The position numbers and the translations under genes are program-made. A stretch of 62,900 bases of DNA, the filler included, from Bonamia ostreae (taxonomy: Eukaryota), in NCBI GenBank assembly GCA_040357525.1. It is 49 parts of 49 records of this genome, joined end to end, with 100 filler letters (N's around TTAATTAATTAA, not from the genome) between each part and the next. Parts side by side here need not be neighbours in the genome. Positions count along the whole stretch, not along the records: positions 1,295 to 2,488 come from JBDODL010002394.1; positions 2,589 to 3,782 come from JBDODL010002395.1; positions 3,883 to 5,076 come from JBDODL010002396.1; positions 5,177 to 6,369 come from JBDODL010002397.1; positions 6,470 to 7,662 come from JBDODL010002398.1; positions 7,763 to 8,955 come from JBDODL010002399.1; positions 9,056 to 10,248 come from JBDODL010002400.1; positions 10,349 to 11,540 come from JBDODL010002401.1; 41 more parts are not named here. One strand, 5' to 3'. Shown one piece after another: positions 1-62,900 of this stretch; position 1 is the stretch's first letter, and every line of letters starts with the position of its first letter. The notes under the pieces were generated by a model that ran no database searches, had not been told where the DNA came from, and worked only from the letters and a program-made list of their open reading frames with translations.

Positions 1-1194
1 TCAATTAAATGATGCATTTGCATCAACTCTTTTCCATTTTGCACCGCAGGGGAGGGGGGGGGGGGCATACATACTTCTGAAACATTTTTTGTTATGCATT
101 GTGTTTATGTATTATAATCATTAAAGTACTTCAATGTCAACTGCATTGCAAAAGTAAGGAAATGAATGGAAAAGTATGATGATTCTTCCAAATGATTCTC
201 AACGATACTCTCAATTTGATAACGTTTACGCATGCAATGTTTCCATGATTAAAATGATGCAAGCGATTGACGTCAATGTTGTAATAGTTCTGTGTGGGTG
301 GAATGGGTACCAAGTACCAACATGCTGAATGGACTGGTAAATCGGGATTCCAATCATTTCAAATAAATTGTTTAATTTTCACATGTTACCCCTACAAATT
401 AACTATTGACCAACTTAAGTTTCAATTTTAACTGTTCCCTCCCCATGAAAATACCTTCCCAAGCCTTTGTAATAACTTCAGAAACATCACAACTGCTCTA
501 GCAAGATAACCATATTAAATGTTTTACCAAAGACAGAATGACAGACAGGTATACAGACTGAGATAAATGGCAAACACTAACTCGAATATTGGGACAAAAT
601 TGTACAACAAATTAACTACAATCATGTGATTTTAGAGGAAGGACATGTTCCATTATTACGTATATCGATTTCTGAGATCATACTTACGAGAGCATTTCCT
701 CAACGATTCTGGTATTATATCCATATTGATCACCTTAATCGCAAAATTAACATCAAGTAAAAAGGATACAAATGGACGTACTCGCACAGCAACCTTTATA
801 TTTTCGTTAGCCATTTCTGTTTGCAGATCGTATAATATGACAAATCGTTTTAAATGTTTCTGTCAAGTACCCTGACTGCAGTCAATGGCAACGATCTAGT
901 TTACTGAGCTAAGCTGTTAGTTTAAGGTAAGCTGAACCTAGTTAATAATTATATAGCTACATGGAATTATATCTACATGTAACTAATAGAATATATTTTC
1001 TTACGTTATAATTGATATAGTTGTTGCTATAAGACATTATATAATAGATGTTGCAATACGTTAAGCCGGGTGTTAGAATAACACAACATACGCAACATTT
1101 CTCAATGGTATACATGTATAATTTTTCTGTGACCTTTCACGTACAATTAATTTGAATTCTATCTCCTTCCTACAGAAAACAAAAAAAAATCATG

Positions 1195-1294
1195 NNNNNN
1201 NNNNNNNNNNNNNNNNNNNNNNNNNNNNNNNNNNNNNNTTAATTAATTAANNNNNNNNNNNNNNNNNNNNNNNNNNNNNNNNNNNNNNNNNNNN
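1195..1294. other. Artificial 100-bp contig linker (N44-TTAATTAATTAA-N44), repeated about 48 times through the window
   Basis: Identical linker every ~1.28-1.29 kb; TTAATTAATTAA puts stops in all six frames; contig lengths fall steadily from ~1194 to ~1176 bp. Confidence 0.99.
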
Positions 1295-2488
1295 GGTATC
1301 TTTGTCTCCTGACAATTCGTATTCGTTGTCACAAATCACCTTTATCGTCTTCCCTTGTCTGTGCCCCGATTCGCCAACGACGTTTGAATTTGGTATTGTG
1401 ACAGTACTGCACTTCTCTGAAAGTTAAAGTGGTTACCATGTACACAAAGCAATGTCGGTTTCCAAACAGCGACCAGATTTTCCTTGTCGAATTCACAGTG
1501 CACTGTTCTCGTCTCCTCTTCCAAAACAAATCCAATTTCACAGCCGATAGTGAGACTATCGTTTATTTCGACTCTATTCGGCGTTGTTGTGAATCCGTTT
1601 GAAATTTGGAAAACAGGACATTTTTCTATTTTTTGAAATTTTTTCGATTTCAGAAAAAACTTTTTTGGCAAATGATGCGTCGATTCCAGGTAGCTGCTTT
1701 TGATATTTGGTTGTATATGCACTTTATTGGTGCGTCGACGGATGGTTCATAAATATCGTCACATTTAACGTGCACCGATTCCCCTATTCGCACGTTTTGG
1801 AGATCCGTGCTATCTGAATTCGGAACGAACAACGGTGCACATTTTTCTTATTTACAAAAATTGAAACCAAAAAATAGCTAAATTTTTTAAACGATTGAGT
1901 CGTCGATTTTCCAATTTAATTTAAAAAAAATTTAATTTCAATAAAAATTACAAAAATTTTCGCGCAAAAATTTTATTAGAAACGTGACGACTCATAAAAA
2001 GTGTAACAATTATAATAAAACAAAAATTTAGTAAAAAAATTTCGCACAAAAATAAAAAGTTACAATTTCAAGTATAAAAAGGTTTTAACAAAATTACAAA
2101 AAATAAAAACTTTTTACACAAAGAGGCGACTGACTCCATTTAGCACTGTTCGTTTCGACGTCATATAAACAATTTAAAGTTTTCGGTCCATCTCCAAATT
2201 CAAATTGTTCGTCACATCTCACATTTATCTTATTCTCGATCTCAATTCCCGTTGTTCCAATAACGTTCGAGTTCGGTATTGTGATGGATTCACAAGTCAC
2301 TTTTCATTTTAAGTCAAAACTTTTTTGGCAATAAAAAGATTTTGTCCATTTCGGTCGTTGCTGATTTTGGTCGTATTCACATTTGATGTTTGCGTCGCCA
2401 ATCGCGACGTAGTACAAATTGCATTCCGGGTTGATAACAGTGCCAATTGGCCATTCGAGAATGTCGTCAATGTTACTGTTTGTTATCT
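1295..2488 (-). CDS. Tandem Sushi/CCP-like module protein, partial at both ends, >=5 modules (protist-type contig)
   Basis: Exons 2488-2321, 2299-2111, 1846-1661, 1625-1437, 1416-1295 joined by GT-AG phase-1 introns of 21, 264, 35 and 20 nt. Each complete exon gives ~62 aa with C..I.NS..C...Y/F...C...W....C, e.g. TCESITIPNSN...VRCDEQFEFGDGPKTLNCLYDVETNSAKWSQSPLC. Confidence 0.8.
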
Positions 2489-2927
2489 NNNNNNNNNNNN
2501 NNNNNNNNNNNNNNNNNNNNNNNNNNNNNNNNTTAATTAATTAANNNNNNNNNNNNNNNNNNNNNNNNNNNNNNNNNNNNNNNNNNNNAACATTTTTAAC
2601 TCCTGTATCACTATCATTCCAATTCTTTTCAGATTAGATCTGATGGATCTTTGAATCAAGGGTGACATGAATTGTACAATTCAGGATTCTTGCAAACCTT
2701 TGGTCTTAAGGGCGGCGTAAAACGGTTAGCTTAGATATTGAGAGTGCTACTTTTAACTAATAAGATGACAGATAAGGTCAGTGGATCTATTGTTTTAATT
2801 TTGGATATTGTATTTATAATTTATTTTCTATCATTTCTATTTCCCAATCTAATTCAAATTAGCGGGTATGAGTCCGTTAATTAGATTGTATTCACGACTC
2901 CGAGTGTAATACACTTTCTTACAAATG

Positions 2928-3690
2928 TACCTCTAAAAGGGTCATAAGCCGATGAAAGTCTTCGTTTTTTATATGACGCCTTCAAGTCTCTTTAATGGGG
3001 TATCTGCATTTCTCATGACTTCTTGAGCTGACTGGACCCTTTCATCTGTCAATCCGTCTGCTGTGAAATGTATTTATGAATAAGAAAACGTGTATACTAA
3101 TACTATAATGGTAATATGTACATACTATATATACAAAGAGTCAAAGTTCTAGTATTAGTATTGAACATGAACAATCAATGTTATACATTTCAACTTACCT
3201 CCGAAAAATACAGGTTCAATAATTGCGCCATCTTTGCAAGGAACTATTCTCTTGACAAGTCTTTCATAAACTTGAAATGTCCTGAGTTTTGTTTTCATTA
3301 CAATCCGTTAATCCTAGTGGAAACTTTTAGAAAAAATAAAGATAAATATTCATTTTAATTGCAAATTACAGGGAGTAAGGGAAAATGCTGATGTCCCCAG
3401 ATAGCAACTGTGTAAAAATATGAAAGGCCTATCATTATCCATTCAAATGGTATGGGCAATGTTTGTCATAGACAAACAGATAGGACAATCAACTATATGC
3501 TCCCGAATCTTTAAAGAAATCAATGGCTTATGTATGCTTTCTACATTGATACATGTTAAACTTGTGTCCCAAAGATTCTTTATACCAAATTTGAAAAATG
3601 GGAATGGTAGTTATCAAGAAATTAGTAAAATTCAATTGTTCAGGCATGACAGATGATTGACGATGCATTGATGACGGATGCTGAAATAAA
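2928..3690 (-). pseudogene. Degenerate multi-exon DUF6589-like (transposase-associated) sequence, animal-type contig
   Basis: Pieces read FPLGLTDCNENKTQDI...VPCKDGAIIEPVFFG and DGLTDERVQSAQEVMRNADTPLKRLEGVI...EDFH, resembling the GDQLT.ER...AQ..R.N..TP..RLEG...EDWH pattern; internal stops and frameshifts present. Confidence 0.5.
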
Positions 3691-3882
3691 ATCACAAGTA
3701 GACAGCAGTTGGCATACCAACCCAAAGGGGTGAATATAAAGAAATAAAACAATTACTTGAGTTGTTTTCACCACTGCGTATTNNNNNNNNNNNNNNNNNN
3801 NNNNNNNNNNNNNNNNNNNNNNNNNNTTAATTAATTAANNNNNNNNNNNNNNNNNNNNNNNNNNNNNNNNNNNNNNNNNNNN

Positions 3883-4437
3883 ACCAAAATTCGAAAAAAT
3901 GTAAAAAAGAAATGTTCCAAAAACTCCCACGAACAATTCGCGAAACTGCGCGACGGCGACCAAGTCGATTGGGCAAACTCCCAATCCGGCGGACACGTCT
4001 TAACGACTGGCAACATCTACAAAAAAGGCATTTTCCGATTCCGAAAGAGACCGATGAACACATTTATCTCTCCGATCACCGCTGTCGGCGACTGCTACGC
4101 TTTCCAGCCGTCGAATGGCTACGTCGTCCTCGGAATGCGTTCCCCAATATTCCCAACTACTTTTGTCTACGAGTCGGTCAACGCGGACGCGAACCCGTCG
4201 AGCGGTTCGATGCCGAAGACGGTAAAAGTCTCCGCTGTTGACGAGAATGAGCGTTTGGTCGATTTGTCGCCGGACGGAAATGCGTTTGCTTTGAAGGAAA
4301 GTGAGATTAGACAAAGTTTCGAGTTGAAAAGAATGGAGAAAGCGGTGAAGCGGATTCGAGTCGACTTTGTGGAGAATAACGGGAATAAAGATTTTACGTG
4401 TGTCTACAGAATCCGTGTTTTCGGGGAGAGAAAATGA
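3883..4437 (+). CDS. SUN (Sad1/UNC-84) domain protein, C-terminal part (protist-type contig)
   Basis: Open frame from the contig edge: VDWANSQSGGHV, GDCYAF, SSGSMPKTVKV, and the terminal SUN signature RIRVDFVENNGNKDFTCVYRIRVFG; stop at 4437. Confidence 0.9.
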   Translation, partial: TKIRKNVKKKCSKNSHEQFAKLRDGDQVDWANSQSGGHVLTTGNIYKKGIFRFRKRPMNTFISPITAVGDCYAFQPSNGYVVLGMRSPIFPTTFVYESVNADANPSSGSMPKTVKVSAVDENERLVDLSPDGNAFALKESEIRQSFELKRMEKAVKRIRVDFVENNGNKDFTCVYRIRVFGERK

Positions 4438-4439
4438 AT

Positions 4440-5076
4440 GTTGTTTTGCGCCATTTTTTGTTGTTGTTTTAAAATACGGTTTTGTCGCTGCGACATTTTT
4501 TGTTGTCGTTTTTAAAAACGGTTTTGTCGCTACGCCATTTTTTGTTTTTTGGGATATTTTGTTGTCGTTTTTAAAAATGATTTTGTTATTGAGCCATTTT
4601 TTGTTTTTTGCGATTTTTTGTTGTCGTTTTTAAAACGGTTTTGTCGCTACGCCATTTTTTGTTTTTTGTGATTTTTTGTTGTCGTTATTAAAAATGATTT
4701 TATCGCTGCGCCATTTATTGTTTTTGTTTTTTTGTGATTTTTTTGTTGTCGTTTTAAAAAACGGTTTTATCGCTGTGCCATTTATTGTTTTTGTTTTTTT
4801 TGCGATTTTTTTGTTGTCGTTTTTAAAAACGGTTTTGTCGCTGCGCCATTTTTTGGTTTTAATTTTTAAAAACGGTTTTGTCGCTGCGCCATTTTTTGGT
4901 TTTAATTTTTTTGTTGTTGTTTTTAAAAACGGTTTTGTCGCTGCGCCATTTTTTGGTTTATGAGATATTTTGTTGTCGTTTTTAAAAACTGTTTTGTCGC
5001 TGCGACATTTTTGTTTTTTGTGATTTTTTGTTGTCGTTTTAAAAAACGGTTTTGTCGTTACGCCATTTTTGTTTTT
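4440..5076. repeat. Imperfect minisatellite, ~50-65 bp unit, about 11 copies
   Basis: Recurrent ttttgttgtcgtttttaaaaacggttttgtcgctgcgccatttt starting just after the SUN stop codon and running to the contig end. Confidence 0.95.
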
Positions 5077-7817
5077 NNNNNNNNNNNNNNNNNNNNNNNN
5101 NNNNNNNNNNNNNNNNNNNNTTAATTAATTAANNNNNNNNNNNNNNNNNNNNNNNNNNNNNNNNNNNNNNNNNNNNTTTAAGGCAACAGCTGTATCACAG
5201 GGATCTGCTGTCTGGGAAGCTACCATGAAATATCAGATAATAATGGATGGAGTTTCCGGGGGAATCCTACATACCTTTTCAAATAATGAGATGTCAAATC
5301 GATGCTCCAATATTTGGTAAAATGAACTAGGTTAACTTACCTACATGTTGAACAATACAAAAAAATATTATCAATAATTTTCCCATTGTGGATATATTGA
5401 TATATACAAGCAAAACACGTAGTCTTTATCACTTCAGATATTCGATGTTGCTAAACGTAAATATAGGGATGTATACAAAACATAGGGAGCCCAAACCCTT
5501 TATAATTCATTTATATACTACCTATTCGGGTCACGTGGCTAGAAAATTTACAAAAATCCCCTCAAAAGTTTCCATGTGGCTGATTGTGATATTTAAAGTG
5601 TCCAAATTTTAGTATCTGGTGTTTTATTTTTAGTTGAATAGACTGGATACAATACAACGATAGACATTGTCTCTTTAACATTGGTAATGTATGAACATGC
5701 ATTTCATTTCAAATGATTTGCAATTTGTTTATTATGTTTTTTAACACTGCCACTTAGATCCACTATTGCTGATACATGCATGTCCAACCGTTTGCTGTCT
5801 TTAAGCCAATGGATTTCTAAAGTGATTTGACTTCCTTGTCTATAGACGGTATTGATGAATAACTCAATGTAGTTGTTTTTAAAGATAATATATCTATAAA
5901 AAAATTAATTAACATTGTACAAGTAAACGTTGTCCGTCTTAGTATATGCATGTATGAACTCGCCAACTGCATATTCTATTGCACACCAAATTCTGAAGCA
6001 ATGGGACGTATCAACATGTTACATACCTTATTTGATCTGATCTTCAGCTGGGGATTTATACTTCCAGGGAAATGTGTTTGAAATAATATCTAAAAGTTCT
6101 TGAAAAAATGTCTAACATTTATTTTAATATAAAGGACTTTGTTTTGGATGTTTAGAAAAGGACATTTGAGTAGTCAGTGCAAGAAGAAACTGAAATACCC
6201 TGTATGTTCACAACTACGCCTTACTATAATGTAAAATGAAAATCAAGTGGTCGGTAAAGAACACAAACCTTCAACATTTGCTACACAAAATAGAGTCTCA
6301 TCAACGTCTTTACAAGTTAAGGGTTACTGATTCGTTACATCGCATTAACCCTTGATATCAGTCACCATTNNNNNNNNNNNNNNNNNNNNNNNNNNNNNNN
6401 NNNNNNNNNNNNNTTAATTAATTAANNNNNNNNNNNNNNNNNNNNNNNNNNNNNNNNNNNNNNNNNNNNTAGCTGCCCAAAAATGCGATATAAAGAAAAT
6501 TTTGGCCCAGCAAAAATTTTAAAAAGTAGCTCTTTCGAATAGTTCATTTTAACAAATTTAAAAGCTCAATTAAACAAGAATGGCTAAATTTGGCCGAACA
6601 AAAAAAATTTTTTTCCGATCAAAATAACCAAAAAGAAATAAGAGAATCGATTTTCTTTAAAAGTATCGAAATAAATTATGATTTTCTGTACAAAGACGGA
6701 AAAGACATTTTTGTTTTGACAAAAAATCGATTTTGTTCAATTTCCGAACATTTTAAAGCTGAAAAAGATAATTGGAAATTTAGTTTTGCGAAGGGCATTT
6801 TTGCAGCGTGGCTGTCTGTGTGTTGTGGTTTGTTCGGTGTTGATTTTATGAAAAAATTTATTTGGTTTCATGACGATTCGAGTGAATAATCAAAATTTTG
6901 TAAAAACAAAATTTCCATTTTTTTTTTATCAAAATTCGCAATTTCAGAACTTAAAAATAAAAAATTTTACTTGATGTAAAATAATTTTTGCTTCTATTTT
7001 TTGTGATTCAAAAGTTAAATCATTTTTGCCAATACGACCAAAAAATTTCAGTTTTTACATTTTAACAATTTNNNNNNNNNNATTTCAAAATCGCTTTTAC
7101 AAACAAAATTTCTTTTTTTGCTGTTTAACAATCTCAAAAATTGGTTTAACTAAACAAAATATTAAAATCGAAAAAATTGTTTTTTGGTCGAAAAAATTGT
7201 TTTCAATTTTTTAATAGAAACAACAAAATATTTTTTGCAGATTTACCATCAAAATGGTTAATTTTTGCAGTTTATTTAAATGGAATGGTTGATTTTAACA
7301 GTTTATCCAGATAAACTTTTAGCACTGACAAAATTTCAGCAATTAATTTTTTTAAAAATTGGTAAATTATTAAAATGGGAAAAGACAAATCCATTTATCA
7401 ATATTTAGTTCCCTCGAAACTGTTATAAAAGACGATTCTTTTTCTGATAGAGCAGATTTTGACTAATATTTCCAAAAATATTAAAAGATTTGTTGCTGTT
7501 AACAAAACGATCAGGCTCAGAATTAAAATTTCTTCCATTTTAAAAACTATCAAATTTGTTTTCCAATAATTTTTAAAACTATCAAAATTTTCGTTTGTTC
7601 AATATCAAAAATAGATTTTTCGTTTTTGTAACATTTCATTATTTTTGCAATTGTTTTAATTGNNNNNNNNNNNNNNNNNNNNNNNNNNNNNNNNNNNNNN
7701 NNNNNNTTAATTAATTAANNNNNNNNNNNNNNNNNNNNNNNNNNNNNNNNNNNNNNNNNNNNTCATTTGACAATGACAGAAAAATACACACACACTTCAT
7801 ATTTAAAATAAGAACAT

Positions 7818-8333
7818 ATGGAAAAATACCAGATAGACGCTATTAGAAGCGAAAAGCGTAAATTAATGCATCGACTTATCAAACAGTCGAAGAATGCAGC
7901 AGACGCAGAAGACATATATCAAAACGCAATGTTGAAAATATGTCGATTTGCCGGAAAGAAAGAATTTGCAAGTAAAGATCACTTCCGGGCCTGGATGTTT
8001 CACATTGTGGTAAATGAAGCTATTAACTTCTTCAAGTACAAACAACGTAAATGGGGAAGTATTGACACTAATGTAGATGTCGATATCGAATGTGGTAAAC
8101 GGCTCTCAATTGAGAGTATCGATGAAGAAACATTGCTGCAAATACTGACAGAAACATCCGATACACTTCCGCCAGGTAGAAAGGAGGTGTTTTATATGAC
8201 ATACATTCAAAATTTGAGTGAGGAGGAAATCGCTAATCGAATGTGCATAGCACAGTCCACCGTTAGGACCAGGAACTGGGAATCACGAAAGAAATTTAAG
8301 GAGAACATAAAAAAAGTATCATGGTTAGGATGA
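7818..8333 (+). CDS. Sigma-70 family, ECF-type RNA polymerase sigma factor (bacterial or phage contig)
   Basis: 171-aa intronless ORF; region 2 DAEDIYQNAMLKI...FRAWMFHIVVNEAINFFK; region 4 HTH LPPGRKEVFYMTYIQNLSEEEIANRMCIAQSTVRTR. Confidence 0.9.
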   Translation: MEKYQIDAIRSEKRKLMHRLIKQSKNAADAEDIYQNAMLKICRFAGKKEFASKDHFRAWMFHIVVNEAINFFKYKQRKWGSIDTNVDVDIECGKRLSIESIDEETLLQILTETSDTLPPGRKEVFYMTYIQNLSEEEIANRMCIAQSTVRTRNWESRKKFKENIKKVSWLG

Positions 8334-8542
8334 CATTAAAAGACATGAACCGAATGCACAAGCTAGTAGGTAGAGTAGAGGACGACAATACGGCCAAAAG
8401 ACATATTGCTTTCTTGGTTGGAAACGTTATCATGCTAAAAGAAATGCCAACACTGAAAAAAGCACTATCTAGTGTAGAGAAAATGCGAATGATGAACTTT
8501 AAAACTATTATAGTATATGTTAAAACTAAAGAAGACAATTAA
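8330..8542 (+). CDS. Small hypothetical protein (~70 aa) translationally coupled to the sigma factor
   Basis: ATGA start/stop overlap at 8330-8333; ORF also overlaps the next gene. Confidence 0.65.
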   Translation: MTLKDMNRMHKLVGRVEDDNTAKRHIAFLVGNVIMLKEMPTLKKALSSVEKMRMMNFKTIIVYVKTKEDN

Positions 8543-8876
8543 TATTAAGCCGCTATACCATAAGATAAACATCTTTATCTATCCTAATGCGGAATCAATA
8601 GCAAAGGATAATCCAGGATTTAAGAGTAATTATTCTGCCTTAACAGAAAATACCGGGTTTGGTAAAATAAACATCTATTTTGCTTACGATGTGATAAATC
8701 ATGGTGTTATTGCACATGAGGCTTACCATGCAGCATGTGATCTTATGAGTAATATTGATGATAACACTAAGCATAGCGAGGTTATTGCATATCATCTTGA
8801 ATATATTGTTGAAAGGGCTACAGCTGCACTATTGGAATATCAAAAGAAACTAGATCATGGCAAACAAGACAAATAA
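8517..8876 (+). CDS. Small HExxH zincin-like protein (119 aa), phage-like
   Basis: GVIAHEAYHAA followed by HSEVIAYHLEY (candidate third ligand E); overlaps both neighbouring ORFs. Confidence 0.7.
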   Translation: MLKLKKTINIKPLYHKINIFIYPNAESIAKDNPGFKSNYSALTENTGFGKINIYFAYDVINHGVIAHEAYHAACDLMSNIDDNTKHSEVIAYHLEYIVERATAALLEYQKKLDHGKQDK

Positions 8877-8955
8877 ACATAGAACAGATATCGATTATGA
8901 TATAGGATATATCTTCTATGTTGAGGAAGAGTGTTATATCTTACAAGAGATTGCT
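8857..8955 (+). CDS. 5' end of a further overlapping hypothetical ORF, cut by the contig end
   Basis: MANKTNKHRTDIDYDIGYIFYVEEECYILQEIA is open to the contig edge and overlaps the previous stop. Confidence 0.5.
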
Positions 8956-11640
8956 NNNNNNNNNNNNNNNNNNNNNNNNNNNNNNNNNNNNNNNNNNNNT
9001 TAATTAATTAANNNNNNNNNNNNNNNNNNNNNNNNNNNNNNNNNNNNNNNNNNNNTAAAGAACAGCCTAGTATTAATATCATACAGCATTCGACTTCACA
9101 AGTTGTAATTGCAAAGGAGATCAATTCAACAAGGATATATAATTTTCATAATCTCGAAAAGCCTATTGTGTAAGGGGATTGGTGGGTGTCGCATATTTCC
9201 ACTCGTTTCTAGGGAGATTTATTTTTGGGGGAGGGTTAGAGTACAATAATGCTGGGTGTGTGGGGTAGACCATTTCTTTACCAAAAAGTTGGAGAGACAA
9301 CCTGATTTAACTGAAATTTCCATACATAATTATATAACAACAAATGTCTAGTCCCCCTCAAACTACGGGCTGTATGATATTTTATGAAAAGAAGATGCAG
9401 GTTCTGCTGGTATATGCAGATGTGCATATTGACATAAAGACAAAATGTTCCTGGTTATATTAAATATTGATTGTATATTAACTGAAACATCTTTCTTACA
9501 ATTTGCCAGATTGTCAGTACTGAATATAAATAGGTGATGTTAAATCAAATGGGCTATCCATTGTGAAATTCGCCAATCTGATATCACAAGATAGCTTATC
9601 TATCCGATTTGTTCATTGACTGTTGGTCCGCATTTCGTGTGACAAGTGAACGGAATATTCAAAATGAATGGTAAGGAAATACAAAGTATTTTTGAAAGTA
9701 CACTGTAGTTTAGATTTGTAGCAGAGGTTCTTAATTTGGCTCACACATGTTGCGCATTTTTATATAACGATGTCTTGTAGTTTAAAAATCTAGTTTTAGT
9801 TAATTAGCGGATAATCCTTTTTTTTTTTAAAATAAATCATTGCATGTGTTGCTAACTGTTATCATGGATAAATGTGAATTCCTGTAAATTTGAAACAATG
9901 TGCACAAACTATGCTTCTACGACAAATGACTCAAAGAAACCACTTTATTCATTTCATGAAGAATCGGGGGGCGCGGCGGTTGTGACGACCACGTGGACTT
10001 GTCTATCGCATTGTGGAAATCAATAATGGGGAAAAAACCTATAATTATGAATTCTATTCATTACCACTTTAAAGGTCGTGTGTAAAATGTAAGTGAAAGT
10101 GAAATGTAATTTCCCATACCACATCAAATAACGTAAGAAATGTTATTCACGTCTCATGAACGTTAACACGTTCAACAAACCCGATGACATATCAGTAGAT
10201 ATTTTAGACCAAAAAAGTTCGAGAGAGAAAATTATTATAATCAGGCTANNNNNNNNNNNNNNNNNNNNNNNNNNNNNNNNNNNNNNNNNNNNTTAATTAA
10301 TTAANNNNNNNNNNNNNNNNNNNNNNNNNNNNNNNNNNNNNNNNNNNNTTATGGACCGCATTACCTGAACTTACAGTCCAGAATCGGTCGCTATTTGACT
10401 CTGACATATTTGGTTTCTGACATAACCAAATCATATTTATCAGCTTTCTGTGATTAAATAATCATTCTACCCTAGATATGATCGGTGCGGGAACATCTGA
10501 TGATTATGACTTTCTAGGCTTCTAATCTTCTGCTTCAGGAGCTTATCCTCATTAGTTACTTTTTGTTTTTATTAAATACATTTACATTGTAATACATTTT
10601 GTCATTTATCAATATTTTTTCTTTTATCTATCATATATCATTTAAAAAATAAATTTAGATTAAAAATAAATTTCAATATTTTTAATTCTTAGTGCACGGT
10701 AAAGAATCTCTTGGGTACATGTACATGTTTACTTTTGCAGAGTTTAAAATTATTGATTAACTCGTCCAGCCTGAGATTATTTGAATATATTATTACTTTT
10801 CTGCGCATTAGGATTAAGTTCATTGGACGAGGAGAACGTGTCCTAATTTGCTCTTTCGAAAACATTTATAAGCAAACCAAAACAATAAACATGTTATTTG
10901 CAGCGTAATAGAACTTGAATTTCATGACCTCTGAGTTCAGATCCAAAGGTGAGAAAACGATGGTCTTGTATTGAAAATTCATTATAGCAGAAAATGTTCT
11001 GGACATCAAACAATCACACCGTTTGCATGATTACCTCTATGTTCAATCCCTAGGGTGTTGTTGTAATGTGATAAATCTTACTCATCTGTAATATAAGTTT
11101 TAAAATACATATGACAGTCATACCAATTGATCGATCATCTAATACAAACATCGAGAAGTATGAAAAGCACACAGGAAACATAAAGATTTCTATAGAGTAA
11201 AAATGCGTATACTCATGTGATCATTTAACTACACGGACCGCTTGTCAAAGTACGAATTAGGTTGAAAAGACCCCTTTTAATTGCTTTATTTGTAGACAAA
11301 ATATCGTTAAAAAATCTCAAGGAATTAGCCCCATTCTCTTGTATTTTAGGCGAAATCACTGGATTGGTATCTTTTAGCACTTTTACAGTGACAGCGAATT
11401 TACTTTTGTGGATGAATACTCCACGCATACGATGTAGCATACATTGCATTTACAATTTCTTGAGGCGGTAATTAGATATTTAACTAAATAGATCCACTAA
11501 TCTTACTTCTTTTTTTAAATCTAAATTCTATACAGATATCNNNNNNNNNNNNNNNNNNNNNNNNNNNNNNNNNNNNNNNNNNNNTTAATTAATTAANNNN
11601 NNNNNNNNNNNNNNNNNNNNNNNNNNNNNNNNNNNNNNNN

Positions 11641-12640
11641 CGATTTTGTACTTTTGCCATTAGAAAACATGCAAAACAAATTGCGACAATTTAGCGCAGT
11701 CGCTTCAATCGACCACATTTCGTTAAAAAATGAAATTTTGTGCCCCTCTTTACACGACAGCAACTTCAGCAGTTTTTAAATCCCAAATTCAAATTTTTTA
11801 AATCAATTTTGTAAATTTTACAAAAAGAGAAAAATTGGAAAAATGTTAGTAAAAGACTCCGCAAAAAATTTAAAAGAGAGTTAAATCTTTCACAAGTTTA
11901 AAAATTTTTGTCACAAATTTCAAAAGTACAAATCCATTAAAACTGCAATGCAAACGAACGGAATATCAATTTTACAAGGACCGCCTGGAACTGGTTAAAT
12001 TTTGCTAAAATTTAGGAAAAACGAAAACTGTGATTTCACTAATAAATTTATTGCACATCGCCGCTTATTCAAAGTTGTTACAATAAAATTTTACCTCTTA
12101 TTCGTCCAAATTTTTGCTAAATTTTAAATTGCTAAAATTTAGATATTACGAATCTTTATTGAATTGGATCAAATCGGAACATTCCGACAACAACAAAAAA
12201 GTAAAACAAAATTTTGGCGGAATAACTAGTCTTCAAAACATCAATTTAAACACGTTCAAACAATTTTTCCAAAATTTGAAAAATTGAAAAAAGCTAAATT
12301 TTGCTATTTTTTAGTATAATAACTGCGGCATGTTCTAAAACAGTACGCGAAAGCGACATTAGAAGAAAGAAGCCGCGTATTCTAGTTTGCGCACCTTCAA
12401 ATTCAGCTGTAGACGAAATCGTATCAAGACTCGCTGTTCAACAAATGTTCGACTTTGAAGAAAAACTTTATACGCCCAGAATGATCAGGTTGAAAATATT
12501 AAAAAGCAAAATTTTATATTTTAGAAATTTGATTTTAAGTTTTAAAAATTTTTTAAATTAATAGAATTGGAAATTCTGCCAAAATTAGAGAAAACGTTCA
12601 TTTTCACCTTTCTTTAAAACAGAATGTCGACGCTTTTTTC
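11641..12640 (+). CDS. Senataxin/Sen1-like SF1 (Upf1-family) helicase, internal fragment (protist-type contig)
   Basis: Removing introns 11896-11926 (31 nt) and 11994-12015 (22 nt) gives LNLSQYKSIKTAMQTNGISILQGPPGTGKTKT (Walker A); motif Ia RILVCAPSNSAVDEIVSRL; MIR|IG across intron 12489-12564. Confidence 0.9.
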
Positions 12641-12654
12641 GCGTATGAACACAG

Positions 12655-12831
12655 TTTTTATAAAAATGTTATTTTGCAATTCTTAAATTTTTATAAAAAT
12701 GATATTTTGCAATTTTTAAATTTTCGATTTTTAAATTTTACATTTTTTATAAAAATGATATTTTGCAATTTTTAAATTTTTATAAAAATGATATTTTGCA
12801 ATTTTTAAATTTTCGATTTTTAAATTTTACA
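12655..12831. repeat. AT-rich tandem repeat (~32-55 bp unit), probably intronic
   Basis: Repeated ttttataaaaatgatattttgcaatttttaaatttt up to the contig end. Confidence 0.85.
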
Positions 12832-12931
12832 NNNNNNNNNNNNNNNNNNNNNNNNNNNNNNNNNNNNNNNNNNNNTTAATTAATTAANNNNNNNNNNNNN
12901 NNNNNNNNNNNNNNNNNNNNNNNNNNNNNNN

Positions 12932-14058
12932 TTGCTTATTTTTTGAGCGGTAAATTGCACTAACTATTTTTTGTGCTCAAAATCTAAAAAGATATTTACA
13001 AATTTTTTCCAATCAAAATAATAAAAAAAATTGATCAATCTTAATAACTAAGTTATAATGAAAAATTTGAATATTTTTAACGAGTTCTGTCTCATGCTAA
13101 CATCGATTTGTAACAACTGTCAAATCAATCTTATGGTAAAACTGCCAAACTACCAAGATTGGATCAACAATATCGCAAAATTCACTGCTACTGCATTTAA
13201 CATTCACAACGTTTTCTTTGTCTCACTATAAAAAAATTTGCTCCAAATATCTAAAACGATAAATAAAAATTTAGGCGTCTACAAATGGAATCCATTATTT
13301 ATTGATGCTTTGGTCAAAATTCTCTTCTTCAATAATATACTTTAGAAACAAAACACCGGAATTTCTGAGAGATTTTGTTCCGCAAATCACAATCGAGTTC
13401 ATGAACGCAAATCTCTCTCATCTCGCAAATCAAATAAAAGAAAACACTGATTTTGACTGTGATAAATTAGACAATCAATAAAACAATTAATTTTAAAACT
13501 TTGAAATATTAAATTTAGATATAAATCAACCAAAACTTTAATCAGAATTTTTATCAAACAAAATTGTTTTAACAAAAAAAGCCCTTTTAAACGAAGTAGA
13601 AATGACATCAATTTTCCAATTTCTGCCATCACTTTTCCATTCAGATTACGAAAACTCAATAAACTGGGTCAAAAAGAAGTTTGACGGCCATTTCGCGCAA
13701 TTGCAATCTGTTTTGAACGGCTCCGTTCGGCCAAACTCAACCAACAACAATCAATTGCAAATTATCGAAGTCGAAATGGCTTGGATTGTCTACGTCGTCG
13801 CCGCCATTATTTCCGGAGATGTCGCTTTCACGGTCACTCAGTCGAAAAACAAAAAATTGGATGCTGCGATTTCTTCTCTGCCATTAAAAATTGTTCCTTA
13901 TACGATTCTGCGATCGAAGAATATGTTTGAAAATGGTCTGGAGGCAACGCCGTTGTTAGAGAGGGCGTTGCTATGTTTTTTCAAGAATTTTCAGAAAAGT
14001 CATATTCAGATTTACATCTATAAGCCAATTTTGGATCCGGTTGATAAGGATCTTGACG
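12932..14058 (+). CDS. XPO7: Exportin-7 / RanBP16-17 family, internal fragment (protist-type contig)
   Basis: Spliced frame: IFNEFCLML...LMVKLPNYQDWINNIAKFT, GIHYLLMLWSK, EVEMAWIVYVVAAIISG, LERALLCFFKNFQKSHI; these track exportin-7 motifs (HEFCRLL, VHYLLSLW, LTWLVYIIGAVIGG, LELA.L.FF..FRK.YI). Confidence 0.85.
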
Positions 14059-14579
14059 TTATTAATCAATCTTTTGTTATTGCGACCAACTTTTGATTTT
14101 TTTTGTCAAATTTGTTATTAATNNNNNNNNNNNNNNNNNNNNNNNNNNNNNNNNNNNNNNNNNNNNTTAATTAATTAANNNNNNNNNNNNNNNNNNNNNN
14201 NNNNNNNNNNNNNNNNNNNNNNGAATTATGTCTGTGATAGTCAGTGGAGACAAACTTTATGTTAAATGGAACTGTGTTCCACATGGTTAATATAATAATT
14301 GACTAAAATATTGTTTTTTCTTCTTCCAGGAATGACATGAAGTTAAATGGTTACAATCAAAGCAAATTTGAAAAAAAAGTATGTTTTCTCTCTCTTTATA
14401 TATCCACTGCTGAAGTTCAATTTTACAGCTGTCATATTTAGATTCTTAGTGATGGGAGAATTTGGGTCTTTAATATCTAATCATTTTATAATATAGCTGA
14501 TGAAACAGTGACATTAAAATGGCATCGGCGATGAGGATGGAAGAAGACATGGATGTAGATGTACCTACAGGTGATTTCA

Positions 14580-15182
14580 GGACAGATATCAGAATGGATA
14601 TTAGAGATATCAACAAATAACGGAACAGACATCAGAACAGATATTAGAGATATCAGAACAAATATAAGAACATATATCAAAACAGATATCAGAACGTATA
14701 TTAGAGATATCAACAAATATTGGAACATACATCGGAACAGATATTAGAGATATCAGAACAGATATTAGAGATATAAGAACATATATCAGAACGTATATTA
14801 GAGATATCAACAAATATCGGAACATACATTGAAAGAGATATTGGAATGGATATTAGATATATCAGAACAGATATCGGATCAGATATTAGAAATCAGAACA
14901 TATATTAGATATCAGAACAGAGATTAGAACAGATATCAGGATAGATATCAAACATATAACAGAACAGTTATTAGAACCTATTTGATATTAGAATGGATAT
15001 CAGAACAGATATTAGAACATTTGATATTAGAATGGATATCAGAACAGATATTTAAGAACATATATTAGATATTGGAACAGATAATAGAACAGATATTAGA
15101 ACAGATATTAGATTATTTATCAGAACAGATGTAAGAACATATATTAGATATAAAAACTTATATTAGATATCAGAACAGATTA
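14580..15182. repeat. Degenerate ~12-bp tandem repeat (gatattagaaca / gatatcagaaca)
   Basis: About 600 bp of visibly repeated short units; explains the low-complexity ORFs on both strands. Confidence 0.9.
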
Positions 15183-15689
15183 TACTCAATGTCTGATTGA
15201 AGTCTTCCATTTAGCCCTTGCCCTTTAATTGATGATGATCAGAACTGAAATAAAACATTTGGTTTTTTTTAAGGTCATATATACATGACGCTTCTCGGTA
15301 ATATATAATTTTTAGTGACATTTCAGGTACAATTCGCTTGTACAGTGTATCCTATCTTGTTTTTATGGAAAAAAAATTATGAGAAATCTCATGGCCAAGA
15401 GCTAACTAAAGATNNNNNNNNNNNNNNNNNNNNNNNNNNNNNNNNNNNNNNNNNNNNTTAATTAATTAANNNNNNNNNNNNNNNNNNNNNNNNNNNNNNN
15501 NNNNNNNNNNNNNTTGTTCAAATGGGTCAAATTATAAAGCAATATAAAAGGAGACATTCGAGGATAAGATATTAAATCCGAAAATATCTATTTTTATTTT
15601 TTATTCCAAAATATCTATTTTAAATTTTATTTTTTATTCCAAAATATCTATTTTAAATTTTATTTTTTATACAAAAATTTTTATTATTT

Positions 15690-16704
15690 TCATCCAAACA
15701 TTATTAATTCAAAATATATATTTTTATCCAATAACATTATCTCAAAATAACAATATCTCAAAATATTTATAAATTTCAGATTATCTTCACTAAATTTTAT
15801 TAAAAAACATTCTGTCTCTTTCTTCCCTCCCAAATCGCTTGACTTCTCTTTTATATTTTCCAATTTTGCCATTTCCTTAAATTTAAAGTTTTCTATTGAA
15901 TGCTTAATCGACTCTTGTGTCAACGCCGGAAACGTTTCCATCCAACTTTTCACTCGATCCAACAAATATGCCGGACATGGATGAGCTTCATTCGCGTGAA
16001 ACAACAGATTAAGCTCATCTTTTCTTTAAAAATAATCGATTTTAAAACGCCACTCCGATCTGTCGAGCGAGATGTTGCGAGCTTATCGCGGCTTTTTTCA
16101 GAGCAAATTTTACTTCGAGAACAGTCTCGAAATGAGGATTGCCGACATTTCCATTCACATTTATTTCGTTCGCCAATTTTTCAACCGATTTCTCAAAATC
16201 GTTCAAATTTTTCGATCTATTTTCTTTCGAAAATTTTCGTTTTGTTGGACCCGTTTCGACCGACTTTTTCGAAAAAATCGAATCGGAATTTTTTGGATCC
16301 GATAATTCGACTTCGATTGCTGTTTCAGAACTATCGAACGAAATTGAAGGAGGCGAAGGACTTTCTGACTGCGATTTTTCAACAACTTTTGGGACGAACA
16401 AAAATCCTCTTTTGATTTTTCCTTCCGATTTTGCTTCGATTTTAAGAACGTTTTCGCTGTAGCCAGTGACAATAATGTCGCAAGTTTCACTTTATTATTT
16501 TTTAAATTTGAATACCTTTGTTGAAGATCAAACGATGTATGCGAATGTATTCTCGGCCGACCTCGGCGCATGTTCGATTCTTCGTCGAAAGGGAGATGCT
16601 CGGGATAATATCTTTAATGAATTTTTGGAAACAGTTTTTCGTATGGCAAGAGAACTTTTTTGTAGATGGATTTGAGCAAGGAAGAGGCGTTTGTGGAAGT
16701 TTCG
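15690..16704 (-). CDS. ARID-domain plus AT-hook protein, 3' part (protist-type contig)
   Basis: Contig edge reads ETSTNASSLLKSIYKKVLLPYE (ARID C-terminal helix); 21-nt intron 16612-16632; then NMRRGRPR (AT-hook); further short introns link to the 16042-16401 and 15690-16004 ORFs. The 3' end is uncertain. Confidence 0.7.
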
Positions 16705-19700
16705 NNNNNNNNNNNNNNNNNNNNNNNNNNNNNNNNNNNNNNNNNNNNTTAATTAATTAANNNNNNNNNNNNNNNNNNNNNNNNNNNNNNNNNNNNNNNN
16801 NNNNACATATTAGGCATCACAGTTACGAATTTATACACAAATAACTCATGTCACCCACTTTAGGACAGAATAAGTGGGTGGAGCAACATATAAAACACTT
16901 ATTTGTTTGTAGTAATTTCTATCATAAACATGTATTTACATTATATTAAAAAATGAAACTAAACAATGCTGCAAATATGTAAACAACAATACAGCTATTA
17001 CACTTGGTAATACTCCCTCCATTGTGGAAATTCATAAAAAGTAAGACACGTCACATGATCTAACTTATCTATAGCGAGCGAGCCTCATTTTAGCTTCATT
17101 TTCTCCCTTTAAGAACCAAGCATATCAGCAGCAGTAACTCATATTTCATTTATCTTGTTAATTACTTCATCAACTCTAATGGGAGTAACATTTTTCTCTT
17201 AACGGATCTAACAACTGCATGAAATGGATCTTATATTGAATGCAATAACTTTCATACATAAACTATGGAGGAAGTCTGACTACAAAATTACACTACAAAC
17301 ATTATGATGAAATGCATTAGAATCTGATTAAAATGACCGTAAACGTAGTCTAACTGCTTGACTGACACATGATGATAAAACCAGCAGACGTCGAGGAAGC
17401 ATCTACACTATTCCGATGGGTAGTAATTTACTCTAACTAGTACATGTATATGATACAATCTTTAACCAGACAATGCTTCGCATAGAATATCTCTATATAA
17501 ATATATATAAATCCCTTAACCCCGTGACAGCAAAACTGATAAAACTGGAAATCAAAAGGGGTCTTTCTCTTCCTAATCCGAGCATTGCCTGTGAATTGTA
17601 TAGAAATCTTCTCAAGTATTCTTAAGGTACTGCGTGTAATGGAAAGTGTTATTTTCTTATCAATGTCAAGAAATTCCAAGTCTCGGTCATAACCCTTAGC
17701 TTATGAATAGTGGTTTGTCTTTGTCTAATTATATCTAATTTACTTAACAGGTTTTGGACTATTCCATATTATATCATGTGACTACCCCTAGAAATGTAGA
17801 TGGAGTTCAAATGTAGTTAACATATAAACATTTATGAAAATCGTCCGAAGGAAACTTGAGTTTGTGCATGCCACAGAATGTTTTGGACAGACAAGACGGA
17901 CGTACAAACGGACGAGAAGAGTGGGTATTCTATGGCGTATGCCATACGATATTTCCTAATAAACCATACTTTTCTGTCTTTTGTATTACCTTGNNNNNNN
18001 NNNNNNNNNNNNNNNNNNNNNNNNNNNNNNNNNNNNNTTAATTAATTAANNNNNNNNNNNNNNNNNNNNNNNNNNNNNNNNNNNNNNNNNNNNGGAGTGA
18101 TGAAATTTATCACTGTTGGTTGTCTTCACCTTAATTTTTTTCTTTCGAGAAATCCAAACCTGTTCCGATAATTTCAGTAGATCGTATACACAAAGTTTCC
18201 ATTAATTTGCGGGACATGGCGTCCTAAGATTGATGTCGTAATACGTATAAACCGCTGTTTCCTATTTGGCAAGCACCATCATATCAATTTGGTTTTTCAA
18301 GGTCGTTTAACTTTTCATTGCTTGAACTGTCACCAGATATGATGCGATACGACACATTTTGACCTATTTATGGTGGTCAAAGCTGTAGGAGTGAGGGTTC
18401 TCTAAGAGAATATTTGAAAGACCTGGGAATTTCACTTCTAATACCGGCCACTTGACAAAAACAAAATCAGTACGTATGTGAAACTTCTTAGATATGACTT
18501 TGCGCCGGTGGTGATATATAGCAGGAATGATGCAAAAATATAACTGGTGGATCGTTCTTATTGCTCCTTTAAATTTGTGTATGATGTATAAAAATCGAAC
18601 ACCACCAATTTTAATCTTGCACTTAACCGTGTATGGTCAATCCAGAATGTATTCTATTATTTGTAGAACAACTTGGTTCATTTAGGAAGAAATGATATGA
18701 AACCCGTTACATCTTTAACTAACCAATCAACTCTTCCGGATTGAAATCATGTGAAGTAGACTTCGCGGAGGCATATCCGATCCCATCAGTATTTCGTTGT
18801 ATTCGATTCCAATCCAAAATATTGCTGTTTATATGTTTAAAGTCAAAGTGTAGCGCCAATGTATTAATAGTATTTTACGAATATCTACTAAGAGGAATTA
18901 TTGCTGTGACATATATGAAAATGCCACTTCACAAATACTCATATTTTAAAATGATGGGAAAATATAAAACCCTTGCACAAATATGGCCAATATTTTATGT
19001 TTTATTTCCATATAATTATATATAAGGCAACATTACACGAAAAAATATTGATGAAGATGGAATTTTTTGAATGTCTTTTACATCAGCAATATCATTTCTT
19101 TCTTTATCTGCACCGTGTGATGTTGACAGTACGATAATTAGGTTAATGTTTGAGGGATTCATGCAAACATACACCCACATCCCCTGCCATTTTGATATGG
19201 ATACTTCGTTTATGCCGCAAACCAGTCAAATTGATACAGAAAAATTCTCATTATTGGAATTAATATATTAACTGTTCAGGTGNNNNNNNNNNNNNNNNNN
19301 NNNNNNNNNNNNNNNNNNNNNNNNNNTTAATTAATTAANNNNNNNNNNNNNNNNNNNNNNNNNNNNNNNNNNNNNNNNNNNNTTGTCATGTGTTGAAATA
19401 ACAAATGACTACTACACGTACCTCCAATTGCATAGTACATAATCATGCATAGCCATGAATCGGCTGGGCTTACACCAGAACATTGACAAATACCTACAAA
19501 TTGACTAGATAGTGTTTACCACAGGCGGACTAGTCACTTGACATAAGCAGCCCAGCCAATAAAACAGCTACAAATGCTAAAATACACCAACAACATTTTC
19601 CTCCATTTTTGCATTGTTTTCAAATTTTTACTTTAAGATTCAATGGTGAAAACATTACCCAAAAGTTGAAATTATTCAAACGTCGTTTTGGTGCATTGTA

Positions 19701-21567
19701 TGCATTAATGGCCGATTCACATTATTGTTTGATCAAATAATACAAAATCCATTTCCTAAAGTCTATTATAAGGTAATTGGATACCCAAAATTTTGGATGC
19801 ATTTAATGAAGTTGGACTTTGCTGTGTTGTTGAGTTTACAAGTAGTATTGGTGAATAATGCAAAAATAAAGGCGAATTCGTGCGAGCATTTTGTGGTAAA
19901 TATGGTTTTTTTTAGCCATATTAGATATTGACAATACTTTTACAAAATTCTATAGCAAATCATTTTGGTAGATTCTATATGTCCTTGAATGTAGGAGTTC
20001 AAAAACAGGATATATTTACCGTAATTGACACATGAATTTATCACGGAAAACACATTTGTACATTAATCTACAATTTAACATTCGATTCAGTTTTGTCATT
20101 AATATAAACATTATCAATAAATAGGAATTCAAAATATTGATTACAAATCTCGAAACTGGCACATGCTATTGTGTATAACGCTATGTTGCTTCGTAACTTA
20201 CCATACTGAAAAATTCCTGGCTTGTTTTCCTGTTTGACATTTTTCATGACGTTTTCAAAAATAGTATCTTCTTCATGTTCAATGGCATTTTTATTAATTA
20301 CACATCTTGCTTTTGTGGGTTCATTTCTTATATCTCCCTCTAGATCTGTTTCACACATAAATCTGAATGACCATTAAAGAGAGCTTTCTCTTTACGAAAA
20401 GTGTTCTTTGCATTTTTTTTTCACAATCATCGTCAGCCATCTTTGTATGTGACGTATGTCCATTTCAAATCAAATCAGTCGAACGTGATTTGATATTATC
20501 CTCAAGAAAATTTACGTCAATCTTGACGTCATTGATTTCTGTGTAAACATTGCCTCCTTCTAGAATCATACNNNNNNNNNNNNNNNNNNNNNNNNNNNNN
20601 NNNNNNNNNNNNNNNTTAATTAATTAANNNNNNNNNNNNNNNNNNNNNNNNNNNNNNNNNNNNNNNNNNNNTGATGCGGATAAAATTTAGCAGCAAATTA
20701 AACTGGAAAGGAATTTTGGCTTTAGTTCCACTAATTTTTAATGACATTATAAAATTAATGTTTTGATATATTCTATAAATTCAGTATCTGCAAACAGAAG
20801 GGTACTCATGAATTGATGGCAGTTAACACCTATGGATTTTAGTAGATTGAATGTGCATGTAGGATCGACACGTGGTGAAGTAGGCCTAATGATCTCAGAA
20901 CAAGACTGAAGAAAATGTGACAAAAGGTGAGGCTTCACGTTGTCTTCTCAAACCGTAACATCTCATACTTCAAAATTATTACAATTGCATTATGTTTATC
21001 CTGCATTAATTCATTAAGTCAAATATGATATATCCTACCTAAAGTTTTGTTTGTTAAATTTCGTTTCCGCTTCTGATATCTGGCGCATGGCCAAGAATGA
21101 ATAGTTGGTCTGACGGGGAGCATATATGCACCTTGTTCCTTTCATATACGTTACATGTAAAAATGTATTGAAGCGATAACGTATGATCTCAGTAGTTTAT
21201 TTCTCATGTTTCAATGCAATTACTCGAGTCCTAGAATAGCACTTTTATTGGTTCATTTGGTATGGATGGTTTATTGAGACGGTACAAACAATAGATGCCG
21301 GAAAATAGGGAACACTTAGCTATATTATACAATTCTTTAATTGTTTATCATCCAGGGAATTGAGATATTATCCGATCAGTGTTTTTGTAGATAAGAAAGA
21401 TGATTCGAATTCAATGTTCTATCATACAACTGGTTAAACATCTACGAGTAATTTAAATCACAACCATATATTCACGGACTTGTGCCACGGTAACAGTTAA
21501 ACACGTGAACCTCCTTTAGCAGAATATATAGAATTTCTTCTTCTTTTCCTCCAATAGAACAACAAGC

Positions 21568-21860
21568 ATGTCCAATCAGCAAGGAACACTAGAAAACATT
21601 TTTGAACAGATCAATAATGGTACCAGTGATTCCTTCTCGTCTTTCCAGTTCGAATGGATTAGAATTGCGTCCTTTCACAATTTCCCAGACGGTGCATTAG
21701 TCAGCACACTTCGGCTAGCAAGATGTGGATATTACTATACCGGACAAGGCAGGGAGTGTCGCTGCTATTTCTGTGGTTCTACACACTCTGACTGGAGCTG
21801 CGAAATAAGTCACGAGCCTGATTGTGCTCAGAGAATGGACTATAGAAATGCACCAGTCCC
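21568..21860 (+). CDS. BIR-domain inhibitor-of-apoptosis protein, 5' part (animal-type contig)
   Basis: EWIRIASFHNFP...LRLARCGYYYTGQGRECRCYFCG...W...H..C; preceded by a polypyrimidine tract and AG acceptor. Confidence 0.85.
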
Positions 21861-24029
21861 NNNNNNNNNNNNNNNNNNNNNNNNNNNNNNNNNNNNNNNN
21901 NNNNTTAATTAATTAANNNNNNNNNNNNNNNNNNNNNNNNNNNNNNNNNNNNNNNNNNNNACCCTTAATCAAGTTGGTTTTTAATTAGGTTGGAGATCAC
22001 ATTGCGAGTAGAATATCCGACTGAATGGACGTAATTCGATCTTTTATCCAGCTTTAGTTAGTTTAGAAATTGTGCTTTTTTCATTTGATTAGTTTCTTCT
22101 TGTAATTTGCATCTTTGTTCCTGGGATGAGATGAGTTGTCCAAAATTTTTTGACAATTTTACTCTTTTAGGTTAAGTTTATAATTTCTCCCGTAACTTTT
22201 GCACTTAAGAATGAGAGAAGGAGAGAGGAAGTTTTACATTATCATTTTATTTCGGCAGAGGATGAAATACATGGGCTTGCAGAGGAAAACGAAGGTTTGT
22301 AAATCAATGTATAAAGTAATTAATTGCCATTTATTTTTACCATGCATTCGCATCTTTTCACTGAATCCATTGTAATATAGGGTAAATGATGTTTTTCCTT
22401 TAGACTATGCTGGATGGAGTTTAGTCACTCATTTTTGAAGCCTATGTATATTACTGACACTGTCATTTAACCTGAAATATTTGGAAAGTCTATGGTAAAT
22501 GAACATCTAAATATATGAAGCTATTTTCACAATTTTATGACAAAGCTAATTACCATATATAACGAACATGATCTCCCTAAGTTAGAGAGATATTTTTTGT
22601 CTTAAAAACGACCAGAGATATATCTTATGCATACAGATACCTGTGTATATCTAAGTTAGAGAGATATTTTCTTTAACCTAAACGAATTTTGAATAAGAGA
22701 TATATATATCGTAACAACTACATATATCTGTTTATCGTAAAGATATATCTTTTTATCAATGTGAATTGAAGTTCAAAAATATCTCCTACATATTTTCATA
22801 AAGAGATATAGCTTTAACTTACAGAACTATCTCTTAAAGTTAGAGAAATATCTTTATATCTTTTCCCATTTGATCACAATCCTCCCAAACATGACCATCG
22901 CTATATATGTGACGTGATAAGGTAATGCAAAATGATGGGAAAGTTCCAGGAGGTCGTTTGGGCGACATAAGTTGCTATCAGAGTGAGCGTAGTTAATTGT
23001 ATGATAATTACTTCAGGATTTTCCTTGAATGTAAGAAACTAAACTTATGTTAAGCTATATTGGTATTGCTATCCCACATATCCCTTGACAAAAAGGATAA
23101 ATAGGCAAATATCCAAAAATAAATAATCTATTGCAGAGGTATGTGCCTNNNNNNNNNNNNNNNNNNNNNNNNNNNNNNNNNNNNNNNNNNNNTTAATTAA
23201 TTAANNNNNNNNNNNNNNNNNNNNNNNNNNNNNNNNNNNNNNNNNNNNGTATTGAATCATTTGAGAGATCGTATAAACAGCATATGCAGGTGATGGAAAG
23301 TTGACAATTAATGGGGATATGGTAATCGTTCAGAAAACAAGGCTATGCACCCGACTAAAGTAATTCTCACAGTGATCAACAATTTCTGATGAAATGGTGT
23401 TAAAATAAGTAATTGGAATTTGGGAATCATAAAGCATTATAATGACCAATTTTATTCAATCGGCATTTAAGCGTCCCAATAACACATTAACCAAATGAAT
23501 AAAAGGAATATTACTTTCATTACTTACACGGCCATTGTCCATTAATAATTTAGATTCCTGAAGAAGCAGATATCCGAAGTAGAAGTAAAGCGAAAGTGAC
23601 GTANNNNNNNNNNGAGAAGCATACTTCGGATTCAGTACATAAGGTCTAGAGTCCTCCTTGTAGTCTGTCAAAAGCTCCTTCATCTTTCCAGGTTCTACTG
23701 AGTTCTTCTTTAAGAATTTTGAGGTTACCGGGGAGTATGTGATTTCAAAACCATTTGCTTTGGAATTATTTTGTTTGTCTTCATCTGAAATTTTTAAGAT
23801 CTCAAATTAAAGATAGATATATAATCGTACAAAATGACCAAGTGTGGTTTTTGTTTATTAATATCCCATGGAAAGGTAATGAAAATATGGATAGTGACAA
23901 TCGTTGTTTTCTTACCATATGTCCATACTTTAAAAATGAAAAGAAAAACATTCTCCGAAATTCATCGATGACAATAATAAATAATCCTAAACAGAATATA
24001 GAATAAAAAGTTGGGTAAATCCGCCTCCC

Positions 24030-24360
24030 TGGATCTATCAAAGGTGGATTAGGTGGCTAAAGGAAATAAGTATCCCCTGTCAACCGCTCTCGCACGCCGT
24101 GAGCAGTGTATTTCAATATGGTAAACGGAATAATCCGTAGTCAGCATCAGCATGCAGAGAACGACCAGAGAGCAATCGACCAAATCATAAAATGGTAAAA
24201 CCAGATCGTTGCAACGACCATAGCATTTGTTAAATGCTGACTTGTGTCAATGTCCAAACATTGAAATATGGAATAAAGTGATATAAAAAGATATTCCTCG
24301 ATCATGTTTTACCCTTTCTCATACACGAAAATTTAGATAAATAGTATGCAGAAGAACAAT
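24030..24360 (-). mobile_element. 3' end of a degenerate retroelement, probably Penelope-like; related copies at ~31000-31170 (+), 47748-47810 (+), 52625-52681 (+), 53895-53959 (+), 54355-54495 (-)
   Basis: Reads KSAFNKCYGRCNDLV (recalled RT C-terminal motif FRKFYGRYNDL), then a tail shared by the copies (acggattactccgtttacc...ggcgggtgtgac...caggggatgcttactcct...cacctgatc). Dispersal is seen in the window; family assignment is from recall. Confidence 0.65.
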
Positions 24361-24648
24361 TTCTCTAGTGGTATGATAGTAACGTGTATGGTCACTTTCT
24401 AAATCGAGGCAGCCAACTAACAAACAAGTTGTTGTNNNNNNNNNNNNNNNNNNNNNNNNNNNNNNNNNNNNNNNNNNNNTTAATTAATTAANNNNNNNNN
24501 NNNNNNNNNNNNNNNNNNNNNNNNNNNNNNNNNNNTTTTTTTTTACTTGTTTTTTATGTCATTTTTTTAATTTAATCGATTAAAAAGTACATTTAAAATT
24601 CTGCAAAATTGTTTTAGAAAAAACGTTTTTATTAACGTTTCCAAAAAC

Positions 24649-25701
24649 TTTTTCGTCCATTATCGCTGCCAAAGGGGTCCCAACGAGCAGTTTCCCCGCT
24701 TCCACCTTGCAGCCCAATATGATCGGGTTATGTTTCATGAGCACAAATTCGGGAATGATCGACATAATGACCGGGAAAACCGGCTTCCCTTCCTTCTTCG
24801 TCTTTTGCTTCAAATCTGCAATGTAATCAAGAAAAAAGTCCTTCAAATTGTAAATGATCTCCCCTTTGAAAATTTTCACTCCGACTTCTTCCGCGAACTG
24901 CTCGATTTCCCGGTCAACTCTCACGTTGAACGCCAAAATGCAGGCGTACTCCGGTTTCTTCTCCAACATCACGCTCGCCGCCAAGACGTCTTTTTTGCGC
25001 ACCGGGCCCACGGCGATATTGCAAACTGGTATTTTCTCACTTTTGAGGTACTCCAGAAAAGCTTCCAGCGCTCCCAACGTGGAAGATTGCAAGCTGACGC
25101 CCTTCCCAGCCGCGTCAACTTTGCCGAGGATGCCGCTCACGTCGGCGATCGCTTTTTGTTTCAAGCTCTCGATGTCGTCGTTTTCGCCGCAGACGCGAAG
25201 CCGCGACCCCGCGACGGCGTTTTCGAGCCCTTGCGCGCATATTTTTACGCCCGCGGCGGCGAAGGCTTCGCCGATGGACTTGAACTCGCCTTTGAAGCGG
25301 ATTTCCTTCAAAGGAGCGGGTTCGTAGAGCGCTCGGATCGTGGTGTCGATCGGGCCGCAGAGTCCGCTGAGGACGATTCGGTCGTTGAGTTTGAGACTTC
25401 CGTCTGAAAGAATGACGTCGATCGTGTGGCCGAGGCCCTCGTCTTGGCGGACCTCCAAAACAGAGCATTCGACTTTCCCGCTCAGCTGGAGCCGAGAAGC
25501 CATTCTGGTCTGCGTGAGTTTGACGAGTAAGCTCAGCAAATCGGGGATGCCTTCGCCGGTCATGGCGGAGGTCGGTACAATGGACAAAACTTTGCGGGTG
25601 GCTTTGTTTTCGCTGTACAGACAGCAATTAATCCCTTCGGCGCTTATTTGCGCGATGGTCGTATTCAACCGACTTTTGAATTCGTTTTGTTGTTTTTTGC
25701 C
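24649..25701 (-). CDS. EIF5B: Eukaryotic translation initiation factor 5B, large internal exon (protist-type contig)
   Basis: IVPTSAMTGEGIPDLL, CSVLEVRQDEGLGHTIDVILSDG, VSLQSSTLGALEAFLEYL, ILAFNVRV, GVKIFKGEIIYNL, HNPIILGCKVEAG; AG acceptor at 25702, GTT donor at 24648. Confidence 0.97.
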
Positions 25702-27109
25702 CTTTTAGCGGTTGCGATTTATNNNNNNNNNNNNNNNNNNNNNNNNNNNNNNNNNNNNNNNNNNNNTTAATTAATTAANNNNNNNNNNNNNNNNNNNNNN
25801 NNNNNNNNNNNNNNNNNNNNNNAAAAAAAAAAGCAATGTGCAATGTGCTCTAAAATATCTCTTATTCTTATATCTACAGGTGAAATGAAAGACATAATTT
25901 ATTTACATCTATGAATAACTTCTGCATTTATCCGGAAGTAGATCTTATTTTAGCTCAGTGGTCAGTGAACAATTTAACATGATCAACGACGGATTTTTTA
26001 TTGCTTCTACATTGGTTCGAAGACATCCCCACCATCCCACATTTCTCAGTTAGTTACAGTTCGTAGTTTTGTCTATTTTATATTTTTCCTTTCCTTGCCA
26101 CAACCATGCAGTAGCTATATGTATCAAAATATGCTTACTTTAAATCAAATCTGGTGATATATTAAATTTTGTATCTGAAATGCCACGAAAAATACTTCTT
26201 AATCACGGAGTATTTAGAAACCAACTCTTGGATCCGCACCGCACTTGATATTTTGAACTAAGAACCCCCCCCCCCCCCTCTCCTTACTTAGTTACTAATT
26301 GAATATAAACACATTTCGGGCCTAAGAAGGTCATGGACAGGGAATAGAAAGGTATACACACGTGCTCACATACGCACACGCACATTCACATATTTTGCAT
26401 TAAATGCGCATGCGCAATTCCTCGCGGAAGTACAGCACATCAACAGATCTATGTTTAAAGTATACGTTTTAGTATAAATACTAAAATAGGGTCTATATCA
26501 TTGAAATGTACAGATTTTGATAATTTGTTTCATTGAAATTGCTGAAAGAGTCATCATTTGGCTAACTACAACTTCACCAGGCTCTGAAGGTAGGGCTTTA
26601 ATACTGAGCAGAACATGGCTTTTTTTATTTTAGGTTTTGGGATTCCCTTTTTCAAATTTTTGTCGGGAATTTATAGTTAATTTCGNNNNNNNNNNAGTTC
26701 AGCAGCTGTCCATTCGCAAAGCTATAAGTAAGTCTAAGTAAAATTTGTTTAAAATGGAAATGTGTACATTTGCAACTGGCAGGGGTCCACAGAATATTAG
26801 AATTCGCAGAAACACCAGAAAAAATTACCAAAAACACCACAGAAAGTATCCAAAACACCACAGAAAGTATCCAAAACACCGATGTATCCTTAAAATGCAC
26901 CTACAGGATGTTTGATCATATACATGTAATACCAAAGTTTCATTTTGATCATGTTGATGTCTAAGAATTGAAATGATTTATGGAATTTAAAATTTTGATG
27001 ACTAGTATTNNNNNNNNNNNNNNNNNNNNNNNNNNNNNNNNNNNNNNNNNNNNTTAATTAATTAANNNNNNNNNNNNNNNNNNNNNNNNNNNNNNNNNNN
27101 NNNNNNNNN

Positions 27110-28296
27110 TTTGTCCTCATTCCATTCTACAAGCAAGCTCATCTCTATAAGGCCCGCTTATCAACATGGTGGCAGCGGTTATGCAGTAGTAATATCGGTA
27201 ATCGATTTACAGTAAAATAGCAGTGGGAAATAGATTGCTTTGAAGTCAAAGTCCTCCTCACCACGTGCGCCTGTTAACCCGAATTTCTGCGATGTCGAGT
27301 GACGATGAAGCGCCAGTGCCGTTAATTCAGCATCTGAACACTAACTTACGTCTTCCACCTGAATTGAATCTCTTATCAGGCAATGTCTCTGAAAACTTCA
27401 AGACATGGAAACGGCAAGTAGAAATTTATTTACGAGCAAGTGGCACTACACAACTCTCTAAAGAAATACAAACCGCAACACTTATAAACTGTGGTGGTGA
27501 AATCTACTAAAAATATACGACCATTTTTCCTGGACAAACGCAGAGGATAAAGATGAAAAAGTCTTCGAGAAGATTGAAGAATACTGCAACCCCAGAAAGA
27601 ATGAGGTGGCAGAGAGCCACAAGTTTTGGTCGATCAAATACTTTGAACCTTTTTATCAGTTTGTCACAGAACTATGTGTGCGTGCTAAAGCTTGTAACTT
27701 CGGCGACAAAGAGGATCGTATGATCAGGGACAAAATCGTGTTCAGTACTTCAGGTAAAATACAACAACTTTTACTCAGAGATGATGAACTTGACTTGAGA
27801 AAAGCTATCAAAATCTGTCAATCATATGAGCAAGCAAACAAACAAGTACAAGAAATGAAAGATAACAAAGACACTAAGGTACATAAGATAAAGACAAAAC
27901 AACCTAGAGCTACAAAGAATCCTAAACCACCAGCACAACGTTTCAGACCTAGAAAACCTAATGAAAAGCATAAACCATCCATCAAAAGGTGTAAATTCTG
28001 TGGACAGAAACACCCAATGAAAAAGGAGGAATGTCCGGCATGGGGACAAAAGATGTAAACACTGTAATGGCAGAAACCACTTCAAGTCACAATGCAAAAA
28101 GATTAACGTGCTTGATGCTGAAAATGAATACAGCAGTGATTTCGAAGATTCATGGCTAAACACTGTCAACAGTCCAAGTAAGAAAGAGACCGTCACAGCT
28201 CTGATGAAAGTAAACAACTGTGAAGTGCACTTTCAACTTGACAATGGAGCTGATGTGAATACCATAAGTAAGAAGTTTGTTCGCAAAGATCAAGTA
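27110..28296 (+). mobile_element. Degenerate Ty3/Gypsy-type LTR retrotransposon: 5' LTR end, PBS, gag, start of protease
   Basis: LTR end ...AACA at 27166; gag from ATG 27292 (NVSENFKTWK, CNFG..EDRMIRDKIV); CKFCGQKH...CPAWG and CKHCNGRNHFKSQC knuckle; protease-like FQLDNGADVNTI; frameshifts near 27500 and 28050. Confidence 0.92.
27167..27179 (+). promoter_or_regulatory. Primer-binding site, complementary to a tRNA-Leu 3' end
   Basis: TGGTGGCAGCGGT directly after the LTR-terminal CA; complement of ...ACCGCTGCCACCA. Confidence 0.8.
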
Positions 28297-30585
28297 NNNN
28301 NNNNNNNNNNNNNNNNNNNNNNNNNNNNNNNNNNNNNNNNTTAATTAATTAANNNNNNNNNNNNNNNNNNNNNNNNNNNNNNNNNNNNNNNNNNNNTAAA
28401 TGAACAATTTTTTTTTGGGGGGGGGGGGTTGTTTTACTTTTTATTTCATGCTCTTTTGTTTTTGATTGTTTTGCTTTGCTCTTTGTAGAATTATCAAAAT
28501 AATGTTAAAACGAAAGACTGTTGAAAAAGTGGATCCCCATGTGTTATGATATATAGAAATGTATGTATTGCAGGTTAATGATCAAATTGAAAGTATTTAA
28601 AACACCGTACCGATAAAGACCATAGATAACCTGCGAATTCAAGTGGTGTACCTTTATTTGTCTTTGATAATAACTGTACTATACCAAGTTATATACGTAT
28701 AAACAAACTTCCTGAGACAGTTTTCAAATATGTGCCATATACATGTTGTGAATATTCATATAGGGACGATCACAGAATATCTTTTTTCTATGGGTTCAAT
28801 ATTGACGAATGCTGTAGAAAAAGAGGTAATTAAGTTTTGAATTGCAATCAATTAAAAAAAATTCAATTTTGAATTGAAAGATATTATAGGGTTGTATCTT
28901 TTCTTAGTGCTGACAGAGTTGTGTTTAATAAACTGCACCAAAAAGCGAGGAACATAAAATGTTAATTTGTGTTGAGGATCGAAGTAACTGGAGCAGATAT
29001 TCAACCTTGCTTCTCTTTCACTCGATTTTATAAATCATGGAAGATGATAAATGATGTTTACTCGACTATTGTCCTAAACAATTACATCATATTGCCAATG
29101 TATATTTTTGCATTCAAGGATGAAACCGAAAGTAGAAATACATATCTTAATGCAATTTTCATCGAAATGAATTTATCACCCACCTTATTCTTCATTCTGA
29201 ATAATCCTGAAGCATAAAGTATGTGTAGCATCACACGTGAAACGCATTATTGGTTTGTATTAGACACATTCTTTTACTTCTACGTCCGTAACCTAACATA
29301 ATTCTATAGGATGAGTGTTTTCCTTTACTGCCGCGTTGATTGGCTGGTTTAAATGTAAGCGGGCGGTTTACGAGAAAGCTTGATATATCAGTTAGTGTTA
29401 CCCTTTTAAAGTAGCATAAACTATATCGAGTAAATACATATCTTGTAAGTCCAAAATAATGTATGTCATAATTCTTTTCTTAAACTTCGTTAATGAAAAT
29501 GTTACATTCTACAACAGCACACACACTTTACATTTGTAAGTGAGGTATTGCATAAAAATAATTTGTTTTCTTTCATTCATCAANNNNNNNNNNNNNNNNN
29601 NNNNNNNNNNNNNNNNNNNNNNNNNNNTTAATTAATTAANNNNNNNNNNNNNNNNNNNNNNNNNNNNNNNNNNNNNNNNNNNNTGTTAAAATATATCAAT
29701 TATGTACATAAACTAGAAGGTATGTAGTTACTATAATTATATTCTAAAAATTTCCAGGACGTTACTCATAGTATACATAACGTGGGAAAATTCGATGTTT
29801 TCTGGAAAGCGCCTTTTTTTATAATTTCGACACCTAACCTCGTAAAAATAATATGGAGCCCATCCGTCGAGCAAAATAGGAATTGTACATAAGAAATGTT
29901 TCCATGAAAGACGATAGAAAATTACGATTAGAAAATGCTCGAGGAATGAGCTGTCAGTCTATTTTTAAAAATATTGACTACTTCCGGTGGCGGATTCTGA
30001 GTTCTGGAGTGTGTACACCAGCCATTGTGTACTTGTTATTGTTCTCTCAGACTGGTTTTCTTTTGCAAAGCATTGTGTTTCATTTAAGAAGAATGTAAGA
30101 CAGGAAATCTACATTGACCAGGTAAGTTACTTTGAATAATAATCATGAAAAATAGTTATAATAGACCTAAGCTACTGGCTAGGTACCGATTTTACATTAT
30201 GCCTATGACTCAAGTGTTTACGTTTGAGGAATATCTTTATAGATCTAGTAAGCCTAAAACAAAAAACAAATAAAGCGAAACAACATTTTATGGAACTAAA
30301 TAAAATAATAATTAAAATGATTTGATATTTTTAAGATACCATAAAGATTTAAACATGATATTTACAGTTGTCGTCTGCAGACTGACGATTTCCTTGCAGT
30401 GGTTTCTAATGTAAACAAATAACTGCAAGATATCCTTGTTATTGTACCATCGAATTAAAGATAAAGATTTAATAAATGTGTTGTTTAAACTGTTTCGGAA
30501 CGTTGAAAAACCAAATATTTTTGTATTTATAAGGAAGTATAGTTTGAAAGAAAGCATGTATACAAGTTCTGTTCTTAAGAATTAC

Positions 30586-30657
30586 GTCGTCGTAGCGTAG
30601 TGGTATACGGCTTAGATTTGAAATTCGTAGGAAGTAGGTTCGAATCCTGGAGGTGGT
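30586..30657 (+). pseudogene. tRNA-derived sequence (tRNA pseudogene or SINE head)
   Basis: A box TAGCGTAGTGG and B box GGTTCGAATCC at tRNA spacing; acceptor and anticodon stems pair poorly. Confidence 0.6.
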
Positions 30658-33552
30658 TGAACAATTATGCAGTAATATAATGTATTATACATATAAAGTT
30701 AGTGATGGTAAGACTTGTACATTAAATACAACAATATCAATGCACAGAGTACACTATCTATTTTTAAAGAACTATCTGCATATAATTTATTCTATATCAC
30801 ATTCTAATTTTCTTTCAGAATGAATGGCAGTAAAAATCACTCCTACATATGCTCGCTTGAGAGCATTCANNNNNNNNNNNNNNNNNNNNNNNNNNNNNNN
30901 NNNNNNNNNNNNNTTAATTAATTAANNNNNNNNNNNNNNNNNNNNNNNNNNNNNNNNNNNNNNNNNNNNAAATTTGTTTATATCATCTGGCCTTGATATG
31001 AATGTTGTCTGATGAGTTTAATACGAATTGGTTGAGACATTCTTTACATTCTGTTGTGACAACGGATTACTCCGTTTACCCCACCCAATTATAGTATTGA
31101 TGGCCGGTGCGATCGATCAACAGGGAATGATTTCTCCTTCTTAGCAAATGATCTAACATCTAGTGTTTCAGTGATCCTTAAACGTATGACGGTAGTGATA
31201 ATAATCATTCGGCTAGTTGCTCGGCAATAGAATCACTGGTCCTTCAAATATAAGCATTAAAACAGAGACATCGTGATACCGTTTTGATCCATTCAACCCA
31301 TAGATAATTCATTTTAGCGTTATTTTCCTGTAACGTCACTCAATTTCCACGTTGTTTGATGAATAGAACAATGCTGGGGTTCCCTAATTTCATTACTGTA
31401 ACACACCTGGTAAGATTTAGAGAGCAATGCACCTAGTCCAGTAGCTGTTGTGCTGCCTCACAATATCATTACCCACCCTAATCAAACGATTGACTTAAAA
31501 CAACACCGATTAAGACAAATCACTGGTCCATCCCCCAACTGATTGGTCCCGTATAACGCCCATCACTGTTATCATGAGTAATCAAGATTAATCAGTAAGC
31601 TGAAAATTCCCCATTCTTCCATCCTAAAGTGAATATGACGTCTACAATAATGTAATTCTAACACTACAGTGACATAACTTCAAAAGAGCGTGAATATCGT
31701 GTTGACGGAATCCACCCCACACAGTTCTAAGAGTGTTTGGTCATAATTCTGGAATGANNNNNNNNNNGACTTCGCAAATGGATCTGATTGTTTGGCATAG
31801 AAACGTTACTCGGAGAGGTGTCTGGGGTGTTAATGATCTTAGACGTTTCCAAACTGCTGAAACAGGCTTTAAAGACAATGCACAGTGTATCGTTGTACAC
31901 CACACTGCTTTACAACATCAATCTGAGTAGCAATTCTCATTTTCTGACAAGCATGAATTTGCTGTATGGACATTTTCTACTAAGTGAAGTTTTATTTTTG
32001 TAAATTCAATGCAAAATCTTTAACAAGCATTATATGCAAGTTTCAGGGATATCTTTCTTTTCAATTCAAAGTTACAGTCGAAAGTGAGTCAAGACCAAAG
32101 TCCTTGATACCCGTAAAAGAACACGGATACTGGCATCCAACTTAAATATGGGACNNNNNNNNNNNNNNNNNNNNNNNNNNNNNNNNNNNNNNNNNNNNTT
32201 AATTAATTAANNNNNNNNNNNNNNNNNNNNNNNNNNNNNNNNNNNNNNNNNNNNCTTGTTTGTCCAGGTATTTATTTTGTGTTCCTTGTAGGAGTAAGGA
32301 GATTGTTCGTTATCGTCACCTTTGCTTATGATGTTACAAATATACTTCACTTTCAGAAGGGTACAAAAAAAGACATATTCAGGTCCAAAAACTTTATTCT
32401 TCAAGCTATCTGAAATATCTTATATACGACGAGAATGAATATTTAATCAGTTTTGTTGACCCATGAATACCAAAATTGGGACTGGGAATTTTTCCAATGA
32501 TTGACAGAAAATGCTTTTGGGGACTTACAATCGTATTGTTCAGACTATAGTTAGAATCTTGATATCATGTTCTCTGTCTCATTAAGGCGAAAACATATCA
32601 TAAGGAACGGAAGGATAAGGCAATAAATAAGGAAATCAACCCCACAAAAGCACTAATCATTCATTGTCGTAAAATGTCAAATTGTGAAGGTTCTTTATTT
32701 ATGATTGAAAAAATTATTTGATTACACATTCTTTTTCATCTCTTTGAGAACATGTCATAAAAATTTCACCCCTCCCCCAAAATGTAAGCATTTTCATTTG
32801 AGATTAGTTTACATGAAGAAGGGTAGATAAAAAGCATATTGAAATTGGTGTAAGATACAATGAGATAGGATAATAAATAACAATTTCACACCCCAAAACT
32901 ATGCATTTCCAATAGCTATGTAATACATGTGGGGGGAATATACCCATTGAAAATTTTTTATTTGTTCGAGTATCTTTATATCATTTTGTTTGTCTCAATA
33001 AAAACAAGAAAGAATGTGTGATCAGATTTATGTTTTTGTTTTTAAAAGTCAATGAAAATATTTCAAAGAAATTATAGAAATGAATTAAAATGAAAATATT
33101 CAAATTCAGGGTTAATCATCAACATATTTAGTGTTGGGCATCGTTGTAATTGCTTCAATACGCTAAAACGAAAAGTTGTGTTTGAGAAAATAACACCCTC
33201 ATCAAGCTTATTTTGCCTCCGGTCCATTTTCACACATTCTGCAAGGCGATCAATACCTACAACATTTATCAGTACTTCTCACTTCATATACCAACAACTC
33301 TTTCCTGAGCACTCTTCAGGAAATATCAGAACCAGAGTACGTGTCAGCATTTCTCAGTACCAACAGCAATTATCGGTGCCAACAGTAACAATATTAGTAA
33401 CCATCAGAACTTCTCAGTGCCAACAGTACAATAACAATANNNNNNNNNNNNNNNNNNNNNNNNNNNNNNNNNNNNNNNNNNNNTTAATTAATTAANNNNN
33501 NNNNNNNNNNNNNNNNNNNNNNNNNNNNNNNNNNNNNNNAGATAAAATATTT

Positions 33553-34664
33553 TTATACACTAAAACTACTTTCATCCGTTAAAATCTCTGAACTAAAATC
33601 TCTGCAACCTTCTACAAAGACTTTTTCGTAACTTTTCCCCTCGTTTTTGCTCATATCTTCTTTGAAAACTCTGAAACACAAAAAATTATGCCCATTTTTA
33701 TATATTTTTTCTTTTGTGCCATCATAGATATTCGTTACAACATGTTTCTTATTCTCAAAATCTTTTTCAGTAAAAATAACATCTACAAAATTTTTATTTT
33801 CTTCAATCAATAATTTCTTTTTGCCCAAATCTGCAGAAAATAATTCTTCCATGTTTTCAAAATTCTGAAAAATAATTTTTTCGCCCTTCAATATTTTCTG
33901 TACACTCTCCGTCATTGCTTCAATTTCGTTTTTTATCGCTTTCTCATTTTCTTTTCTTTGCGCAAAGTTCATTTTTAGTCCTTCAATTTTTATGTTCATC
34001 GTTTATAAAACAATTACAACCTTTGAAAATTGTATCAGCAATTCTTGTTTGGACTGCTTTGATTTCGTAATTAGCTCTTTGTTTAGCGAGCAAAAGGTAA
34101 TATTTATTTTGTAACATTGAAATGAGAAAAAGTACTGTTTCTTTGGGATAAAGTGCTTTGTAATAAAAATGGTTTCTAATAATTTTGCTGTTTAGAAATT
34201 TATTAAGTTTTTTGGTTGCTTTTTTGCACTTTTTTCTTTTGTCTTTTTCATTAACACAAAAAATCGAATCAGCATTTTCCTCTTTTTCATCTAAATTTAT
34301 CGTTCCCAAAAATTCGATTAGAAAAGACGGATCGAAAAACGTCTTTGTTTGAATTAAAAATTTAAGTTTTTAAAATTTCTAAATACAATAATTTAAAATT
34401 TTCTATTTTTACATCATTCAAATTGTTTTCTTCAAAATGAATAGCATTCGTTTGTTTCATTACACTTAGAAACCATTTAGATATTGTTTCTTTGTTAAAT
34501 CCCCGTTGATGCTCTGTCCTAAATCCCCATGTCTTCATTAAAACAGTAAAAAATTTTAAAATCTCTTTGCTATCTCCTTCAGAAACCTTTCTTTTATCAA
34601 TGATTTCCAAGTTTATTTTTCCTGTTTTCTCCATTTTTTCTGTTATTATTTCTATTTTTCGCAT
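33553..34664 (-). CDS. Hypothetical Lys/Glu-rich protein, three ORFs joinable by GT-AG introns (protist-type contig)
   Basis: ATG 34664; ND|TFFDPSFLIEF and FK-G|LKMNF junctions restore one frame; no domain recognised. Confidence 0.6.
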
Positions 34665-35039
34665 TTTAAATGTGAGATGTTTTACATAAAATTATATCAT
34701 TGTAACATAAGTTGTATCAATAGANNNNNNNNNNNNNNNNNNNNNNNNNNNNNNNNNNNNNNNNNNNNTTAATTAATTAANNNNNNNNNNNNNNNNNNNN
34801 NNNNNNNNNNNNNNNNNNNNNNNNCTTTAAATCGAAAACAAAAAGTAACAAGATATTAAAATTACTTAATATTTTGTACAATATTTAATTTTTGTTTCTT
34901 TAAATACTTAAAAGAATTTTGTACAATATTTAAATTTCCTGGACAGAAGCTAAAAATTGAAAGAAAAAGCTTGCGAATAAATTTCAATGCGAAAAATGAT
35001 TTTATTCGGACATTTGAATCGGGATTCAAAAACAAGATA

Positions 35040-36009
35040 AAATGCAAAAATGTGGAACGGCGAACTATATTATTTGTTACAACTGCAAAGAAGCTTATAA
35101 TTCGTTATCAAGAAAATGTAAATTACTAAAAAGAAACGTGCAATAGATGTAATGGTTAAAAATCATTTAAAAAAGCAAGTTAAATGCGCAGAAAAAATTT
35201 GGATGAGAAAATCAGAGAAAAAATATTTACAAATAATAAAAAGAAGTAAAAAACGCAAGCTGTTGAAGATTTATAAATTATAAATATGCGAACCTTTTTT
35301 GTTCTTTGGTCCTAAGCTCCACTTAAGATGATGTGAATTGAAATCGGTCATTAATTATTGATACACAAATCTTCAATTATCTTTCAAATCTTTACTACTT
35401 TCTATATTCAAAGTAAATGTAAAAAGTTTGGACATTTGTTTAAATAAAGTAAAATGCAGATTTTGTACTAAAGAATGTGAATCTAAAAAATTGTAATAAA
35501 ATTCTCAAATCAAATGTTTTTCACTGTAAAGTCAAAAAGTAGTGAAAACTTTAATGGCATTTATCTCCAAAAATCTCTAAAAACTTAAAATGTATATAGA
35601 AATTAATGGATATAGAAAATAGAAAAATGTTTTAAGTCAAAACTTAGAATGTTTTGGTCAAAAAAGAGCAAAATATTAAAATTAATGGATATAGAGCATT
35701 CAGATCAGATAGAAAACGAAAATTGGGGGTGGTGTCCTTACTCTTGTAAAAAACATTCGAATGCCGTCAATACAACTTTGGAGAAATTTACAAAATTTGG
35801 AAACAATATGTGTACAAATAAAGTCAAATAAAAATTGGACTAATATTCTAAATGTCTACTTTCCTCCCGAAGTATCAACAAACTAAATAGACGAGATAGA
35901 AGAAATAACAAATCACAAAATTAACATTGATATAATCGGTGGAGATTTTAATATATATTTTGCCAAAGATAATAGAAAACACAACCAAAAAGTAAGAGAT
36001 TATTTGAAA
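35040..36009 (+). mobile_element. Degenerate non-LTR (LINE) retrotransposon: ORF1 knuckle remnant and ORF2 APE endonuclease
   Basis: CYNCKEAYNSLSRKC; SIFKVNVKSL; INGYRAFRSDR-(frameshift)-GGGVLTLVK; ILNVYFPP; IIGGDFN, in APE motif order, with stops and frameshifts. Confidence 0.8.
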
Positions 36010-36311
36010 NNNNNNNNNNNNNNNNNNNNNNNNNNNNNNNNNNNNNNNNNNNNTTAATTAATTAANNNNNNNNNNNNNNNNNNNNNNNNNNNNNNNNNNN
36101 NNNNNNNNNTTATTTTTTTGTCGTTTTTCATCAAATTTTATTTTATTTTTGGTCGTTTTTTTATCAAATTTTATTTTTTTTGTCGTTTTTTATCAAATTT
36201 TATTTTTTTTAGTTTATTATATCAAATTTTATTTTCTCGTTTTTTTTAATTTATGTTATTTAATCAAAATTTTATAATTTGTAAATCAAACTTAATAAAT
36301 GTATAAACCAG

Positions 36312-37293
36312 TCAAACAAAAAACCGCTCTGTTCAAATTGCGCCGTAAACACACACACAATACTCGACTGCCTCGAGGACCTAATGGACGAAGAACTCGT
36401 CGTCCAAGCAGCCGAAGCGTCCAAATACGACACCTGCGAAATGTGCGGAGTGCGCGGACACCGACACAATTTTTGCCCGCGCCAACGCAAAACGGCCATT
36501 CCAAACGCCCTCTTGTACGAAGACAACCCGATCTCTGCCCCACCCGCCATTCTGGCCACCTCGAAGCCGAAAATGGCCGGCGCTCCTCCGATCTCTTCGC
36601 CGATCACCAACAACCGAATCGAAAACGGCGATATCGTCGGAAGCAGAAACGGCCATTCCAACTCCCCCGTCCGCACCAGCGGCCTCGGCAACGGCGCAAC
36701 GGCCCAAAAAAAATATTTTGTGGCTGCGCCGAGGCCCGACGGAAAGCCGTTGCGCCAATTCGGAAACGGGTTCGAGGAAATGTATCGCCTCGGAATGTTC
36801 GCGGACAGCAAAACGTCTCCGAAAATGTCGCAAATTCCGATTTTGACGAAACAGCAAAACTTCCCCGTTTTGCGACAAAAAGTTTTGCAGACGGAAGCTG
36901 GCTTCGGCCATTCGATGCCAATAAATTTTGGTGCTTATGGAATGAGAGAAAATGGATTATATCAAAACAATTATGTTTTGGGCGGGCTAAATTTTAGTCG
37001 TCCGCAACAGGAATTGGGGGACAGCAACGGGATGCGGCAAAATTATGTGTTCGGGCATTCGCGTTATCCGTTGAATCGCGGGAATGGCCTAAGAGTGTCG
37101 GAGCGAAATTTTAGTTTGAATCAAAGTTCTGTGGCACGAAACGGGATGTTTTTTGGGGAGAATAGGAATGATTTGGACGCCGTTTCGCAGGAGAGAGGTT
37201 ATTTGGGGGATCGCTATTATTTGGGCGAGAGAGAAAGATCGGGGAATCGGTTTGGGCCAAGGCAGAATAGCGATTTTAAGTTTTGTGATTTTT
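36312..37293 (+). CDS. Double CCHC zinc-knuckle protein with low-complexity G/N/R tail, partial (protist-type contig)
   Basis: After the CAG acceptor at 36311: CSNCAVNTHTILDC and CEMCGVRGHRHNFC (both CX2CX4HX4C), in frame with the 36384 ORF. Confidence 0.75.
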
Positions 37294-39309
37294 NNNNNNN
37301 NNNNNNNNNNNNNNNNNNNNNNNNNNNNNNNNNNNNNTTAATTAATTAANNNNNNNNNNNNNNNNNNNNNNNNNNNNNNNNNNNNNNNNNNNNTTGCAAA
37401 ATTCTAGGCTATTTTTAAAATCAAAATATTATGTAACCTTTAAAGAACCATCTTTCTTATAGTTTTTCAATATTGTTTCACTGTATTTGCTTTTTAGTAC
37501 ACGTTTAGAAACCGATTTTCTTATTTTTTTTTAAGTAAAAAACTTTATTCTATTATGAGAATAAAAAATTTTAGTTTTGTTCTTTAAATATTAATAAGAC
37601 AAAACATAACCAAGAAGACCATCAGATTCGACACTCATTTTCTTTATTTAAGCAATTAATTTTTTTACTGTGATAATAAAATTTTAATCTGAAAATTTTT
37701 TATTCTTACTGCTGAAATTTAATCTTAAAATATTCATGCAAAACCCGGGTAGATCCATTATCATTTAAAATTTTTTTAATTTTTTCGATCTGATCGTCAA
37801 AATACATCAAAATTAACTCAAACTAACTATAAAATTTAATTAAACATTTACCCCTTCGCCATATTTGGTAATTAAAACTGACTTTTATTTCAAAATTTTA
37901 TAACCTTATCGCCATTGTTATAATCAACTTTATATTTTTCCTACATTTTAATTTTATTGTTACAATTATGTAGTTTTCCTCTCTTTTTAATTCCTTTTTA
38001 CTCGTATTTATAATTTCTGGATTATCACCTCCCAATTTTTTATTTTCGTCATAAAAAGATGCGTATTCACTCGAAAATACTAAATGTGGCAAAACCAAAA
38101 ACTTTTATAATTTTTGTAATTTTCGGTTATTTTATAATAATTGCCGCTTACAAATTATTTTAATCGCAACATATTGTCAATTGGCAAATTTATAAAACAG
38201 TTATAATTTGGACGTTTTAATTTCAAATAACTAAAAAACAAAAAATGGCTTTAATCAATGTGCAAAAATAGCTTTAAAAAATTTGTATTGAATCGCCAAT
38301 CTATTTTTTATCGCCCAAACATCGATCGAATCATAATTTCACCAAAATGATATTCATTAAATTCTTTTAATTCTCTCTCCTTCATGATTTTTTTGTTTCA
38401 AATTTACAAAACGTTTATTAAAAACTTTAATTTTTCCATTTTGGTCAAATTTAATTTTCAAAAAGCCCTTTAATTTAATTTCTCTAAAAAACGTCATTTT
38501 TGTAGCCATTTTCTATTTTATAAATCTTTAATAAGCCATTTTGTCTAAAGATGTCAATAATAATTTGTTTTAAAATANNNNNNNNNNNNNNNNNNNNNNN
38601 NNNNNNNNNNNNNNNNNNNNNTTAATTAATTAANNNNNNNNNNNNNNNNNNNNNNNNNNNNNNNNNNNNNNNNNNNNATATATACATACTTTTAAAAACA
38701 TTTTTCTGAATCATTATTCAAACTAAATCCTTCAATACCATTTAAAATCATATTTAAAAACTCACTCAGGTGACTTTCGCAAATTAACACAAATAGATAT
38801 CGTGAAATTGATCTTCGTATGCTGTATAATGTGATCACTTGATGATTTGTATTCAATGATAAATCAACTTTGCCTCTAATACATGCTATAAATCATACAT
38901 TTTAGGATCAGCAATATATTTTTCGACAGAAACAGTGGATTTTTTAACAACGATACTGGAGATAATTCCCCTCGTTTCAAGTACATTACAACGAACATGT
39001 GTACTGTCTCTCAGCAATCATGGCTACAGGAAATTATCAATCCACGATCCTCTGATTTTAAAAGGTCGTGAAAATAATCCACATGAAAACAGAAGTCTTG
39101 GTAAAGACGAGACGAGGGTGGCTGTTTTTACTACTAAAAATACAAGTGATTTATCATCTTGGACACGTAAGTAAACTTACATCATATGAAATTAGTGAAA
39201 TATGAATTAAAACTTTGACAACATCGCTTCGTGTAAATAGTTCTTTTTTGCCAAACTGATGAAAACTAACACATTTAGAATGCTCATAACTTAGAACTAA
39301 GATTTACAG

Positions 39310-39722
39310 TGAGTCAGAACCCCACTCCTACGTCGTTGTGGCTCAATGGTTTCGTTGTGACTCACTCGTATCATATGGTGGTCCAAGGGTTTCGTTGTAA
39401 GTTACCGTCCCATTCGTATCTCCTACTGGCTCAGTAGTTTTCTTGTGAGTTACAAACATACTTGTATTTCGTGGTCACTCAGTAGAATCCTTATGAGTTT
39501 GGGCCGTATTTCGTAGTGGATCGGTGGTTTTCTTGTTAGTTACCGCCGTTTGTACCTCATGGTGGTTCATTGGTTTCGCTATGAGTCAGAGCTCCTTTTG
39601 TACTTCGTGATGGTTCAATGTTAAAGTCCCACTCGTATCTCGTGGCGGCTCAGCGGTTTTATTGTGAGTTAGAGTCCCACTCGTACAATGTTGGTTCAGT
39701 GGTTTCCTTGTGGGTCAGAGTT
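39310..39722. repeat. Degenerate ~45-48 bp tandem repeat, about 9 copies (animal-type contig)
   Basis: Unit approx. cccactcgtatctcgtggtggctcagtggtttcgttgtgagttagagt. Confidence 0.85.
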
Positions 39723-39961
39723 ACCTTATCTTGTTAAAAGAGATATATTGTCATTGATTCCAAACTTTCTATCAGTTTCGATATTTTATTTTTACAGCGG
39801 GTGACTGGAAAACAAAAGGTGTATTGACATTTGATGTAAAGGGAACAGATCAACAAGTAGCNNNNNNNNNNNNNNNNNNNNNNNNNNNNNNNNNNNNNNN
39901 NNNNNTTAATTAATTAANNNNNNNNNNNNNNNNNNNNNNNNNNNNNNNNNNNNNNNNNNNN

Positions 39962-40836
39962 AAGATACAAAGACATTCACATCAATCAACCAAGTTTCGA
40001 AGAAGAGATGTGCGTAGTCGAAAACGTCACACCTCACGGTTACAATTTTAAAATCCGGCAGAATGCAGACTAAGAGACACGACATATTCGAGTTCGATCG
40101 TCGTCGACGTGGAATATGTCCGGAACACGACGATTGTCCACAAAAACAATATTGTTGTATAAAGACATAAACAGAAAATCGGCAACATTCCGATGATGCT
40201 CAAAAGCGACAAATGCATTTTAGCGGACAAGACGGAAGAGGAACTATCTTATTTGGAGGAATGCCCCCACGATCCAGGCGGCTATTTTATAGTCAACGGC
40301 ACCGAACGCGTCATTTTGATACAAGAGCAAGTCTTCAAAAACCGCATTTTGGTCGAAAGGAACAAAGACAAAAACATTTCTGCGTCAGTGACAAGTTCCA
40401 CGGAAGCCAGCAAAAGTCGAACGGAAGTTTATTTGAAGAACGAAAGAATGTTTGTCAGGGCAAACAAGTTCACCGAGGACATTCCGGCCGTTGTTCTCTT
40501 AAAAGTTTATAGATTTTTTTTGCATTTTGTAAATTCGGTTAAACGCTAAAATTGAAATTCGGTTTTTTTTTATAAAGGCGATGGGCTTGGAGAGTGACCA
40601 AGAAGTGGTTCATATAGTGGGTTTGGATTATTTAGCAGTGCTATCGCAATCGATTGAACAATGTCGGTCGCTTGGAATAGACACGGCGGAACAAGCACTG
40701 CAATATATCGGGAATAGGATTCGCTATACGAAAGCGTCGAAGAGCAACAGGACTAAAACGGAAGAAGCGAGATTTATTTTGATAAGTGTTGTTTTGTCGC
40801 ACATTCCATCGGAAAATTTTGATTTTTATGAAAAAG
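39962..40836 (+). CDS. POLR3B: RNA polymerase III second-largest subunit (RPC2), 5' region fragment (protist-type contig)
   Basis: TPH|ECRLRDTTYS across 23-nt intron 40039-40061; ECPHDPGGYFIVNGTERVILIQEQ..KNRILVE; ASVTSST..KSRT; EDIP...LK|AMGLESDQEVV, which are RPC2-type rather than RPB2-type. Confidence 0.93.
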
Positions 40837-41262
40837 GTCTTTTTACGATTTAAATACAAAAAAAAATTGTTGTTTAACTACAAAAAATCGCAAAAATAAA
40901 AATAAAAAATATAAAAATAAAAAATCAAAAAATCGCCAAAAATAAAATAAAAATTAGAAAATTTAAAAAAAAAACGAAAAAATATAAAAAAAATCGCAAA
41001 AAAATAAAAAAAACACAAAAATATAAAAAACAAACAAAAATAAATATCAAAAATCGAAAAAAAATACAAAATAAAAATAACAAAAATCCAATATTATAAA
41101 ATTTTTACAATTATAAAATCTTTATAATAAAATTTATTACAAAAGNNNNNNNNNNNNNNNNNNNNNNNNNNNNNNNNNNNNNNNNNNNNTTAATTAATTA
41201 ANNNNNNNNNNNNNNNNNNNNNNNNNNNNNNNNNNNNNNNNNNNNTTTTAATAAAATTTCAA

Positions 41263-42429
41263 GAAAAATGCGATAAAAACAAAAAGGGATTTATAGCCAA
41301 AAGACTTTGTCCGTCTTTAATTTTTGTAAAAAATGATTTTTCCGCTTATTGCAAAGCTTCTGGTTCAACCAAAATTGAAAATATTCGTAAATTTTAATTA
41401 GAACAAATAAGCGACGTTTTTAAAGAATACGATAAAAATTTTGATTCAATTGGATTAGATGAATCTTATCTCGATCTCTCTTATTCTTTTCAAAATGTTT
41501 AATAAAATACCGATTTGTTATTGAAACTTTGATTTTTACAATTAAAAGAGGGAAATTAACGAAAAGAAAATCAACGAAATCGTCGGAGAAATTAGAAGAA
41601 AGATACACGAAAAGACTGGATTGACCGCTAGTGCTGGCATTGGTTGTAACAGATTATTGGCAAAAATAGCAACTGGTTTTGTAGATAAAAATAGCAATAT
41701 TTTAATCGGCGGCAAAAAATCAATTTTTTTAAAAAATTTTATTTTTCAAAAATTTGTATTTTCGGCGCAAAATAATTGGCTAAAATTTAATAATTCAGAT
41801 AAAAATAAGCCGAACGGGCAATATTTTGTTCCTTTTTGCAAAGAAAAAATATTGAATTTTATGTCACATTTGTCCGTTCGCAAAATTCCGGGTGTTGGAA
41901 AAGTCACCGAACGCATTTTGAAAGTTTAAATTGCGCTAATTTTTTTTTAAATTTAACCAAATATTTTAACCAAAAGGAAATTGGAATTGAAAAATGTAAA
42001 GATATTTTAAAAAATGTTGATTTATTATTCAAGTTTTTTAATTGGCTAAATTTTAAAATTCTGAAAAATTGTTAAAAATCAATAAATTTGACAAAAATAA
42101 AAATTGCTAAAAATCAACAAAAATATCTAAAAATTAACAAAAAAAAGATATTTTAAAGAGAAAACGGTTATTTTTTTGGTAAACTCAGCTTTGGGAATAG
42201 GTTCAATCGAAAAAAGCAAAAATGACCAGCGCAAGAGCATTAGCACAGAACGCGTTTTCAGACCACTAAATAATCGATTCGAATTGGAACAAAAATTGAC
42301 CGAAATTTGTTCTGTTTTAGCCAATGTTAAAATTTCAATATTTTTGCGCAAATTTTGCTTTTTTAACGATTTTCGGACAATTTTGATAAAAAGAGATTTA
42401 AAGATACAAAAATGAGCGCCAAAACGATT
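41263..42429 (+). CDS. POLK: Y-family DNA polymerase kappa (DinB), internal fragment (protist-type contig)
   Basis: GFIAKRLCP, GLDESYLDLS, KTGLTASAGIGCNRLLAKIAT|DKNKPNGQY, VRKIPGVGKVTE, RKSISTERVF, linked by GT-AG introns. Confidence 0.93.
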
Positions 42430-43849
42430 NNNNNNNNNNNNNNNNNNNNNNNNNNNNNNNNNNNNNNNNNNNNTTAATTAATTAANNNNNNNNNNNNNNN
42501 NNNNNNNNNNNNNNNNNNNNNNNNNNNNNCTTGATAATTCATTTTAAAAATTCAATGCTCTCTGTGCAATTAAAGATTTTCCACACCATTTAAAAATGAT
42601 TAATTATCTTGCGAATAAAAACTTGAGATTTTAATTTTACCCAACGAATCTGGATCCTTTATGGATACTGTTACGCTGTTCATAATGTTTTTCCAGTTCA
42701 TTGTTTTACATGAAAACTGCTGCATATTTTTTTCAAAGATACATATCAGTAATTACTACGGGGTTTACAGTATTGTAAAGATTGAAAATCACGGACATAC
42801 ATGTACGAAATTGCTATTTTATTTCTTTGTATCAATCAAATTAGCAGATGCACAGCGTACTCATATAACACATACGTAAATTTTAATGAAATCTGTTCAT
42901 TGGTATTAGAGATACCCTCTGAAAAAATGATTTCTACGGGCAAACGGACGGACAGACGGACAAGTTAATTCCAGTATACCCCTCTTCGTTTGGATCGAGT
43001 TGTAATAATGCTATTTTAAAAGGATGTGCACAACCACATAATGACCCTTTCTCAGTTGGACTATCTCAAAACGTTATTACTATAATTTGGCTATTTTAAA
43101 ATGCCTTTTTGTCTTCGTGCGTGATATCCAACATCATATATTCTGTAGCAAAATATGAATAGAAACAAATCCGTTGAAAAAATGTTTAACTAATTTTTAA
43201 TCTTAAAAAGATTGTATGTGCAGTATGGATAACCAAGCAATATACCAAAGAAATAATATTAGGATAAAAAAGAAATGGTTTCCTTACCTTTCTCATTTCT
43301 CTCAATAAGCTAAAGAGTTATCGCTTCTTTTATAGATAACTGGAAGACTATCCACTTGCCTCTTTTATCCAATCACATTTCTCCCATTTGCGCATGTTGT
43401 TTACATGTACGGTTTAGGTAGGAGGAATAGTTTAAGGTCACTATCGAGGATCATTATCAATGCGCTCATTGGACTATTTCAATGATTAAAATAGTCTAAA
43501 GGACACAATAATTTGGGTAGCAAACTCTTTATCGTGAAAACCGATATTCAGAAAAACACTAGACTGTCTTTACAGTAATTTCATTTAATGGTTCATGCAT
43601 CATGCAATCAAACTATAGCTAGCTGTAGATAGTTTAAATTTCTTGCATTTAACGACACTTAAAAAACAAATGATAACAATGAAAACTAAATTTATATGTT
43701 ATACGTAAAATCNNNNNNNNNNNNNNNNNNNNNNNNNNNNNNNNNNNNNNNNNNNNTTAATTAATTAANNNNNNNNNNNNNNNNNNNNNNNNNNNNNNNN
43801 NNNNNNNNNNNNAACAGAAACAAATTGACTAAAAAAATAAATTGCGCAA

Positions 43850-44625
43850 AAAGCTCAAAATAAAGCCACAAATTGGATAAAACTTTTGGCAATCTCGTTC
43901 CCGTGAACTTTACGTTTTCGCTGTTAATTTTGTCGACGACATTTTTAACCGCCAAATTTGAAATTTTCTTCGTTTTCTCTTTATCCAAAACCAATTTTTT
44001 GATCACGTGATCAAAATTTTCAATCGCTCTCATTTCGATCTTATTCGGATTCTTTTTATTGGAAACGAGTTTGTGATATGCAAACTTGCAATGTTATTAT
44101 ATCTTCTTTCCTAAATTTAGTGCCATCCAAAACGTCTTCCCAAAATTTCGGCTTTATGTTAAGCTTTTAAATTTATGATGTTTTTGTAATTGCGACATAA
44201 AGCAAAACTTTTTCCACGGCTTCATGCGAGAAAACATTGCCGCTTGTTTTAATTGCGACGATATAACTATTGTCGTTGAAAACCCGAAAAGTTAATGGAC
44301 AATGCAACTTTCCTTTTTCGTTTTTACTGAAATTCAGTTTGATCAAATCCTTCTTTTTTAAGGATTTCCCGGTCACCGGACATTTCCCGAACTTGTCGAT
44401 ATATTCTCTAATATTCGTTTTGTCAAAGACATTGCCGTCTGTTGTGCAAACAGGGCTTTTGAATGGCAACAAAGAAATGGAGCAACAGTCGAACGATAAT
44501 GGCAGAACACGCGGAACGCGTTTTTCTTTGAAACCGCCAAAATCGCGACGCCATTCTGTCGAAGTTATGTGCCTTTTTTTAACGTGTTAAAACATTCTGT
44601 CTTGTTGATGCTGGTTTTTCCCCAT
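43850..44625 (-). CDS. PPIL2: PPIL2/CYP60 U-box cyclophilin-like splicing factor, 5' part (protist-type contig)
   Basis: MGKNQHQQDRM|HITSTEW (21-nt intron 44573-44593), LSFDCCSISLLPFKSPVCTTDG, CPVTGKSL...DLIKLNF, HCPLTFRVF, IVAIKTSGNVFS.EAVE, EDIITLQ. Confidence 0.92.
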
Positions 44626-45095
44626 TTATTGGCTTTAAATATTAACTTTTTTGTATATAATAATAATGTTTTTAATATATCGCTTTTATGGCTTAAAATG
44701 GTTTTGGCATATTTAAATTGAAAATGACATTGATTCTATTTTGTTTTAGTTAAACTGATATATAAAATTTTGAGCTTTATTTATGTCGCTTTTAAGCGAT
44801 TTGTGTGTTTCTCTCATTATCTTCGATATCGTGGTCGACATGAACCGTTTTATCGTTGTTCAAATTTTCGAGTTGTTTATTTCTTCGTCTTTTCTTTGAT
44901 GTGTACACTAAATGAGCCACAAAAAGAATTGCCATCAGAACTACAATTCCTGCAAATGTAGATGCGGCAATGATATCATCTATCAGAAAATTTATNNNNN
45001 NNNNNNNNNNNNNNNNNNNNNNNNNNNNNNNNNNNNNNNTTAATTAATTAANNNNNNNNNNNNNNNNNNNNNNNNNNNNNNNNNNNNNNNNNNNN

Positions 45096-45321
45096 CAACA
45101 AAAACAAAGCTGTTGTCCGTTACATGTTTTTTAGCCCGCTCGACATAAAATGGTTTTCCAATATTGAACTCCACTCGAAATCCGGTCTAATTGGCAACAT
45201 CAAAGAATCTGTTGGAACACATGGAAATATGAAATGCCTATTTTCGGACTTTGTTAAAAGCAATGATATTATATGTATGCCGCTTTACAAACAAGTCTAT
45301 CCTCCGCTTACAAATAAATGA
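45096..45321 (+). CDS. TSR1: Pre-40S biogenesis factor TSR1, C-terminus (protist-type contig)
   Basis: AVVRYMFFSPLDIKWF..IELHSKSGLIGNIKESVGTHGNMKCLF...ICMPLYKQVYP; stop at 45321. Confidence 0.92.
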
Positions 45322-45347
45322 CCGACCAAAAATTTATTTTCAAAAAT

Positions 45348-46200
45348 TTATTTGTTGTTCAGCAAACTAACACACAAATGACCATTTCTCATCGAATAAA
45401 CATAAATCAATTTTTTGTTGTTGCTTCTTTTGAACAAAACTCGGCTAATCATATTCGTCTGATATATCCCCTTTTTCTGGTTCCTCGCGAAATTTAGACT
45501 ATTTGCGAAAATTATTTTGCAAAACCTGAACATTTTTTCGTACTGTTTTATCTTTATCGAAATATATTTTTTCGGCTTTGTTATCGAAGGAAACGGCCCT
45601 GAAATCGATATTTTTTTCGGTCCCGCTGGAATTTTCGAACACGGGATGTCACCATTTTCAAAATAAACGACATCCGCGATTCTGACACTGTTGTCACAAA
45701 TCTTGTTATCTTTAAATGCGTCTAGTCCCAACCCGTTCAAATATACAAAACCAATGCTAAATTTTAAAATTGTCAAAAATTGCAAATTTTTTGGATGAAA
45801 AACTTATTTGAGTAAACTAGAAAATATTCATATTTCAATTTTGTTTCAGCAAATTCTGTGAAACTAAATTTGGCAAAATCGAAGGAAACGCTAAATTTTA
45901 ATTTTTGATAACATTGTCGATTCCAAATTTTTGAATCGATTTTGTGTAAAAAATTTGCTTTGTTTTGAAGTCTCTAAATCTATTAGACGAAGTCCCGGAG
46001 GAAAATTGCATTCGGCTAATTTTAAAATTGGGTTAAAAGAGGAATTTTGGATCAAAAGTTTTTTATCAAAAACCGCCGGTGGCCATTATTTTGTCGGTTC
46101 CATCGGGAACCCATTTTGCGGAATGAACGTTGTTTGTGTATTTATAAACATAAATTGGATGATCTGGTGATCTAATGTCCCAAACTTTTATTACCGCATC
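45348..46200 (-). CDS. WD40-repeat protein, 3' part, convergent with TSR1 (protist-type contig)
   Basis: DAVIKVWDIRSPDHP...VHSAKWVPDG..IMATGGFDKKL; a 22-nt intron (gttatcaaaaattaaaatttag) and a second short intron join it to the 45348-45785 ORF. Confidence 0.7.
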
Positions 46201-48788
46201 CTAAATTTTCATTTAAGTTTTATAATTTTTTGCGTTAAAATAAATTTTTTTATTTTTCAAATTTAATATTTTTTGTGNNNNNNNNNNNNNNNNNNNNNNN
46301 NNNNNNNNNNNNNNNNNNNNNTTAATTAATTAANNNNNNNNNNNNNNNNNNNNNNNNNNNNNNNNNNNNNNNNNNNNACTCGTGCAATGACCGTAGTAGC
46401 GTTCGAGAGGAACCTTCGTCGAACACTAGGCAGGTAGAAGTGAGAGTCACAGGTCTTTCGGAAATACCCTTTCCAATATCGCAGTAAATGTTGGCACGTT
46501 AACAAATCCTTTCTGCTACAACCCTGAACGTTAAGCTCAGTGCTAAATTTGTGAAACTGCACCTACCGCTGATGACGTCTTGATGTTGGGGAAATAATTG
46601 TCTGAGGGACGTAAACAAACACGTAAACAATAAATTAATACAGAATATATCATTAGGTACATACATATTATTGGCTCACATTGGTATGGTTCATATGCAA
46701 TGGTTTAATCAGTTAAGAATTCAAAAAACCAGTTTGCAGTAAATACCGTGAAAATTTAGTTTGGAAAATAATTTCCTAGTCTGACCTTCTTTATGGAAAG
46801 AAATTATTCTACAAAATCGCACGTACAAATTATGAGTGTTAATAAGACATTTTAGGAATGAATAACATTCTTGTAATGTTTCATATGCATGATTTGGAAA
46901 CGTGCTTTAATTTTAATCACCTTGCATCAACTGTGACTTTAGTGAACACCATTTATTCTGTCAACTAACATCCGGTATATTACTTATCGACAGTTCTTTA
47001 AACATGAGAAACGAAAAATAAGAATAAGGATTAATGGAACGTCATTATTATACGATCACAAACATGTTTATCAAAATTGACATGAAAAGATACTACCTTG
47101 TTATTGTGTTAAGCCTACATGGTGTGTCATTTCTTATCACTAGTGGAATACCTTGCATGCATAATTAGTATTCCATTTGTTTTCTTTTACTATGATATGC
47201 TCCAAACACAAAAGCTCAAACATCATGAATGTTCATGTTTGATATTAACATTTTGGTGCATCTAACACCAAACTGACCCGTTTGATTTAGTTTATTTTAG
47301 TTTGTCAACAGGCACAACACATCTGATATTTTGAATTATATTCCACGTCAGGTGACCCTGGAAGTACCGATTCCAATGCGGACTCTCCAAATAAAGACGA
47401 CCCTCAGGTGCCTGGATTAGAAGGAACCGTTGAGGAACTGATGATTAGAAAGATGCCTCCCTCCATGTCTAAATATCTATTAGAATCTTTAGGGAAGGAC
47501 ATAAATGATTTACCGAATTCAGGAAACAGCGATGTAGAATCTCGTCCAAGATCGTGTAGNNNNNNNNNNNNNNNNNNNNNNNNNNNNNNNNNNNNNNNNN
47601 NNNTTAATTAATTAANNNNNNNNNNNNNNNNNNNNNNNNNNNNNNNNNNNNNNNNNNNNCGAGAGGGACGTTAAACAATATGCAATTAATCATTTAATTT
47701 TGTTTTACCACTTATTACCCCGTTCAATCGATTAATGTATAGAGTCCATGGCGGGTGCGACTGGTGAACAAAGGATGCTTACTCCGCTTATGCACCTGGT
47801 CATCTAGTTGTACATGCACCCGCGCGTCAATTGTGTCAATGTTTTAAGTAGAATTTAATGTGGTAATATCGCTTAAATAAGCATGACTTTCTTTAGCTTT
47901 ATCGCTTGTTTTTGTTTTTACGGAAATAGCGGGCGCGCCGAATACAACTAACCGCCTGTCTCCACCCCCCCAGGGGCAGTGTTTGGCCTACTCTGAATTA
48001 CATATTGTTATAGCATTTGTTAGATTGGCCACTGATCTATTCATTTTATATTCAGTTTTTCACATTTACGATTCTTTACTAGACAGAAAGAAAGTGGAGT
48101 AACTTGCATAATAATGCAATCAGTGTCATACTCTATACATCGGAAACAACTCAATGCTGCAGTCATAACCCAAACACAGTAACAAATATTATGTACGAAA
48201 CATTTTACACAAATTCGGTGTCATAAACTATATTGCTATGTCCTGCCAACGTCCCTACACAAAGGTACGTTCAACTCTTGATATCTTTCAGAAGTGTTTA
48301 ATTATGTTGGATAAAAAAAGATAGATAATTAATCCCGTGAGGTATTAGACATAACTGTGTATTGGTATGGTAATGATATCGTTCATATTACTTAAAGATT
48401 CAATATTATTAAATTGAACTTAACGAACATATTTAAAAAAAATAATAAAAAATGAAAATCTGGTACATGCTAAAACAACGATTGTTTATTTGATACAGAT
48501 TGTGTATGACATATTATGTAACTGATCAGGAATTGGGTAATCAGGATTTTATCAAGAAAGGTTGAATGAAGAGGGTTTACGTCCAATCTTTGTTTGCTTA
48601 TGGGGAACGCAGACGATAATAGAGATTCATATAACCTTTGCTATTGGACTAAATTTCAATTGGATGCAAGGACAAATATCATTATCTTTTATGCACAGTT
48701 CTATCTAGTCGCGTTTGGTTCCAGGCATGTGGTGTGTTCATGATTGTTCGTTTATGGCTATAAGAAATCCCTTCATTCCTATTCCAAG

Positions 48789-48840
48789 CCCATTGGGATC
48801 TTGGTTAGAATAACCAGTAATCCTTGTATGTCGTAATAGG
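48789..48840 (+). mobile_element. SINE-like dispersed repeat fragment
   Basis: ggttagaata...ccttgtatgtcgtaa matches the reverse complement of 54175-54220; related tails at ~46605-46630, 47660-47691 and 51502-51565. Confidence 0.65.
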
Positions 48841-48940
48841 NNNNNNNNNNNNNNNNNNNNNNNNNNNNNNNNNNNNNNNNNNNNTTAATTAATTAANNNN
48901 NNNNNNNNNNNNNNNNNNNNNNNNNNNNNNNNNNNNNNNN

Positions 48941-50035
48941 GCTTTTGTGTTGATGACAGTGACATTGGGCAAGCCCAGTTCCTTCACCCTTTTAGCTGAA
49001 AATTAGTGCGGAAACCAAGCACATGGCACCTCGAGAAATTGCTGTCGACCGCAACGACAAAGCCATTTTGATCAAAAACGTTCGAAATTTTCTTCATTTT
49101 TTCGACTATTTGGCATGTTTTGGAGCCAGGAGCAGCGCACATGTCAAGTACTTTGTGACTGGGTTCGATGTCCAACGTGATCGGAGGGATCATAGAAACC
49201 TCTTCTTGTCTCACAATGTTGCCGAAGTCGCTTTCTTCAGTTAGCCATTTGTGCATTCGACTGTTTTCCTGTTTGTTATTTTAATGTTAACATCGATTTT
49301 CTTCATTTCTCGTTTCGATATGTTTGTCTTGAATCCAGGCAGAAACGTTTCGAGGCTGTACCATTTTAACGGTTGAAACTAATGTGAAAGTTGTAATTTT
49401 GTTTTTAATGTGAAAATGACAAGTTTTGTTTTTAATGTGAAAATGACTAGTTTTGTTTTTAAATGTGAAAATGACAAGTTTTGATTTTAAAGTGAAAATG
49501 ACCAGTTTTGTTTTTAAAGTGAAAATGACCAGTTTTGTTTTTAAAGTGAAAATGACAAGTTTTGTTTTTAATGTGAAAATGACAAGTTTTGTTTTTAATG
49601 TGAAAATGACCAGTTTTGTTTTTAAATGTGAAAATATCAAAATGGCTTATTTGCTTTTTGATTCACTTTATATTAACTAGACGCAAAAATCAGCCATTTT
49701 ACAAAAATCGGAAGATTAAGAATTTTATGTCGAACAAAAGTCCAAAAGCTCACCTTGTCCCGAATGTTCTGATTGAGTGCCGAAAAACTCTCTATCAGTT
49801 TATTGTTTCCATTAGATTTGCCTGAAAACCAAAAACAAACTGGAAGTTCAGTCTTTAAGCACTTTTTGAGGGCCGCCGCGTCTTCTTCGCTGTACAGAAC
49901 ACCTTGTTTCCTATAATAACGAATGAAGCTATCCAGTTTTTTGTAATATTTCGCATTAAATTCCTCTTCACGAATTAATTTTTTCATTCCTAGTTTCCTT
50001 TTGTCCGCGGAAGATTTGTCTAACAAGTGCGCCAT
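48941..50035 (-). CDS. NSUN2: tRNA (cytosine-5)-methyltransferase NSUN2/Trm4, 5' part (protist-type contig)
   Basis: FIRYYRKQG, LKTELPVCFW, GNIVRQEEVSMIPPITLDIEPSHKVLDMCAAPGSKT, GFVVAVD...RCHVL; introns 49269-49291 (23 nt), 48996-49015 (20 nt) and ~49379-49753. Confidence 0.93.
49385..49635. repeat. 27-bp minisatellite, about 9 copies, inside the long NSUN2 intron
   Basis: Repeated gtgaaaatgac(a/c)agttttgttttta(a). Confidence 0.95.
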
Positions 50036-50583
50036 TTTCAGTTGTTTATATTAGCAAAGTTTAGTAATTATCGTTTCTGTAAGGTATTTTAAATTAGCAC
50101 AAAATTATTTGGTTCGCAATTNNNNNNNNNNNNNNNNNNNNNNNNNNNNNNNNNNNNNNNNNNNNTTAATTAATTAANNNNNNNNNNNNNNNNNNNNNNN
50201 NNNNNNNNNNNNNNNNNNNNNACTTCCTCTAAATAAATATTAAACTTTGCACTCCACATCTAATCAGTCGAATAAATGATTGTTATGATTATACAATTTG
50301 AGACTACTTATTGCTTTCAATCATGGACTCTGTAGTTTAAAATTTTCAACACAAATCATACAATTATAGTCTAAAAATACAAGACAAACATTGTTCACCT
50401 GCTCCAAGTTATTCGTATGCGAAAACTGAAAAGATGAGCAGTTATTGGTTATTACAGTTTATCATCTTTTAATTATAACATAACTATATATGTACATACA
50501 TACAATGATCACACGATTGTATTCCTCAGAGTGCATGCATTTACAAGTTAGAATTTCTACTGTAGTTTTGATTCAATATTCAG

Positions 50584-51369
50584 TTAGTAGTTATTCATAA
50601 AGGCATATGAATCTTGTATGATTTTTTCCAACATCCTCTCAACATGTTCTAATTTTTCTGTTAGTCTACCTAAACATTCCTGTTGTTCAATTATTTGTTC
50701 CCGATTATCAGAGAGATCTTTGATTGTTTCTTTTAGGAACCCAATTCTTTTGTCAAATATATTGTGCGTTAGCGTTTTTATGAGTTTATGCAATACATCC
50801 CCATGCTCTCTATTTAGTGCGTCACATACTAACGTACAAAAGGTTGGTTTGCATTTTGCATATTCCTCATCTATTATTCTCTTTTTCCTGGCATCTCTTC
50901 CCAAAAAGGCAATGACTGGTCCTATAAAAGGTAACGACACGAGTCCGAGGACAACAGCGGCCGTCAATAATGGGATCCATATTGGGGACGTAGCAATAAG
51001 ACCAGCAACAAAAGGTGCAACAGATTCATCTTTGTAGGACACAGCTCCCTCGATTTCTTTCTCATCAGACCCTTTCAATTCATTTTCCACGGTTTTTAAT
51101 TCTGATGACAACTTTGTATAGTATTGCAATATTTCATCTTTAATGTCCTTGAACTCTCCAATAACCTCCGGACAATTTTTGATACTTGAAATATAGTGTC
51201 TTACTCTAGAACGCACCTCATCATCTGGTGAACTCTCTTTCATGATTGGTTTCCTTCCCCTCGGATTCAATATATTATTCTTTCCTTCATCCGAAGACAT
51301 GTAATGAAAACTTTTGGTTGCTTGATCATCTATAAACTTTCTCATTCGGTTGCTCCATTTTGCTACATT
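50584..51369 (-). CDS. Terminal exon of a helical protein with a central hydrophobic hairpin, possibly dynamin/mitofusin-like (animal-type contig)
   Basis: 253+ aa open frame after a TTTTAG acceptor; hydrophobic APFVAGLIATSPIWIPLLTAAVVLGLVSLPFIGPVIAFL flanked by coiled-coil-like segments. The GTPase domain is not in the contig, so the product is inference. Confidence 0.5.
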   Translation of the reverse strand, partial: NVAKWSNRMRKFIDDQATKSFHYMSSDEGKNNILNPRGRKPIMKESSPDDEVRSRVRHYISSIKNCPEVIGEFKDIKDEILQYYTKLSSELKTVENELKGSDEKEIEGAVSYKDESVAPFVAGLIATSPIWIPLLTAAVVLGLVSLPFIGPVIAFLGRDARKKRIIDEEYAKCKPTFCTLVCDALNREHGDVLHKLIKTLTHNIFDKRIGFLKETIKDLSDNREQIIEQQECLGRLTEKLEHVERMLEKIIQDSYAFMNNY

Positions 51370-54059
51370 CTAAAATGTTTTAAGATGTACAAACATTATG
51401 ANNNNNNNNNNNNNNNNNNNNNNNNNNNNNNNNNNNNNNNNNNNNTTAATTAATTAANNNNNNNNNNNNNNNNNNNNNNNNNNNNNNNNNNNNNNNNNNN
51501 NTTGATGATGTATCAATATAAGTAAAACATCCTCGACTAGACGTAAAACAAACAAACAAACAATCATGACACATTTAAAAATGGTATGTGACTTGTGTTT
51601 TCATGGAAACAAGACATAAATTTTCTTGTTAAAACATAGGCCTCAATGAATGTTGACTTTTCATATTTCAAGTGCACATTTATTTTTTTCATTGATTTTG
51701 AAATTTAAAATTTGCGAAAATGTGTGCTTTTTACCGTAATCCAGATCACCCCCTACTCTTCACTGCGATGCGTATTTCAAGTACTTTGTATATCTATGAT
51801 TCATACAAGTTATTTCCCATTTTGCTAAGTGAAAGTAGGAATTTGTGAAACGCAGAGAATGGTTTTTGGATATTCTGAGCTGATTTACATATTTAAATCA
51901 ACTGAAGTTTTCAGGTAACATTGTAAGTGACTGTCGGAGATCCTTAGGCTCTCGATGAAAAGCCTTACAAGAAAGTGGATTTACGCATTTTTACTCTGCT
52001 GTCGTGATCACGTAGTTTATGTAAATACTTCTGACTGAGATCAACCGAAAATAGAAAACAAAACAGCAAAAGTGTCTAATTTCCCCATGTTTCACTAGGT
52101 GTTCGTGAATAATGTATACCACATTAGCTTTTGTACAATGAAAAGACTTCATAAATCTTTCCAAATTGTATTGCCGCTTCCCGAGAGGGTGAAATACTGA
52201 AAACAATGACAAAACATAAGAAAAGATTCATAATGAAAATATTGACGAAATTACATTACTTTAAGCAACCAAAGTCAAAATCAACCTAATACACCAATCT
52301 ACATTTTACAATGTATCAAATTTTGAAAATAGATGACAATGAAAGTTTTATGCAGTACTCAAACTTTGTGAATTTTTAGGACAGAGTCTAATATAGTATG
52401 ACCTATACTAATTCAATATCAATACATACCGACAAAATCCATCAATAAGATTATCAAAAGATGCAGTAAAATAACAATTGTCCAATCCATGTTTTAAATT
52501 GGCCTAAACTTACACATGCAGAAAATTCAATTCAAAGTGGTGCACGAAAACAATAGTATATGTCATCAGCAATATGCAAGTATAATGCACAATATATTAG
52601 CGTACTGTTTGGCTTGTCAAAGATCACTTCATTTACCTACACCTGTATTCACGATATAGGGCTCTCAGCGGGTGTGAGCGGNNNNNNNNNNNNNNNNNNN
52701 NNNNNNNNNNNNNNNNNNNNNNNNNTTAATTAATTAANNNNNNNNNNNNNNNNNNNNNNNNNNNNNNNNNNNNNNNNNNNNGTCACCCACATTATTAGAA
52801 TTAAAATGTGAGCATATTCTAAGATGTCCAGGTATTCAATTCGAACATAAAATACTGACTGATAACATATCACCCGATGAATGTTGGAAATGCCTGTATA
52901 ATTCAGCATCACTTTCAAACATGATGAAGAGCGCGTGTGCATATCCTATACAAAGTTTGGTCAATTACATCACTTATTATTTGTTAGTTTATATCAATGA
53001 TCCTCATGATAGATTAAGTTATTTTTTCTAATCGAATTTTTGTGGTAGAAGTGTAAGAGCTATAAACTACATCTATACGTATTCTAAAAATAGTGTGAAG
53101 GAATGAAATCTGACTTGTGTATATATTAATTCATTCTTAATGTAATGGGGGATGCATAATACAGAACAGGATGGGAACATCTAATAGACGGGCTAGATAC
53201 ATTGAAAACGTAATAAATCTGAGAAACAATAAATACGAAGGTGCTATGGTATATATGTGATTTTAGCATGTTCTTCAATAATATGTTCACTGTGTCGGTG
53301 ATTAATATCCAACTGATATTTTTCGTAATAACGAACCTCCATGTACTCATATTCAGACGACTCTTCTGCTTCATATTGGGGTTTGGGATTTTCCTTTAAA
53401 AGAACAACATATCATGATAAGTAATTGGTATCTGAAACCATCAATTATGAAATTAAGGGTAACATCCAAGTTCGGGCGTTCGCTTTGCAACTGAAAGACC
53501 CAGGATCGATTCCCATTCAGGCAGATAGCGTAGGCAGTTACTACCTCTTTACCAGACACCCACCGTTACAAGTGACCATCACGGATCTTTCGATAAATGT
53601 TTTCACAAACATCAAACAAATATCTGACGTTTTCTTGGATATGTTATTGAACGTAAATGTTAACGGCAAATAAGCAATTTTATGTCAAGATAGATAACTT
53701 CTCCATGGTCAGTTCCTTATATTTATGAATTCTCTAACCCAAATTATTGGTACGTATACTACGGGCACAATACCTGTGTCAAAGGCTTTTTACACTAACC
53801 TTGTAAATATTTGTAATACTCATCATTTATATTTTGGATTAAATATTTAGTCATATATTGAAATGCATTTTACATCATCTAGATAACGATATATTTCGTC
53901 ATTACAACCTACCGTTCGGTCAAATGCTACCTCTGACGTGTTTCAACCCGATTGTTAGGNNNNNNNNNNNNNNNNNNNNNNNNNNNNNNNNNNNNNNNNN
54001 NNNTTAATTAATTAANNNNNNNNNNNNNNNNNNNNNNNNNNNNNNNNNNNNNNNNNNNN

Positions 54060-54222
54060 ACTTACGTCTAAGCTTGACGCTTACGGCCTTTGAGCAAGCA
54101 GGGGAAATTATCGTGCCGCACCTTATGTCACACGTGTCACACGGTTTTTGCATTTTCATCCGAAGTATCGCCTCGACACGTAAGGGGTACTAGGGAACTA
54201 TTCTAATCCAGATCTCCACGAG
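54060..54222 (-). mobile_element. SINE-like dispersed repeat body
   Basis: Reverse complement reads gattagaatag...gtaccccttacgtgtcgaggcga...cggatgaaaatgcaaaaaccgtgtgac...ggcacgataa...gctcaaaggccgtaagcg; shares blocks with 48789-48840 and 61757-61980. Confidence 0.7.
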
Positions 54223-55337
54223 AAGGGATATGGTGGATCTGAAATAGAGATCCACACTGTACATTAGAATACACATGTTTCTTGATAGAAATATACCACA
54301 AAGTAAAACTAAGCACCAAATCAACAAAATACATACAGGAATCATTATGAAAAAGTGAAGAGAGCGAAAAGCGATTGATCTCATAAATCCCATAAAGAGT
54401 ACAGAATCAAGAAGTGGCCAAACACGGTCACAACAAACACGCACTCCTGGACACACCCGATATGGGATCATATGCATAGGAGGAGTAAGCAGGTAGATCA
54501 CATTTGACCTAAAGAAAGGTTCTATTTGCAAAAAAGATCTAACGACAATAGGATTTGCGAAATATCCCCTCAACACCACCATTTTCATCAGTAGCTTTCC
54601 TCGATTCATCATACGCAGACCATGTTTTCAGGTATTAAATCAGCTAAGTAATGCAGATGGTAATGTATAGAAAGTTGAGTATGGAAAAGTGATGCCATTT
54701 GTTATACATTTGAGTTGTTAGTTCTCCATTAGCATCTATGTTCAGTAAGATATCTAAATATGGAACAAATTTGTAAGAATGTGTGGTGTCTTGTATTTTG
54801 AGTTCACTGGAAAATATTTGATCGACATATGAATAAATACTGTTAATATATAATCAACGTCGAATTTTCGAATTGAGAGCTACAGCAAGATATTCTTTTT
54901 GCTTCTCACGTAGATACTTTTGAATATATTCAGCTTAATAAGAATATAAGAACAGGTCAACTACTAAAAGACCATAATTTGTGCGCAATGAAATTCCAAC
55001 AGAGTATTGAAAAACCTGATCACCAAAGGTCATGTAGATATTGTCAATGAGGAAGTCCAGATTCTTTTCAATATCAACTCCAGATTAATTGTTAGTAGAA
55101 TCAGAGTGGTGTTTCACAAGATAAGTTTAGCACACCTGAGTCAGGTGACTTACTGCACTTGGTCAGTGTCTGTCGTCCGACGAACGTTTACAATAAAACT
55201 ACATGATGACTACCATTCGAATTCTTTTTAGATTTGGNNNNNNNNNNNNNNNNNNNNNNNNNNNNNNNNNNNNNNNNNNNNTTAATTAATTAANNNNNNN
55301 NNNNNNNNNNNNNNNNNNNNNNNNNNNNNNNNNNNNN

Positions 55338-55847
55338 AAAATCGAAAATTGATTTAATAATGTCAAAATTGTCTCTTTTTTTCTTTTTCTTTTTACGCTT
55401 TTTTATAGTTCTTTTGGAAATATCAACCGACTTTTCGTTGACGTAAAATTTTTTATCACAAAAAGTGCACCTTTTCATCTTTAAATATAAAACAAAAACT
55501 TTAACCGAAACAATATCGTCTTTATGCTTCTTTTTGGCCGACAAAATAAAGCTCTTGTCAAATTTTGTAAAATTGACAGGCGAATTAGTGTGTTTTAGAA
55601 CGTTTTTGTTCTTTTTCAAAACGTTAAAGAACAGACCGTCCCCACAACTAAAATTCTCGCCGCAATAGTAACAAAAATCGCAATCGATATCCAAATTTTT
55701 TGAGGAATCGTTGACTTCTCTTAAAAAGTCCCTCAAATCGCAATTTAAATATCGAACATAATCCTTTTCCGCATCGACTGATTTCATAAACCGGCCAATT
55801 CTCTGTTTGTGCTCCATCGCCAACTCCAAGTCTTTCAAACTCGCCAT
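55338..55847 (-). CDS. Small 2xCxxC zinc-ribbon protein with basic tail, possibly RNase P/MRP Rpr2/Rpp21/Snm1 family (protist-type contig)
   Basis: ATG 55847; FCYYCG ... RCTFCD; Lys-rich C-terminus; probable in-frame 21-nt intron 55479-55499. Confidence 0.5.
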
Positions 55848-56007
55848 TAAAAACACGAAAATAGCTTTTCGAATTTTTAGACAAACAGATTTTATTAACC
55901 AAAACACGTACAGTACAAAGCTAATTCCGCAGAAGCGAAAACACTAACCAAAATCCATATACAATTCAAAATTGAAAAATAAAATTTAACGAGGGTTAGA
56001 TTCAACA

Positions 56008-56414
56008 ATGTCCTCAAATCCGACGGTAAACTGCTCTATAATTTAAAGAAAGAAGATCTCAGCCTCCTTTTAAAAGCCGATTGCCACATCGGCGCCAAAA
56101 CGCTCACCAAAAAAATGGCTCCGTACATCTTCAAGAAAGCAACCGACGGGAAATCGCACATAATCGACTTGCACAAGACCTGGCAAAAAATTCACGCCGC
56201 GGCTCTGTTGCTCGTCGCCGTCAAAAACCCGAAAGACATCTGTTTGGTGTCCTCGACCAATTGGGGCAAAAGAAGCATTTTCAAGTTTAGCCAATACGCG
56301 AAAGCTCATTCCATTTCTGGTAGATTCACGCCGGGGACGTTCACAAATCAGATTTGCAAGAGTTTCCGTGAACCAAGCGTGCTCATTGTATGCGATCCTG
56401 AATTGGACAATCAC
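56008..56414 (+). CDS. RPSA: 40S ribosomal protein SA (uS2), 5' part (protist-type contig)
   Basis: MSSNPT|KEDLSLLLKADCHIG (23-nt intron 56026-56048), HIIDLHKTWQKI, SGRFTPGTFTNQ, FREPSVLIVCDP..DNH. Confidence 0.95.
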
Positions 56415-59400
56415 GTTTTTTTTGTTCGGATTTTTTTTAAATTTTAAAATTTATTGTTCGATTTTTTTGTGGCGAGCGACATTATTTTTTTGTTTGGACT
56501 ATTTAAAATTTGTTGNNNNNNNNNNNNNNNNNNNNNNNNNNNNNNNNNNNNNNNNNNNNTTAATTAATTAANNNNNNNNNNNNNNNNNNNNNNNNNNNNN
56601 NNNNNNNNNNNNNNNAATTTTATATCGATCGAAAATTTTAGCAATCATCTTTCCGATTGCACTGAAAATTATCAAACGGAAATGCCTTTGCCGATTTCTC
56701 AGACGACTTGCGGATTTCCAAAAAATATATTAAAAGATTTAGAGCTTATTGAAAATTTTGTATTTTTTGAAAATGATAAATTGTTTTTGGACAAAATTGG
56801 ATTTTGTAAAAACAAAAATTGTTTTGAGCACAAAGGATGGCAATTTTTGTTTGTCAAAGAGTTCGATTTTTGTTTGGCTAAATTGGTTTGAAAAATTTCA
56901 CTTTTTTGCGAAAATTTTGTCGTTATTAATAAAAATTTTTGCGAAATTTTATTCGGCAATAAAAATAAGACTAGAAAAATGCGAAAAATCAAAAACTATT
57001 TAAAGCTGAAAATACGCGTTAAAAGAGATCTCAAAATCATTAATTTGGGTAACAAAAATTTTGACAATTAAAATTTTCATTAAATCAAAACAAAAAAGAT
57101 TCGATGATATCCAAAAATTCGAAAATAGCAAAATTCGATAAAATTGGCGAAAAGAAAAAATCGATTTTGATCAAAATCGAAAACTCGCTAAAATCCTCGC
57201 AACTTTTTAACCATTTGCTAAACCAACTAAATTTGATCAAAACGAACGAAAAGAGCAAAAAAGAACAAAATAACAAAAAAAGAATTTTCAATTCTGAAAA
57301 TTTGACAAAATTTCCAAAACTGACCAAAATTTCAAATTTCTTGCCGCGTTACGAACCAAACGCTTTTTTGCGAAATTCAGTGTGTTTGCCGCCGCCAGTT
57401 TTTCGGGAAAAAGTCTTTTTAATTTTTTCGGAAAAGTGAAATTTGCTTTTCAAAACAATTTTTCACATTTTGATTTTAGGACAAAAAATTAAAGACGACT
57501 GAACGATCGAAGATCAATATTCAACAAACAAACAACTCTTACAAAAAAAGGTTTCGAACCAATATTTATAGAAAAAAATCAAATTTGACAAAATTTTATC
57601 AACAAAAAAATGTTTTTTCGTCGATAATGATTAAACCTCCGAAAATCTTTTCACAAAAAAACAAAAAACAACCAAAAATTGTGCACAAAAAGAGTCAAAA
57701 TTGCCAGCAAACATTGCCCAAAATTAATCAAAAAACAAATCCACCAAAAAAGCAAAATTTGAATGAACAAAACTTTGCAAAATCTAATTCTAANNNNNNN
57801 NNNNNNNNNNNNNNNNNNNNNNNNNNNNNNNNNNNNNTTAATTAATTAANNNNNNNNNNNNNNNNNNNNNNNNNNNNNNNNNNNNNNNNNNNNTATGTAG
57901 ATCGATGCCATCAAATTTAGTTGCTACATGTTCAAATACGATATCTTTCAATTGCATGTAATACACGTGTAGATAATTAATTTGAAATACTTGATTTCTT
58001 TCCTGCTGTATGGTGAGTTTGACATTTAAATGAACATTGAAAATTGCATTACATCTGAGGATTAAACATATTCTTATCATATCTTGAATGAATTTTGTAT
58101 ATCCATGGTTGTTTAGACAAATAGAATATCGTTTTCACGACAGCAAAGGTAAACACTTTTATTCAACTGCATCCAAAACTAAGATGCTTTGATTTAATAT
58201 CGTGAAATGTTGATGCTGTAGATAACTGCTGTTACTATAGTCAAGTCAGACTGTACAGCAATGTAGTAATCAATTTCTAGAATGCAAAAATGTCGATTGA
58301 AATATTTTCAAATTATATCCAACACTACATGTCATTCTGGTAATCTATGCGAGACATACTTTCTAAAGTCAAATATGATAAATCACTATCATTTCGAGAG
58401 AGAAAAAAACCCAACAACGAATAAAGTCTATAGATACGCTCAGTGGCGAGCATAAAACCACGATTCGTACCAAAAATTCTACTCCATTATTTATTTGCAT
58501 ATTTCACACATTTACGGTCACATTTACATGTATGCACACTCATATTGCTTACAACTAAGGCCAGAATTACAACTGATGATGATCTTAGTTCTTCATCTCT
58601 GGCATGCACAGAATTTCAGTAAAAGCATGTAATTCACCGTTTGATCAGGACATTGTTCTTAAAGTGGTTATTATCATAAAATAAGATGGTAAATACTAAA
58701 ACAACGTCGTGGTTTAATTTAATTTCATTCTCTCCTTCTAGAACATACGATAACCAGAACGACGGAACCTTTATTATGTACAGATCAAGAGATGGCAGTG
58801 GAAACATAATGGAGGTACATTCTTGCGCTTTTCGATTTTGACTATTTCCTTAATTACTTCTACACTATTGAACATATTGGACTGAATAAAGAAGTATTTC
58901 GATTAAATTGGATGTCAAATAGGTGCCATTCCGCCAATTTTAACTGTGACAAGATAAAATTTGAGAGTAATTAATCATTTACACGAACATGATGTTTCAT
59001 AAATTAAAACACTGCATTATTCATAAATAGGATTTCGATTGATTTCTTTCACATTCTTTAGCTTCCCTTTNNNNNNNNNNNNNNNNNNNNNNNNNNNNNN
59101 NNNNNNNNNNNNNNTTAATTAATTAANNNNNNNNNNNNNNNNNNNNNNNNNNNNNNNNNNNNNNNNNNNNGGAAAATGTTCTCAAATGATTAATTTATGG
59201 TTATTGAAGAGGATTTGCTGTGAAACATTCTAAAGATCTTGGAAGTAGCATGTTTCATCAAAACTGTAAAAAGAACATTTTTGCCCATAGCAATCAACCA
59301 TAAATTACAATTTAAAGGCTTGCACACCTAGAGGTATGAATGTGAAACATTTCGATTACCTGTAGACACCTATGATATTTTATAAAAAGCGATAACAATC

Positions 59401-60054
59401 TCAGTAGCAATTTGTCCTGTTCGTGGAGGATTCAAATTTGTACAATGAAAAAGCAAATCAAAATATGATTGATGCATAACCCCACAGACCCCAATGTAAT
59501 TATTCATGATAAAATGAAGAATACATTTCTCCTGTTGTTTTCGTGGATTTATAAGAGCATTGATTTACTGGGTAAAAGCAATTAGGGCAAAATGACAATC
59601 CACTCAAATTGTTGGTTCGAATTAATATGACTGCATTTATCTATTATCATTCGAATGATTAAAGTTCATGTACCAAATTATGTCATTTGCAAATAAGGAT
59701 ACATTTAACTTAAAGTATACCATTAAGAGAGTCAGCAATATTTGATTTCCCCAAGAACGAGGGAAATAGGCTTGCTAAAGGGGATCTGGATACTTGGTTA
59801 CATCCTCAAATTGGGCCTCAGTGATATACTAGTACTTTGACTATTTATAAGGAATATTCATGAGTCCATTCGGAACAGATCAGAGTTTCTTCATTAGATA
59901 AAATGAACTTGCTAACTGTTCCGAATAGGTATGTATCAGGTCATTGAACTCATTTTACTATGACTTACATGGAATTAGGAAAATTTACATAAATTCTACA
60001 ATGAGTAGAGGTATAATAATAGTTTTTAATCTGTTTTAACCATATATGTAATAG

Positions 60055-60224
60055 TTCTTCGACTGTTCGTGGATCTGCCTACTATGGCCAGGGTCCGGGT
60101 CCACTATTGTTGGATGACCTTGGATGTGCAGGTACGGAGAAGGCGTTGTGGAACTGCTCTAACCGTGGGTGGTATCAAACCGACTGTAGTCACAGCGAGG
60201 ATGTTGGTGTGGACTGTTATTATT
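60055..60224 (+). CDS. SRCR-domain exon (C-terminal half of a group A/DMBT1-like module; animal-type contig)
   Basis: AYYGQGPGPLLLDDLGCAGTEKALWNCSNRGWYQTDCSHSEDVGVDC between an AG acceptor and a GTAAGT donor. Confidence 0.93.
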
Positions 60225-60630
60225 GTAAGTGGTCACTATCCATATAATGTGCTTAAATGAAACGGGTTTTTTTTCATTCATTGGTGAAGTGTACGCTTGT
60301 GGTTAGGGGGCTCGAACTTGCTTCAGAATCACGAGACTGGTCATACTNNNNNNNNNNNNNNNNNNNNNNNNNNNNNNNNNNNNNNNNNNNNTTAATTAAT
60401 TAANNNNNNNNNNNNNNNNNNNNNNNNNNNNNNNNNNNNNNNNNNNNTAACATCAACTTATTTGTCGAAGGCCTGCTATGGATTGAGAATAATCATATGT
60501 AGAACATGCTTATGCACATCGAATCAGTTGACATGTATACATCATATGCTAGTGATAGTGGAGAATTGCTAGAGAAATATGGAAAATTGATGATGGAGAA
60601 TTCGAGAGTCATCATGTTTGTCATACTTAC

Positions 60631-61624
60631 TTTTTTCAAAGTGTAAGCAATTCCTTTGATATCTGCAATGATTTGTTCCCTATCCCTTTTACTTTTATAT
60701 GGAGTTTTGCTTAGATGTTTTAACTTCAGACCAATGTCAACAAAACCATGAAGATGTTCCATTTTGGCCTCTTCATCAATGTCTTTAACTAAATGCGAAT
60801 CTCCCGTTGTAGTGGTAATTGAGTCACTTTTCTCCAGCAGAGAAATGTAGAATGCACCATACCCTTTTAATGATATATACATGTCTAAGATAAAAGTGCC
60901 ACTATTTAATATGGAAAGAAAGAGGGAGGAGATGAGTAGTGAGAGAGAGAATATAGTAATATACCCTTGTCTATATCTGCATTAAAATCAATGAGTATTT
61001 GTTTCCGAACATTCAGGAAGGACTGATAACAAGCGACAATCCATTGCCTTTCCTCTTCCACAGATTTTATTTCATTTGAAATATCGTCCTGGAATAAAAT
61101 TTACAGCTTTGTACTCTAATCAATGAAAGGTACTATGAATCTTACTACATTGCTAGATTTTTTCCTACTTATCTTCCCTCTATATTGTCTTTGCACATTT
61201 TAGAAATGACCACATGTCCCCTGAAGATGTCCCACTGTTTATTGTCATTTATTTTATCTCTAGAGAAAGGTGCTGTAATCATAATATCCCTTCATAGCTT
61301 AACATTGAAAACTTCTAGTAATTAGAATGTTTCCATCTAATTCACAATTATAAATGCGCTTCATCTATTGGAAAAATTAGATTCTATCCCTATGTTTATC
61401 ACTTTGAAGTATGTAAGTTCTATGTTTTAATACATCACATTTTGCGCCTAAATGGAGATAAGAAAGATCTTTTTAGTTGGAAGTCAATGTTTGGTTTACT
61501 TACTTCCTTGGGTAAAACTTTCCAGAAATCGTATGCTTGCTTGACCTCACGTCTGACATCATTGAGATTTTGACAGATATGGCAATATCTCACTTCAGAG
61601 GTCGTTGGTATGAAATGTTTTACG
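60631..61624 (-). CDS. Three exons of an unidentified animal-type gene
   Basis: Open, phase-compatible exons (~61624-61505, ~61088-60965, 60863-60631) with GTAAG/GTAT donors and AG acceptors; no domain recognised. Confidence 0.55.
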
Positions 61625-61756
61625 NNNNNNNNNNNNNNNNNNNNNNNNNNNNNNNNNNNNNNNNNNNNTTAATTAATTAANNNNNNNNNNNNNNNNNNNN
61701 NNNNNNNNNNNNNNNNNNNNNNNNAAAACTGGATCATTATTTCATTTATTTAACAT

Positions 61757-61980
61757 GGGCGGTCGCGGTAGTTCATGGCTAGGACATTCGCTTCGAAACC
61801 GGAATGTTGTGAATTGGAACTGCGCTCAAATCTGAGGCATAAACATATGTAGCAATTGCACCTTTGCAAAATACTTAGAATTTAGAAGTGAGAACCACGA
61901 GTCTTGTGGATACGACCTCAAAGGTGGAGGTCCCGTGTCGCTACAGACGTTGTCACCCTAAAGGACTCTTACCAGTACAG
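61757..61980 (+). mobile_element. Degenerate tRNA-headed SINE; similar copy at ~53468-53600
   Basis: tRNA-like head (ggtcgcggtagttcatggctag...ttcgcttcg) followed by ggtcccgtgtcgctac...taaagga, a block shared with other SINE fragments. Confidence 0.55.
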
Positions 61981-62900
61981 CACTGAGTGCAAAACACAAA
62001 GTGAAAATGCGATGGGAAGCAAAATAAACAACCAAGCAACCCAACAATTTTTTCATGCATGCGATGAAGTTCGTTTTCAAAACGAGGCTGTTGTGAAATA
62101 CTTCACATGTGCGTGCGGAAGCGAGAAATGAAGGATACAGGGAAAACAAGCGTAACATCTAATTATTCTGTCCCGCAGTGTGACGAGGACAGTTGTCAAA
62201 GCACTGCAACATCGTTCCATTTTCTTCTTCTAAGGATCCATCTGTTCAGAAAGCTTAGATTATAACTACTCGAAGCGACGAAAGCCCCAACCTCCTTGTA
62301 AGTTTTTCACGTGTGTGACACAGGATAGATAGCCTTTTCGAAAAGTCGTACATAAGACATATACAAATGATACCTGAAACAGAATTGTAAAGTATTTTTC
62401 GTATATTTTCATTGACTTTTAACATTTTATATGTTTTGAATTTCTTGCGCCTGTGCGATAGAAATCGCATCGACAATGTTGTTTACGTTCATTTTGTCAG
62501 ATGTGCAAGGGAAGTTACACACTCTTTATATAGTGTTAATACATACGTTTACTTATCGAATTGCAATAAAGGTTTAGCAATTATCTCTCTTAAATGTATA
62601 TTATCTAATTGATGCCTGTTAAGAAACATCTGGATTCGCCGAAAGCACAAACGACCCCCCCCCCCCCCAACCTACATAATTTCCAAAAAAATAAAATTAA
62701 GACACAATACTCTATATACTAAAAAATCACAACATAACGAGTAATAACACAACATTAAAAAATAAATTTATATGAAACATGTAGTGGTATAATCTAGACT
62801 CAATTAGTATTAAGGCAGAAGTCTTAACAATGCAAATACTAAGAAAATTAACTAACAATAAAATAGATTATTAATACTCTACACCGAGCGAGTCTTTAGT

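Follow-up and report, generated by a model that had tools for sequence, protein, structure and literature searches.

The window analysed here, a stretch of 62,900 nucleotides, is made up of 49 contigs of 1176-1194 bp each (~1.18 kb), which are ordered by falling length and separated by 48 spacers, each of the form N44-TTAATTAATTAA-N44. A preliminary description had flagged 18 of these contigs as a second, compact eukaryotic genome interleaved with animal contigs, and all 18 start coordinates that it gave were true contig starts. A Pfam search, with 86 ORFs of at least 70 aa and 150 of the 221 ORFs of 30-69 aa as input, recognised eukaryotic exons on 11 of the 18 flagged contigs, including those of eIF5B, POLR3B, RPSA, PPIL2, XPO7 and a SUN-domain protein, among others (Table 1). 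With exons recognised on these 11 only, and with long AT-rich tandem repeats detected by TRF on several contigs (e.g. contigs 4, 32 and 39), the near wall-to-wall coding described earlier was overstated.

The results also revealed seven GT-AG introns of 18, 21, 23, 23, 34, 45 and 73 nt (median 23), of which the 34-nt one is tentative. Their removal restored open frames, and the spliced frames of POLR3B, PPIL2 and RPSA ran stop-free for 258, 178 and 128 codons, respectively, which bears out the tiny introns first noticed by eye. In the PDB comparison, the exon order was collinear with RPC2 (POLR3B) and with PPIL2. POLR3B matched Pfam Rpb2_1 and Rpb2_2, and its top PDB matches were the RPC2 chains 5fj8_B and 7a6h_B; PPIL2 matched residues 10-134 of chain 7abi_t (1.4e-34), and the following 26-aa exon had residues 134-159 of the same chain as its sole match, at an E-value of 0.7. 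The eIF5B exon was recognised as Pfam IF-2 (6.7e-16), with tblastn of three homologues giving one HSP of 344-352 aa, while RPSA matched Ribosomal_S2 (7.8e-13). The Sushi matches on contig 2 were marginal (Pfam 20.6 and 22.1 bits, the latter with the cutoff at 20.7) and these ORFs had no match in the PDB search; the CCHC-like knuckles on contig 29 were read from the translation of the 336-aa ORF, for which Pfam gave no match. No rRNA was found in the window by Rfam search, nor a ubiquitin gene by Pfam search of the ORFs; rhizarians carry an insertion at polyubiquitin monomer junctions.

Table 1 Features of the 18 flagged contigs, in positions of the window.
Feature	Position	Strand	Description
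Flagged contig 2	1295..2488	-	Two Sushi/CCP-like repeats, ORFs 1345-1746 and 2097-2303; CpG o/e 1.72
Flagged contig 4	3883..5076	+	C-terminal SUN exon 3883-4434; Pfam Sad1_UNC 1.7e-18
Contig 4 tandem repeat	4495-5076		T-rich, unit ~58 nt; TRF
Flagged contig 6	6470..7662		AT-rich, GC 24%; no gene recognised by Pfam
Flagged contig 10	11641..12831	+	Helicase AAA_11 exon 12298-12558; Pfam 4.2e-10
Contig 10 tandem repeat	12651-12831		AT-rich; TRF
Flagged contig 11	12932..14122	+	Exportin-7-like exon 13542-14093; Pfam TPR_XPO7 1.9e-19
Flagged contig 13	15514..16704		ORFs overlapping on both strands, without Pfam family
Flagged contig 20	24536..25722	-	Single eIF5B exon of at least 350 aa, ORF 24583-25704; GC 49%
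Flagged contig 27	33540-34724		AT-rich; three successive minus-strand ORFs without family
Flagged contig 28	34825-36009		AT-rich; spacer between contigs 27 and 28
Flagged contig 29	36110..37293	+	336-aa ORF 36285-37292: two CCHC-like knuckles, G/N/R-rich tail
Flagged contig 30	37394..38577		GC 23%; no gene recognised by Pfam
Flagged contig 32	39962..41145	+	POLR3B (RPC2) exons 39963-40038, 40062-40156, 40175-40504, 40578-40850
POLR3B intron	40039..40061	+	23 nt, GTTACA...CGGCAG
POLR3B intron	40157..40174	+	18 nt, GTATAA...AAACAG, in-frame TAA inside
POLR3B intron	40505..40577	+	73 nt, GTTTAT...ATAAAG, frame shift +1
Contig 32 repeat	40881-41088		A-rich, 200 nt, 3' of POLR3B exons; TRF
Flagged contig 33	41246..42429	+	Y-family DNA polymerase exon 41546-41926; Pfam IMS 1.9e-8, IMS_HHH 6.8e-6
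Flagged contig 35	43813..44995	-	PPIL2 (U-box) gene, ATG at 44625
PPIL2 intron	44573-44593	-	21 nt
PPIL2 intron	44164-44208	-	45 nt
PPIL2 intron, tentative	44052-44085	-	34 nt
Flagged contig 36	45096..46277	+	C-terminal TSR1/BMS1-type exon 45097-45318; Pfam RIBIOP_C 3.9e-31
Contig 36 convergent ORF	45351-45803	-	151 aa; end 33 nt from TSR1/BMS1-type exon
Flagged contig 39	48941..50121	-	NSUN-type methyltransferase exon 48987-49280; Pfam Methyltr_RsmB-F 4.3e-8
Contig 39 tandem repeat	49397-49635		Unit 27 nt, 8.8 copies; TRF
Flagged contig 44	55338..56515	+	RPSA (uS2): ATG 56008, exon 56049-56414, next donor 56415
RPSA intron	56026-56048	+	23 nt
Contig 44 divergent ORF	55338-55943	-	202 aa
Flagged contig 45	56616..57793		AT-rich, GC 27%; K/N-rich ORFs without family

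In composition, the flagged contigs stand apart as a population of their own. Pooled CpG o/e was 1.69 in the flagged and 0.77 in the unflagged contigs, ranging per contig from 1.03 to 2.19 in the 18 flagged and from 0.42 to 1.08 in the 31 unflagged ones (Mann-Whitney p 9e-9). A/T tracts numbered 9.3 versus 1.8 per kb, and A/T runs of at least 6 numbered 3-25 per flagged and 0-5 per unflagged contig (Mann-Whitney p 2e-8), confirming the A/T-tract-rich, CpG-retaining composition described earlier. Because GpC o/e was likewise high in the flagged contigs (1.34), the juxtaposition of GC-rich exons and AT-rich spacers accounts for some of the CpG excess; the CpG/GpC ratio was still apart (1.26 versus 0.85, p 1.3e-4). 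That CpG is not depleted in these contigs suggests little or no CpG methylation. Binning by k-mer, which had been proposed as a check, returned the flagged list exactly (unsupervised k-means, k=2, trinucleotide frequencies; 49/49 contigs), and the two sets did not overlap on PC1 of the same frequencies. The pooled GC of the 18 contigs was 32.1%, with exons of up to 49%. Judged by composition alone, all 18 would come from one organism. As for the unflagged contigs, the BIR and SRCR exons on them show an animal source, the bivalve of the preliminary description being one candidate. The SINEs ascribed to them could not be confirmed: all-against-all blastn of the 49 contigs gave only one 42-nt match, and there were no tRNA-like and no Rfam matches.

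One flagged contig, contig 4, was looked at across sequencing runs. In the independent run X2 it recurred in two pieces, of 266 and 349 nt, both free of differences, and its unique part (3883-4442) had zero depth in X3 and X6. Zero depth was also obtained in 1.38 Gb of the X20 raw genomic reads, an uncalibrated figure for this one contig without a host-contig control; these reads bear the same species label as the best-matching run. Contig 4 is patchy across runs under one species label, being present in some and absent in others. Such zero depth, even if uncalibrated, speaks against the idea that an unusual part of the host genome, or genes that the host acquired by transfer, gave rise to the flagged contigs, as do the bimodal, non-overlapping composition and an eIF5B identity of at most 53% in collections of ~15 billion proteins (which may lack mollusc sequences). 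With nothing in its favour beyond the sharing of one assembly, a host origin is hardly credible.

The protein comparisons gave a similar picture of distance. Among 1.84 billion cluster representatives, the best relative of the 339-aa eIF5B exon showed 53% identity, and the only identical match was the window's own ORF (P0121, on a contig of 1187 bp). Identity was 50-53% to plants, fungi and rhizarians versus 42-44% to named metazoan representatives (Caenorhabditis, Drosophila), and only 42% to true foraminiferal sequences; named ascetosporean proteins were absent from the matches listed for eIF5B and for P0001, one of its nearest relatives. In the public protein collections that were searched, the source organism thus appears to lack any close relative. 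RPSA was about equidistant from every solved uS2 protein (106-122 bits in PDB), and the chains that we take to be metazoan, as the search output gives no organisms, were not on top. This is in line with the earlier remark that RPSA looks too divergent to be metazoan, but is weak evidence.

We then turned to the phylogeny of eIF5B, in which the query fell with a foraminifera-type clade in all four tree analyses. In FastTree with 156 rows, the query, P0241 and P0001 grouped at 0.855 and this trio joined foraminifera-labelled rows at 0.982; with 188 rows, the corresponding supports were 0.945 and 0.974. IQ-TREE (LG+G4+F, 61 rows) separated the trio, the foraminiferal group and P0290 from all others at 95.4/86. 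Under LG+C20+F+G4 PMSF with a careful search, the trio received 98/85, the trio plus foraminifera 85/47 (47 being SH-aLRT), and a Rhizaria-wide 21-row set including Amorphochlora 53/96 (53 being the bootstrap); a 20-row set, again with Amorphochlora, had a support of 99 in the quick tree. The labels Nonionella, Bolivina, Rosalina and Elphidium denote Foraminifera (EukProt), and the named members of the query's clade are all Foraminifera save one mislabelled row. The nearest relatives, P0241 and P0001, are both short-branched, mislabelled or unplaced, and of uncertain origin. P0001 bears an amphipod label, yet no arthropod or other animal occurred among the named proteins in its best 120 matches, the nearest being P0241 (66%). 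The end branch of the query is long (0.86 versus a median of 0.36), and the PMSF tree kept the query apart from plants and green algae.

The query lay outside a Metazoa clade supported at 100/100, and forcing it with Metazoa cost 35.7 lnL (AU test, p 0.036); placement with a Babesia group (p 0.0496) or with microsporidia (p 0.041) cost 26-30 lnL. These p values of 0.036-0.050 are marginal, the tested groups and the 61-row subsample having been picked after the first trees were seen. The proposed eIF5B phylogeny thus set the query outside Metazoa and beside foraminifera-labelled Rhizaria. Together with composition and introns, this bears out the claim of a second eukaryote interleaved with the animal contigs, and we regard a non-host eukaryotic source for the 18 flagged contigs as almost certain. 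Sushi repeats are mostly an animal domain and dicyemids have very short introns, so the marginal Sushi repeats and the exportin-7 exon could hint at a fast-evolving animal parasite with a compact genome, akin to orthonectids, dicyemids or myxozoans; given the lower eIF5B identity to animals, the Metazoa clade without the query, the AU result and an RPSA search in which chains taken to be animal were not on top, such a source is very unlikely. A non-rhizarian protist parasite, either an alveolate (perkinsid, gregarine or coccidian) or a microsporidian, is also quite unlikely. Microsporidia likewise have tiny introns, the AU rejections of the Babesia and microsporidian placements are marginal, and the trees hold no labelled perkinsid or gregarine sequence; on the other side stand the cost of these placements, the constant company of the foraminifera-type clade, and the mixture model, which returned microsporidia to Fungi but not the query.

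From this one exon of one gene, the second organism is likely to belong to Rhizaria. A non-parasitic rhizarian (foraminifer, gromiid or cercozoan), whether an epibiont of the animal or part of its food, would fit the eIF5B neighbours, which are foraminifera-labelled or from sediment- or gut-type samples, and the presence in one run but not in others suits food or fouling as much as infection. The compact AT-rich genome, the 18-45-nt introns and the long eIF5B branch are, by contrast, in the style of a reduced parasite, and introns average 82-882 bp in the free-living rhizarians compiled in Table 1 of PMC13746701, which makes this alternative unlikely. Ascetosporean genomes span 12-36 Mb with 24-33% GC, and Ascetosporea are sister to Apofilosa and Retaria (available part of PMC11069148); their introns are drastically reduced in number and size (available part of PMC13746701). 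The flagged contigs share these genome traits, with 32.1% GC and introns of 18-73 nt (median 23). It is the rhizarian placement of eIF5B and the genome style together that lead us to an ascetosporean-type parasite. Overall, our best reading attributes the flagged contigs to a parasitic rhizarian, probably an ascetosporean, that was assembled along with an animal host (probability about 0.7); Ascetosporea as the group is by itself somewhat favoured, and the parasitic lifestyle is probable. Thus the ascetosporean guess of the preliminary description fits the foraminiferal side of eIF5B, the GC content and the reduced introns, any order within the group being tentative. According to this reading, nuclear DNA of a second, non-metazoan eukaryote would have been extracted, sequenced and assembled with the animal DNA. 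Its compact AT-rich genome would hold closely packed genes, A/T-tract and tandem-repeat spacers between exons and GT-AG introns mostly of 18-45 nt, and eIF5B would place the organism either within Rhizaria or adjacent to them, alongside foraminifera-type sequences.

Several known systems resemble the flagged contigs to different degrees. The chlorarachniophyte nucleomorph likewise has AT-rich compact DNA and introns of 18-21 nt (available part of PMC10245619), whereas the contigs here show a wider intron range, non-coding repeats of hundreds of bases and an eIF5B apart from plants and green algae. No named clade lies nearer to the query in any tree than foraminiferal eIF5B (Nonionella, Bolivina, Rosalina, Elphidium), but identity to it is only 42%, the query being closer to P0241 and P0001. 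Mikrocytida (Mikrocytos mackini and Paramikrocytos canceri) are, like the proposed organism, Rhizaria that parasitise marine invertebrates; their GC is ~30-34% and their intron lengths lie at the short extreme. However, every intron in them measures 16 or 17 nt and is sequence-conserved, as against 18-73 nt with varied donors here (none of the seven having either length), and their proteins have diverged extremely, as against 53% eIF5B identity to distant eukaryotes (available part of PMC10245619). We tentatively read the organism as a member of Haplosporida or Paramyxida rather than Mikrocytida. The draft genomes of Bonamia ostreae, Marteilia pararefringens and Paramarteilia canceri, none of which appeared among the named matches, resemble it in genome traits, and the available part of their description gives no intron lengths (PMC11069148). 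They share with the flagged contigs a low GC (24-33%), small genes amid much non-coding, partly repetitive DNA, and retained spliceosomal introns (~1-2 per mRNA in the published genomes), and they too were sequenced with invertebrate host DNA and yielded highly fragmented assemblies (PMC11069148).

The window consists of 62,900 bases in 49 contigs of 1176-1194 bp, ordered by falling length and joined by 48 identical spacers (N44-TTAATTAATTAA-N44), with internal N10 gaps in a few contigs; the window is accordingly a section of a fragmented assembly and not one locus. The preliminary description had assigned 18 contigs (hereafter flagged) to a second, compact eukaryote of separate composition, and all 18 of its start coordinates proved to be true contig starts. 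The separate composition was borne out as well. The CpG observed/expected (o/e) ratio per contig was 1.03-2.19 in the flagged set versus 0.42-1.08 in the other 31 (unflagged) contigs, and 1.69 versus 0.77 when pooled (Mann-Whitney p 9e-9); A/T runs of at least 6 numbered 3-25 versus 0-5 per contig, the pooled densities of A/T tracts being 9.3 and 1.8 per kb (p 2e-8), and pooled CpG/GpC was 1.26 versus 0.85 (p 1.3e-4). Label-free k-means clustering (k=2) on trinucleotide frequencies sorted 49 of 49 contigs as originally listed, and the two sets did not overlap on the first principal component of these frequencies. Because the GpC o/e of the flagged set was likewise raised (1.34), the CpG excess comes partly from GC-rich exons beside AT-rich spacers; even so, the flagged set still contrasts with the CpG-depleted one. 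The flagged set has a GC content of 32.1%, its exons being far richer in GC than their spacers, and its non-coding parts consist of tandem arrays, AT-rich and with periods of 20-117 nt, in which most consensus units retain motifs containing CG. Half of one animal-type unflagged contig (contig 12) is also made up of tandem repeats, about 50 copies of a degenerate 12-nt unit.

The gene content of the flagged contigs was examined by a Pfam scan of 86 stop-to-stop ORFs of at least 70 aa and 150 of the 221 ORFs of 30-69 aa, which found families on 11 of the 18 contigs and no recognised gene in the other seven. These families were a SUN domain, an AAA_11 helicase, exportin-7, IF-2 (eIF5B), Rpb2 domains, a Y-family polymerase, a U-box, the Tsr1/Bms1 C-terminus, an RsmB/NSUN methyltransferase, ribosomal S2 and, marginally, two Sushi repeats. 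In PDB searches, the Rpb2 exon was identified as part of RPC2/POLR3B, and the U-box gene proved to be PPIL2 (E 1.4e-34). The eIF5B gene is a single exon of at least 350 aa; all other flagged exons are at most 184 aa. The genes are closely packed, the stop of the TSR1-type gene and a convergent ORF being only 33 nt apart. ORF cover was 0.79 in the flagged versus 0.48 in the unflagged contigs (p 1.3e-4), a measure inflated by A/T-rich low-complexity DNA; for this reason, and because the flagged contigs contain long AT-rich arrays, the earlier statement that they are nearly wall-to-wall coding is overstated. Sushi is mostly an animal domain, and the Sushi/CCP-like ORFs of flagged contig 2, which had no sequence match in the PDB, could belong to a surface protein. 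No Pfam family was found in a 336-aa ORF with two cysteine/histidine knuckles.

Introns were read from the DNA against homologue alignments. Seven GT...AG introns of 18-73 nt were found across POLR3B, PPIL2 and RPSA, and their removal restores stop-free frames of 258, 178 and 128 codons, respectively, which confirms the tiny introns noticed before. Most donors read GTTT or GTAA, and most acceptors AAAG. A 26-aa mini-exon of PPIL2 corresponds to human PPIL2 residues 134-159 and starts exactly at the point where the alignment of the preceding exon ends; the ORF downstream of the tentative third PPIL2 intron had no match in the PDB.

Coordinates of introns, repeats and selected ORFs along the window
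Feature	Position	Strand	Remarks
POLR3B intron	40039-40061		23 nt
POLR3B intron	40157-40174		18 nt
POLR3B intron	40505-40577		73 nt
PPIL2 intron	44573-44593		21 nt
PPIL2 intron	44164-44208		45 nt
PPIL2 intron	44052-44085		34 nt, tentative
RPSA intron	56026-56048		23 nt
Sushi/CCP-like repeats, marginal	1345-1746, 2097-2303	-	flagged contig 2; 20.6 and 22.1 bits, cutoff 20.7
336-aa ORF	36285-37292	+	two CCHC-like cysteine/histidine knuckles, long G/N/R-rich tail
AT-rich tandem array	4495-5076		flagged; Tandem Repeats Finder
AT-rich tandem array	12651-12831		flagged; Tandem Repeats Finder
AT-rich tandem array	36113-36246		flagged; Tandem Repeats Finder
AT-rich tandem array	40881-41088		flagged; Tandem Repeats Finder
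AT-rich tandem array	49397-49635		flagged; Tandem Repeats Finder
Degenerate 12-nt tandem repeat	14573-15148		unflagged contig 12
ECF-type sigma-70 factor, bacterial	7812-8330	+	contig 7 (7763-8955); Sigma70_r2, Sigma70_r4_2

A question raised by these data is whether the flagged DNA could be the host's own. The 339-aa eIF5B exon was searched three ways: twice with a word index against 5.8 billion clusters, at longer and at similar lengths, and once exhaustively with HMMER against 1.84 billion representatives. The sole identical sequence was the window's own ORF (one member, from one contig of 1187 bp); the best match after it reached 53%, and named animal sequences 42-44%. One flagged contig (contig 4, 3883-5076, a SUN-domain exon followed by a T-rich repeat) was also compared with four sequencing runs, without a host-contig depth control, so that absence from a run is uncalibrated. 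Run X2, from a study other than that of the best-matching run, held pieces of 266 and 349 nt of this contig with 0 differences. X3, X6 and the raw genomic reads of X20 (the last bearing the same species label as the best-matching run, with 1.38 Gb, about 6%, read) matched only the T-rich repeat at 4683-4842, in short stretches 90-95% alike; over the unique coding part the depth was zero in X6 and X20 and, except for one small bit at 4443-4482, in X3. Thousands of low-complexity matches in other runs fell on the array at 4683-4842. Runs labelled 'oyster metagenome' or 'mollusc metagenome' had small shares (0.06-0.13) and are not evidence of host or habitat, X6, which lacks contig 4, being among them. 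No RNA run was found among the listed runs matching the window; X1, with a share of 0.76, may be the source sample. Because eIF5B has no close match and contig 4 is patchy among the runs, the evidence says that the flagged DNA is not the host's own.

Next, trees were built from the eIF5B exon and its best matches, with rows aligned over fewer than 280 query residues dropped and labels taken from cluster look-ups. With FastTree, the query grouped with P0241 (a Nonionella-labelled EukProt row) and P0001 (a UniRef row labelled Hirondellea gigas, an amphipod) at 0.855 in 156 rows and 0.945 in 188 rows, and this trio joined the foraminifera-type rows (named ones being Nonionella, Bolivina, Rosalina and Elphidium) at 0.982 and 0.974, respectively. 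In a 61-row subsample, picked after the FastTree trees had been seen, IQ-TREE under LG+G4+F gave 47.9/87 for the trio and 95.4/86 for the trio, foraminifera-type rows and P0290 versus all other rows; the careful analysis (LG+C20+F+G4 PMSF) gave 98/85 for the trio and 85/47 for the trio with the foraminifera-type rows, and under the mixture model the microsporidia rejoined Fungi. The quick tree showed 99 for a 20-row set made up of the query's clade and the chlorarachniophyte Amorphochlora; in the careful tree the wider node with Amorphochlora, which the long row P0352 had joined, received 53/96.

As the preliminary description had anticipated, the query fell outside Metazoa, a clade of 100/100 with Drosophila and Caenorhabditis as its named rows. 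Holding the query with Metazoa lowered lnL by 35.7 (AU p 0.036), with the Babesia group by 30.2 (p 0.0496) and with microsporidia by 26.0 (p 0.041); all three placements are thus rejected, marginally and for groups named after the trees had been seen. RPSA scored 106-122 bits against all solved uS2 proteins, and chains that we take to be fungal, plant, euglenid, Toxoplasma and kinetoplastid ranked above presumably mammalian ones, a ranking that is weakly consistent with a non-animal origin. Overall, eIF5B divergence, trees, run comparison and composition support a second, compact, non-animal eukaryote in the window, which is probably a parasite.

Several labels in these trees deserve a comment. 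The nearest match of P0001 is P0241 (66%), and no arthropod or other animal occurs among the named proteins of its best 120 matches; P0001 is probably from a passenger organism in the amphipod data and not an amphipod gene. Nonionella stella has two quite different eIF5B sequences in EukProt, P0241, which groups with P0001 and the window's protein, and P0186, which groups with Bolivina and Elphidium; either two organisms are present in the transcriptome or these are old paralogues. An eIF5B fragment labelled Piliocolobus tephrosceles, a primate, groups with Babesia bigemina (P0162/P0306, 100/98) and is probably a piroplasm sequence in a primate record.

The 31 unflagged contigs yielded 62 scanned ORFs, of which three carried Pfam families: a BIR exon, an SRCR exon and a bacterial ECF sigma-70 factor. 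The unflagged set is therefore animal, with at least one bacterial contig included. In the ESM Atlas, the BIR exon matched arthropod, mollusc and rotifer clusters, which marks it as 'invertebrate animal' and no finer, and the earlier identification of the host as a bivalve gained no counted support; a 261-aa ORF matched bacterial and plant clusters only, without a common family. For the sigma factor, a scan of one genome per prokaryote species found a single relative, in Nibrella viscosa, with 26% identity; the contig that carries this factor represents a third organism in the window. The SINEs previously reported from the unflagged contigs found no support: all-against-all blastn of the 49 contigs returned one match of 42 nt, ARAGORN no tRNA-like sequence and Rfam no match in the window.

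Such a mixture could arise if the sampled tissue contained parasite cells, or cells associated in some other way, that contributed DNA, short-read assembly then yielding small contigs of both genomes and the length-sorted file interleaving them; the compositional contrast would follow from the biology of the two genomes. CpG depletion is linked to germline CpG methylation in many invertebrates, and the depletion seen in the animal set, and absent from the protist set, may reflect such methylation. Parasite contigs in a host assembly are a known kind of event. Here, in an assembly filed under one organism, 18 of 49 window contigs belong to another eukaryote and one or more to a bacterium, which would contaminate any gene catalogue or population statistics based on the assembly; this is fixable, since the bins are cleanly separable by composition alone. 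The finding is of value for assembly cleaning and for the new genome data that it may bring from a parasite group so far little sampled: a search of the full assembly for this compositional signature could yield ascetosporean genome data, possibly from an unsequenced species, and would let the generality of very short introns in Ascetosporea be tested.

The earlier best guess, an ascetosporean, fits the genome traits and the position of eIF5B beside Retaria-type sequences, with the order unproven. We tentatively suggest, with a probability of roughly 0.35, that the source of the flagged contigs is an ascetosporean or sister endomyxan without a sequenced close relative, infecting the host species in the material of at least two separate studies. 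If so, a large share of a new genome would lie in the remainder of the assembly, for a group with only a few fragmentary drafts, and a non-mikrocytid member would be shown to have introns of about 18-23 nt. Ascetosporeans, which are of economic importance and cannot be grown in culture, are represented by a small number of fragmentary genome drafts (PMC11069148); they are placed sister to Apofilosa and Retaria (PMC11069148). The text of this paper, the relevant one found on haplosporidian intron sizes or nuclear genomes, gives no intron lengths, and four of its supplementary files mention neither introns nor Sushi (PF00084), Exportin or 'initiation factor 5B'. Bonamia and paramyxids keep canonical introns, 1-2 per mRNA (PMC11069148), and Ascetosporea have introns drastically reduced in number and size, the listed free-living rhizarians averaging introns of 82-882 bp (PMC13746701). 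Mikrocytid introns are only 16-17 nt (PMC10245619), whereas none of the seven flagged introns is of that size. Ascetosporean genomes measure 12-36 Mb, with much non-coding DNA and 24-33% GC (PMC11069148), a range that includes the 32.1% of the flagged set. Given this GC content, the repeat-rich spacers, the tiny and variable introns, the long eIF5B branch and its Retaria-type neighbours, the flagged set fits a non-mikrocytid ascetosporean, a class membership that we infer from these traits.

What the first reader, a model, noticed from the sequence alone, without database searches (positions are those of the whole stretch)
2300..56420. Protist splice donors are GTT-dominated, with almost no canonical +3A/+5G and no polypyrimidine tract
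Seen: donors read gttttg, gttttt, gttaaa, gtttaa, gtttcc (x2), gttaca, gtttta, gttaac, gttatc, gttcaa, gttgaa, with a minority gtaacc, gtaaac, gtattc, gtgata, gtgagc. Acceptors are often A-rich (AAAAG, TAAAG, TTTAG). Host contigs in the same window use GTAAGT. Established: +3 to +6 normally pair with U1 and the U6 ACAGAGA box. Inference: U1/U6 may carry compensatory changes, or donor choice may rely on GT/AG spacing plus AT content. This could be an uncharacterised splicing mode.
Basis: partly seen in the sequence, partly recalled or inferred. Interest (0 to 1): 0.7.

Follow-up and report, generated by a model that had tools for sequence, protein, structure and literature searches.

The report
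Bonamia introns start with GTT
The oyster parasite Bonamia ostreae has ordinary GT-AG introns, many only 20-26 bases long, but their first bases read GTT instead of the near-universal GTA/GTG, so its splicing machinery must find intron starts in an unusual way.

Summary
The window is 53 short contigs joined by N spacers. About 15 are AT-rich and CpG-rich and belong to Bonamia ostreae, by a 98%-identical named NCBI protein. About 33 look like animal host.

I rebuilt 29 complete introns plus one further donor in 10 Bonamia genes.
- 25 of 30 donors begin GTT, 5 of 30 have a purine at +3, and 1 of 30 has G at +5.
- No donor matches GTAAGT at 5 or more of 6 positions.
- GTT exceeds base composition: P(T after GT) is 0.42-0.47, binomial p about 4e-5.
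- In the best-supported subset (deposited gene models, spliced run contigs, homology scoring) 12 of 13 are GTT.
- Acceptors are A-rich (A at -3 in 14 of 29) and have no pyrimidine tract.
- 12 of 29 introns are 20-26 nt long.
- A YTAAM branch-like motif lies near the AG in 20 of 29.

The mechanism could not be tested, because the window holds no snRNA gene and no genome is held. The closest precedent is Entamoeba, with GUUUGU donors and a co-evolved U1. Bonamia differs in lacking +5G and in being degenerate. My literature searches found no description of this consensus. I rate it a new variant of a known kind.

The parts
2300..2320 (-). S1, 21-nt intron, GTTTTG..AAAAG, Sushi-repeat gene
   Evidence: Removes an in-frame TGA. 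Junction ..FYCQK|MTCES... Pfam Sushi on the flanking ORFs. Class C.
1847..2110 (-). S2, 264-nt intron, GTTTTT..ATAAG
   Evidence: Junction ..SPLCVK|KKCAPL.. falls at the same module boundary as S1, S3 and S4. Class C.
1626..1660 (-). S3, 35-nt intron, GTTTTT..AATAG
   Evidence: Junction ..IICQK|KKCPVF... Class C.
1417..1436 (-). S4, 20-nt intron, GTAACC..TTCAG (not GTT)
   Evidence: Junction ..LLCVH|EKCSTV... Class C.
11994..12015 (+). H1, 22-nt intron, GTTAAA..TTTAG, AAA_11 helicase gene
   Evidence: Splicing restores the Walker A motif GPPGT|GKT. Pfam AAA_11 on the flanking exons. Class C.
12074..12314 (+). H2, 241-nt intron, GTTGTT..TTTAG (alternative donor 12077 GTTACA)
   Evidence: ORF chaining; both candidate donors are GTT. 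Class C.
12489..12564 (+). H3, 76-nt intron, GTTGAA..AATAG
   Evidence: Junction ..TPRMI|RIGNS... Class C.
13211..13274 (+). X1, 64-nt intron, GTTTTC..TTTAG, exportin-7-like gene (alternative donor 13220 GTCTCA)
   Evidence: Two frame-compatible donors. The choice rests on length fit to a recalled human sequence. Class C.
13459..13581 (+). X2, 123-nt intron, GTGATA..AAAAG (not GTT; alternative acceptor 13596)
   Evidence: The only GT before the stop. Pfam TPR_XPO7 on the next exon. Class C.
16612..16632 (-). E0, 21-nt intron, GTTTCC..TAAAG, gene of unknown family
   Evidence: Removes an in-frame TAA. Class D, ORF chaining only.
16490..16515 (-). E1, 26-nt intron, GTATTC..TAAAG (not GTT)
   Evidence: Joins two long ORFs. 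Class D.
16024..16048 (-). E2, 25-nt intron, GTTTTA..TAAAG
   Evidence: Joins ORFs of 147 and 110 codons. Class D.
40039..40061 (+). R1, 23-nt intron, GTTACA..GGCAG, RNA polymerase III RPC2 gene
   Evidence: My spliced model contains the deposited B. ostreae protein P0125 exactly. Class A.
40154..40174 (+). R2, 21-nt intron, GTTGTA..AACAG
   Evidence: P0125 fits the 21-nt version and not the 18-nt GTATAA version. Class A.
40505..40577 (+). R3, 73-nt intron, GTTTAT..TAAAG
   Evidence: P0125 is identical. Pfam Rpb2_2 profile position 59 ends one exon and position 60 starts the next. Class A.
41363..41401 (+). P1, 39-nt intron, GTTCAA..ATTAG, DNA polymerase kappa gene
   Evidence: Best of 8 in-frame GT..AG candidates by PolK HMM, 314.8 against 300.4 bits. 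Pfam IMS positions 76 and 78 flank the junction. Class B.
41497..41548 (+). P2, 52-nt intron, GTTTAA..AAAAG
   Evidence: Best of 3 candidates, all with this donor. Class B.
41676..41798 (+). P3, 123-nt intron, GTTTTG..TTCAG; open in frame if retained
   Evidence: Best of 8 candidates. Human Pol kappa residues 256 and 257 are adjacent across the 41-codon insert. Retaining it splits the HMM match. Class B.
41924..41976 (+). P4, 53-nt intron, GTTTAA..AAAAG
   Evidence: Best of 6 candidates, 314.8 against 282.4 bits. The PDB alignment stops at ..ILK. Class B.
42033..42147 (+). P5, 115-nt intron, GTTTTT..AAAAG (runner-up 42071-42188 GTTAAA)
   Evidence: Best of 6 candidates, 314.8 against 306.1 bits; the top three candidates all have GTT donors. 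Class B.
44573..44593 (-). I0, 21-nt intron, GTTTTA..AAAAG, PPIL2 (U-box) gene
   Evidence: The spliced N-terminus aligns without a gap to P0245, a relative with 74% identity. Class B.
44164..44208 (-). I1, 45-nt intron, GTTTTG..AAAAG
   Evidence: No gap against P0245 at the junction. The alignment to human PPIL2 ends at ..AVEK(V). Class B.
44052..44085 (-). I2, 34-nt intron, GTTTGC..AAAAG; the only +5 G
   Evidence: No gap against P0245 at the junction. Class B.
46016..46073 (-). J1, 58-nt intron, GTTTTT..ATTAG, WD-repeat-like gene
   Evidence: The only GT before the stop; the acceptor is less sure. Class D.
45891..45912 (-). J2, 22-nt intron, GTTATC..TTTAG
   Evidence: ORF chaining. Class D.
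45757..45803 (-). J3, 47-nt intron, GTTTTT..TTTAG
   Evidence: ORF chaining. Class D.
49269..49702 (-). K1, 434-nt intron with a tandem repeat, GTAAAA..AACAG, NSUN2-like gene (alternative donor 49753 GTGAGC)
   Evidence: The acceptor fits the start of the alignment to human NSUN2. The donor choice rests on a recalled resemblance; PDB gave nothing for the upstream exon. Class C.
48996..49015 (-). K2, 20-nt intron, GTTTCC..TTCAG
   Evidence: The alignment to human NSUN2 ends at ..RCHVL(G), where the donor lies. Junction peptide. Class C.
56026..56048 (+). A1, 23-nt intron, GTAAAC..TAAAG (not GTT), ribosomal protein SA gene
   Evidence: The deposited B. ostreae protein P0001 reads MSSNPT|KEDL... 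Class A.
56415..56515 (+). A2, donor GTTTTT; the intron runs off the contig
   Evidence: Contigs of runs X6 and X4, from two studies, leave the contig at 56414 and continue in letters that I translate as PIKEASYVNI. This resembles the next stretch of homolog P0002. P0001 ends ..DPELDNH. Class A.

Best explanation
These are ordinary GT-AG spliceosomal introns of Bonamia ostreae (Haplosporida, Rhizaria) with a lineage-specific 5' splice site: GU, then U at +3, then a weaker U/A preference, with no +5 G. Their 3' ends are A-rich, carry a likely branch motif (YUAAM) a few bases before the AG, and have no pyrimidine tract. Four in ten are only 20-26 nt long.

What is shown:
- the GTT bias and its excess over base composition;
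- agreement with deposited gene models;
- one donor where RNA-like run contigs leave the genome exactly at the predicted exon end.

What is inferred is the mechanism. A canonical U1 5' end cannot pair with these donors. I think the most likely answer is that the 5'-splice-site reader has co-evolved: a U1 snRNA with an A-rich pairing segment complementary to GUUUU, as in Entamoeba. U at +3 and +4 would in addition suit the G and A of the U6 ACAGA box. I put about 0.9 on the GTT bias being real genome-wide, and about 0.4 on the co-evolved U1.
For: Organism:
- The SA exon is 98% identical to NCBI 'structural constituent of ribosome, partial [Bonamia ostreae]' on an 1178-nt contig.
- The RPC2 model contains 'RPC2, partial [Bonamia ostreae]' exactly.

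Bias:
- 25 of 30 donors are GTT, against 0.466 or 0.42 expected (p = 3.8e-5 and 4.1e-6).
- In classes A and B, 12 of 13 are GTT (p = 7.8e-4).

Independent support for the gene models:
- P0001 and P0125 use A1, R1, R2 and R3.
- Run contigs of two studies break exactly at 56414.
- For Pol kappa, the best-scoring of 31 in-frame GT..AG candidates has a GTT donor in 5 of 5 introns, while 17 of the 31 candidates have one.
- The PPIL2 model has no gap against P0245 at any of its three junctions.
- Pfam profile positions are adjacent across R3 and P1.

No fit to canonical U1:
- 0 of 30 donors match GUAAGU at 5 or more of 6 positions, mean 2.67.
- The mean is 4.4 against their own consensus GUUUUA, and 15 of 30 reach 5 or more.
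- By my recollection, that is about as degenerate as donors in intron-rich species that do use U1 pairing.
- GTRAGT occurs 0 times in 16.6 kb, both strands, against 6.2 expected under a first-order Markov model, P(0) = 0.004.

Precedent:
- Entamoeba has GUUUGU donors with U1 ACAAAC, and the authors note the U6 ACAGA pairing (passages read).
Against: - The sample is small: 30 donors from 10 genes on 10 contigs.
- I allowed only GT-AG boundaries.
- 17 of the 30 donors (classes C and D) rest on motif logic or ORF chaining that I chose by eye after I already knew the pattern.
- Positions +4 to +6 carry almost no information, 0.07-0.17 bits over intron background on the 28-donor set. Any fixed U1 partner would therefore pair weakly, and by A-U pairs only.
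- No U1 or U6 gene could be inspected.
- In the related mikrocytids only U2, U4 and U6 snRNAs were found (PMC10245619, passages), which favours the U1-poor rival.
- The B. ostreae genome paper calls its introns 'canonical' (PMC11069148, passages).
Confidence: 0.4

Rival explanations
1. U1-poor or U1-free recognition. The donor is little more than GU. Introns are defined as units by their short length, their AT-richness and a branch-site-plus-AG module. The 5' end is fixed late by U6 and U5, or by a U-binding protein of the TIA-1/Nam8 kind. This would be a step towards the 16-17-nt introns and reduced spliceosome of mikrocytids.
For: - Only +3 carries clear information beyond GT: 0.67 bits, with +4 to +8 at 0.17 bits or less.
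- 12 of 29 introns are 20-26 nt.
- YTAAM lies in the last 25 nt of 20 of 29 introns, against 9.8 +/- 2.6 in shuffles, with 0 of 2000 shuffles reaching it. In one search, on 27 introns, it was present in 34% of AT-rich background windows.
- U at +3 and +4 can pair with U6 ACAGA.
- Mikrocytids have 17-19 spliceosomal proteins, and only U2, U4 and U6 were found there.
Against: - I chose the motif after looking at the data.
- U6 pairing predicts G at +5, which is seen in 1 of 30 donors. Mean possible pairs with ACAGA are 2.77 of 5, no better than the 3 of 5 for GUAAGU.
- The GO tables of the genome paper place the loss of splicing genes in the paramyxid-mikrocytid ancestor, not in Bonamia.
- 6 of 29 introns are longer than 80 nt, up to 434 nt.
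Confidence: 0.35
2. Composition only. The machinery is canonical and tolerant, and T at +3 simply reflects T-rich intron starts in a genome whose introns are about 78% A+T.
For: - Introns average 22% G+C.
- T already follows 42-47% of all GT dinucleotides.
- +4 and +5 are close to background.
Against: - 25 of 30 exceeds each of the three backgrounds tried (p from 3e-7 to 4e-5).
- A is the commonest base inside introns (0.415) yet holds +3 in only 4 of 30 donors.
- By my recollection, other AT-rich protists such as Plasmodium and Dictyostelium keep GTA donors.
Confidence: 0.1
3. Artefact of gene modelling. Boundaries were misplaced by me, by the first reader or by the annotation pipeline, and the true donors are conventional.
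For: - Classes C and D (17 donors) have no outside check.
- X1, K1, H2 and P5 have alternative boundaries.
- The deposited models come from trained predictors.
Against: - A2 is fixed by run contigs from two studies, with no base ambiguity at the break.
- Homology scoring picked GTT donors over GTA and GTC alternatives by 14 to 32 bits in P1, P3 and P4.
- The PPIL2 and RPC2 junctions are exact.
- No GTRAGT exists anywhere in these contigs to serve as the 'true' donor.
Confidence: 0.05

Closest known systems
Entamoeba 5' splice site GUUUGU(U) with a co-evolved U1 snRNA (pairing segment ACAAAC). Roy & Bowser, bioRxiv 10.1101/2022.06.08.495308, passages read; they cite Davis et al. 2007.
   Same: U at +3 and +4 instead of A. 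AT-rich short introns. The branch motif lies close to the AG. Standard Rfam searches had missed the U1.
   Different: - Entamoeba is strict: 88-90% GUUUGU and 97-98% GUUUGN, and it keeps +5 G. Bonamia has +5 G in 1 of 30 donors, no exact GUUUGU, and 8 of 30 matching it at 5 or more of 6 positions.
- The two belong to different supergroups, Amoebozoa and Rhizaria.
- The U1 of Bonamia is unknown.
Mikrocytid introns (Mikrocytos mackini, Paramikrocytos canceri). PMC10245619, abstract and passages read.
   Same: Same class, Ascetosporea. Extremely short introns. The spliceosome there is reduced, and no U1 was found.
   Different: - Mikrocytid introns are all 16 or 17 nt and highly conserved in sequence. 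Bonamia's range from 20 to 434 nt and are degenerate.
- The mikrocytid consensus is given only in a figure, which I could not read, so I cannot say whether it also starts GTT.
Lineages with GUAUGU donors and an unchanged U1: Saccharomycotina, Giardia, Trichomonas. As summarised in the introduction of the same preprint.
   Same: A preferred donor that does not fully match U1.
   Different: There the change is at +4 only, +3 A and +5 G stay, and the sites are strict. In Bonamia +3 itself is U.
Tiny-intron genomes: Stentor, Paramecium and the chlorarachniophyte nucleomorph. Seen only in the reference list of PMC10245619; details are recalled.
   Same: A class of introns of about 15-26 nt. Retention mostly gives a stop: 24 of 27 here, and 7 of 8 introns whose length is a multiple of three carry an in-frame stop.
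   Different: As I recall, those keep GTA donors. Bonamia also has introns of 34-434 nt.

Membership tests
U2-type GT-AG spliceosomal introns | GT at the 5' end and AG at the 3' end | tested here: met
   29 of 29 complete introns, but I searched only for GT..AG. It is independent of that assumption only for A2 (run contigs) and for the junctions fixed by P0001, P0125 and P0245.
U2-type GT-AG spliceosomal introns | Absent from the mature RNA | tested here: inconclusive
   Contigs of X6 and X4 skip from 56414 into the next exon. The run kinds are guesses ('RNA?', '?'), and only one donor could be laid.
U2-type GT-AG spliceosomal introns | Donor complementary to the U1 5' end (GTRAGT-like) | tested here: not met
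   0 of 30 match GTAAGT at 5 or more of 6 positions. +3 is a purine in 5 of 30 and +5 is G in 1 of 30.
U2-type GT-AG spliceosomal introns | Pyrimidine tract before the AG, and Y at -3 | tested here: not met
   Positions -9 to -4 are 45-69% A. At -3: A 14, T 9, C 6 of 29.
U2-type GT-AG spliceosomal introns | Branch-site motif of the yUnAy kind | tested here: inconclusive
   YTAAM in 20 of 29 against 9.8 expected. I chose the motif after seeing the data, and no lariat data exist.
Entamoeba-type GUUUGU donors | U at +3 and +4 | tested here: met
   +3 U in 25 of 30 and +4 U in 19 of 30.
Entamoeba-type GUUUGU donors | G at +5 and a near-invariant hexamer | tested here: not met
   +5 G in 1 of 30. 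No exact GUUUGU.
Entamoeba-type GUUUGU donors | U1 snRNA with a complementary pairing segment | not testable with these tools
   No snRNA in the window and no genome held.
U12-type (minor) introns | Donor [AG]TATCCTT | tested here: not met
   None of the 30 donor hexamers listed begins GTATCC or ATATCC.
Mikrocytid-type introns | Length 16-17 nt | tested here: not met
   The shortest is 20 nt and the median is 39 nt.

The most novel reading that the evidence does not exclude
Ascetosporean parasites as a group may have given up U1-type base pairing at the 5' splice site. Bonamia would then be the intermediate stage: GU plus U-rich degenerate donors, a fused branch-site/AG module, and a large class of 20-26-nt introns. 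That path would end in the 16-17-nt introns and minimal spliceosome of mikrocytids. If so, one clade would offer a graded series for studying how a spliceosome works without U1.
Probability: 0.3. Interest if true: 0.75.

Novelty: new variant of a known kind. Interest (0 to 1): 0.58.

Why it matters
A purine at +3 and G at +5 of the donor are among the most conserved splicing signals in eukaryotes. According to the preprint I read, Entamoeba's change at two donor positions was 'unprecedented', and it gave the most direct evidence available for co-evolution of introns and snRNAs.

A second, unrelated lineage with U at +3, and with +5 G lost as well, would help answer two questions:
- Is such a shift always matched by a changed U1?
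- How far can donor information decay before introns must shrink?

There is also a practical side. Gene predictors trained on standard signals will mis-model genes of this commercially important oyster pathogen and its relatives. Introns of 20-26 nt are easily missed by default aligner settings.

Tried and rejected
- Whole genome: none is held, so no genome-wide logo and no snRNA search were possible.
- Rfam on the window: 0 matches at gathering. At E up to 5 there were only two chance-level matches, mir-9436 and SgrS.
- The look-up of sequencing runs: no RNA holder is listed. X4 and X6 are guesses.
I then laid one contig. No joints were listed there, the 23-nt intron A1 was not bridged, and stretches without cover say nothing.
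- PDB searches gave nothing for the upstream NSUN exon or the middle XPO7 exon. K1 and X1 therefore stay ambiguous.
- A search for longer relatives of the Pol kappa exon listed no B. ostreae entry among its best 120, so no deposited model could be compared for that gene.
- A blind scan for 16-30-nt GT..AG segments joining open frames gave 75 candidates, most of them GC-rich and inside coding sequence, with 6 of my introns among them. It was too noisy to give an unbiased estimate.
- Pairing between intron ends: the longest run averages 4.67 for own ends against 4.18 +/- 0.20 for swapped partners, and 25 of 2000 permutations reach it (27 introns). This is a weak post-hoc hint, and I did not build on it.
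- GTAAGT depletion: 0 against 11.0 expected from base composition looked striking, but the expectation is only 3.6 under a first-order Markov model, and 8 of 90 hexamers with the same letters also have 0.
- Contig 33540-34724 has three ORFs in three frames with no GT-AG solution. Contigs 56616-57793, 6470-7662 and 37394-38577 gave no gene model. All were left out of the counts.
- Supplements of PMC11069148: the 4 files held as text contain only GO enrichment tables, with nothing on U1 or splice sites. Other supplements that I could not see may hold intron statistics.
- The mikrocytid consensus is only in Fig. 3 of PMC10245619 and could not be read.
- Literature searches found no description of a Bonamia or haplosporidian donor consensus: Ascetosporea + introns + splice, Bonamia ostreae + intron, Haplosporidia + splice site, Bonamia + spliceosom, haplosporidian + actin + intron. 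Subscription journals are not covered.
- Earlier notes of this scan: nothing on this genome or on Bonamia.

Full report
**What the window is**

The 62.9-kb window is not one locus. It holds 53 contigs of about 1.18 kb, sorted by length and joined by N runs with a ttaattaattaa spacer. The contigs fall into groups:
- About 33 contigs (35.5 kb) have G+C near 0.33 and depleted CpG. They carry animal-type domains such as BIR, and an SRCR-like ORF that I named by eye. They look like host DNA.
- About 15 contigs (16.6 kb) are AT-rich with a CpG observed/expected ratio mostly above 1.3.
- Five contigs are of unclear origin.

The AT-rich set is Bonamia ostreae, a haplosporidian (Rhizaria) parasite of oysters. 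Two results show this:
- The ribosomal protein SA exon is 98% identical to an NCBI protein named 'structural constituent of ribosome, partial [Bonamia ostreae]', which lies on a contig of 1178 nt, the length of this contig.
- The RPC2 gene model contains 'DNA-directed RNA polymerase III subunit RPC2, partial [Bonamia ostreae]' exactly.

**Rebuilding the introns**

I translated each Bonamia contig in three frames and listed all frame-compatible GT..AG pairs between neighbouring ORFs. I then fixed coordinates. The result is 29 complete introns and one further donor in 10 genes. I graded them by the kind of evidence.

*Class A: 5 donors fixed by deposited models or run contigs.*
- P0125 is contained letter for letter in my RPC2 model with introns R1 (23 nt), R2 (21 nt, not the 18-nt alternative) and R3 (73 nt).
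- P0001 reads MSSNPT|KEDL.., which gives the 23-nt intron A1, and it ends at ..DPELDNH.
- Contigs of runs X6 and X4, from two studies, leave the contig exactly at 56414. They continue in letters that I translate as PIKEASYVNI. This resembles the stretch that follows in homolog P0002.

*Class B: 8 donors fixed by homology to fetched sequences.*
- For DNA polymerase kappa I built an HMM from fetched homologs and scored every stop-free, in-frame GT..AG alternative within 60 nt. My five introns were the top choice each time. They were ahead by 14 to 32 bits wherever the runner-up had a different, non-GTT donor.
- Human Pol kappa residues 256 and 257 are adjacent across the 41-codon P3.
- The spliced PPIL2 model shows no gap against P0245, a relative with 74% identity, at any of its three junctions.
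- Pfam profile positions are adjacent across R3 (59|60) and P1 (76|78).

*Class C: 11 donors resting on motif or domain logic.*
- Splicing H1 restores the Walker A motif GPPGT|GKT.
- Four Sushi modules break at the same place.
- The NSUN2 alignment to the human protein stops where K2 starts.

*Class D: 6 donors resting on ORF chaining alone.*

| Measure | Result |
|---|---|
| Donors beginning GTT | 25 of 30 |
| GTT by class | A 4 of 5, B 8 of 8, C 8 of 11, D 5 of 6 |
| Base at +3 | T 25, A 4, G 1 |
| Base at +4 | T 19, A 7 |
| Base at +5 | T 17, A 8, C 4, G 1 |

The five exceptions are GTAACC, GTGATA, GTATTC, GTAAAA and GTAAAC.

The bias is more than composition:
- T follows 560 of 1202 GT dinucleotides in these contigs, and 21 of 50 GT inside introns.
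- The binomial p is 3.8e-5 and 4.1e-6 for all 30 donors, and 7.8e-4 for classes A and B alone, where 12 of 13 are GTT.
- A is the commonest intron base (0.415) yet rare at +3.
- On the 28-donor set, only +3 carries clear information beyond GT, at 0.67 bits. Positions +4 to +8 are at or below 0.17 bits.
- No donor matches GUAAGU at 5 or more of 6 positions.
- GTRAGT does not occur at all in the 16.6 kb. That is only a mild depletion once dinucleotides are modelled: 6.2 expected, P(0) = 0.004.

- A at -3 in 14 of 29 introns.
- 45-69% A at positions -9 to -4.
- No pyrimidine tract.

'gttaac' is not a supported donor. That host contigs 'use GTAAGT' was not shown.

**Further anatomy**
- Twelve of 29 introns are 20-26 nt, 11 are 34-76 nt and 6 are 115-434 nt.
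- Retention would give a premature stop in 24 of 27 introns tested. Seven of the 8 whose length is a multiple of three carry an in-frame stop, and the exception is P3.
- A motif YTAAM lies in the last 25 nt of 20 of 29 introns, against 9.8 +/- 2.6 in shuffles. The candidate branch A is often 7-13 nt from the 3' end. I chose this motif after seeing the data.

**How it most likely works**

These are GT-AG introns. At A2, RNA-like run contigs leave the genome at the donor, and A1, A2 and R1-R3 are already modelled in the public annotation. This is not a new kind of element.

A standard U1 5' end could pair with little more than the GU. I see two readings.

- *Co-evolved U1 (about 0.4).* The U1 has an A-rich pairing segment. 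The donors match their own consensus GUUUUA at a mean of 4.4 of 6 positions, which as I recall is as good as donors of intron-rich species do against U1. Entamoeba and Mastigamoeba show that such compensatory changes happen.
- *U1-poor recognition (about 0.35).* Recognition would rely on short length, AT-richness, the branch/AG module and late U6/U5 contacts. U at +3 and +4 can pair with the G and A of ACAGA, but the predicted +5 G is missing. The mikrocytid relatives, where only U2, U4 and U6 were found, point this way.

Composition alone (about 0.1) and modelling artefact (about 0.05) are unlikely. None of this could be tested, because the window holds no snRNA gene and no genome is held.

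**Comparison with what is known**
- The closest case is the Entamoeba donor GUUUGU(U) with U1 ACAAAC (preprint, passages read). It shares U at +3 and +4. It differs because Entamoeba is strict and keeps +5 G, while Bonamia is degenerate and lacks it.
- Mikrocytid introns are in the same class of parasites but are 16-17 nt and uniform.
- The B. ostreae genome paper states only that the species 'carries canonical introns', with a mean of 2 per mRNA (PMC11069148, passages).
- Five full-text searches found no description of a Bonamia or haplosporidian splice consensus. The library lacks most subscription journals, and some supplements could not be seen.

**Verdict**

It is a new variant of a known kind: atypical 5' splice sites in reduced parasites. 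It rests on 30 donors from one window, and its mechanism is open. It deserves a genome-wide logo and a relaxed U1 search.

Noticed in passing
whole window; e.g. 20672-21860, 59171-60347, 27110-28296: About 33 of the 53 contigs (35.5 kb) are CpG-depleted with G+C near 0.33. They carry animal-type features: a BIR domain, an SRCR-like ORF (named by eye) and a retroelement-like ORF. They sit among contigs of the parasite, so host DNA appears to be mixed into this assembly.
   Followed up: partly
7763-8955: This contig encodes an ECF-type sigma-70 factor (Pfam Sigma70_r2, r4_2) followed by a second ORF. It is probably bacterial or phage DNA in the mix.
   Followed up: no
4440-5076: Directly after the stop codon of the SUN-domain gene (3883-4437) comes a long T-rich tandem array of near-identical units of about 60 nt that runs to the contig end.
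   Followed up: no
49290-49660: The 434-nt NSUN intron K1 is mostly a tandem repeat of about 27 nt, which reads as LKTKLVIFT in one frame.
   Followed up: no
24536-25722 and 36110-37293: Two contigs have much higher G+C (0.49 and 0.44) and long uninterrupted ORFs. One is an eIF5B fragment of 374 aa. The other is a 336-aa ORF with no Pfam match. Whether they are Bonamia or a third organism is unclear.
   Followed up: no
33540-34724: Three consecutive ORFs of 109, 128 and 149 aa lie on the minus strand in three different frames. They have no Pfam match, and no GT-AG intron can join them. These may be frameshifts, another organism or another kind of break.
   Followed up: partly
41676-41798: Intron P3 of the Pol kappa gene is 123 nt and stays open in frame. 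If retained it would add 41 residues rather than stop translation, unlike 7 of the other 8 introns whose length is a multiple of three.
   Followed up: partly
43860-43883: After ..TGTRLPK the PPIL2 frame runs into another GTTTTA, while relative P0245 continues differently. This is probably a fourth GTT donor, but its acceptor is not fixed before the contig end. It was not counted.
   Followed up: no
40860-41145: The RPC2 contig ends in about 280 nt of A-rich low-complexity sequence made of repeated aaaaat/aaaaac units, after a possible GTCTTT donor. The next exon is not on the contig.
   Followed up: no

Follow-up and report, generated by a model that had tools for sequence, protein, structure and literature searches.

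Miniature introns with a 19-nt floor, GUUU donors and two U1 genes in the oyster parasite Bonamia ostreae

The introns described here bear on the joint evolution of a splice signal and its reading RNA, and on how both can shift while thousands of introns continue to be spliced. According to one preprint, lineages with odd donors mostly keep a standard U1 (bioRxiv 10.1101/2022.06.08.495308). Entamoeba, the closest known system to ours, is described in the same source with GUUUGU donors and a co-evolved U1 arm, ACAAAC (bioRxiv 10.1101/2022.06.08.495308). As for length, the introns of chlorarachniophyte nucleomorphs measure 18–21 nt, as cited in mikrocytid work (PMC10245619). Short introns by themselves are already known from many parasites.

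Bonamia ostreae is a notifiable parasite of oysters. The window, the whole stretch of 62,900 nucleotides analyzed here with filler included, joins 49 short contigs of its genome, 18 of which are parasite-like in composition. Nuclear SSU rRNA was not found in the assembly, where the single match is organelle-like; the published B. ostreae actin-1 primers found no match among eight actin loci of this incomplete assembly (at least 5 mismatches), and of the B. exitiosa actin primers, two fit one locus with 2 mismatches and the remaining two with 7–8, so that the primers speak neither for nor against the species assignment. An initial annotation had listed nine segments in the window as introns, and these are almost certainly genuine spliceosomal introns, of miniature size, from a protist. 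All nine have the annotated coordinates and lengths (Table 1) and run from GT to AG on the coding strand, and their removal brings back an open frame; the three among them that are 21 nt long (2300, 16612 and 44573) bring in an in-frame stop upon retention. A gene model run blind recovered seven of the nine at posteriors of 0.6–1.0 and missed the two in NSUN2, and eight carry a candidate branch A at −7 or −8. The annotation was incomplete in listing short introns alone, as introns of 35–375 nt were found in the same genes.

Table 1. Introns in the window, with strand and evidence
Intron	Position	Strand	Evidence
20 nt, GTAA donor, sushi-repeat gene	1417..1436	-	posterior 0.8, phase 1
35 nt, sushi-repeat gene, absent from initial annotation	1626..1660	-	posterior 0.98
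264 nt, sushi-repeat gene, absent from initial annotation	1847..2110	-	posterior 0.9
21 nt, GTTT donor, sushi-repeat gene	2300..2320	-	posterior 0.7, then 1.0 in second pass
22 nt, GTTA donor, SEN1-like helicase, splits GPPGT/GKT	11994..12015	+	posterior 0.6
19 nt, candidate	15790..15808	-	model only, posterior 0.53
21 nt, GTTT donor, directly after ARID domain end	16612..16632	-	posterior 0.82
23 nt, GTTA donor, RNA polymerase III subunit RPC2	40039..40061	+	posterior 0.94
21 nt, RPC2, absent from initial annotation	40154..40174	+	posterior 0.6
21 nt, GTTT donor, after PPIL2 codon 10	44573..44593	-	posterior 1.0
20 nt, GTTT donor, NSUN2/NCL1	48996..49015	-	relatives' profiles, P0173
23 nt, GTTA donor, NSUN2/NCL1	49269..49291	-	relatives' profiles, P0173
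375 nt with tandem repeat, NSUN2/NCL1	49379..49753	-	spliced so in public protein P0173
23 nt, GTAA donor, ribosomal protein uS2/RPSA, after codon 6	56026..56048	+	posterior 1.0
Second RPSA intron, start, >100 nt, GTTT donor, truncated by contig end	56415..56515	+	

In the sushi-repeat gene, introns of 21, 264, 35 and 20 nt occupy equivalent positions, and the one at 1417 shares its place in the sushi repeat with the three others; near 1848, a length of 22 nt was rejected in favor of 264 nt. Removal of the second RPC2 intron gave exact register with human RPC2 residues 102–133, and the exon upstream of the first, searched alone, gave no match. Scored against profiles of relatives, the introns at 44573, 48996 and 49269 rank best of 4, 9 and 6 alternative GT–AG pairs, respectively; the gene around the first of these was rightly annotated as PPIL2, matched by named relatives at E 5e-33 at best, and a public protein named Bonamia ostreae (P0173) has both short NSUN2 introns removed. 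One of the nine junctions, that of the first RPSA intron, was seen joined in public sequence data: the segment is exactly absent, with zero mismatches, from a 158-nt contig of run X7 (depth 3; its type was guessed as DNA), the one run out of four compared that covers the junction, with X4, X5 and X9 lying outside it. For this intron, the profile comparison gave no decision (57.0 spliced versus 57.3 unspliced), and the frame left without splicing lacks an ATG upstream. At the second RPSA intron, contigs of X4 and X9 depart from the window after 56414 and continue with different sequence. Least secure of the nine is the intron at 11994, for which a second model pass preferred a distal acceptor; its downstream exon matches AAA_11 and SEN1, and the flanking exons, each alone, found no match among solved structures. 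The intron at 16612 is also among the weakest, with the end of the ARID domain as sole upstream match (E 0.0033) and none downstream in a family search.

A plain count of GT-to-AG distances showed only a weak bump (1.12–1.18 at 19–20 nt), and hence a coding-aware gene model was built. It uses a flat length prior, was trained on contigs other than the window and was run over the 80 longest contigs, 729 kb of the same genome; its calls provide all intron statistics given here. At 19–24 nt, 283 GT–AG introns are expected in this sample compared with 39–101 for eight decoy pairs, and at least one such intron occurs in 67 of the 80 loci. By length, the expected counts are 7, 7 and 6 at 16, 17 and 18 nt and then 60, 87, 35, 42, 36 and 22 from 19 to 24 nt, to be read with the bias that the model calls too few introns whose length is 3n and which contain no stop. 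The onset is sharp at 19 nt, with the mode at 20 nt, and this step is absent in all eight decoy pairs. GC–AG and AT–AC pairs gave no length peak in the same model run. Among 513 confident calls of the second pass (median length about 25 nt), 241 fall at 19–24 nt and 10 below 19 nt, two of these being plausible 18-mers, and 262 exceed 24 nt, a class in which the decoys show many false calls.

The annotated sharp floor at about 20 nt thus keeps its sharp lower edge but moves to 19 nt. Definition of introns by their length, also proposed there, does not agree with introns of 20–264 nt at equivalent positions of one gene or with about half of the calls exceeding 24 nt; nor do nearly all introns lie within 2–4 nt of one length, as length locking would imply. 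We consider it highly probable that length acts here as a floor of 18–19 nt with a long tail and not as a ruler. In a model run with only GT and AG as signals, an A at −7 or −8 was present in 41 of 42 19-mers and 57 of 60 20-mers (98 of 102 combined); for comparison, −11 or −12 has an A in 15 of 42 and 24 of 60. These are probably ordinary U2-type introns that shrank towards a geometric minimum. The 19-nt floor would then add up two lower limits, one for the lariat loop, with about 13 nt between the first G and the branch A, and one for the tail, with 6–7 nt to the intron end. Such introns would be recognized across the intron rather than measured.

The donors in 381 intron calls comprise 327 GTT and 41 GTA, or, as four-base motifs, GTTT (235), GTTA (39), GTTC (32), GTAA (31), GTTG (21) and GTAT (6). 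GTTTT is the commonest five-base donor (123 of 381), and the commonest 6-mer accounts for only 60. T at +3 is the strongest donor signal, with 327 of 381 versus about 0.4 inside introns. At +4, T follows GTT in 235 of 327 donors (intron background 0.55, p 9e-11) and A follows GTA in 31 of 41 (background 0.57, p 0.01). G at +5 occurs in 38 of 368 GTT and GTA donors and in 0 of 41 GTA donors, and both donor types open introns of the same length (median 25 and 25). The donors therefore depart from the GURAGU consensus of U2-type introns; the GT..AG ends with frame restoration and the A near the 3′ end, as judged from sequence, would still place these introns in the U2 type. A U12-type reading, which would call for RTATCC donors or AT–AC ends, is disfavored by the rarity of GTAT, the lacking AT–AC length peak and a variant RNA that scores as U1. 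This genome will be mis-annotated by gene finders that require introns of at least 20 nt or assume a GTRAG prior.

Two U1 genes are present, one with an ordinary ACUUAC arm and one with an AAAAC arm complementary to GUUUU, i.e., to the commonest donor. The AAAAC U1, on the minus strand of contig C1288 at 766–923, matches the Rfam U1 model over its full length (47.4 bits, E 1.5e-9), has the U1-70K loop, a U1A-like loop, an Sm-like site and the last stem, and folds into a cloverleaf (z −2.3). The ordinary-arm gene extends from about 3712 of contig C414 to the contig end, which cuts it at 115 nt, and scores 23.5 bits (E 0.017); with one additional hairpin and with changes in the 70K loop, it folds no better than shuffles and may be dead. 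Among 21 stem pairs compared between the two RNAs, one is changed on both sides, seven on one side, and three are broken. Both U1 genes share an snRNA promoter with U3, U4 and U5. A 13-nt upstream element, with 9 occurrences in the genome and 0 for the control, lies 59–60 nt before both U1, U3 and U4, with TATATA 29–31 nt from the element start; this spacing was used to place the 5′ ends of both U1. Composition at both U1 loci is that of the parasite, and on this basis an origin of the snRNA genes from the host was rejected. When metagenomes were scanned for the AAAAC arm, six loci were returned, none from a recognizable relative of Bonamia and one of them a U1, which is unrelated and has no clear promoter.

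The AAAAC U1 would act as the main reader, pairing with positions G+1 through U+5 in GUUUU donors, and the ordinary U1 would serve the GUAA minority. The pairing predicted from the AAAAC arm is only in part reflected in the donors: at −1 it calls for U, where we found T in 13% and G in 34%, and at +6 it calls for G, which occurs in 39 of 327; the T expected at +5 is weak (155 of 327 GTT donors). The ordinary arm would pair with a +5 G, which the GTA donors lack. GTTA, GTTC and GTTG donors (92 together) match both arms equally well, and the single intron whose junction was seen joined has a GTAA donor. The AAAAC U1 is probably functional; that both genes function is possible, at somewhat less than an even chance. 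The explanation as a whole, with shrunken U2-type introns, AAAAC U1 as the main reader and ordinary U1 for GUAA, we regard as reasonably likely. More tentatively, one major spliceosome might employ two U1 snRNPs, both working and each serving its own donor class, with GUUU at about 85% of introns and GUAA at about 10%. Part of this two-snRNP reading, and held equally tentatively, is a donor code in mid-change after U1 duplication, with the introns at the 19-nt floor. Old and new U1 together with both donor types in one genome represent the intermediate that a duplicate-then-diverge route predicts.

Other spliceosome parts are present as well. U4 (94.4 bits) and U5 (68.2 bits) were found, and the U2 match is weak (21 bits), with an apparent insertion of two bases. 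U6 was not found in the genome, where Rfam gave three weak matches (16–18 bits), two of them rejected for their resemblance to coding paralogs, and two motif searches gave no U6-like context. Of the proteins, U1C, PRP6, SF3B3 and PPIL2 are present; the Pfam scan covered 150 of 1135 exon-like frames. The retention of PPIL2, previously seen as a paradox, is hence none, because these other parts accompany it and because Stentor keeps most spliceosomal proteins despite shorter introns (PMC9505925). A strongly reduced spliceosome without U1, as in mikrocytids, is not what we found. The modified spliceosome of the initial annotation may be retained as a GUUU donor with a matching second U1, neither of which it had named, but not as a length-measuring machine.

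Alternatively, the AAAAC U1 might work alone, as in Entamoeba, next to a decaying ordinary copy, so that GUAA introns would be spliced with poor U1 pairing. We think this unlikely. The divergent 70K loop, the insertion and the poor fold of the ordinary copy would fit, as would GTA donors that lack +5 G and equal GTT donors in intron length. However, the poor fold partly results from the contig-end cut, and the ordinary U1 retains its full promoter with spacing and an intact ACUUACCUG. Moreover, GUAA donors pair with the variant arm at just +1 and +2, and A after GTA is commoner than background. Less probable again is that selection on the U6/U5 side together with T-rich drift produced the GUUU donor, with the AAAAC U1 as a mere bystander or a pseudogene. 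Such a route has a parallel in yeasts, where according to PMC10581693 a +4 U preference tracks loss of METTL16 and SNRNP27K with U1 unchanged; the G-rich exon position −1, unexplained by the variant arm, and the unrelated AAAAC-arm U1 on a metagenome contig would also agree with it. Yet the yeast route concerns +4 and the strongest signal here is +3 T, and three adjacent arm changes all complement the donor in an RNA that is otherwise kept, promoter included.

The sharp onset at 19 nt and the mode at 20 nt might also suggest a reduced spliceosome with a built-in measure of about 20 nt, in analogy to the narrow ranges of mikrocytids, Stentor and nucleomorphs, and splicing genes are enriched among B. 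ostreae gene losses as tabulated in one report (9 of 328, FDR 0.006; PMC11069148). This reading is largely refuted by introns of 35–375 nt in the same genes; furthermore, U1, U1C, U4, U5, PRP6, SF3B3 and PPIL2 are all present, in contrast to mikrocytids, for which PMC10245619 gives no identified U1. We therefore consider it very improbable. Assembly errors, or frameshifts in genes that have decayed, are next to inconceivable as the source of the segments. The assembly is fragmented and mixed with host DNA, and sequence data show only one of nine junctions, but errors would not account for a GT–AG-specific length peak missing from the decoys, a fixed branch A, a common donor and exact register with relatives.

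Shrunken U2-type introns read mainly by the AAAAC U1, the explanation we favor, resemble Entamoeba in the donor U at +3 and +4 and in the U1 arm A at the matching places. As far as the preprint describes them, Entamoeba species have one U1 each and a strict donor (88–90% GUUUGU) with +5 G kept. In Bonamia, by contrast, the arm is changed at three places, the donors have lost +5 G and are only loosely conserved (GTTT in 235 of 381), and the variant is accompanied by a U1 gene with the ordinary arm, in place of a single U1 with a near-invariant six-base donor. In Physarum polycephalum, too, U1 candidates of the standard and of a modified kind occur side by side (bioRxiv 10.1101/2022.06.08.495308); there, one base is changed (GUAUGU donor), the data are deferred and tiny introns go unmentioned (bioRxiv 10.1101/2022.06.08.495308). 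Myxobolids and dicyemids are also parasites with weak splice signals and intron medians of 22–27 nt; they are, however, animals, and the account of their introns describes no U1 change (PMC13644364). In Stentor (PMC9505925) and nucleomorphs, as in Bonamia, the branch A keeps a constant, short spacing to the 3′ end, but the length range of the former two is narrow. Stentor introns measure 15–16 nt, with a lariat of 10–11 nt, a tail of 5 nt and a U1 arm of the standard type (PMC9505925); in Bonamia the lariat is probably about 13 nt and the tail 6–7 nt, and there are two U1 arms. After Stentor, the 19-nt floor with a free tail would offer a second natural gauge of how small a lariat can be. Mikrocytos mackini and Paramikrocytos canceri are, like Bonamia, Ascetosporea, parasites of invertebrates and bearers of ultra-short introns (PMC10245619). 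Their 224 introns, as counted there, are all 16 or 17 nt long, with 17–19 proteins and only U2, U4 and U6 reported as found (PMC10245619), whereas Bonamia has many introns, from 19 nt to hundreds of nucleotides, and has kept U1 and U5. Its introns represent a step between ordinary introns and the 16–17-nt introns of these relatives.

All nine segments of 20–23 nt that the initial annotation had proposed as spliceosomal introns run from GT to AG, and their removal restores the reading frame; these tiny introns are real. A blind gene model recovered seven of them, and those at 11994, in a SEN1-like helicase, and at 16612 are the least secure. Against profiles of relatives, the PPIL2 junction was the best of 4 alternatives and the two NSUN2 junctions were the best of 9 and 6. 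For RPSA, where this test does not discriminate, a 158-nt contig of the public sequencing run X7 matches positions 56003–56183 with 0 mismatches and lacks exactly 56026–56048 (depth 3, in one of four runs); as the run kind was guessed to be DNA, it may represent a processed copy. Contigs of runs X4 and X9 diverge from the window at the next RPSA donor, 56415. The public protein P0173, named Bonamia ostreae by its source, is identical to the NSUN2 exon and has both NSUN2 introns removed, which were thus already known to public annotation.

The genome comprises 10.29 Mb in 7503 contigs, and the window joins 49 unrelated ones of about 1.18 kb each with N-TTAATTAATTAA-N spacers. A trinucleotide model sorted them into two non-overlapping groups, 18 parasite-like pieces and 31 others, and the nine introns all lie on parasite-like pieces. 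Several of the 31 look animal, with BIR and SRCR features seen among them, so that contigs of this size in the assembly include a great deal of host DNA. One gene-dense contig carries an ECF-type sigma-70 factor and belongs to neither host nor parasite, coming instead from a bacterium or phage. Another, with an intronless eIF5B-like frame, has a GC content of 49%, far above the 25–40% usual for the parasite. Parasite contigs also encode family 19 chitinases and a LicD-family protein, and an AT-rich organelle-type array of SSU rRNA, tRNA and LSU rRNA in tandem (L002) is probably mitochondrial. Among PPIL2 relatives, the foraminiferan Nonionella stella ranks second (57%), above vertebrates, which fits Rhizaria. 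Against certainty about the species weigh the negative search for a nuclear SSU rRNA in the genome and the published actin-1 primers, which, as given in the accessible part of their source (PMC10893247), match 0 of 8 actin loci.

The short lengths had been read as a ruler by which introns are defined, and this view is not supported: there is a floor at 19 nt and a free tail. An exon–intron model, which required of its introns only GT and AG ends and used a length prior that was flat from 8 to 300 nt, was trained on at most the first 10 kb of each of the 80 longest contigs (729 kb in all, from a total of 7503 contigs). It expected 4–11 introns at each length through 18 nt, followed by 60, 87, 35, 42, 36 and 22 at 19–24 nt, with a return to background by about 30 nt. 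At 19–24 nt, GT-AG totaled 283 versus 39–101 for 8 decoy pairs. The model calls too few introns that are 3n long and stop-free; even so, 21 and 24 nt stand far above 18. Learned site weights with the flat prior gave 513 confident calls (median 25 nt), with 10 below 19 nt, 143 at 19–20, 98 at 21–24, 88 at 25–40, 100 at 41–100 and 74 above 100 nt. The share of long introns is uncertain, because the decoy GA-AG yields 182 confident calls, 139 of them above 24 nt. Long introns are nevertheless real: in the sushi-repeat gene, four repeats are each interrupted at the equivalent position, by introns of 21, 264, 35 and 20 nt, with a spliced frame of 284 codons and no stop, and those of NSUN2 measure 375, 23 and 20 nt. 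Two actin-family genes (L085, L090), read by eye, have introns of about 20 nt alongside others of about 34–200 nt. Two plausible 18-nt introns (L060, L027) occur among the 10 calls below 19 nt, and the true floor may be 18 nt.

In introns of 19–20 nt, an A occupies −7 or −8 in 98 of 102 cases, compared with 39 of 102 at −11/−12; counted from the 5′ end, it most often falls at 13 or 14 nt. The A position points to a minimum loop of about 13 nt followed by a tail of 6–7 nt; the signal fades in longer introns. Of 381 introns, 327 have T and 41 have A at donor position +3; +4 tracks +3 above intron background, and G at +5 is rare. The donors of the nine introns are four GTTT, three GTTA and two GTAA.

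An Rfam search found a U1 gene (47.4 bits, E 1.5e-9, under the 69.5 cut-off) in whose arm AAAAC replaces the consensus CUUAC. It has an upstream element in common with U4 (94.4 bits), and through the nine copies of this element in the genome U3, U5 and another U1 were located, the last with an ordinary arm and truncated by a contig end. The two U1 genes are 68% alike over the aligned part. The 13-nt element with its TATATA serves both U1, U3 and U4 and probably U5, in a layout that we take to be reminiscent of plant USE plus TATA. A known RNA is absent behind four of the nine copies. One full promoter with TATA and no known RNA behind it (L105) shares its contig with the start of SF3B3. In arm pairing, the variant is better for 201 of 235 GTTT donors and the ordinary arm for 31 of 31 GTAA donors, a preference that follows from the class definition, and the arms tie for 92 other GTT donors. 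Predictions from the variant arm for donor positions −1 and +6 fail in the donor counts.

U1C, PRP6, SF3B3 and PPIL2 are present, as is a G-patch plus GCFC protein that resembles TFIP11; U6 was not found in the genome. The U2 candidate is weak and has two extra U just before the branch-pairing stretch, an enlarged first loop and GCC versus the consensus GCU, and it may be a pseudogene, since the common promoter was not found upstream. We may propose that U1 pairs with four or five bases at the start of the intron while U2 binds the branch A 7–8 nt before the intron end. The room needed by both would then set the minimum of about 19 nt, and longer introns would be spliced in the same way. In this scheme, GUUU donors would fall to the AAAAC U1 and GUAA donors possibly to the ordinary one, with binding and expression inferred.

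Locations of RNA genes, promoters and other features
Feature	Location	Strand	Description
Variant U1	G000 C1288:766-923	−	AAAAC arm
Second U1	C414, from about 3712 to the contig end		ordinary arm; truncated
Common snRNA promoter	L094, L096/L101, L099, L102, L104		13-nt element; TATATA 29-31 nt from the element's start; RNA begins at +59/60
Promoter only	L105:1311-1323	−	
U2 candidate	L095:368-514	−	21 bits; perfect branch-pairing stretch
U5	L104:225-366	−	31-nt 5′ extension with 6-bp hairpin ahead of Rfam match, if start at usual promoter distance
Metagenome U1	L121:1-126	−	96 bits
ECF-type sigma-70 factor	window 7812-8330	+	
BIR	window 21532-21858		
eIF5B-like frame	window 24583-25704	−	374 aa
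SRCR	window 60023-60244		
Family 19 chitinases (two), LicD-family protein (one)	L069:2173-3411, L074:103-972, L017:4546-5385		

Our literature search, in which subscription journals are thinly covered, found no report dealing with the lengths or donors of Bonamia introns or with its U1. A comparative genomics study of Ascetosporea terms B. ostreae introns canonical (PMC11069148); the accessible part of its text gives no lengths for them, and "intron" is absent from four text supplements. The main text of the B. ostreae transcriptome paper (PMC9329632) contains neither "intron" nor "splic". According to the portions of the sources available, mikrocytids have introns of 16–17 nt only and no U1 was found (PMC10245619), parasitic animals with short introns have been described (PMC13644364), and so has a route via +4 U donors (PMC10581693). 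In an unrelated metagenome contig there is a near-consensus U1 whose arm is likewise AAAACCUG, with no clear promoter; it may be a variant or a 5′-damaged copy. Again from partial texts, the U1 arm of Stentor stays standard (PMC9505925), Entamoeba carries just one U1, which has co-evolved, and in Physarum a standard and a modified U1 are both said to exist (bioRxiv 10.1101/2022.06.08.495308). The tiny introns described here are a further case of a known phenomenon, within which the pair of U1 genes sets this genome apart.

What the first reader, a model, noticed from the sequence alone, without database searches (positions are those of the whole stretch)
1295..2488. Tandem Sushi/CCP array in the putative parasite, one module per phase-1/phase-1 exon
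Seen: the three complete exons are 189, 186 and 189 nt, each one 4-Cys/Trp module, and all four introns are phase 1 at the inter-module linker. The introns are protist-type (20, 21, 35 nt; GTT/GTA donors), so this is not a host gene. Established: class 1-1 CCP exons are typical of animal complement regulators and selectins, and some pathogens use CCP proteins for complement evasion or adhesion. Inference: a surface or secreted host-interaction protein, arising either by independent exon-duplication expansion or by old transfer from an animal followed by intron miniaturisation.
Basis: partly seen in the sequence, partly recalled or inferred. Interest (0 to 1): 0.72.

Follow-up and report, generated by a model that had tools for sequence, protein, structure and literature searches.

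The report
Sushi-repeat surface protein, oyster parasite
This is a piece of a gene from a single-celled oyster parasite that strings together Sushi (complement-control) protein modules, here one per exon as in animal genes, and it belongs to a large family of probable surface adhesion proteins.

Summary
Observation confirmed: three full exons (189/186/189 nt) and two cut ones each encode one module, and four linker introns are phase 1. Pfam and a predicted fold both give Sushi/CCP. The contig bins with the protist by composition and splice style, and a paralog is labelled Bonamia ostreae by its source. The fragment is one of many: about 110 module hits on 23 of 24 loci examined, and 40 of 40 linker introns allow phase 1 against 33% in background genes. 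Whole paralogs read signal peptide, head (vWA in several), CCP array, transmembrane helix, often an acidic tail. Best reading: the stalk of a membrane-anchored adhesin or receptor, expanded by symmetric-exon duplication inside the parasite lineage. Complement regulation is untested. Animal transfer is neither supported nor excluded: no affinity to bivalve modules, and a dinoflagellate also has a long CCP array. The scan noted phase-1 module genes before on other DNA, in this genome and in other protists.

The parts
2321..2488 (-). Exon cut by the contig end; CCP module 1 without its first cysteine
   Evidence: no Pfam Sushi match alone; 29% identical to module 2
2300..2320 (-). Intron 1, 21 nt, phase 1, GTT donor, AAG acceptor; holds an in-frame stop
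2111..2299 (-). 189-nt exon, CCP module 2
   Evidence: Pfam Sushi 22.6 bits; CCP fold
1847..2110 (-). Intron 2, 264 nt, phase 1, 81% AT, stops in all three frames
1661..1846 (-). 186-nt exon, CCP module 3; closest to a module of contig C98 (37-39% identity)
   Evidence: Pfam Sushi 15.3 bits, under cut-off
1626..1660 (-). Intron 3, 35 nt, phase 1
1437..1625 (-). 189-nt exon, CCP module 4
   Evidence: Pfam Sushi 22.5 bits
1417..1436 (-). Intron 4, 20 nt, phase 1, GTA donor; the least supported of the four
   Evidence: missed by the ab initio model
1295..1416 (-). Exon cut by the contig end; first two thirds of CCP module 5
   Evidence: Pfam Sushi 17.1 bits, under cut-off; 40% identical to module 2

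Best explanation
The contig is an internal fragment of a long type I membrane protein of the haplosporid parasite. Shown: five tandem CCP modules, one per symmetric phase-1 exon. Shown for paralogs only: a signal peptide, an N-terminal head (a vWA domain in several genes), arrays of up to 17 CCP modules, one transmembrane helix and often an acidic tail. Inferred: the modules form a disulfide-locked beads-on-a-string stalk that holds a ligand-binding head away from the parasite surface, and may add binding sites of their own; the protein acts as an adhesin or receptor in recognition of, and uptake by, oyster haemocytes. Inferred: arrays grew by duplication of frame-neutral phase 1-1 exons inside the parasite lineage, long ago, with intron loss at about a third of the junctions.
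For: Four-cysteine modules of this subtype occur on only four contigs in three searches: C2393, C98, C288, C569 (C239 appears once weakly). C98 (13 modules) and C288 (8) end in a hydrophobic helix; C569 starts with a signal-peptide-like segment. Pfam VWA passes the cut-off in 3 of the 17 segments scanned (E 1.7e-17, 9.4e-13, 5e-11; C565 twice, C562 once) and is sub-cut-off in C73. Five tails are acidic and share a P-E/S-I-like end motif by eye. Of 66 module junctions, 40 need or allow an intron, and all 40 have a phase-1 solution (39 only phase 1); 20 have no intron and 6 are unresolved. A phase-blind gene finder gave 80 of 93 phase-1 introns in 21 CCP-bearing models, against 176 of 532 in 117 background models. 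The deposited model of the C98 paralog (P0263, named Bonamia ostreae by its source) splices the same linkers at most junctions. For 59 of 72 parasite modules the best BLAST match is another parasite module, not one of 4244 outside modules. Both haemocyte and parasite take an active part in internalisation (PMC6104086, passages).
Against: Neither end of this gene is on the contig and no overlap links it to C569, C98 or C288, so its head and anchor are inferred. The heads of the closest 5' paralog (C569) and of C239 did not score as vWA above shuffles (44 and 69 of 200 shuffles as high). The C98 and C288 tails are short and not acidic. 13 of 72 modules, including module 4 of this contig, match an outside module best. 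No functional or expression data for this locus.
Confidence: 0.6

Rival explanations
1. Function rival: the array is a complement or opsonin regulator or decoy that binds oyster C3/thioester or C1q-domain proteins, like poxvirus VCP or factor H.
For: Nearly all structural matches are complement regulators or receptors (SPICE, CD55, CD46, factor H, CR2). Pathogen CCP mimics are established (own knowledge).
Against: Identity to those chains is 14-31%, the top hit is the IL-15 receptor alpha sushi domain, and solved CCPs are mostly complement proteins, so the list shows fold only. vWA heads and 13-17-module stalks fit a spacer role as well. The parasite lives inside haemocytes and gains from uptake.
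Confidence: 0.15
2. Origin rival: the founding module came by transfer of an intron-bearing animal gene, and its introns then took on the parasite's style.
For: Class 1-1 modules are described as the hallmark of animal exon shuffling (PMC8001218, passages and first sixth of the text). Of 20 top outside proteins looked up, those with a species name are animals except one dinoflagellate; two have no usable name. The best outside matches to the six-cysteine subtype (P0230, P0216) are SVEP1-like entries and outscore the dinoflagellate protein.
Against: Outside matches are at generic CCP level (median best 34 bits). In a quick tree of 115 modules and 61 columns the parasite modules cluster by subtype (11 label changes against 40 for shuffles), none nests among bivalve modules, and 20 six-cysteine modules group with the dinoflagellate ones (SH-aLRT 91, unstarred). 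Phase can match by chance one time in three. Cysteine-rich models outside the C5 gene are phase-1 biased too (31 of 40 against 138 of 483), including kringle-PAN genes. The tree is mostly unresolved, and the library ranking favours long animal arrays.
Confidence: 0.2
3. The symmetric exons serve variation: exon skipping or recombination among paralogs gives many surface variants.
For: All full exons are multiples of three in one phase. Contigs C565, C562 and C5957 break at an identical stretch, a sign of recent duplication or conversion.
Against: Modules within this contig are only 25-40% identical to module 2. Variants against two public runs are 8 nonsynonymous to 2 synonymous, as neutral expectation (0.79) predicts. 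No joints were seen in those two DNA runs.
Confidence: 0.08
4. The contig is oyster DNA left in the parasite assembly.
For: 31 of 49 window contigs score host-like, so contamination is common here; the best-scoring Sushi hit in the genome (C763) is itself host-like.
Against: This contig scores parasite-like (+0.048; exons alone +0.032; CpG o/e 1.71). Its GTT donors and 20-35-nt introns match the background (473 of 532 GTT, mode 19-23 nt). Its paralog on C98 shares a contig with a ribosomal protein S3 that is at most 53% identical to any of the 120 best hits listed.
Confidence: 0.02

Closest known systems
Sushi/CCP/SCR module (Pfam PF00084); animal CCP-array membrane proteins such as CR1, CR2, CD46 and selectins
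   Same: Four-cysteine plus tryptophan module of about 60 residues, CCP fold, tandem array before a transmembrane helix (paralogs), phase 1-1 exons.
   Different: In a non-animal; 14-31% identity to solved CCPs; introns of 19-264 nt with GTT donors; the split codon is never glycine in 40 junctions (14 Lys); several paralogs carry a vWA head.
SVEP1/polydom (the automatic name given to paralog P0263)
   Same: vWA plus many CCP modules.
   Different: Whole paralogs show only head, CCPs and a membrane anchor; no EGF or pentraxin match in the segments scanned. The name is a similarity label.
Apicomplexan TRAP/MIC2 invasins (features recalled, from no call)
   Same: Signal peptide, vWA head, repeat stalk, one transmembrane helix and acidic tail in C565, C562, C73.
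   Different: Stalk is CCP, not thrombospondin; 0 of 9 tails have a tryptophan in the last five residues. It may work like them but is not a member.
Plasmodium apical sushi protein / RON1 (PMC3215230, passages)
   Same: Sushi domain in a secreted, anchored protein of a protist parasite.
   Different: One sushi domain within a single exon and a GPI anchor; no array and no exon-per-module layout.
Dinoflagellate CCP-array protein P0225 (Polykrikos kofoidii by its source)
   Same: 32 stretches match the parasite profile; six-cysteine pattern like C565/C562; Pfam Sushi E 1e-42.
   Different: Transcript-derived, so no intron data; less like the four-cysteine subtype of this contig.

Membership tests
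Sushi/CCP domain | About 60 residues, four cysteines, tryptophan before the last cysteine | tested here: met
   3 of 3 full exons
Sushi/CCP domain | Pfam PF00084 gathering score | tested here: met
   2 of 3 full modules above cut-off, the third below with E 0.028
Sushi/CCP domain | CCP beta-sandwich fold | tested here: met
   Model of module 2 only; all listed matches are CCP-bearing entries, best Z 7.4, rmsd 2.7, 61 aligned
Sushi/CCP domain | C1-C3 and C2-C4 disulfides | not tested
   Model coordinates were not read
Class 1-1 exon module | Module flanked by phase-1 introns at both boundaries | tested here: met
   4 of 4 here; 40 of 40 family linker introns allow phase 1; 20 of 66 junctions have no intron
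Class 1-1 exon module | Intron splits a glycine codon (proposed cause, PMC8001218) | tested here: not met
   0 of 40 split residues are glycine; linkers may have drifted
Regulators of complement activation (CR1, factor H, CD46, VCP) | Binds C3b/C4b with cofactor or decay activity | not testable with these tools
   No binding data
Regulators of complement activation (CR1, factor H, CD46, VCP) | Sequence affinity to these modules above other CCPs | tested here: inconclusive
   14-31% identity, no ranking above the IL-15 receptor module; tree unresolved
SVEP1/polydom | vWA, EGF and pentraxin domains; secreted | tested here: not met
   For whole paralogs (C562 gene 1, C73): head, CCPs and a transmembrane helix only. 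This contig's own ends are unknown.
TRAP/MIC2 invasins | N-terminal vWA with MIDAS motif | tested here: inconclusive
   Met in paralogs C565 and C562; unknown for this gene; the closest 5' paralog C569 does not score as vWA
TRAP/MIC2 invasins | Thrombospondin repeats in the stalk | tested here: not met
   Stalks are CCP; no TSP1 match in 17 segments scanned
TRAP/MIC2 invasins | Acidic tail with near-terminal tryptophan (recalled) | tested here: not met
   Acidic in several, tryptophan in 0 of 9

The most novel reading that the evidence does not exclude
A rhizarian parasite evolved animal-style class 1-1 exon shuffling on its own and used it to build a family of vWA-CCP invasins, analogous to TRAP but with Sushi stalks, that drive uptake by oyster haemocytes; this contig is the middle of a giant member, possibly C569-C2393-C98 joined, with more than 20 modules.
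Probability: 0.25. Interest if true: 0.8.

Novelty: new variant of a known kind. Interest (0 to 1): 0.55.

Why it matters
A review asks why exon shuffling is restricted to animals and why class 1-1 modules dominate (PMC8001218). A non-animal with dozens of phase 1-1 CCP exons, phase-1 vWA-CCP joins and phase-1-biased kringle genes makes both questions testable from an independent lineage, and the glycine explanation already fits it poorly. For oyster disease, the family gives named candidates for the parasite side of haemocyte entry, for which the papers read name only HSP90. Against excitement: the domain is common, paralogs already carry automatic Sushi/vWA names in public records, function is untested, and the scan has noted the same gene layout elsewhere.

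Tried and rejected
No RNA holder listed for this stretch: no evidence on expression. Homolog search with the five window modules, longer proteins: 0 of 620 candidates passed, weak evidence. vWA query: 2 of 658. Thymidylate synthase not found, so the DHFR-TS fusion test failed. The polyubiquitin junction shows no inserted residue, so that recalled rhizarian marker gave no support. The S3 search did not place the lineage. Single-sequence fold of the C239 head was unusable (pLDDT 30); Atlas search of the C569 head gave only leads under 0.9. The idea that C569 and C239 heads are decayed vWA domains looks right by eye but failed against shuffles. No end overlap links this contig to eight family contigs. 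The careful tree did not finish, only the quick one was read, and no one-clade test was run. The metagenome locus scan could not run on so divergent an alignment. Literature: searches listed no paper on Sushi or vWA surface proteins of Bonamia or Ascetosporea; PMC11069148 has 0 hits for sushi in the listing and 0 in 4 supplements held as text; supplements of PMC9329632 could not be read and may annotate these transcripts; supplements of the bioRxiv Rhizaria transfer preprint were not seen (passages only).

Full report
Setting. The window is 49 unrelated contigs of about 1.2 kb joined by N spacers. The finding is the whole of one, G000:C2393, and has no second DNA match in the 10.3-Mb assembly. 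The assembly holds a mitochondrial-type contig with an atp1-like frame, read by eye, which animals lack (own knowledge). A paralog of the finding is named Bonamia ostreae by its source. I therefore treat the organism as this haplosporid oyster parasite.

Observation. Confirmed: exons 168 (cut), 189, 186, 189 and 122 (cut) nt on the minus strand; four GT-AG phase-1 introns of 21, 264, 35 and 20 nt, each seven bases after the last cysteine codon of a module. Pfam Sushi passes its cut-off in 2 of 3 full modules. The model of module 2 (pLDDT 84) matches CCP-bearing chains only, at modest scores usual for so small a domain. Two public DNA runs of two studies hold the locus, introns included, at about 99% identity, one in a single contig with 10 differences, so it is not an assembly artefact. 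Splicing itself is not shown by RNA, and the fourth intron was missed by my gene finder.

Parasite, not host. A composition score trained on 33 large-contig stretches against 17 low-CpG window contigs puts this contig among the 18 of 49 parasite-like ones. Self-trained gene models on 35 loci (117 genes, 532 introns) show GTT donors in 473 and a length peak at 19-23 nt, like this gene's short introns. The closest paralog, on C98, shares its contig with a ribosomal protein S3 at most 53% identical to any of the 120 best hits listed.

A family. PF00084 gives 37 matches on 23 contigs, 20 over the cut-off. A profile iterated on 24 fetched loci gives 110 module hits on 23 of them, 76 at E below 0.001; being self-trained, these E-values are optimistic. 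There are at least three subtypes: four-cysteine (this contig, C98, C288, C569), six-cysteine (C565, C562, C73 and the distal modules of C98 and C288) and the C239 type. Models: C98, 13 modules then a hydrophobic helix; C288, 8 modules then a helix; C239, a head, 17 modules, and a downstream helix with an acidic tail; C565 and C562, two tandem genes each, with a signal-like segment, vWA-type head and 4-5 modules seen (Pfam VWA over cut-off in 3 of these 4 heads). Five tails share an acidic make-up and a short end motif by eye. This contig could be the middle of a gene that starts on C569 and ends on C98 or C288, but no overlap shows it.

Exon layout. Of 66 junctions between neighbouring modules, 40 have an intron solution and all 40 include phase 1; 20 have none and 6 are unresolved. 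So one module per exon is the rule but not universal. The phase-blind finder gave 80 of 93 phase-1 introns in 21 CCP-bearing models against 33% in the background, which itself includes 9 introns of one CCP gene. Twelve other cysteine-rich models have 31 of 40 in phase 1 against 138 of 483 for the rest; these include kringle-PAN genes, but several carry divergent CCP-like repeats and two are intracellular, so the set is not clean. The split residue is never glycine, against the proto-splice explanation in PMC8001218.

Origin. A profile of 41 modules found 6085 proteins at E<=0.001 among 1.84 billion; the best 150 were listed. The only close one is the deposited C98 paralog. Of 20 looked up, the named ones are animal arrays from sponge to turtle, that paralog, and one dinoflagellate protein with 32 matching stretches. 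For 59 of 72 parasite modules the nearest match is another parasite module. The quick tree clusters modules by subtype, nests none among bivalve modules, and is otherwise mostly unresolved. Expansion inside the lineage is thus supported; the source of the founding module is open, with inheritance from a protist ancestor somewhat favoured over transfer from an animal.

How it most likely works. Shown: modules, fold, exon symmetry, family architectures. Inferred: a rod of disulfide-bonded modules that projects a binding head, metal-dependent where it is a vWA domain, from the parasite membrane, and a tail that couples to sorting or cytoskeletal machinery. The parasite takes an active part in its own uptake by haemocytes (PMC6104086, passages), which makes an adhesin role the best guess (0.6). 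It resembles TRAP/MIC2 in plan (recalled) but fails membership on stalk type and tail tryptophan. Complement regulation remains possible and untested (0.15).

Novelty. The domain is well known and paralogs carry automatic names. I found no paper that discusses the family (searches; PMC11069148 passages, section 10 and 4 supplements; PMC9329632 passages, supplements unseen). Earlier notes of this scan report phase-1 module genes in this genome and in other protists; they are unchecked leads, seen after my own counts. Verdict: real, a new variant of a known kind, interest 0.55.

Noticed in passing
window 3883-4437 (+): 3' part of a SUN-domain (Sad1_UNC) gene, Pfam E 1.7e-18, parasite-like, followed by a tandem repeat to 5076.
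   Followed up: partly
window 7812-8333 (+): 173-aa frame that looks by eye like a bacterial or phage ECF sigma factor; probably a contaminant contig.
   Followed up: no
whole window: 31 of 49 contigs score host-like by composition, so the short-contig tail of this assembly is heavily mixed.
   Followed up: partly
L058 (G000:C763) 286-447 (-): The best-scoring Sushi match in the genome is host-like in composition and is probably an oyster exon.
   Followed up: partly
L046 (G000:C1173) 3' end: Polyubiquitin junction has phenylalanine in place of the start methionine of the second unit and no inserted residue; the first unit has a 23-nt intron.
   Followed up: no
L115 (G000:C756), minus strand: Gene with a vWA head split by a short intron, followed by further cysteine-rich domains, one CCP-like by eye.
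   Followed up: partly
L095 4933-6432 (+); L059 4301-4717 (-): Kringle plus PAN genes with mostly phase-1 introns, one followed by unnamed cysteine-rich repeats.
   Followed up: partly
L073 430-5615 (-): Two tandem cysteine-rich repeat genes without a passing Pfam match; 10 of 11 modelled introns are phase 1.
   Followed up: partly
L041 1513-6426 (-) (G000:C5): 1448-aa model with 13 of 13 phase-1 introns, divergent CCP-like modules and a glycine-rich transmembrane helix like rhomboid substrates (likeness recalled).
   Followed up: no
G000:C216 68-400 (-) and C2921: Two rhomboid protease matches; the C216 one lies on the same contig as a CCP-bearing gene.
   Followed up: no
L031, L032, L025 (C565, C562, C5957): Two contigs with the same two-gene vWA-CCP layout end in an identical stretch with which C5957 begins: a collapsed recent duplication or conversion.
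   Followed up: no
L057 (G000:C7503 10001-20000): Mitochondrial-type contig with a long unassigned frame present twice.
   Followed up: no
P0195: Unnamed 2214-aa protein with 35 canonical Sushi domains on metagenome contigs of 125-300 kb; source unknown.
   Followed up: no
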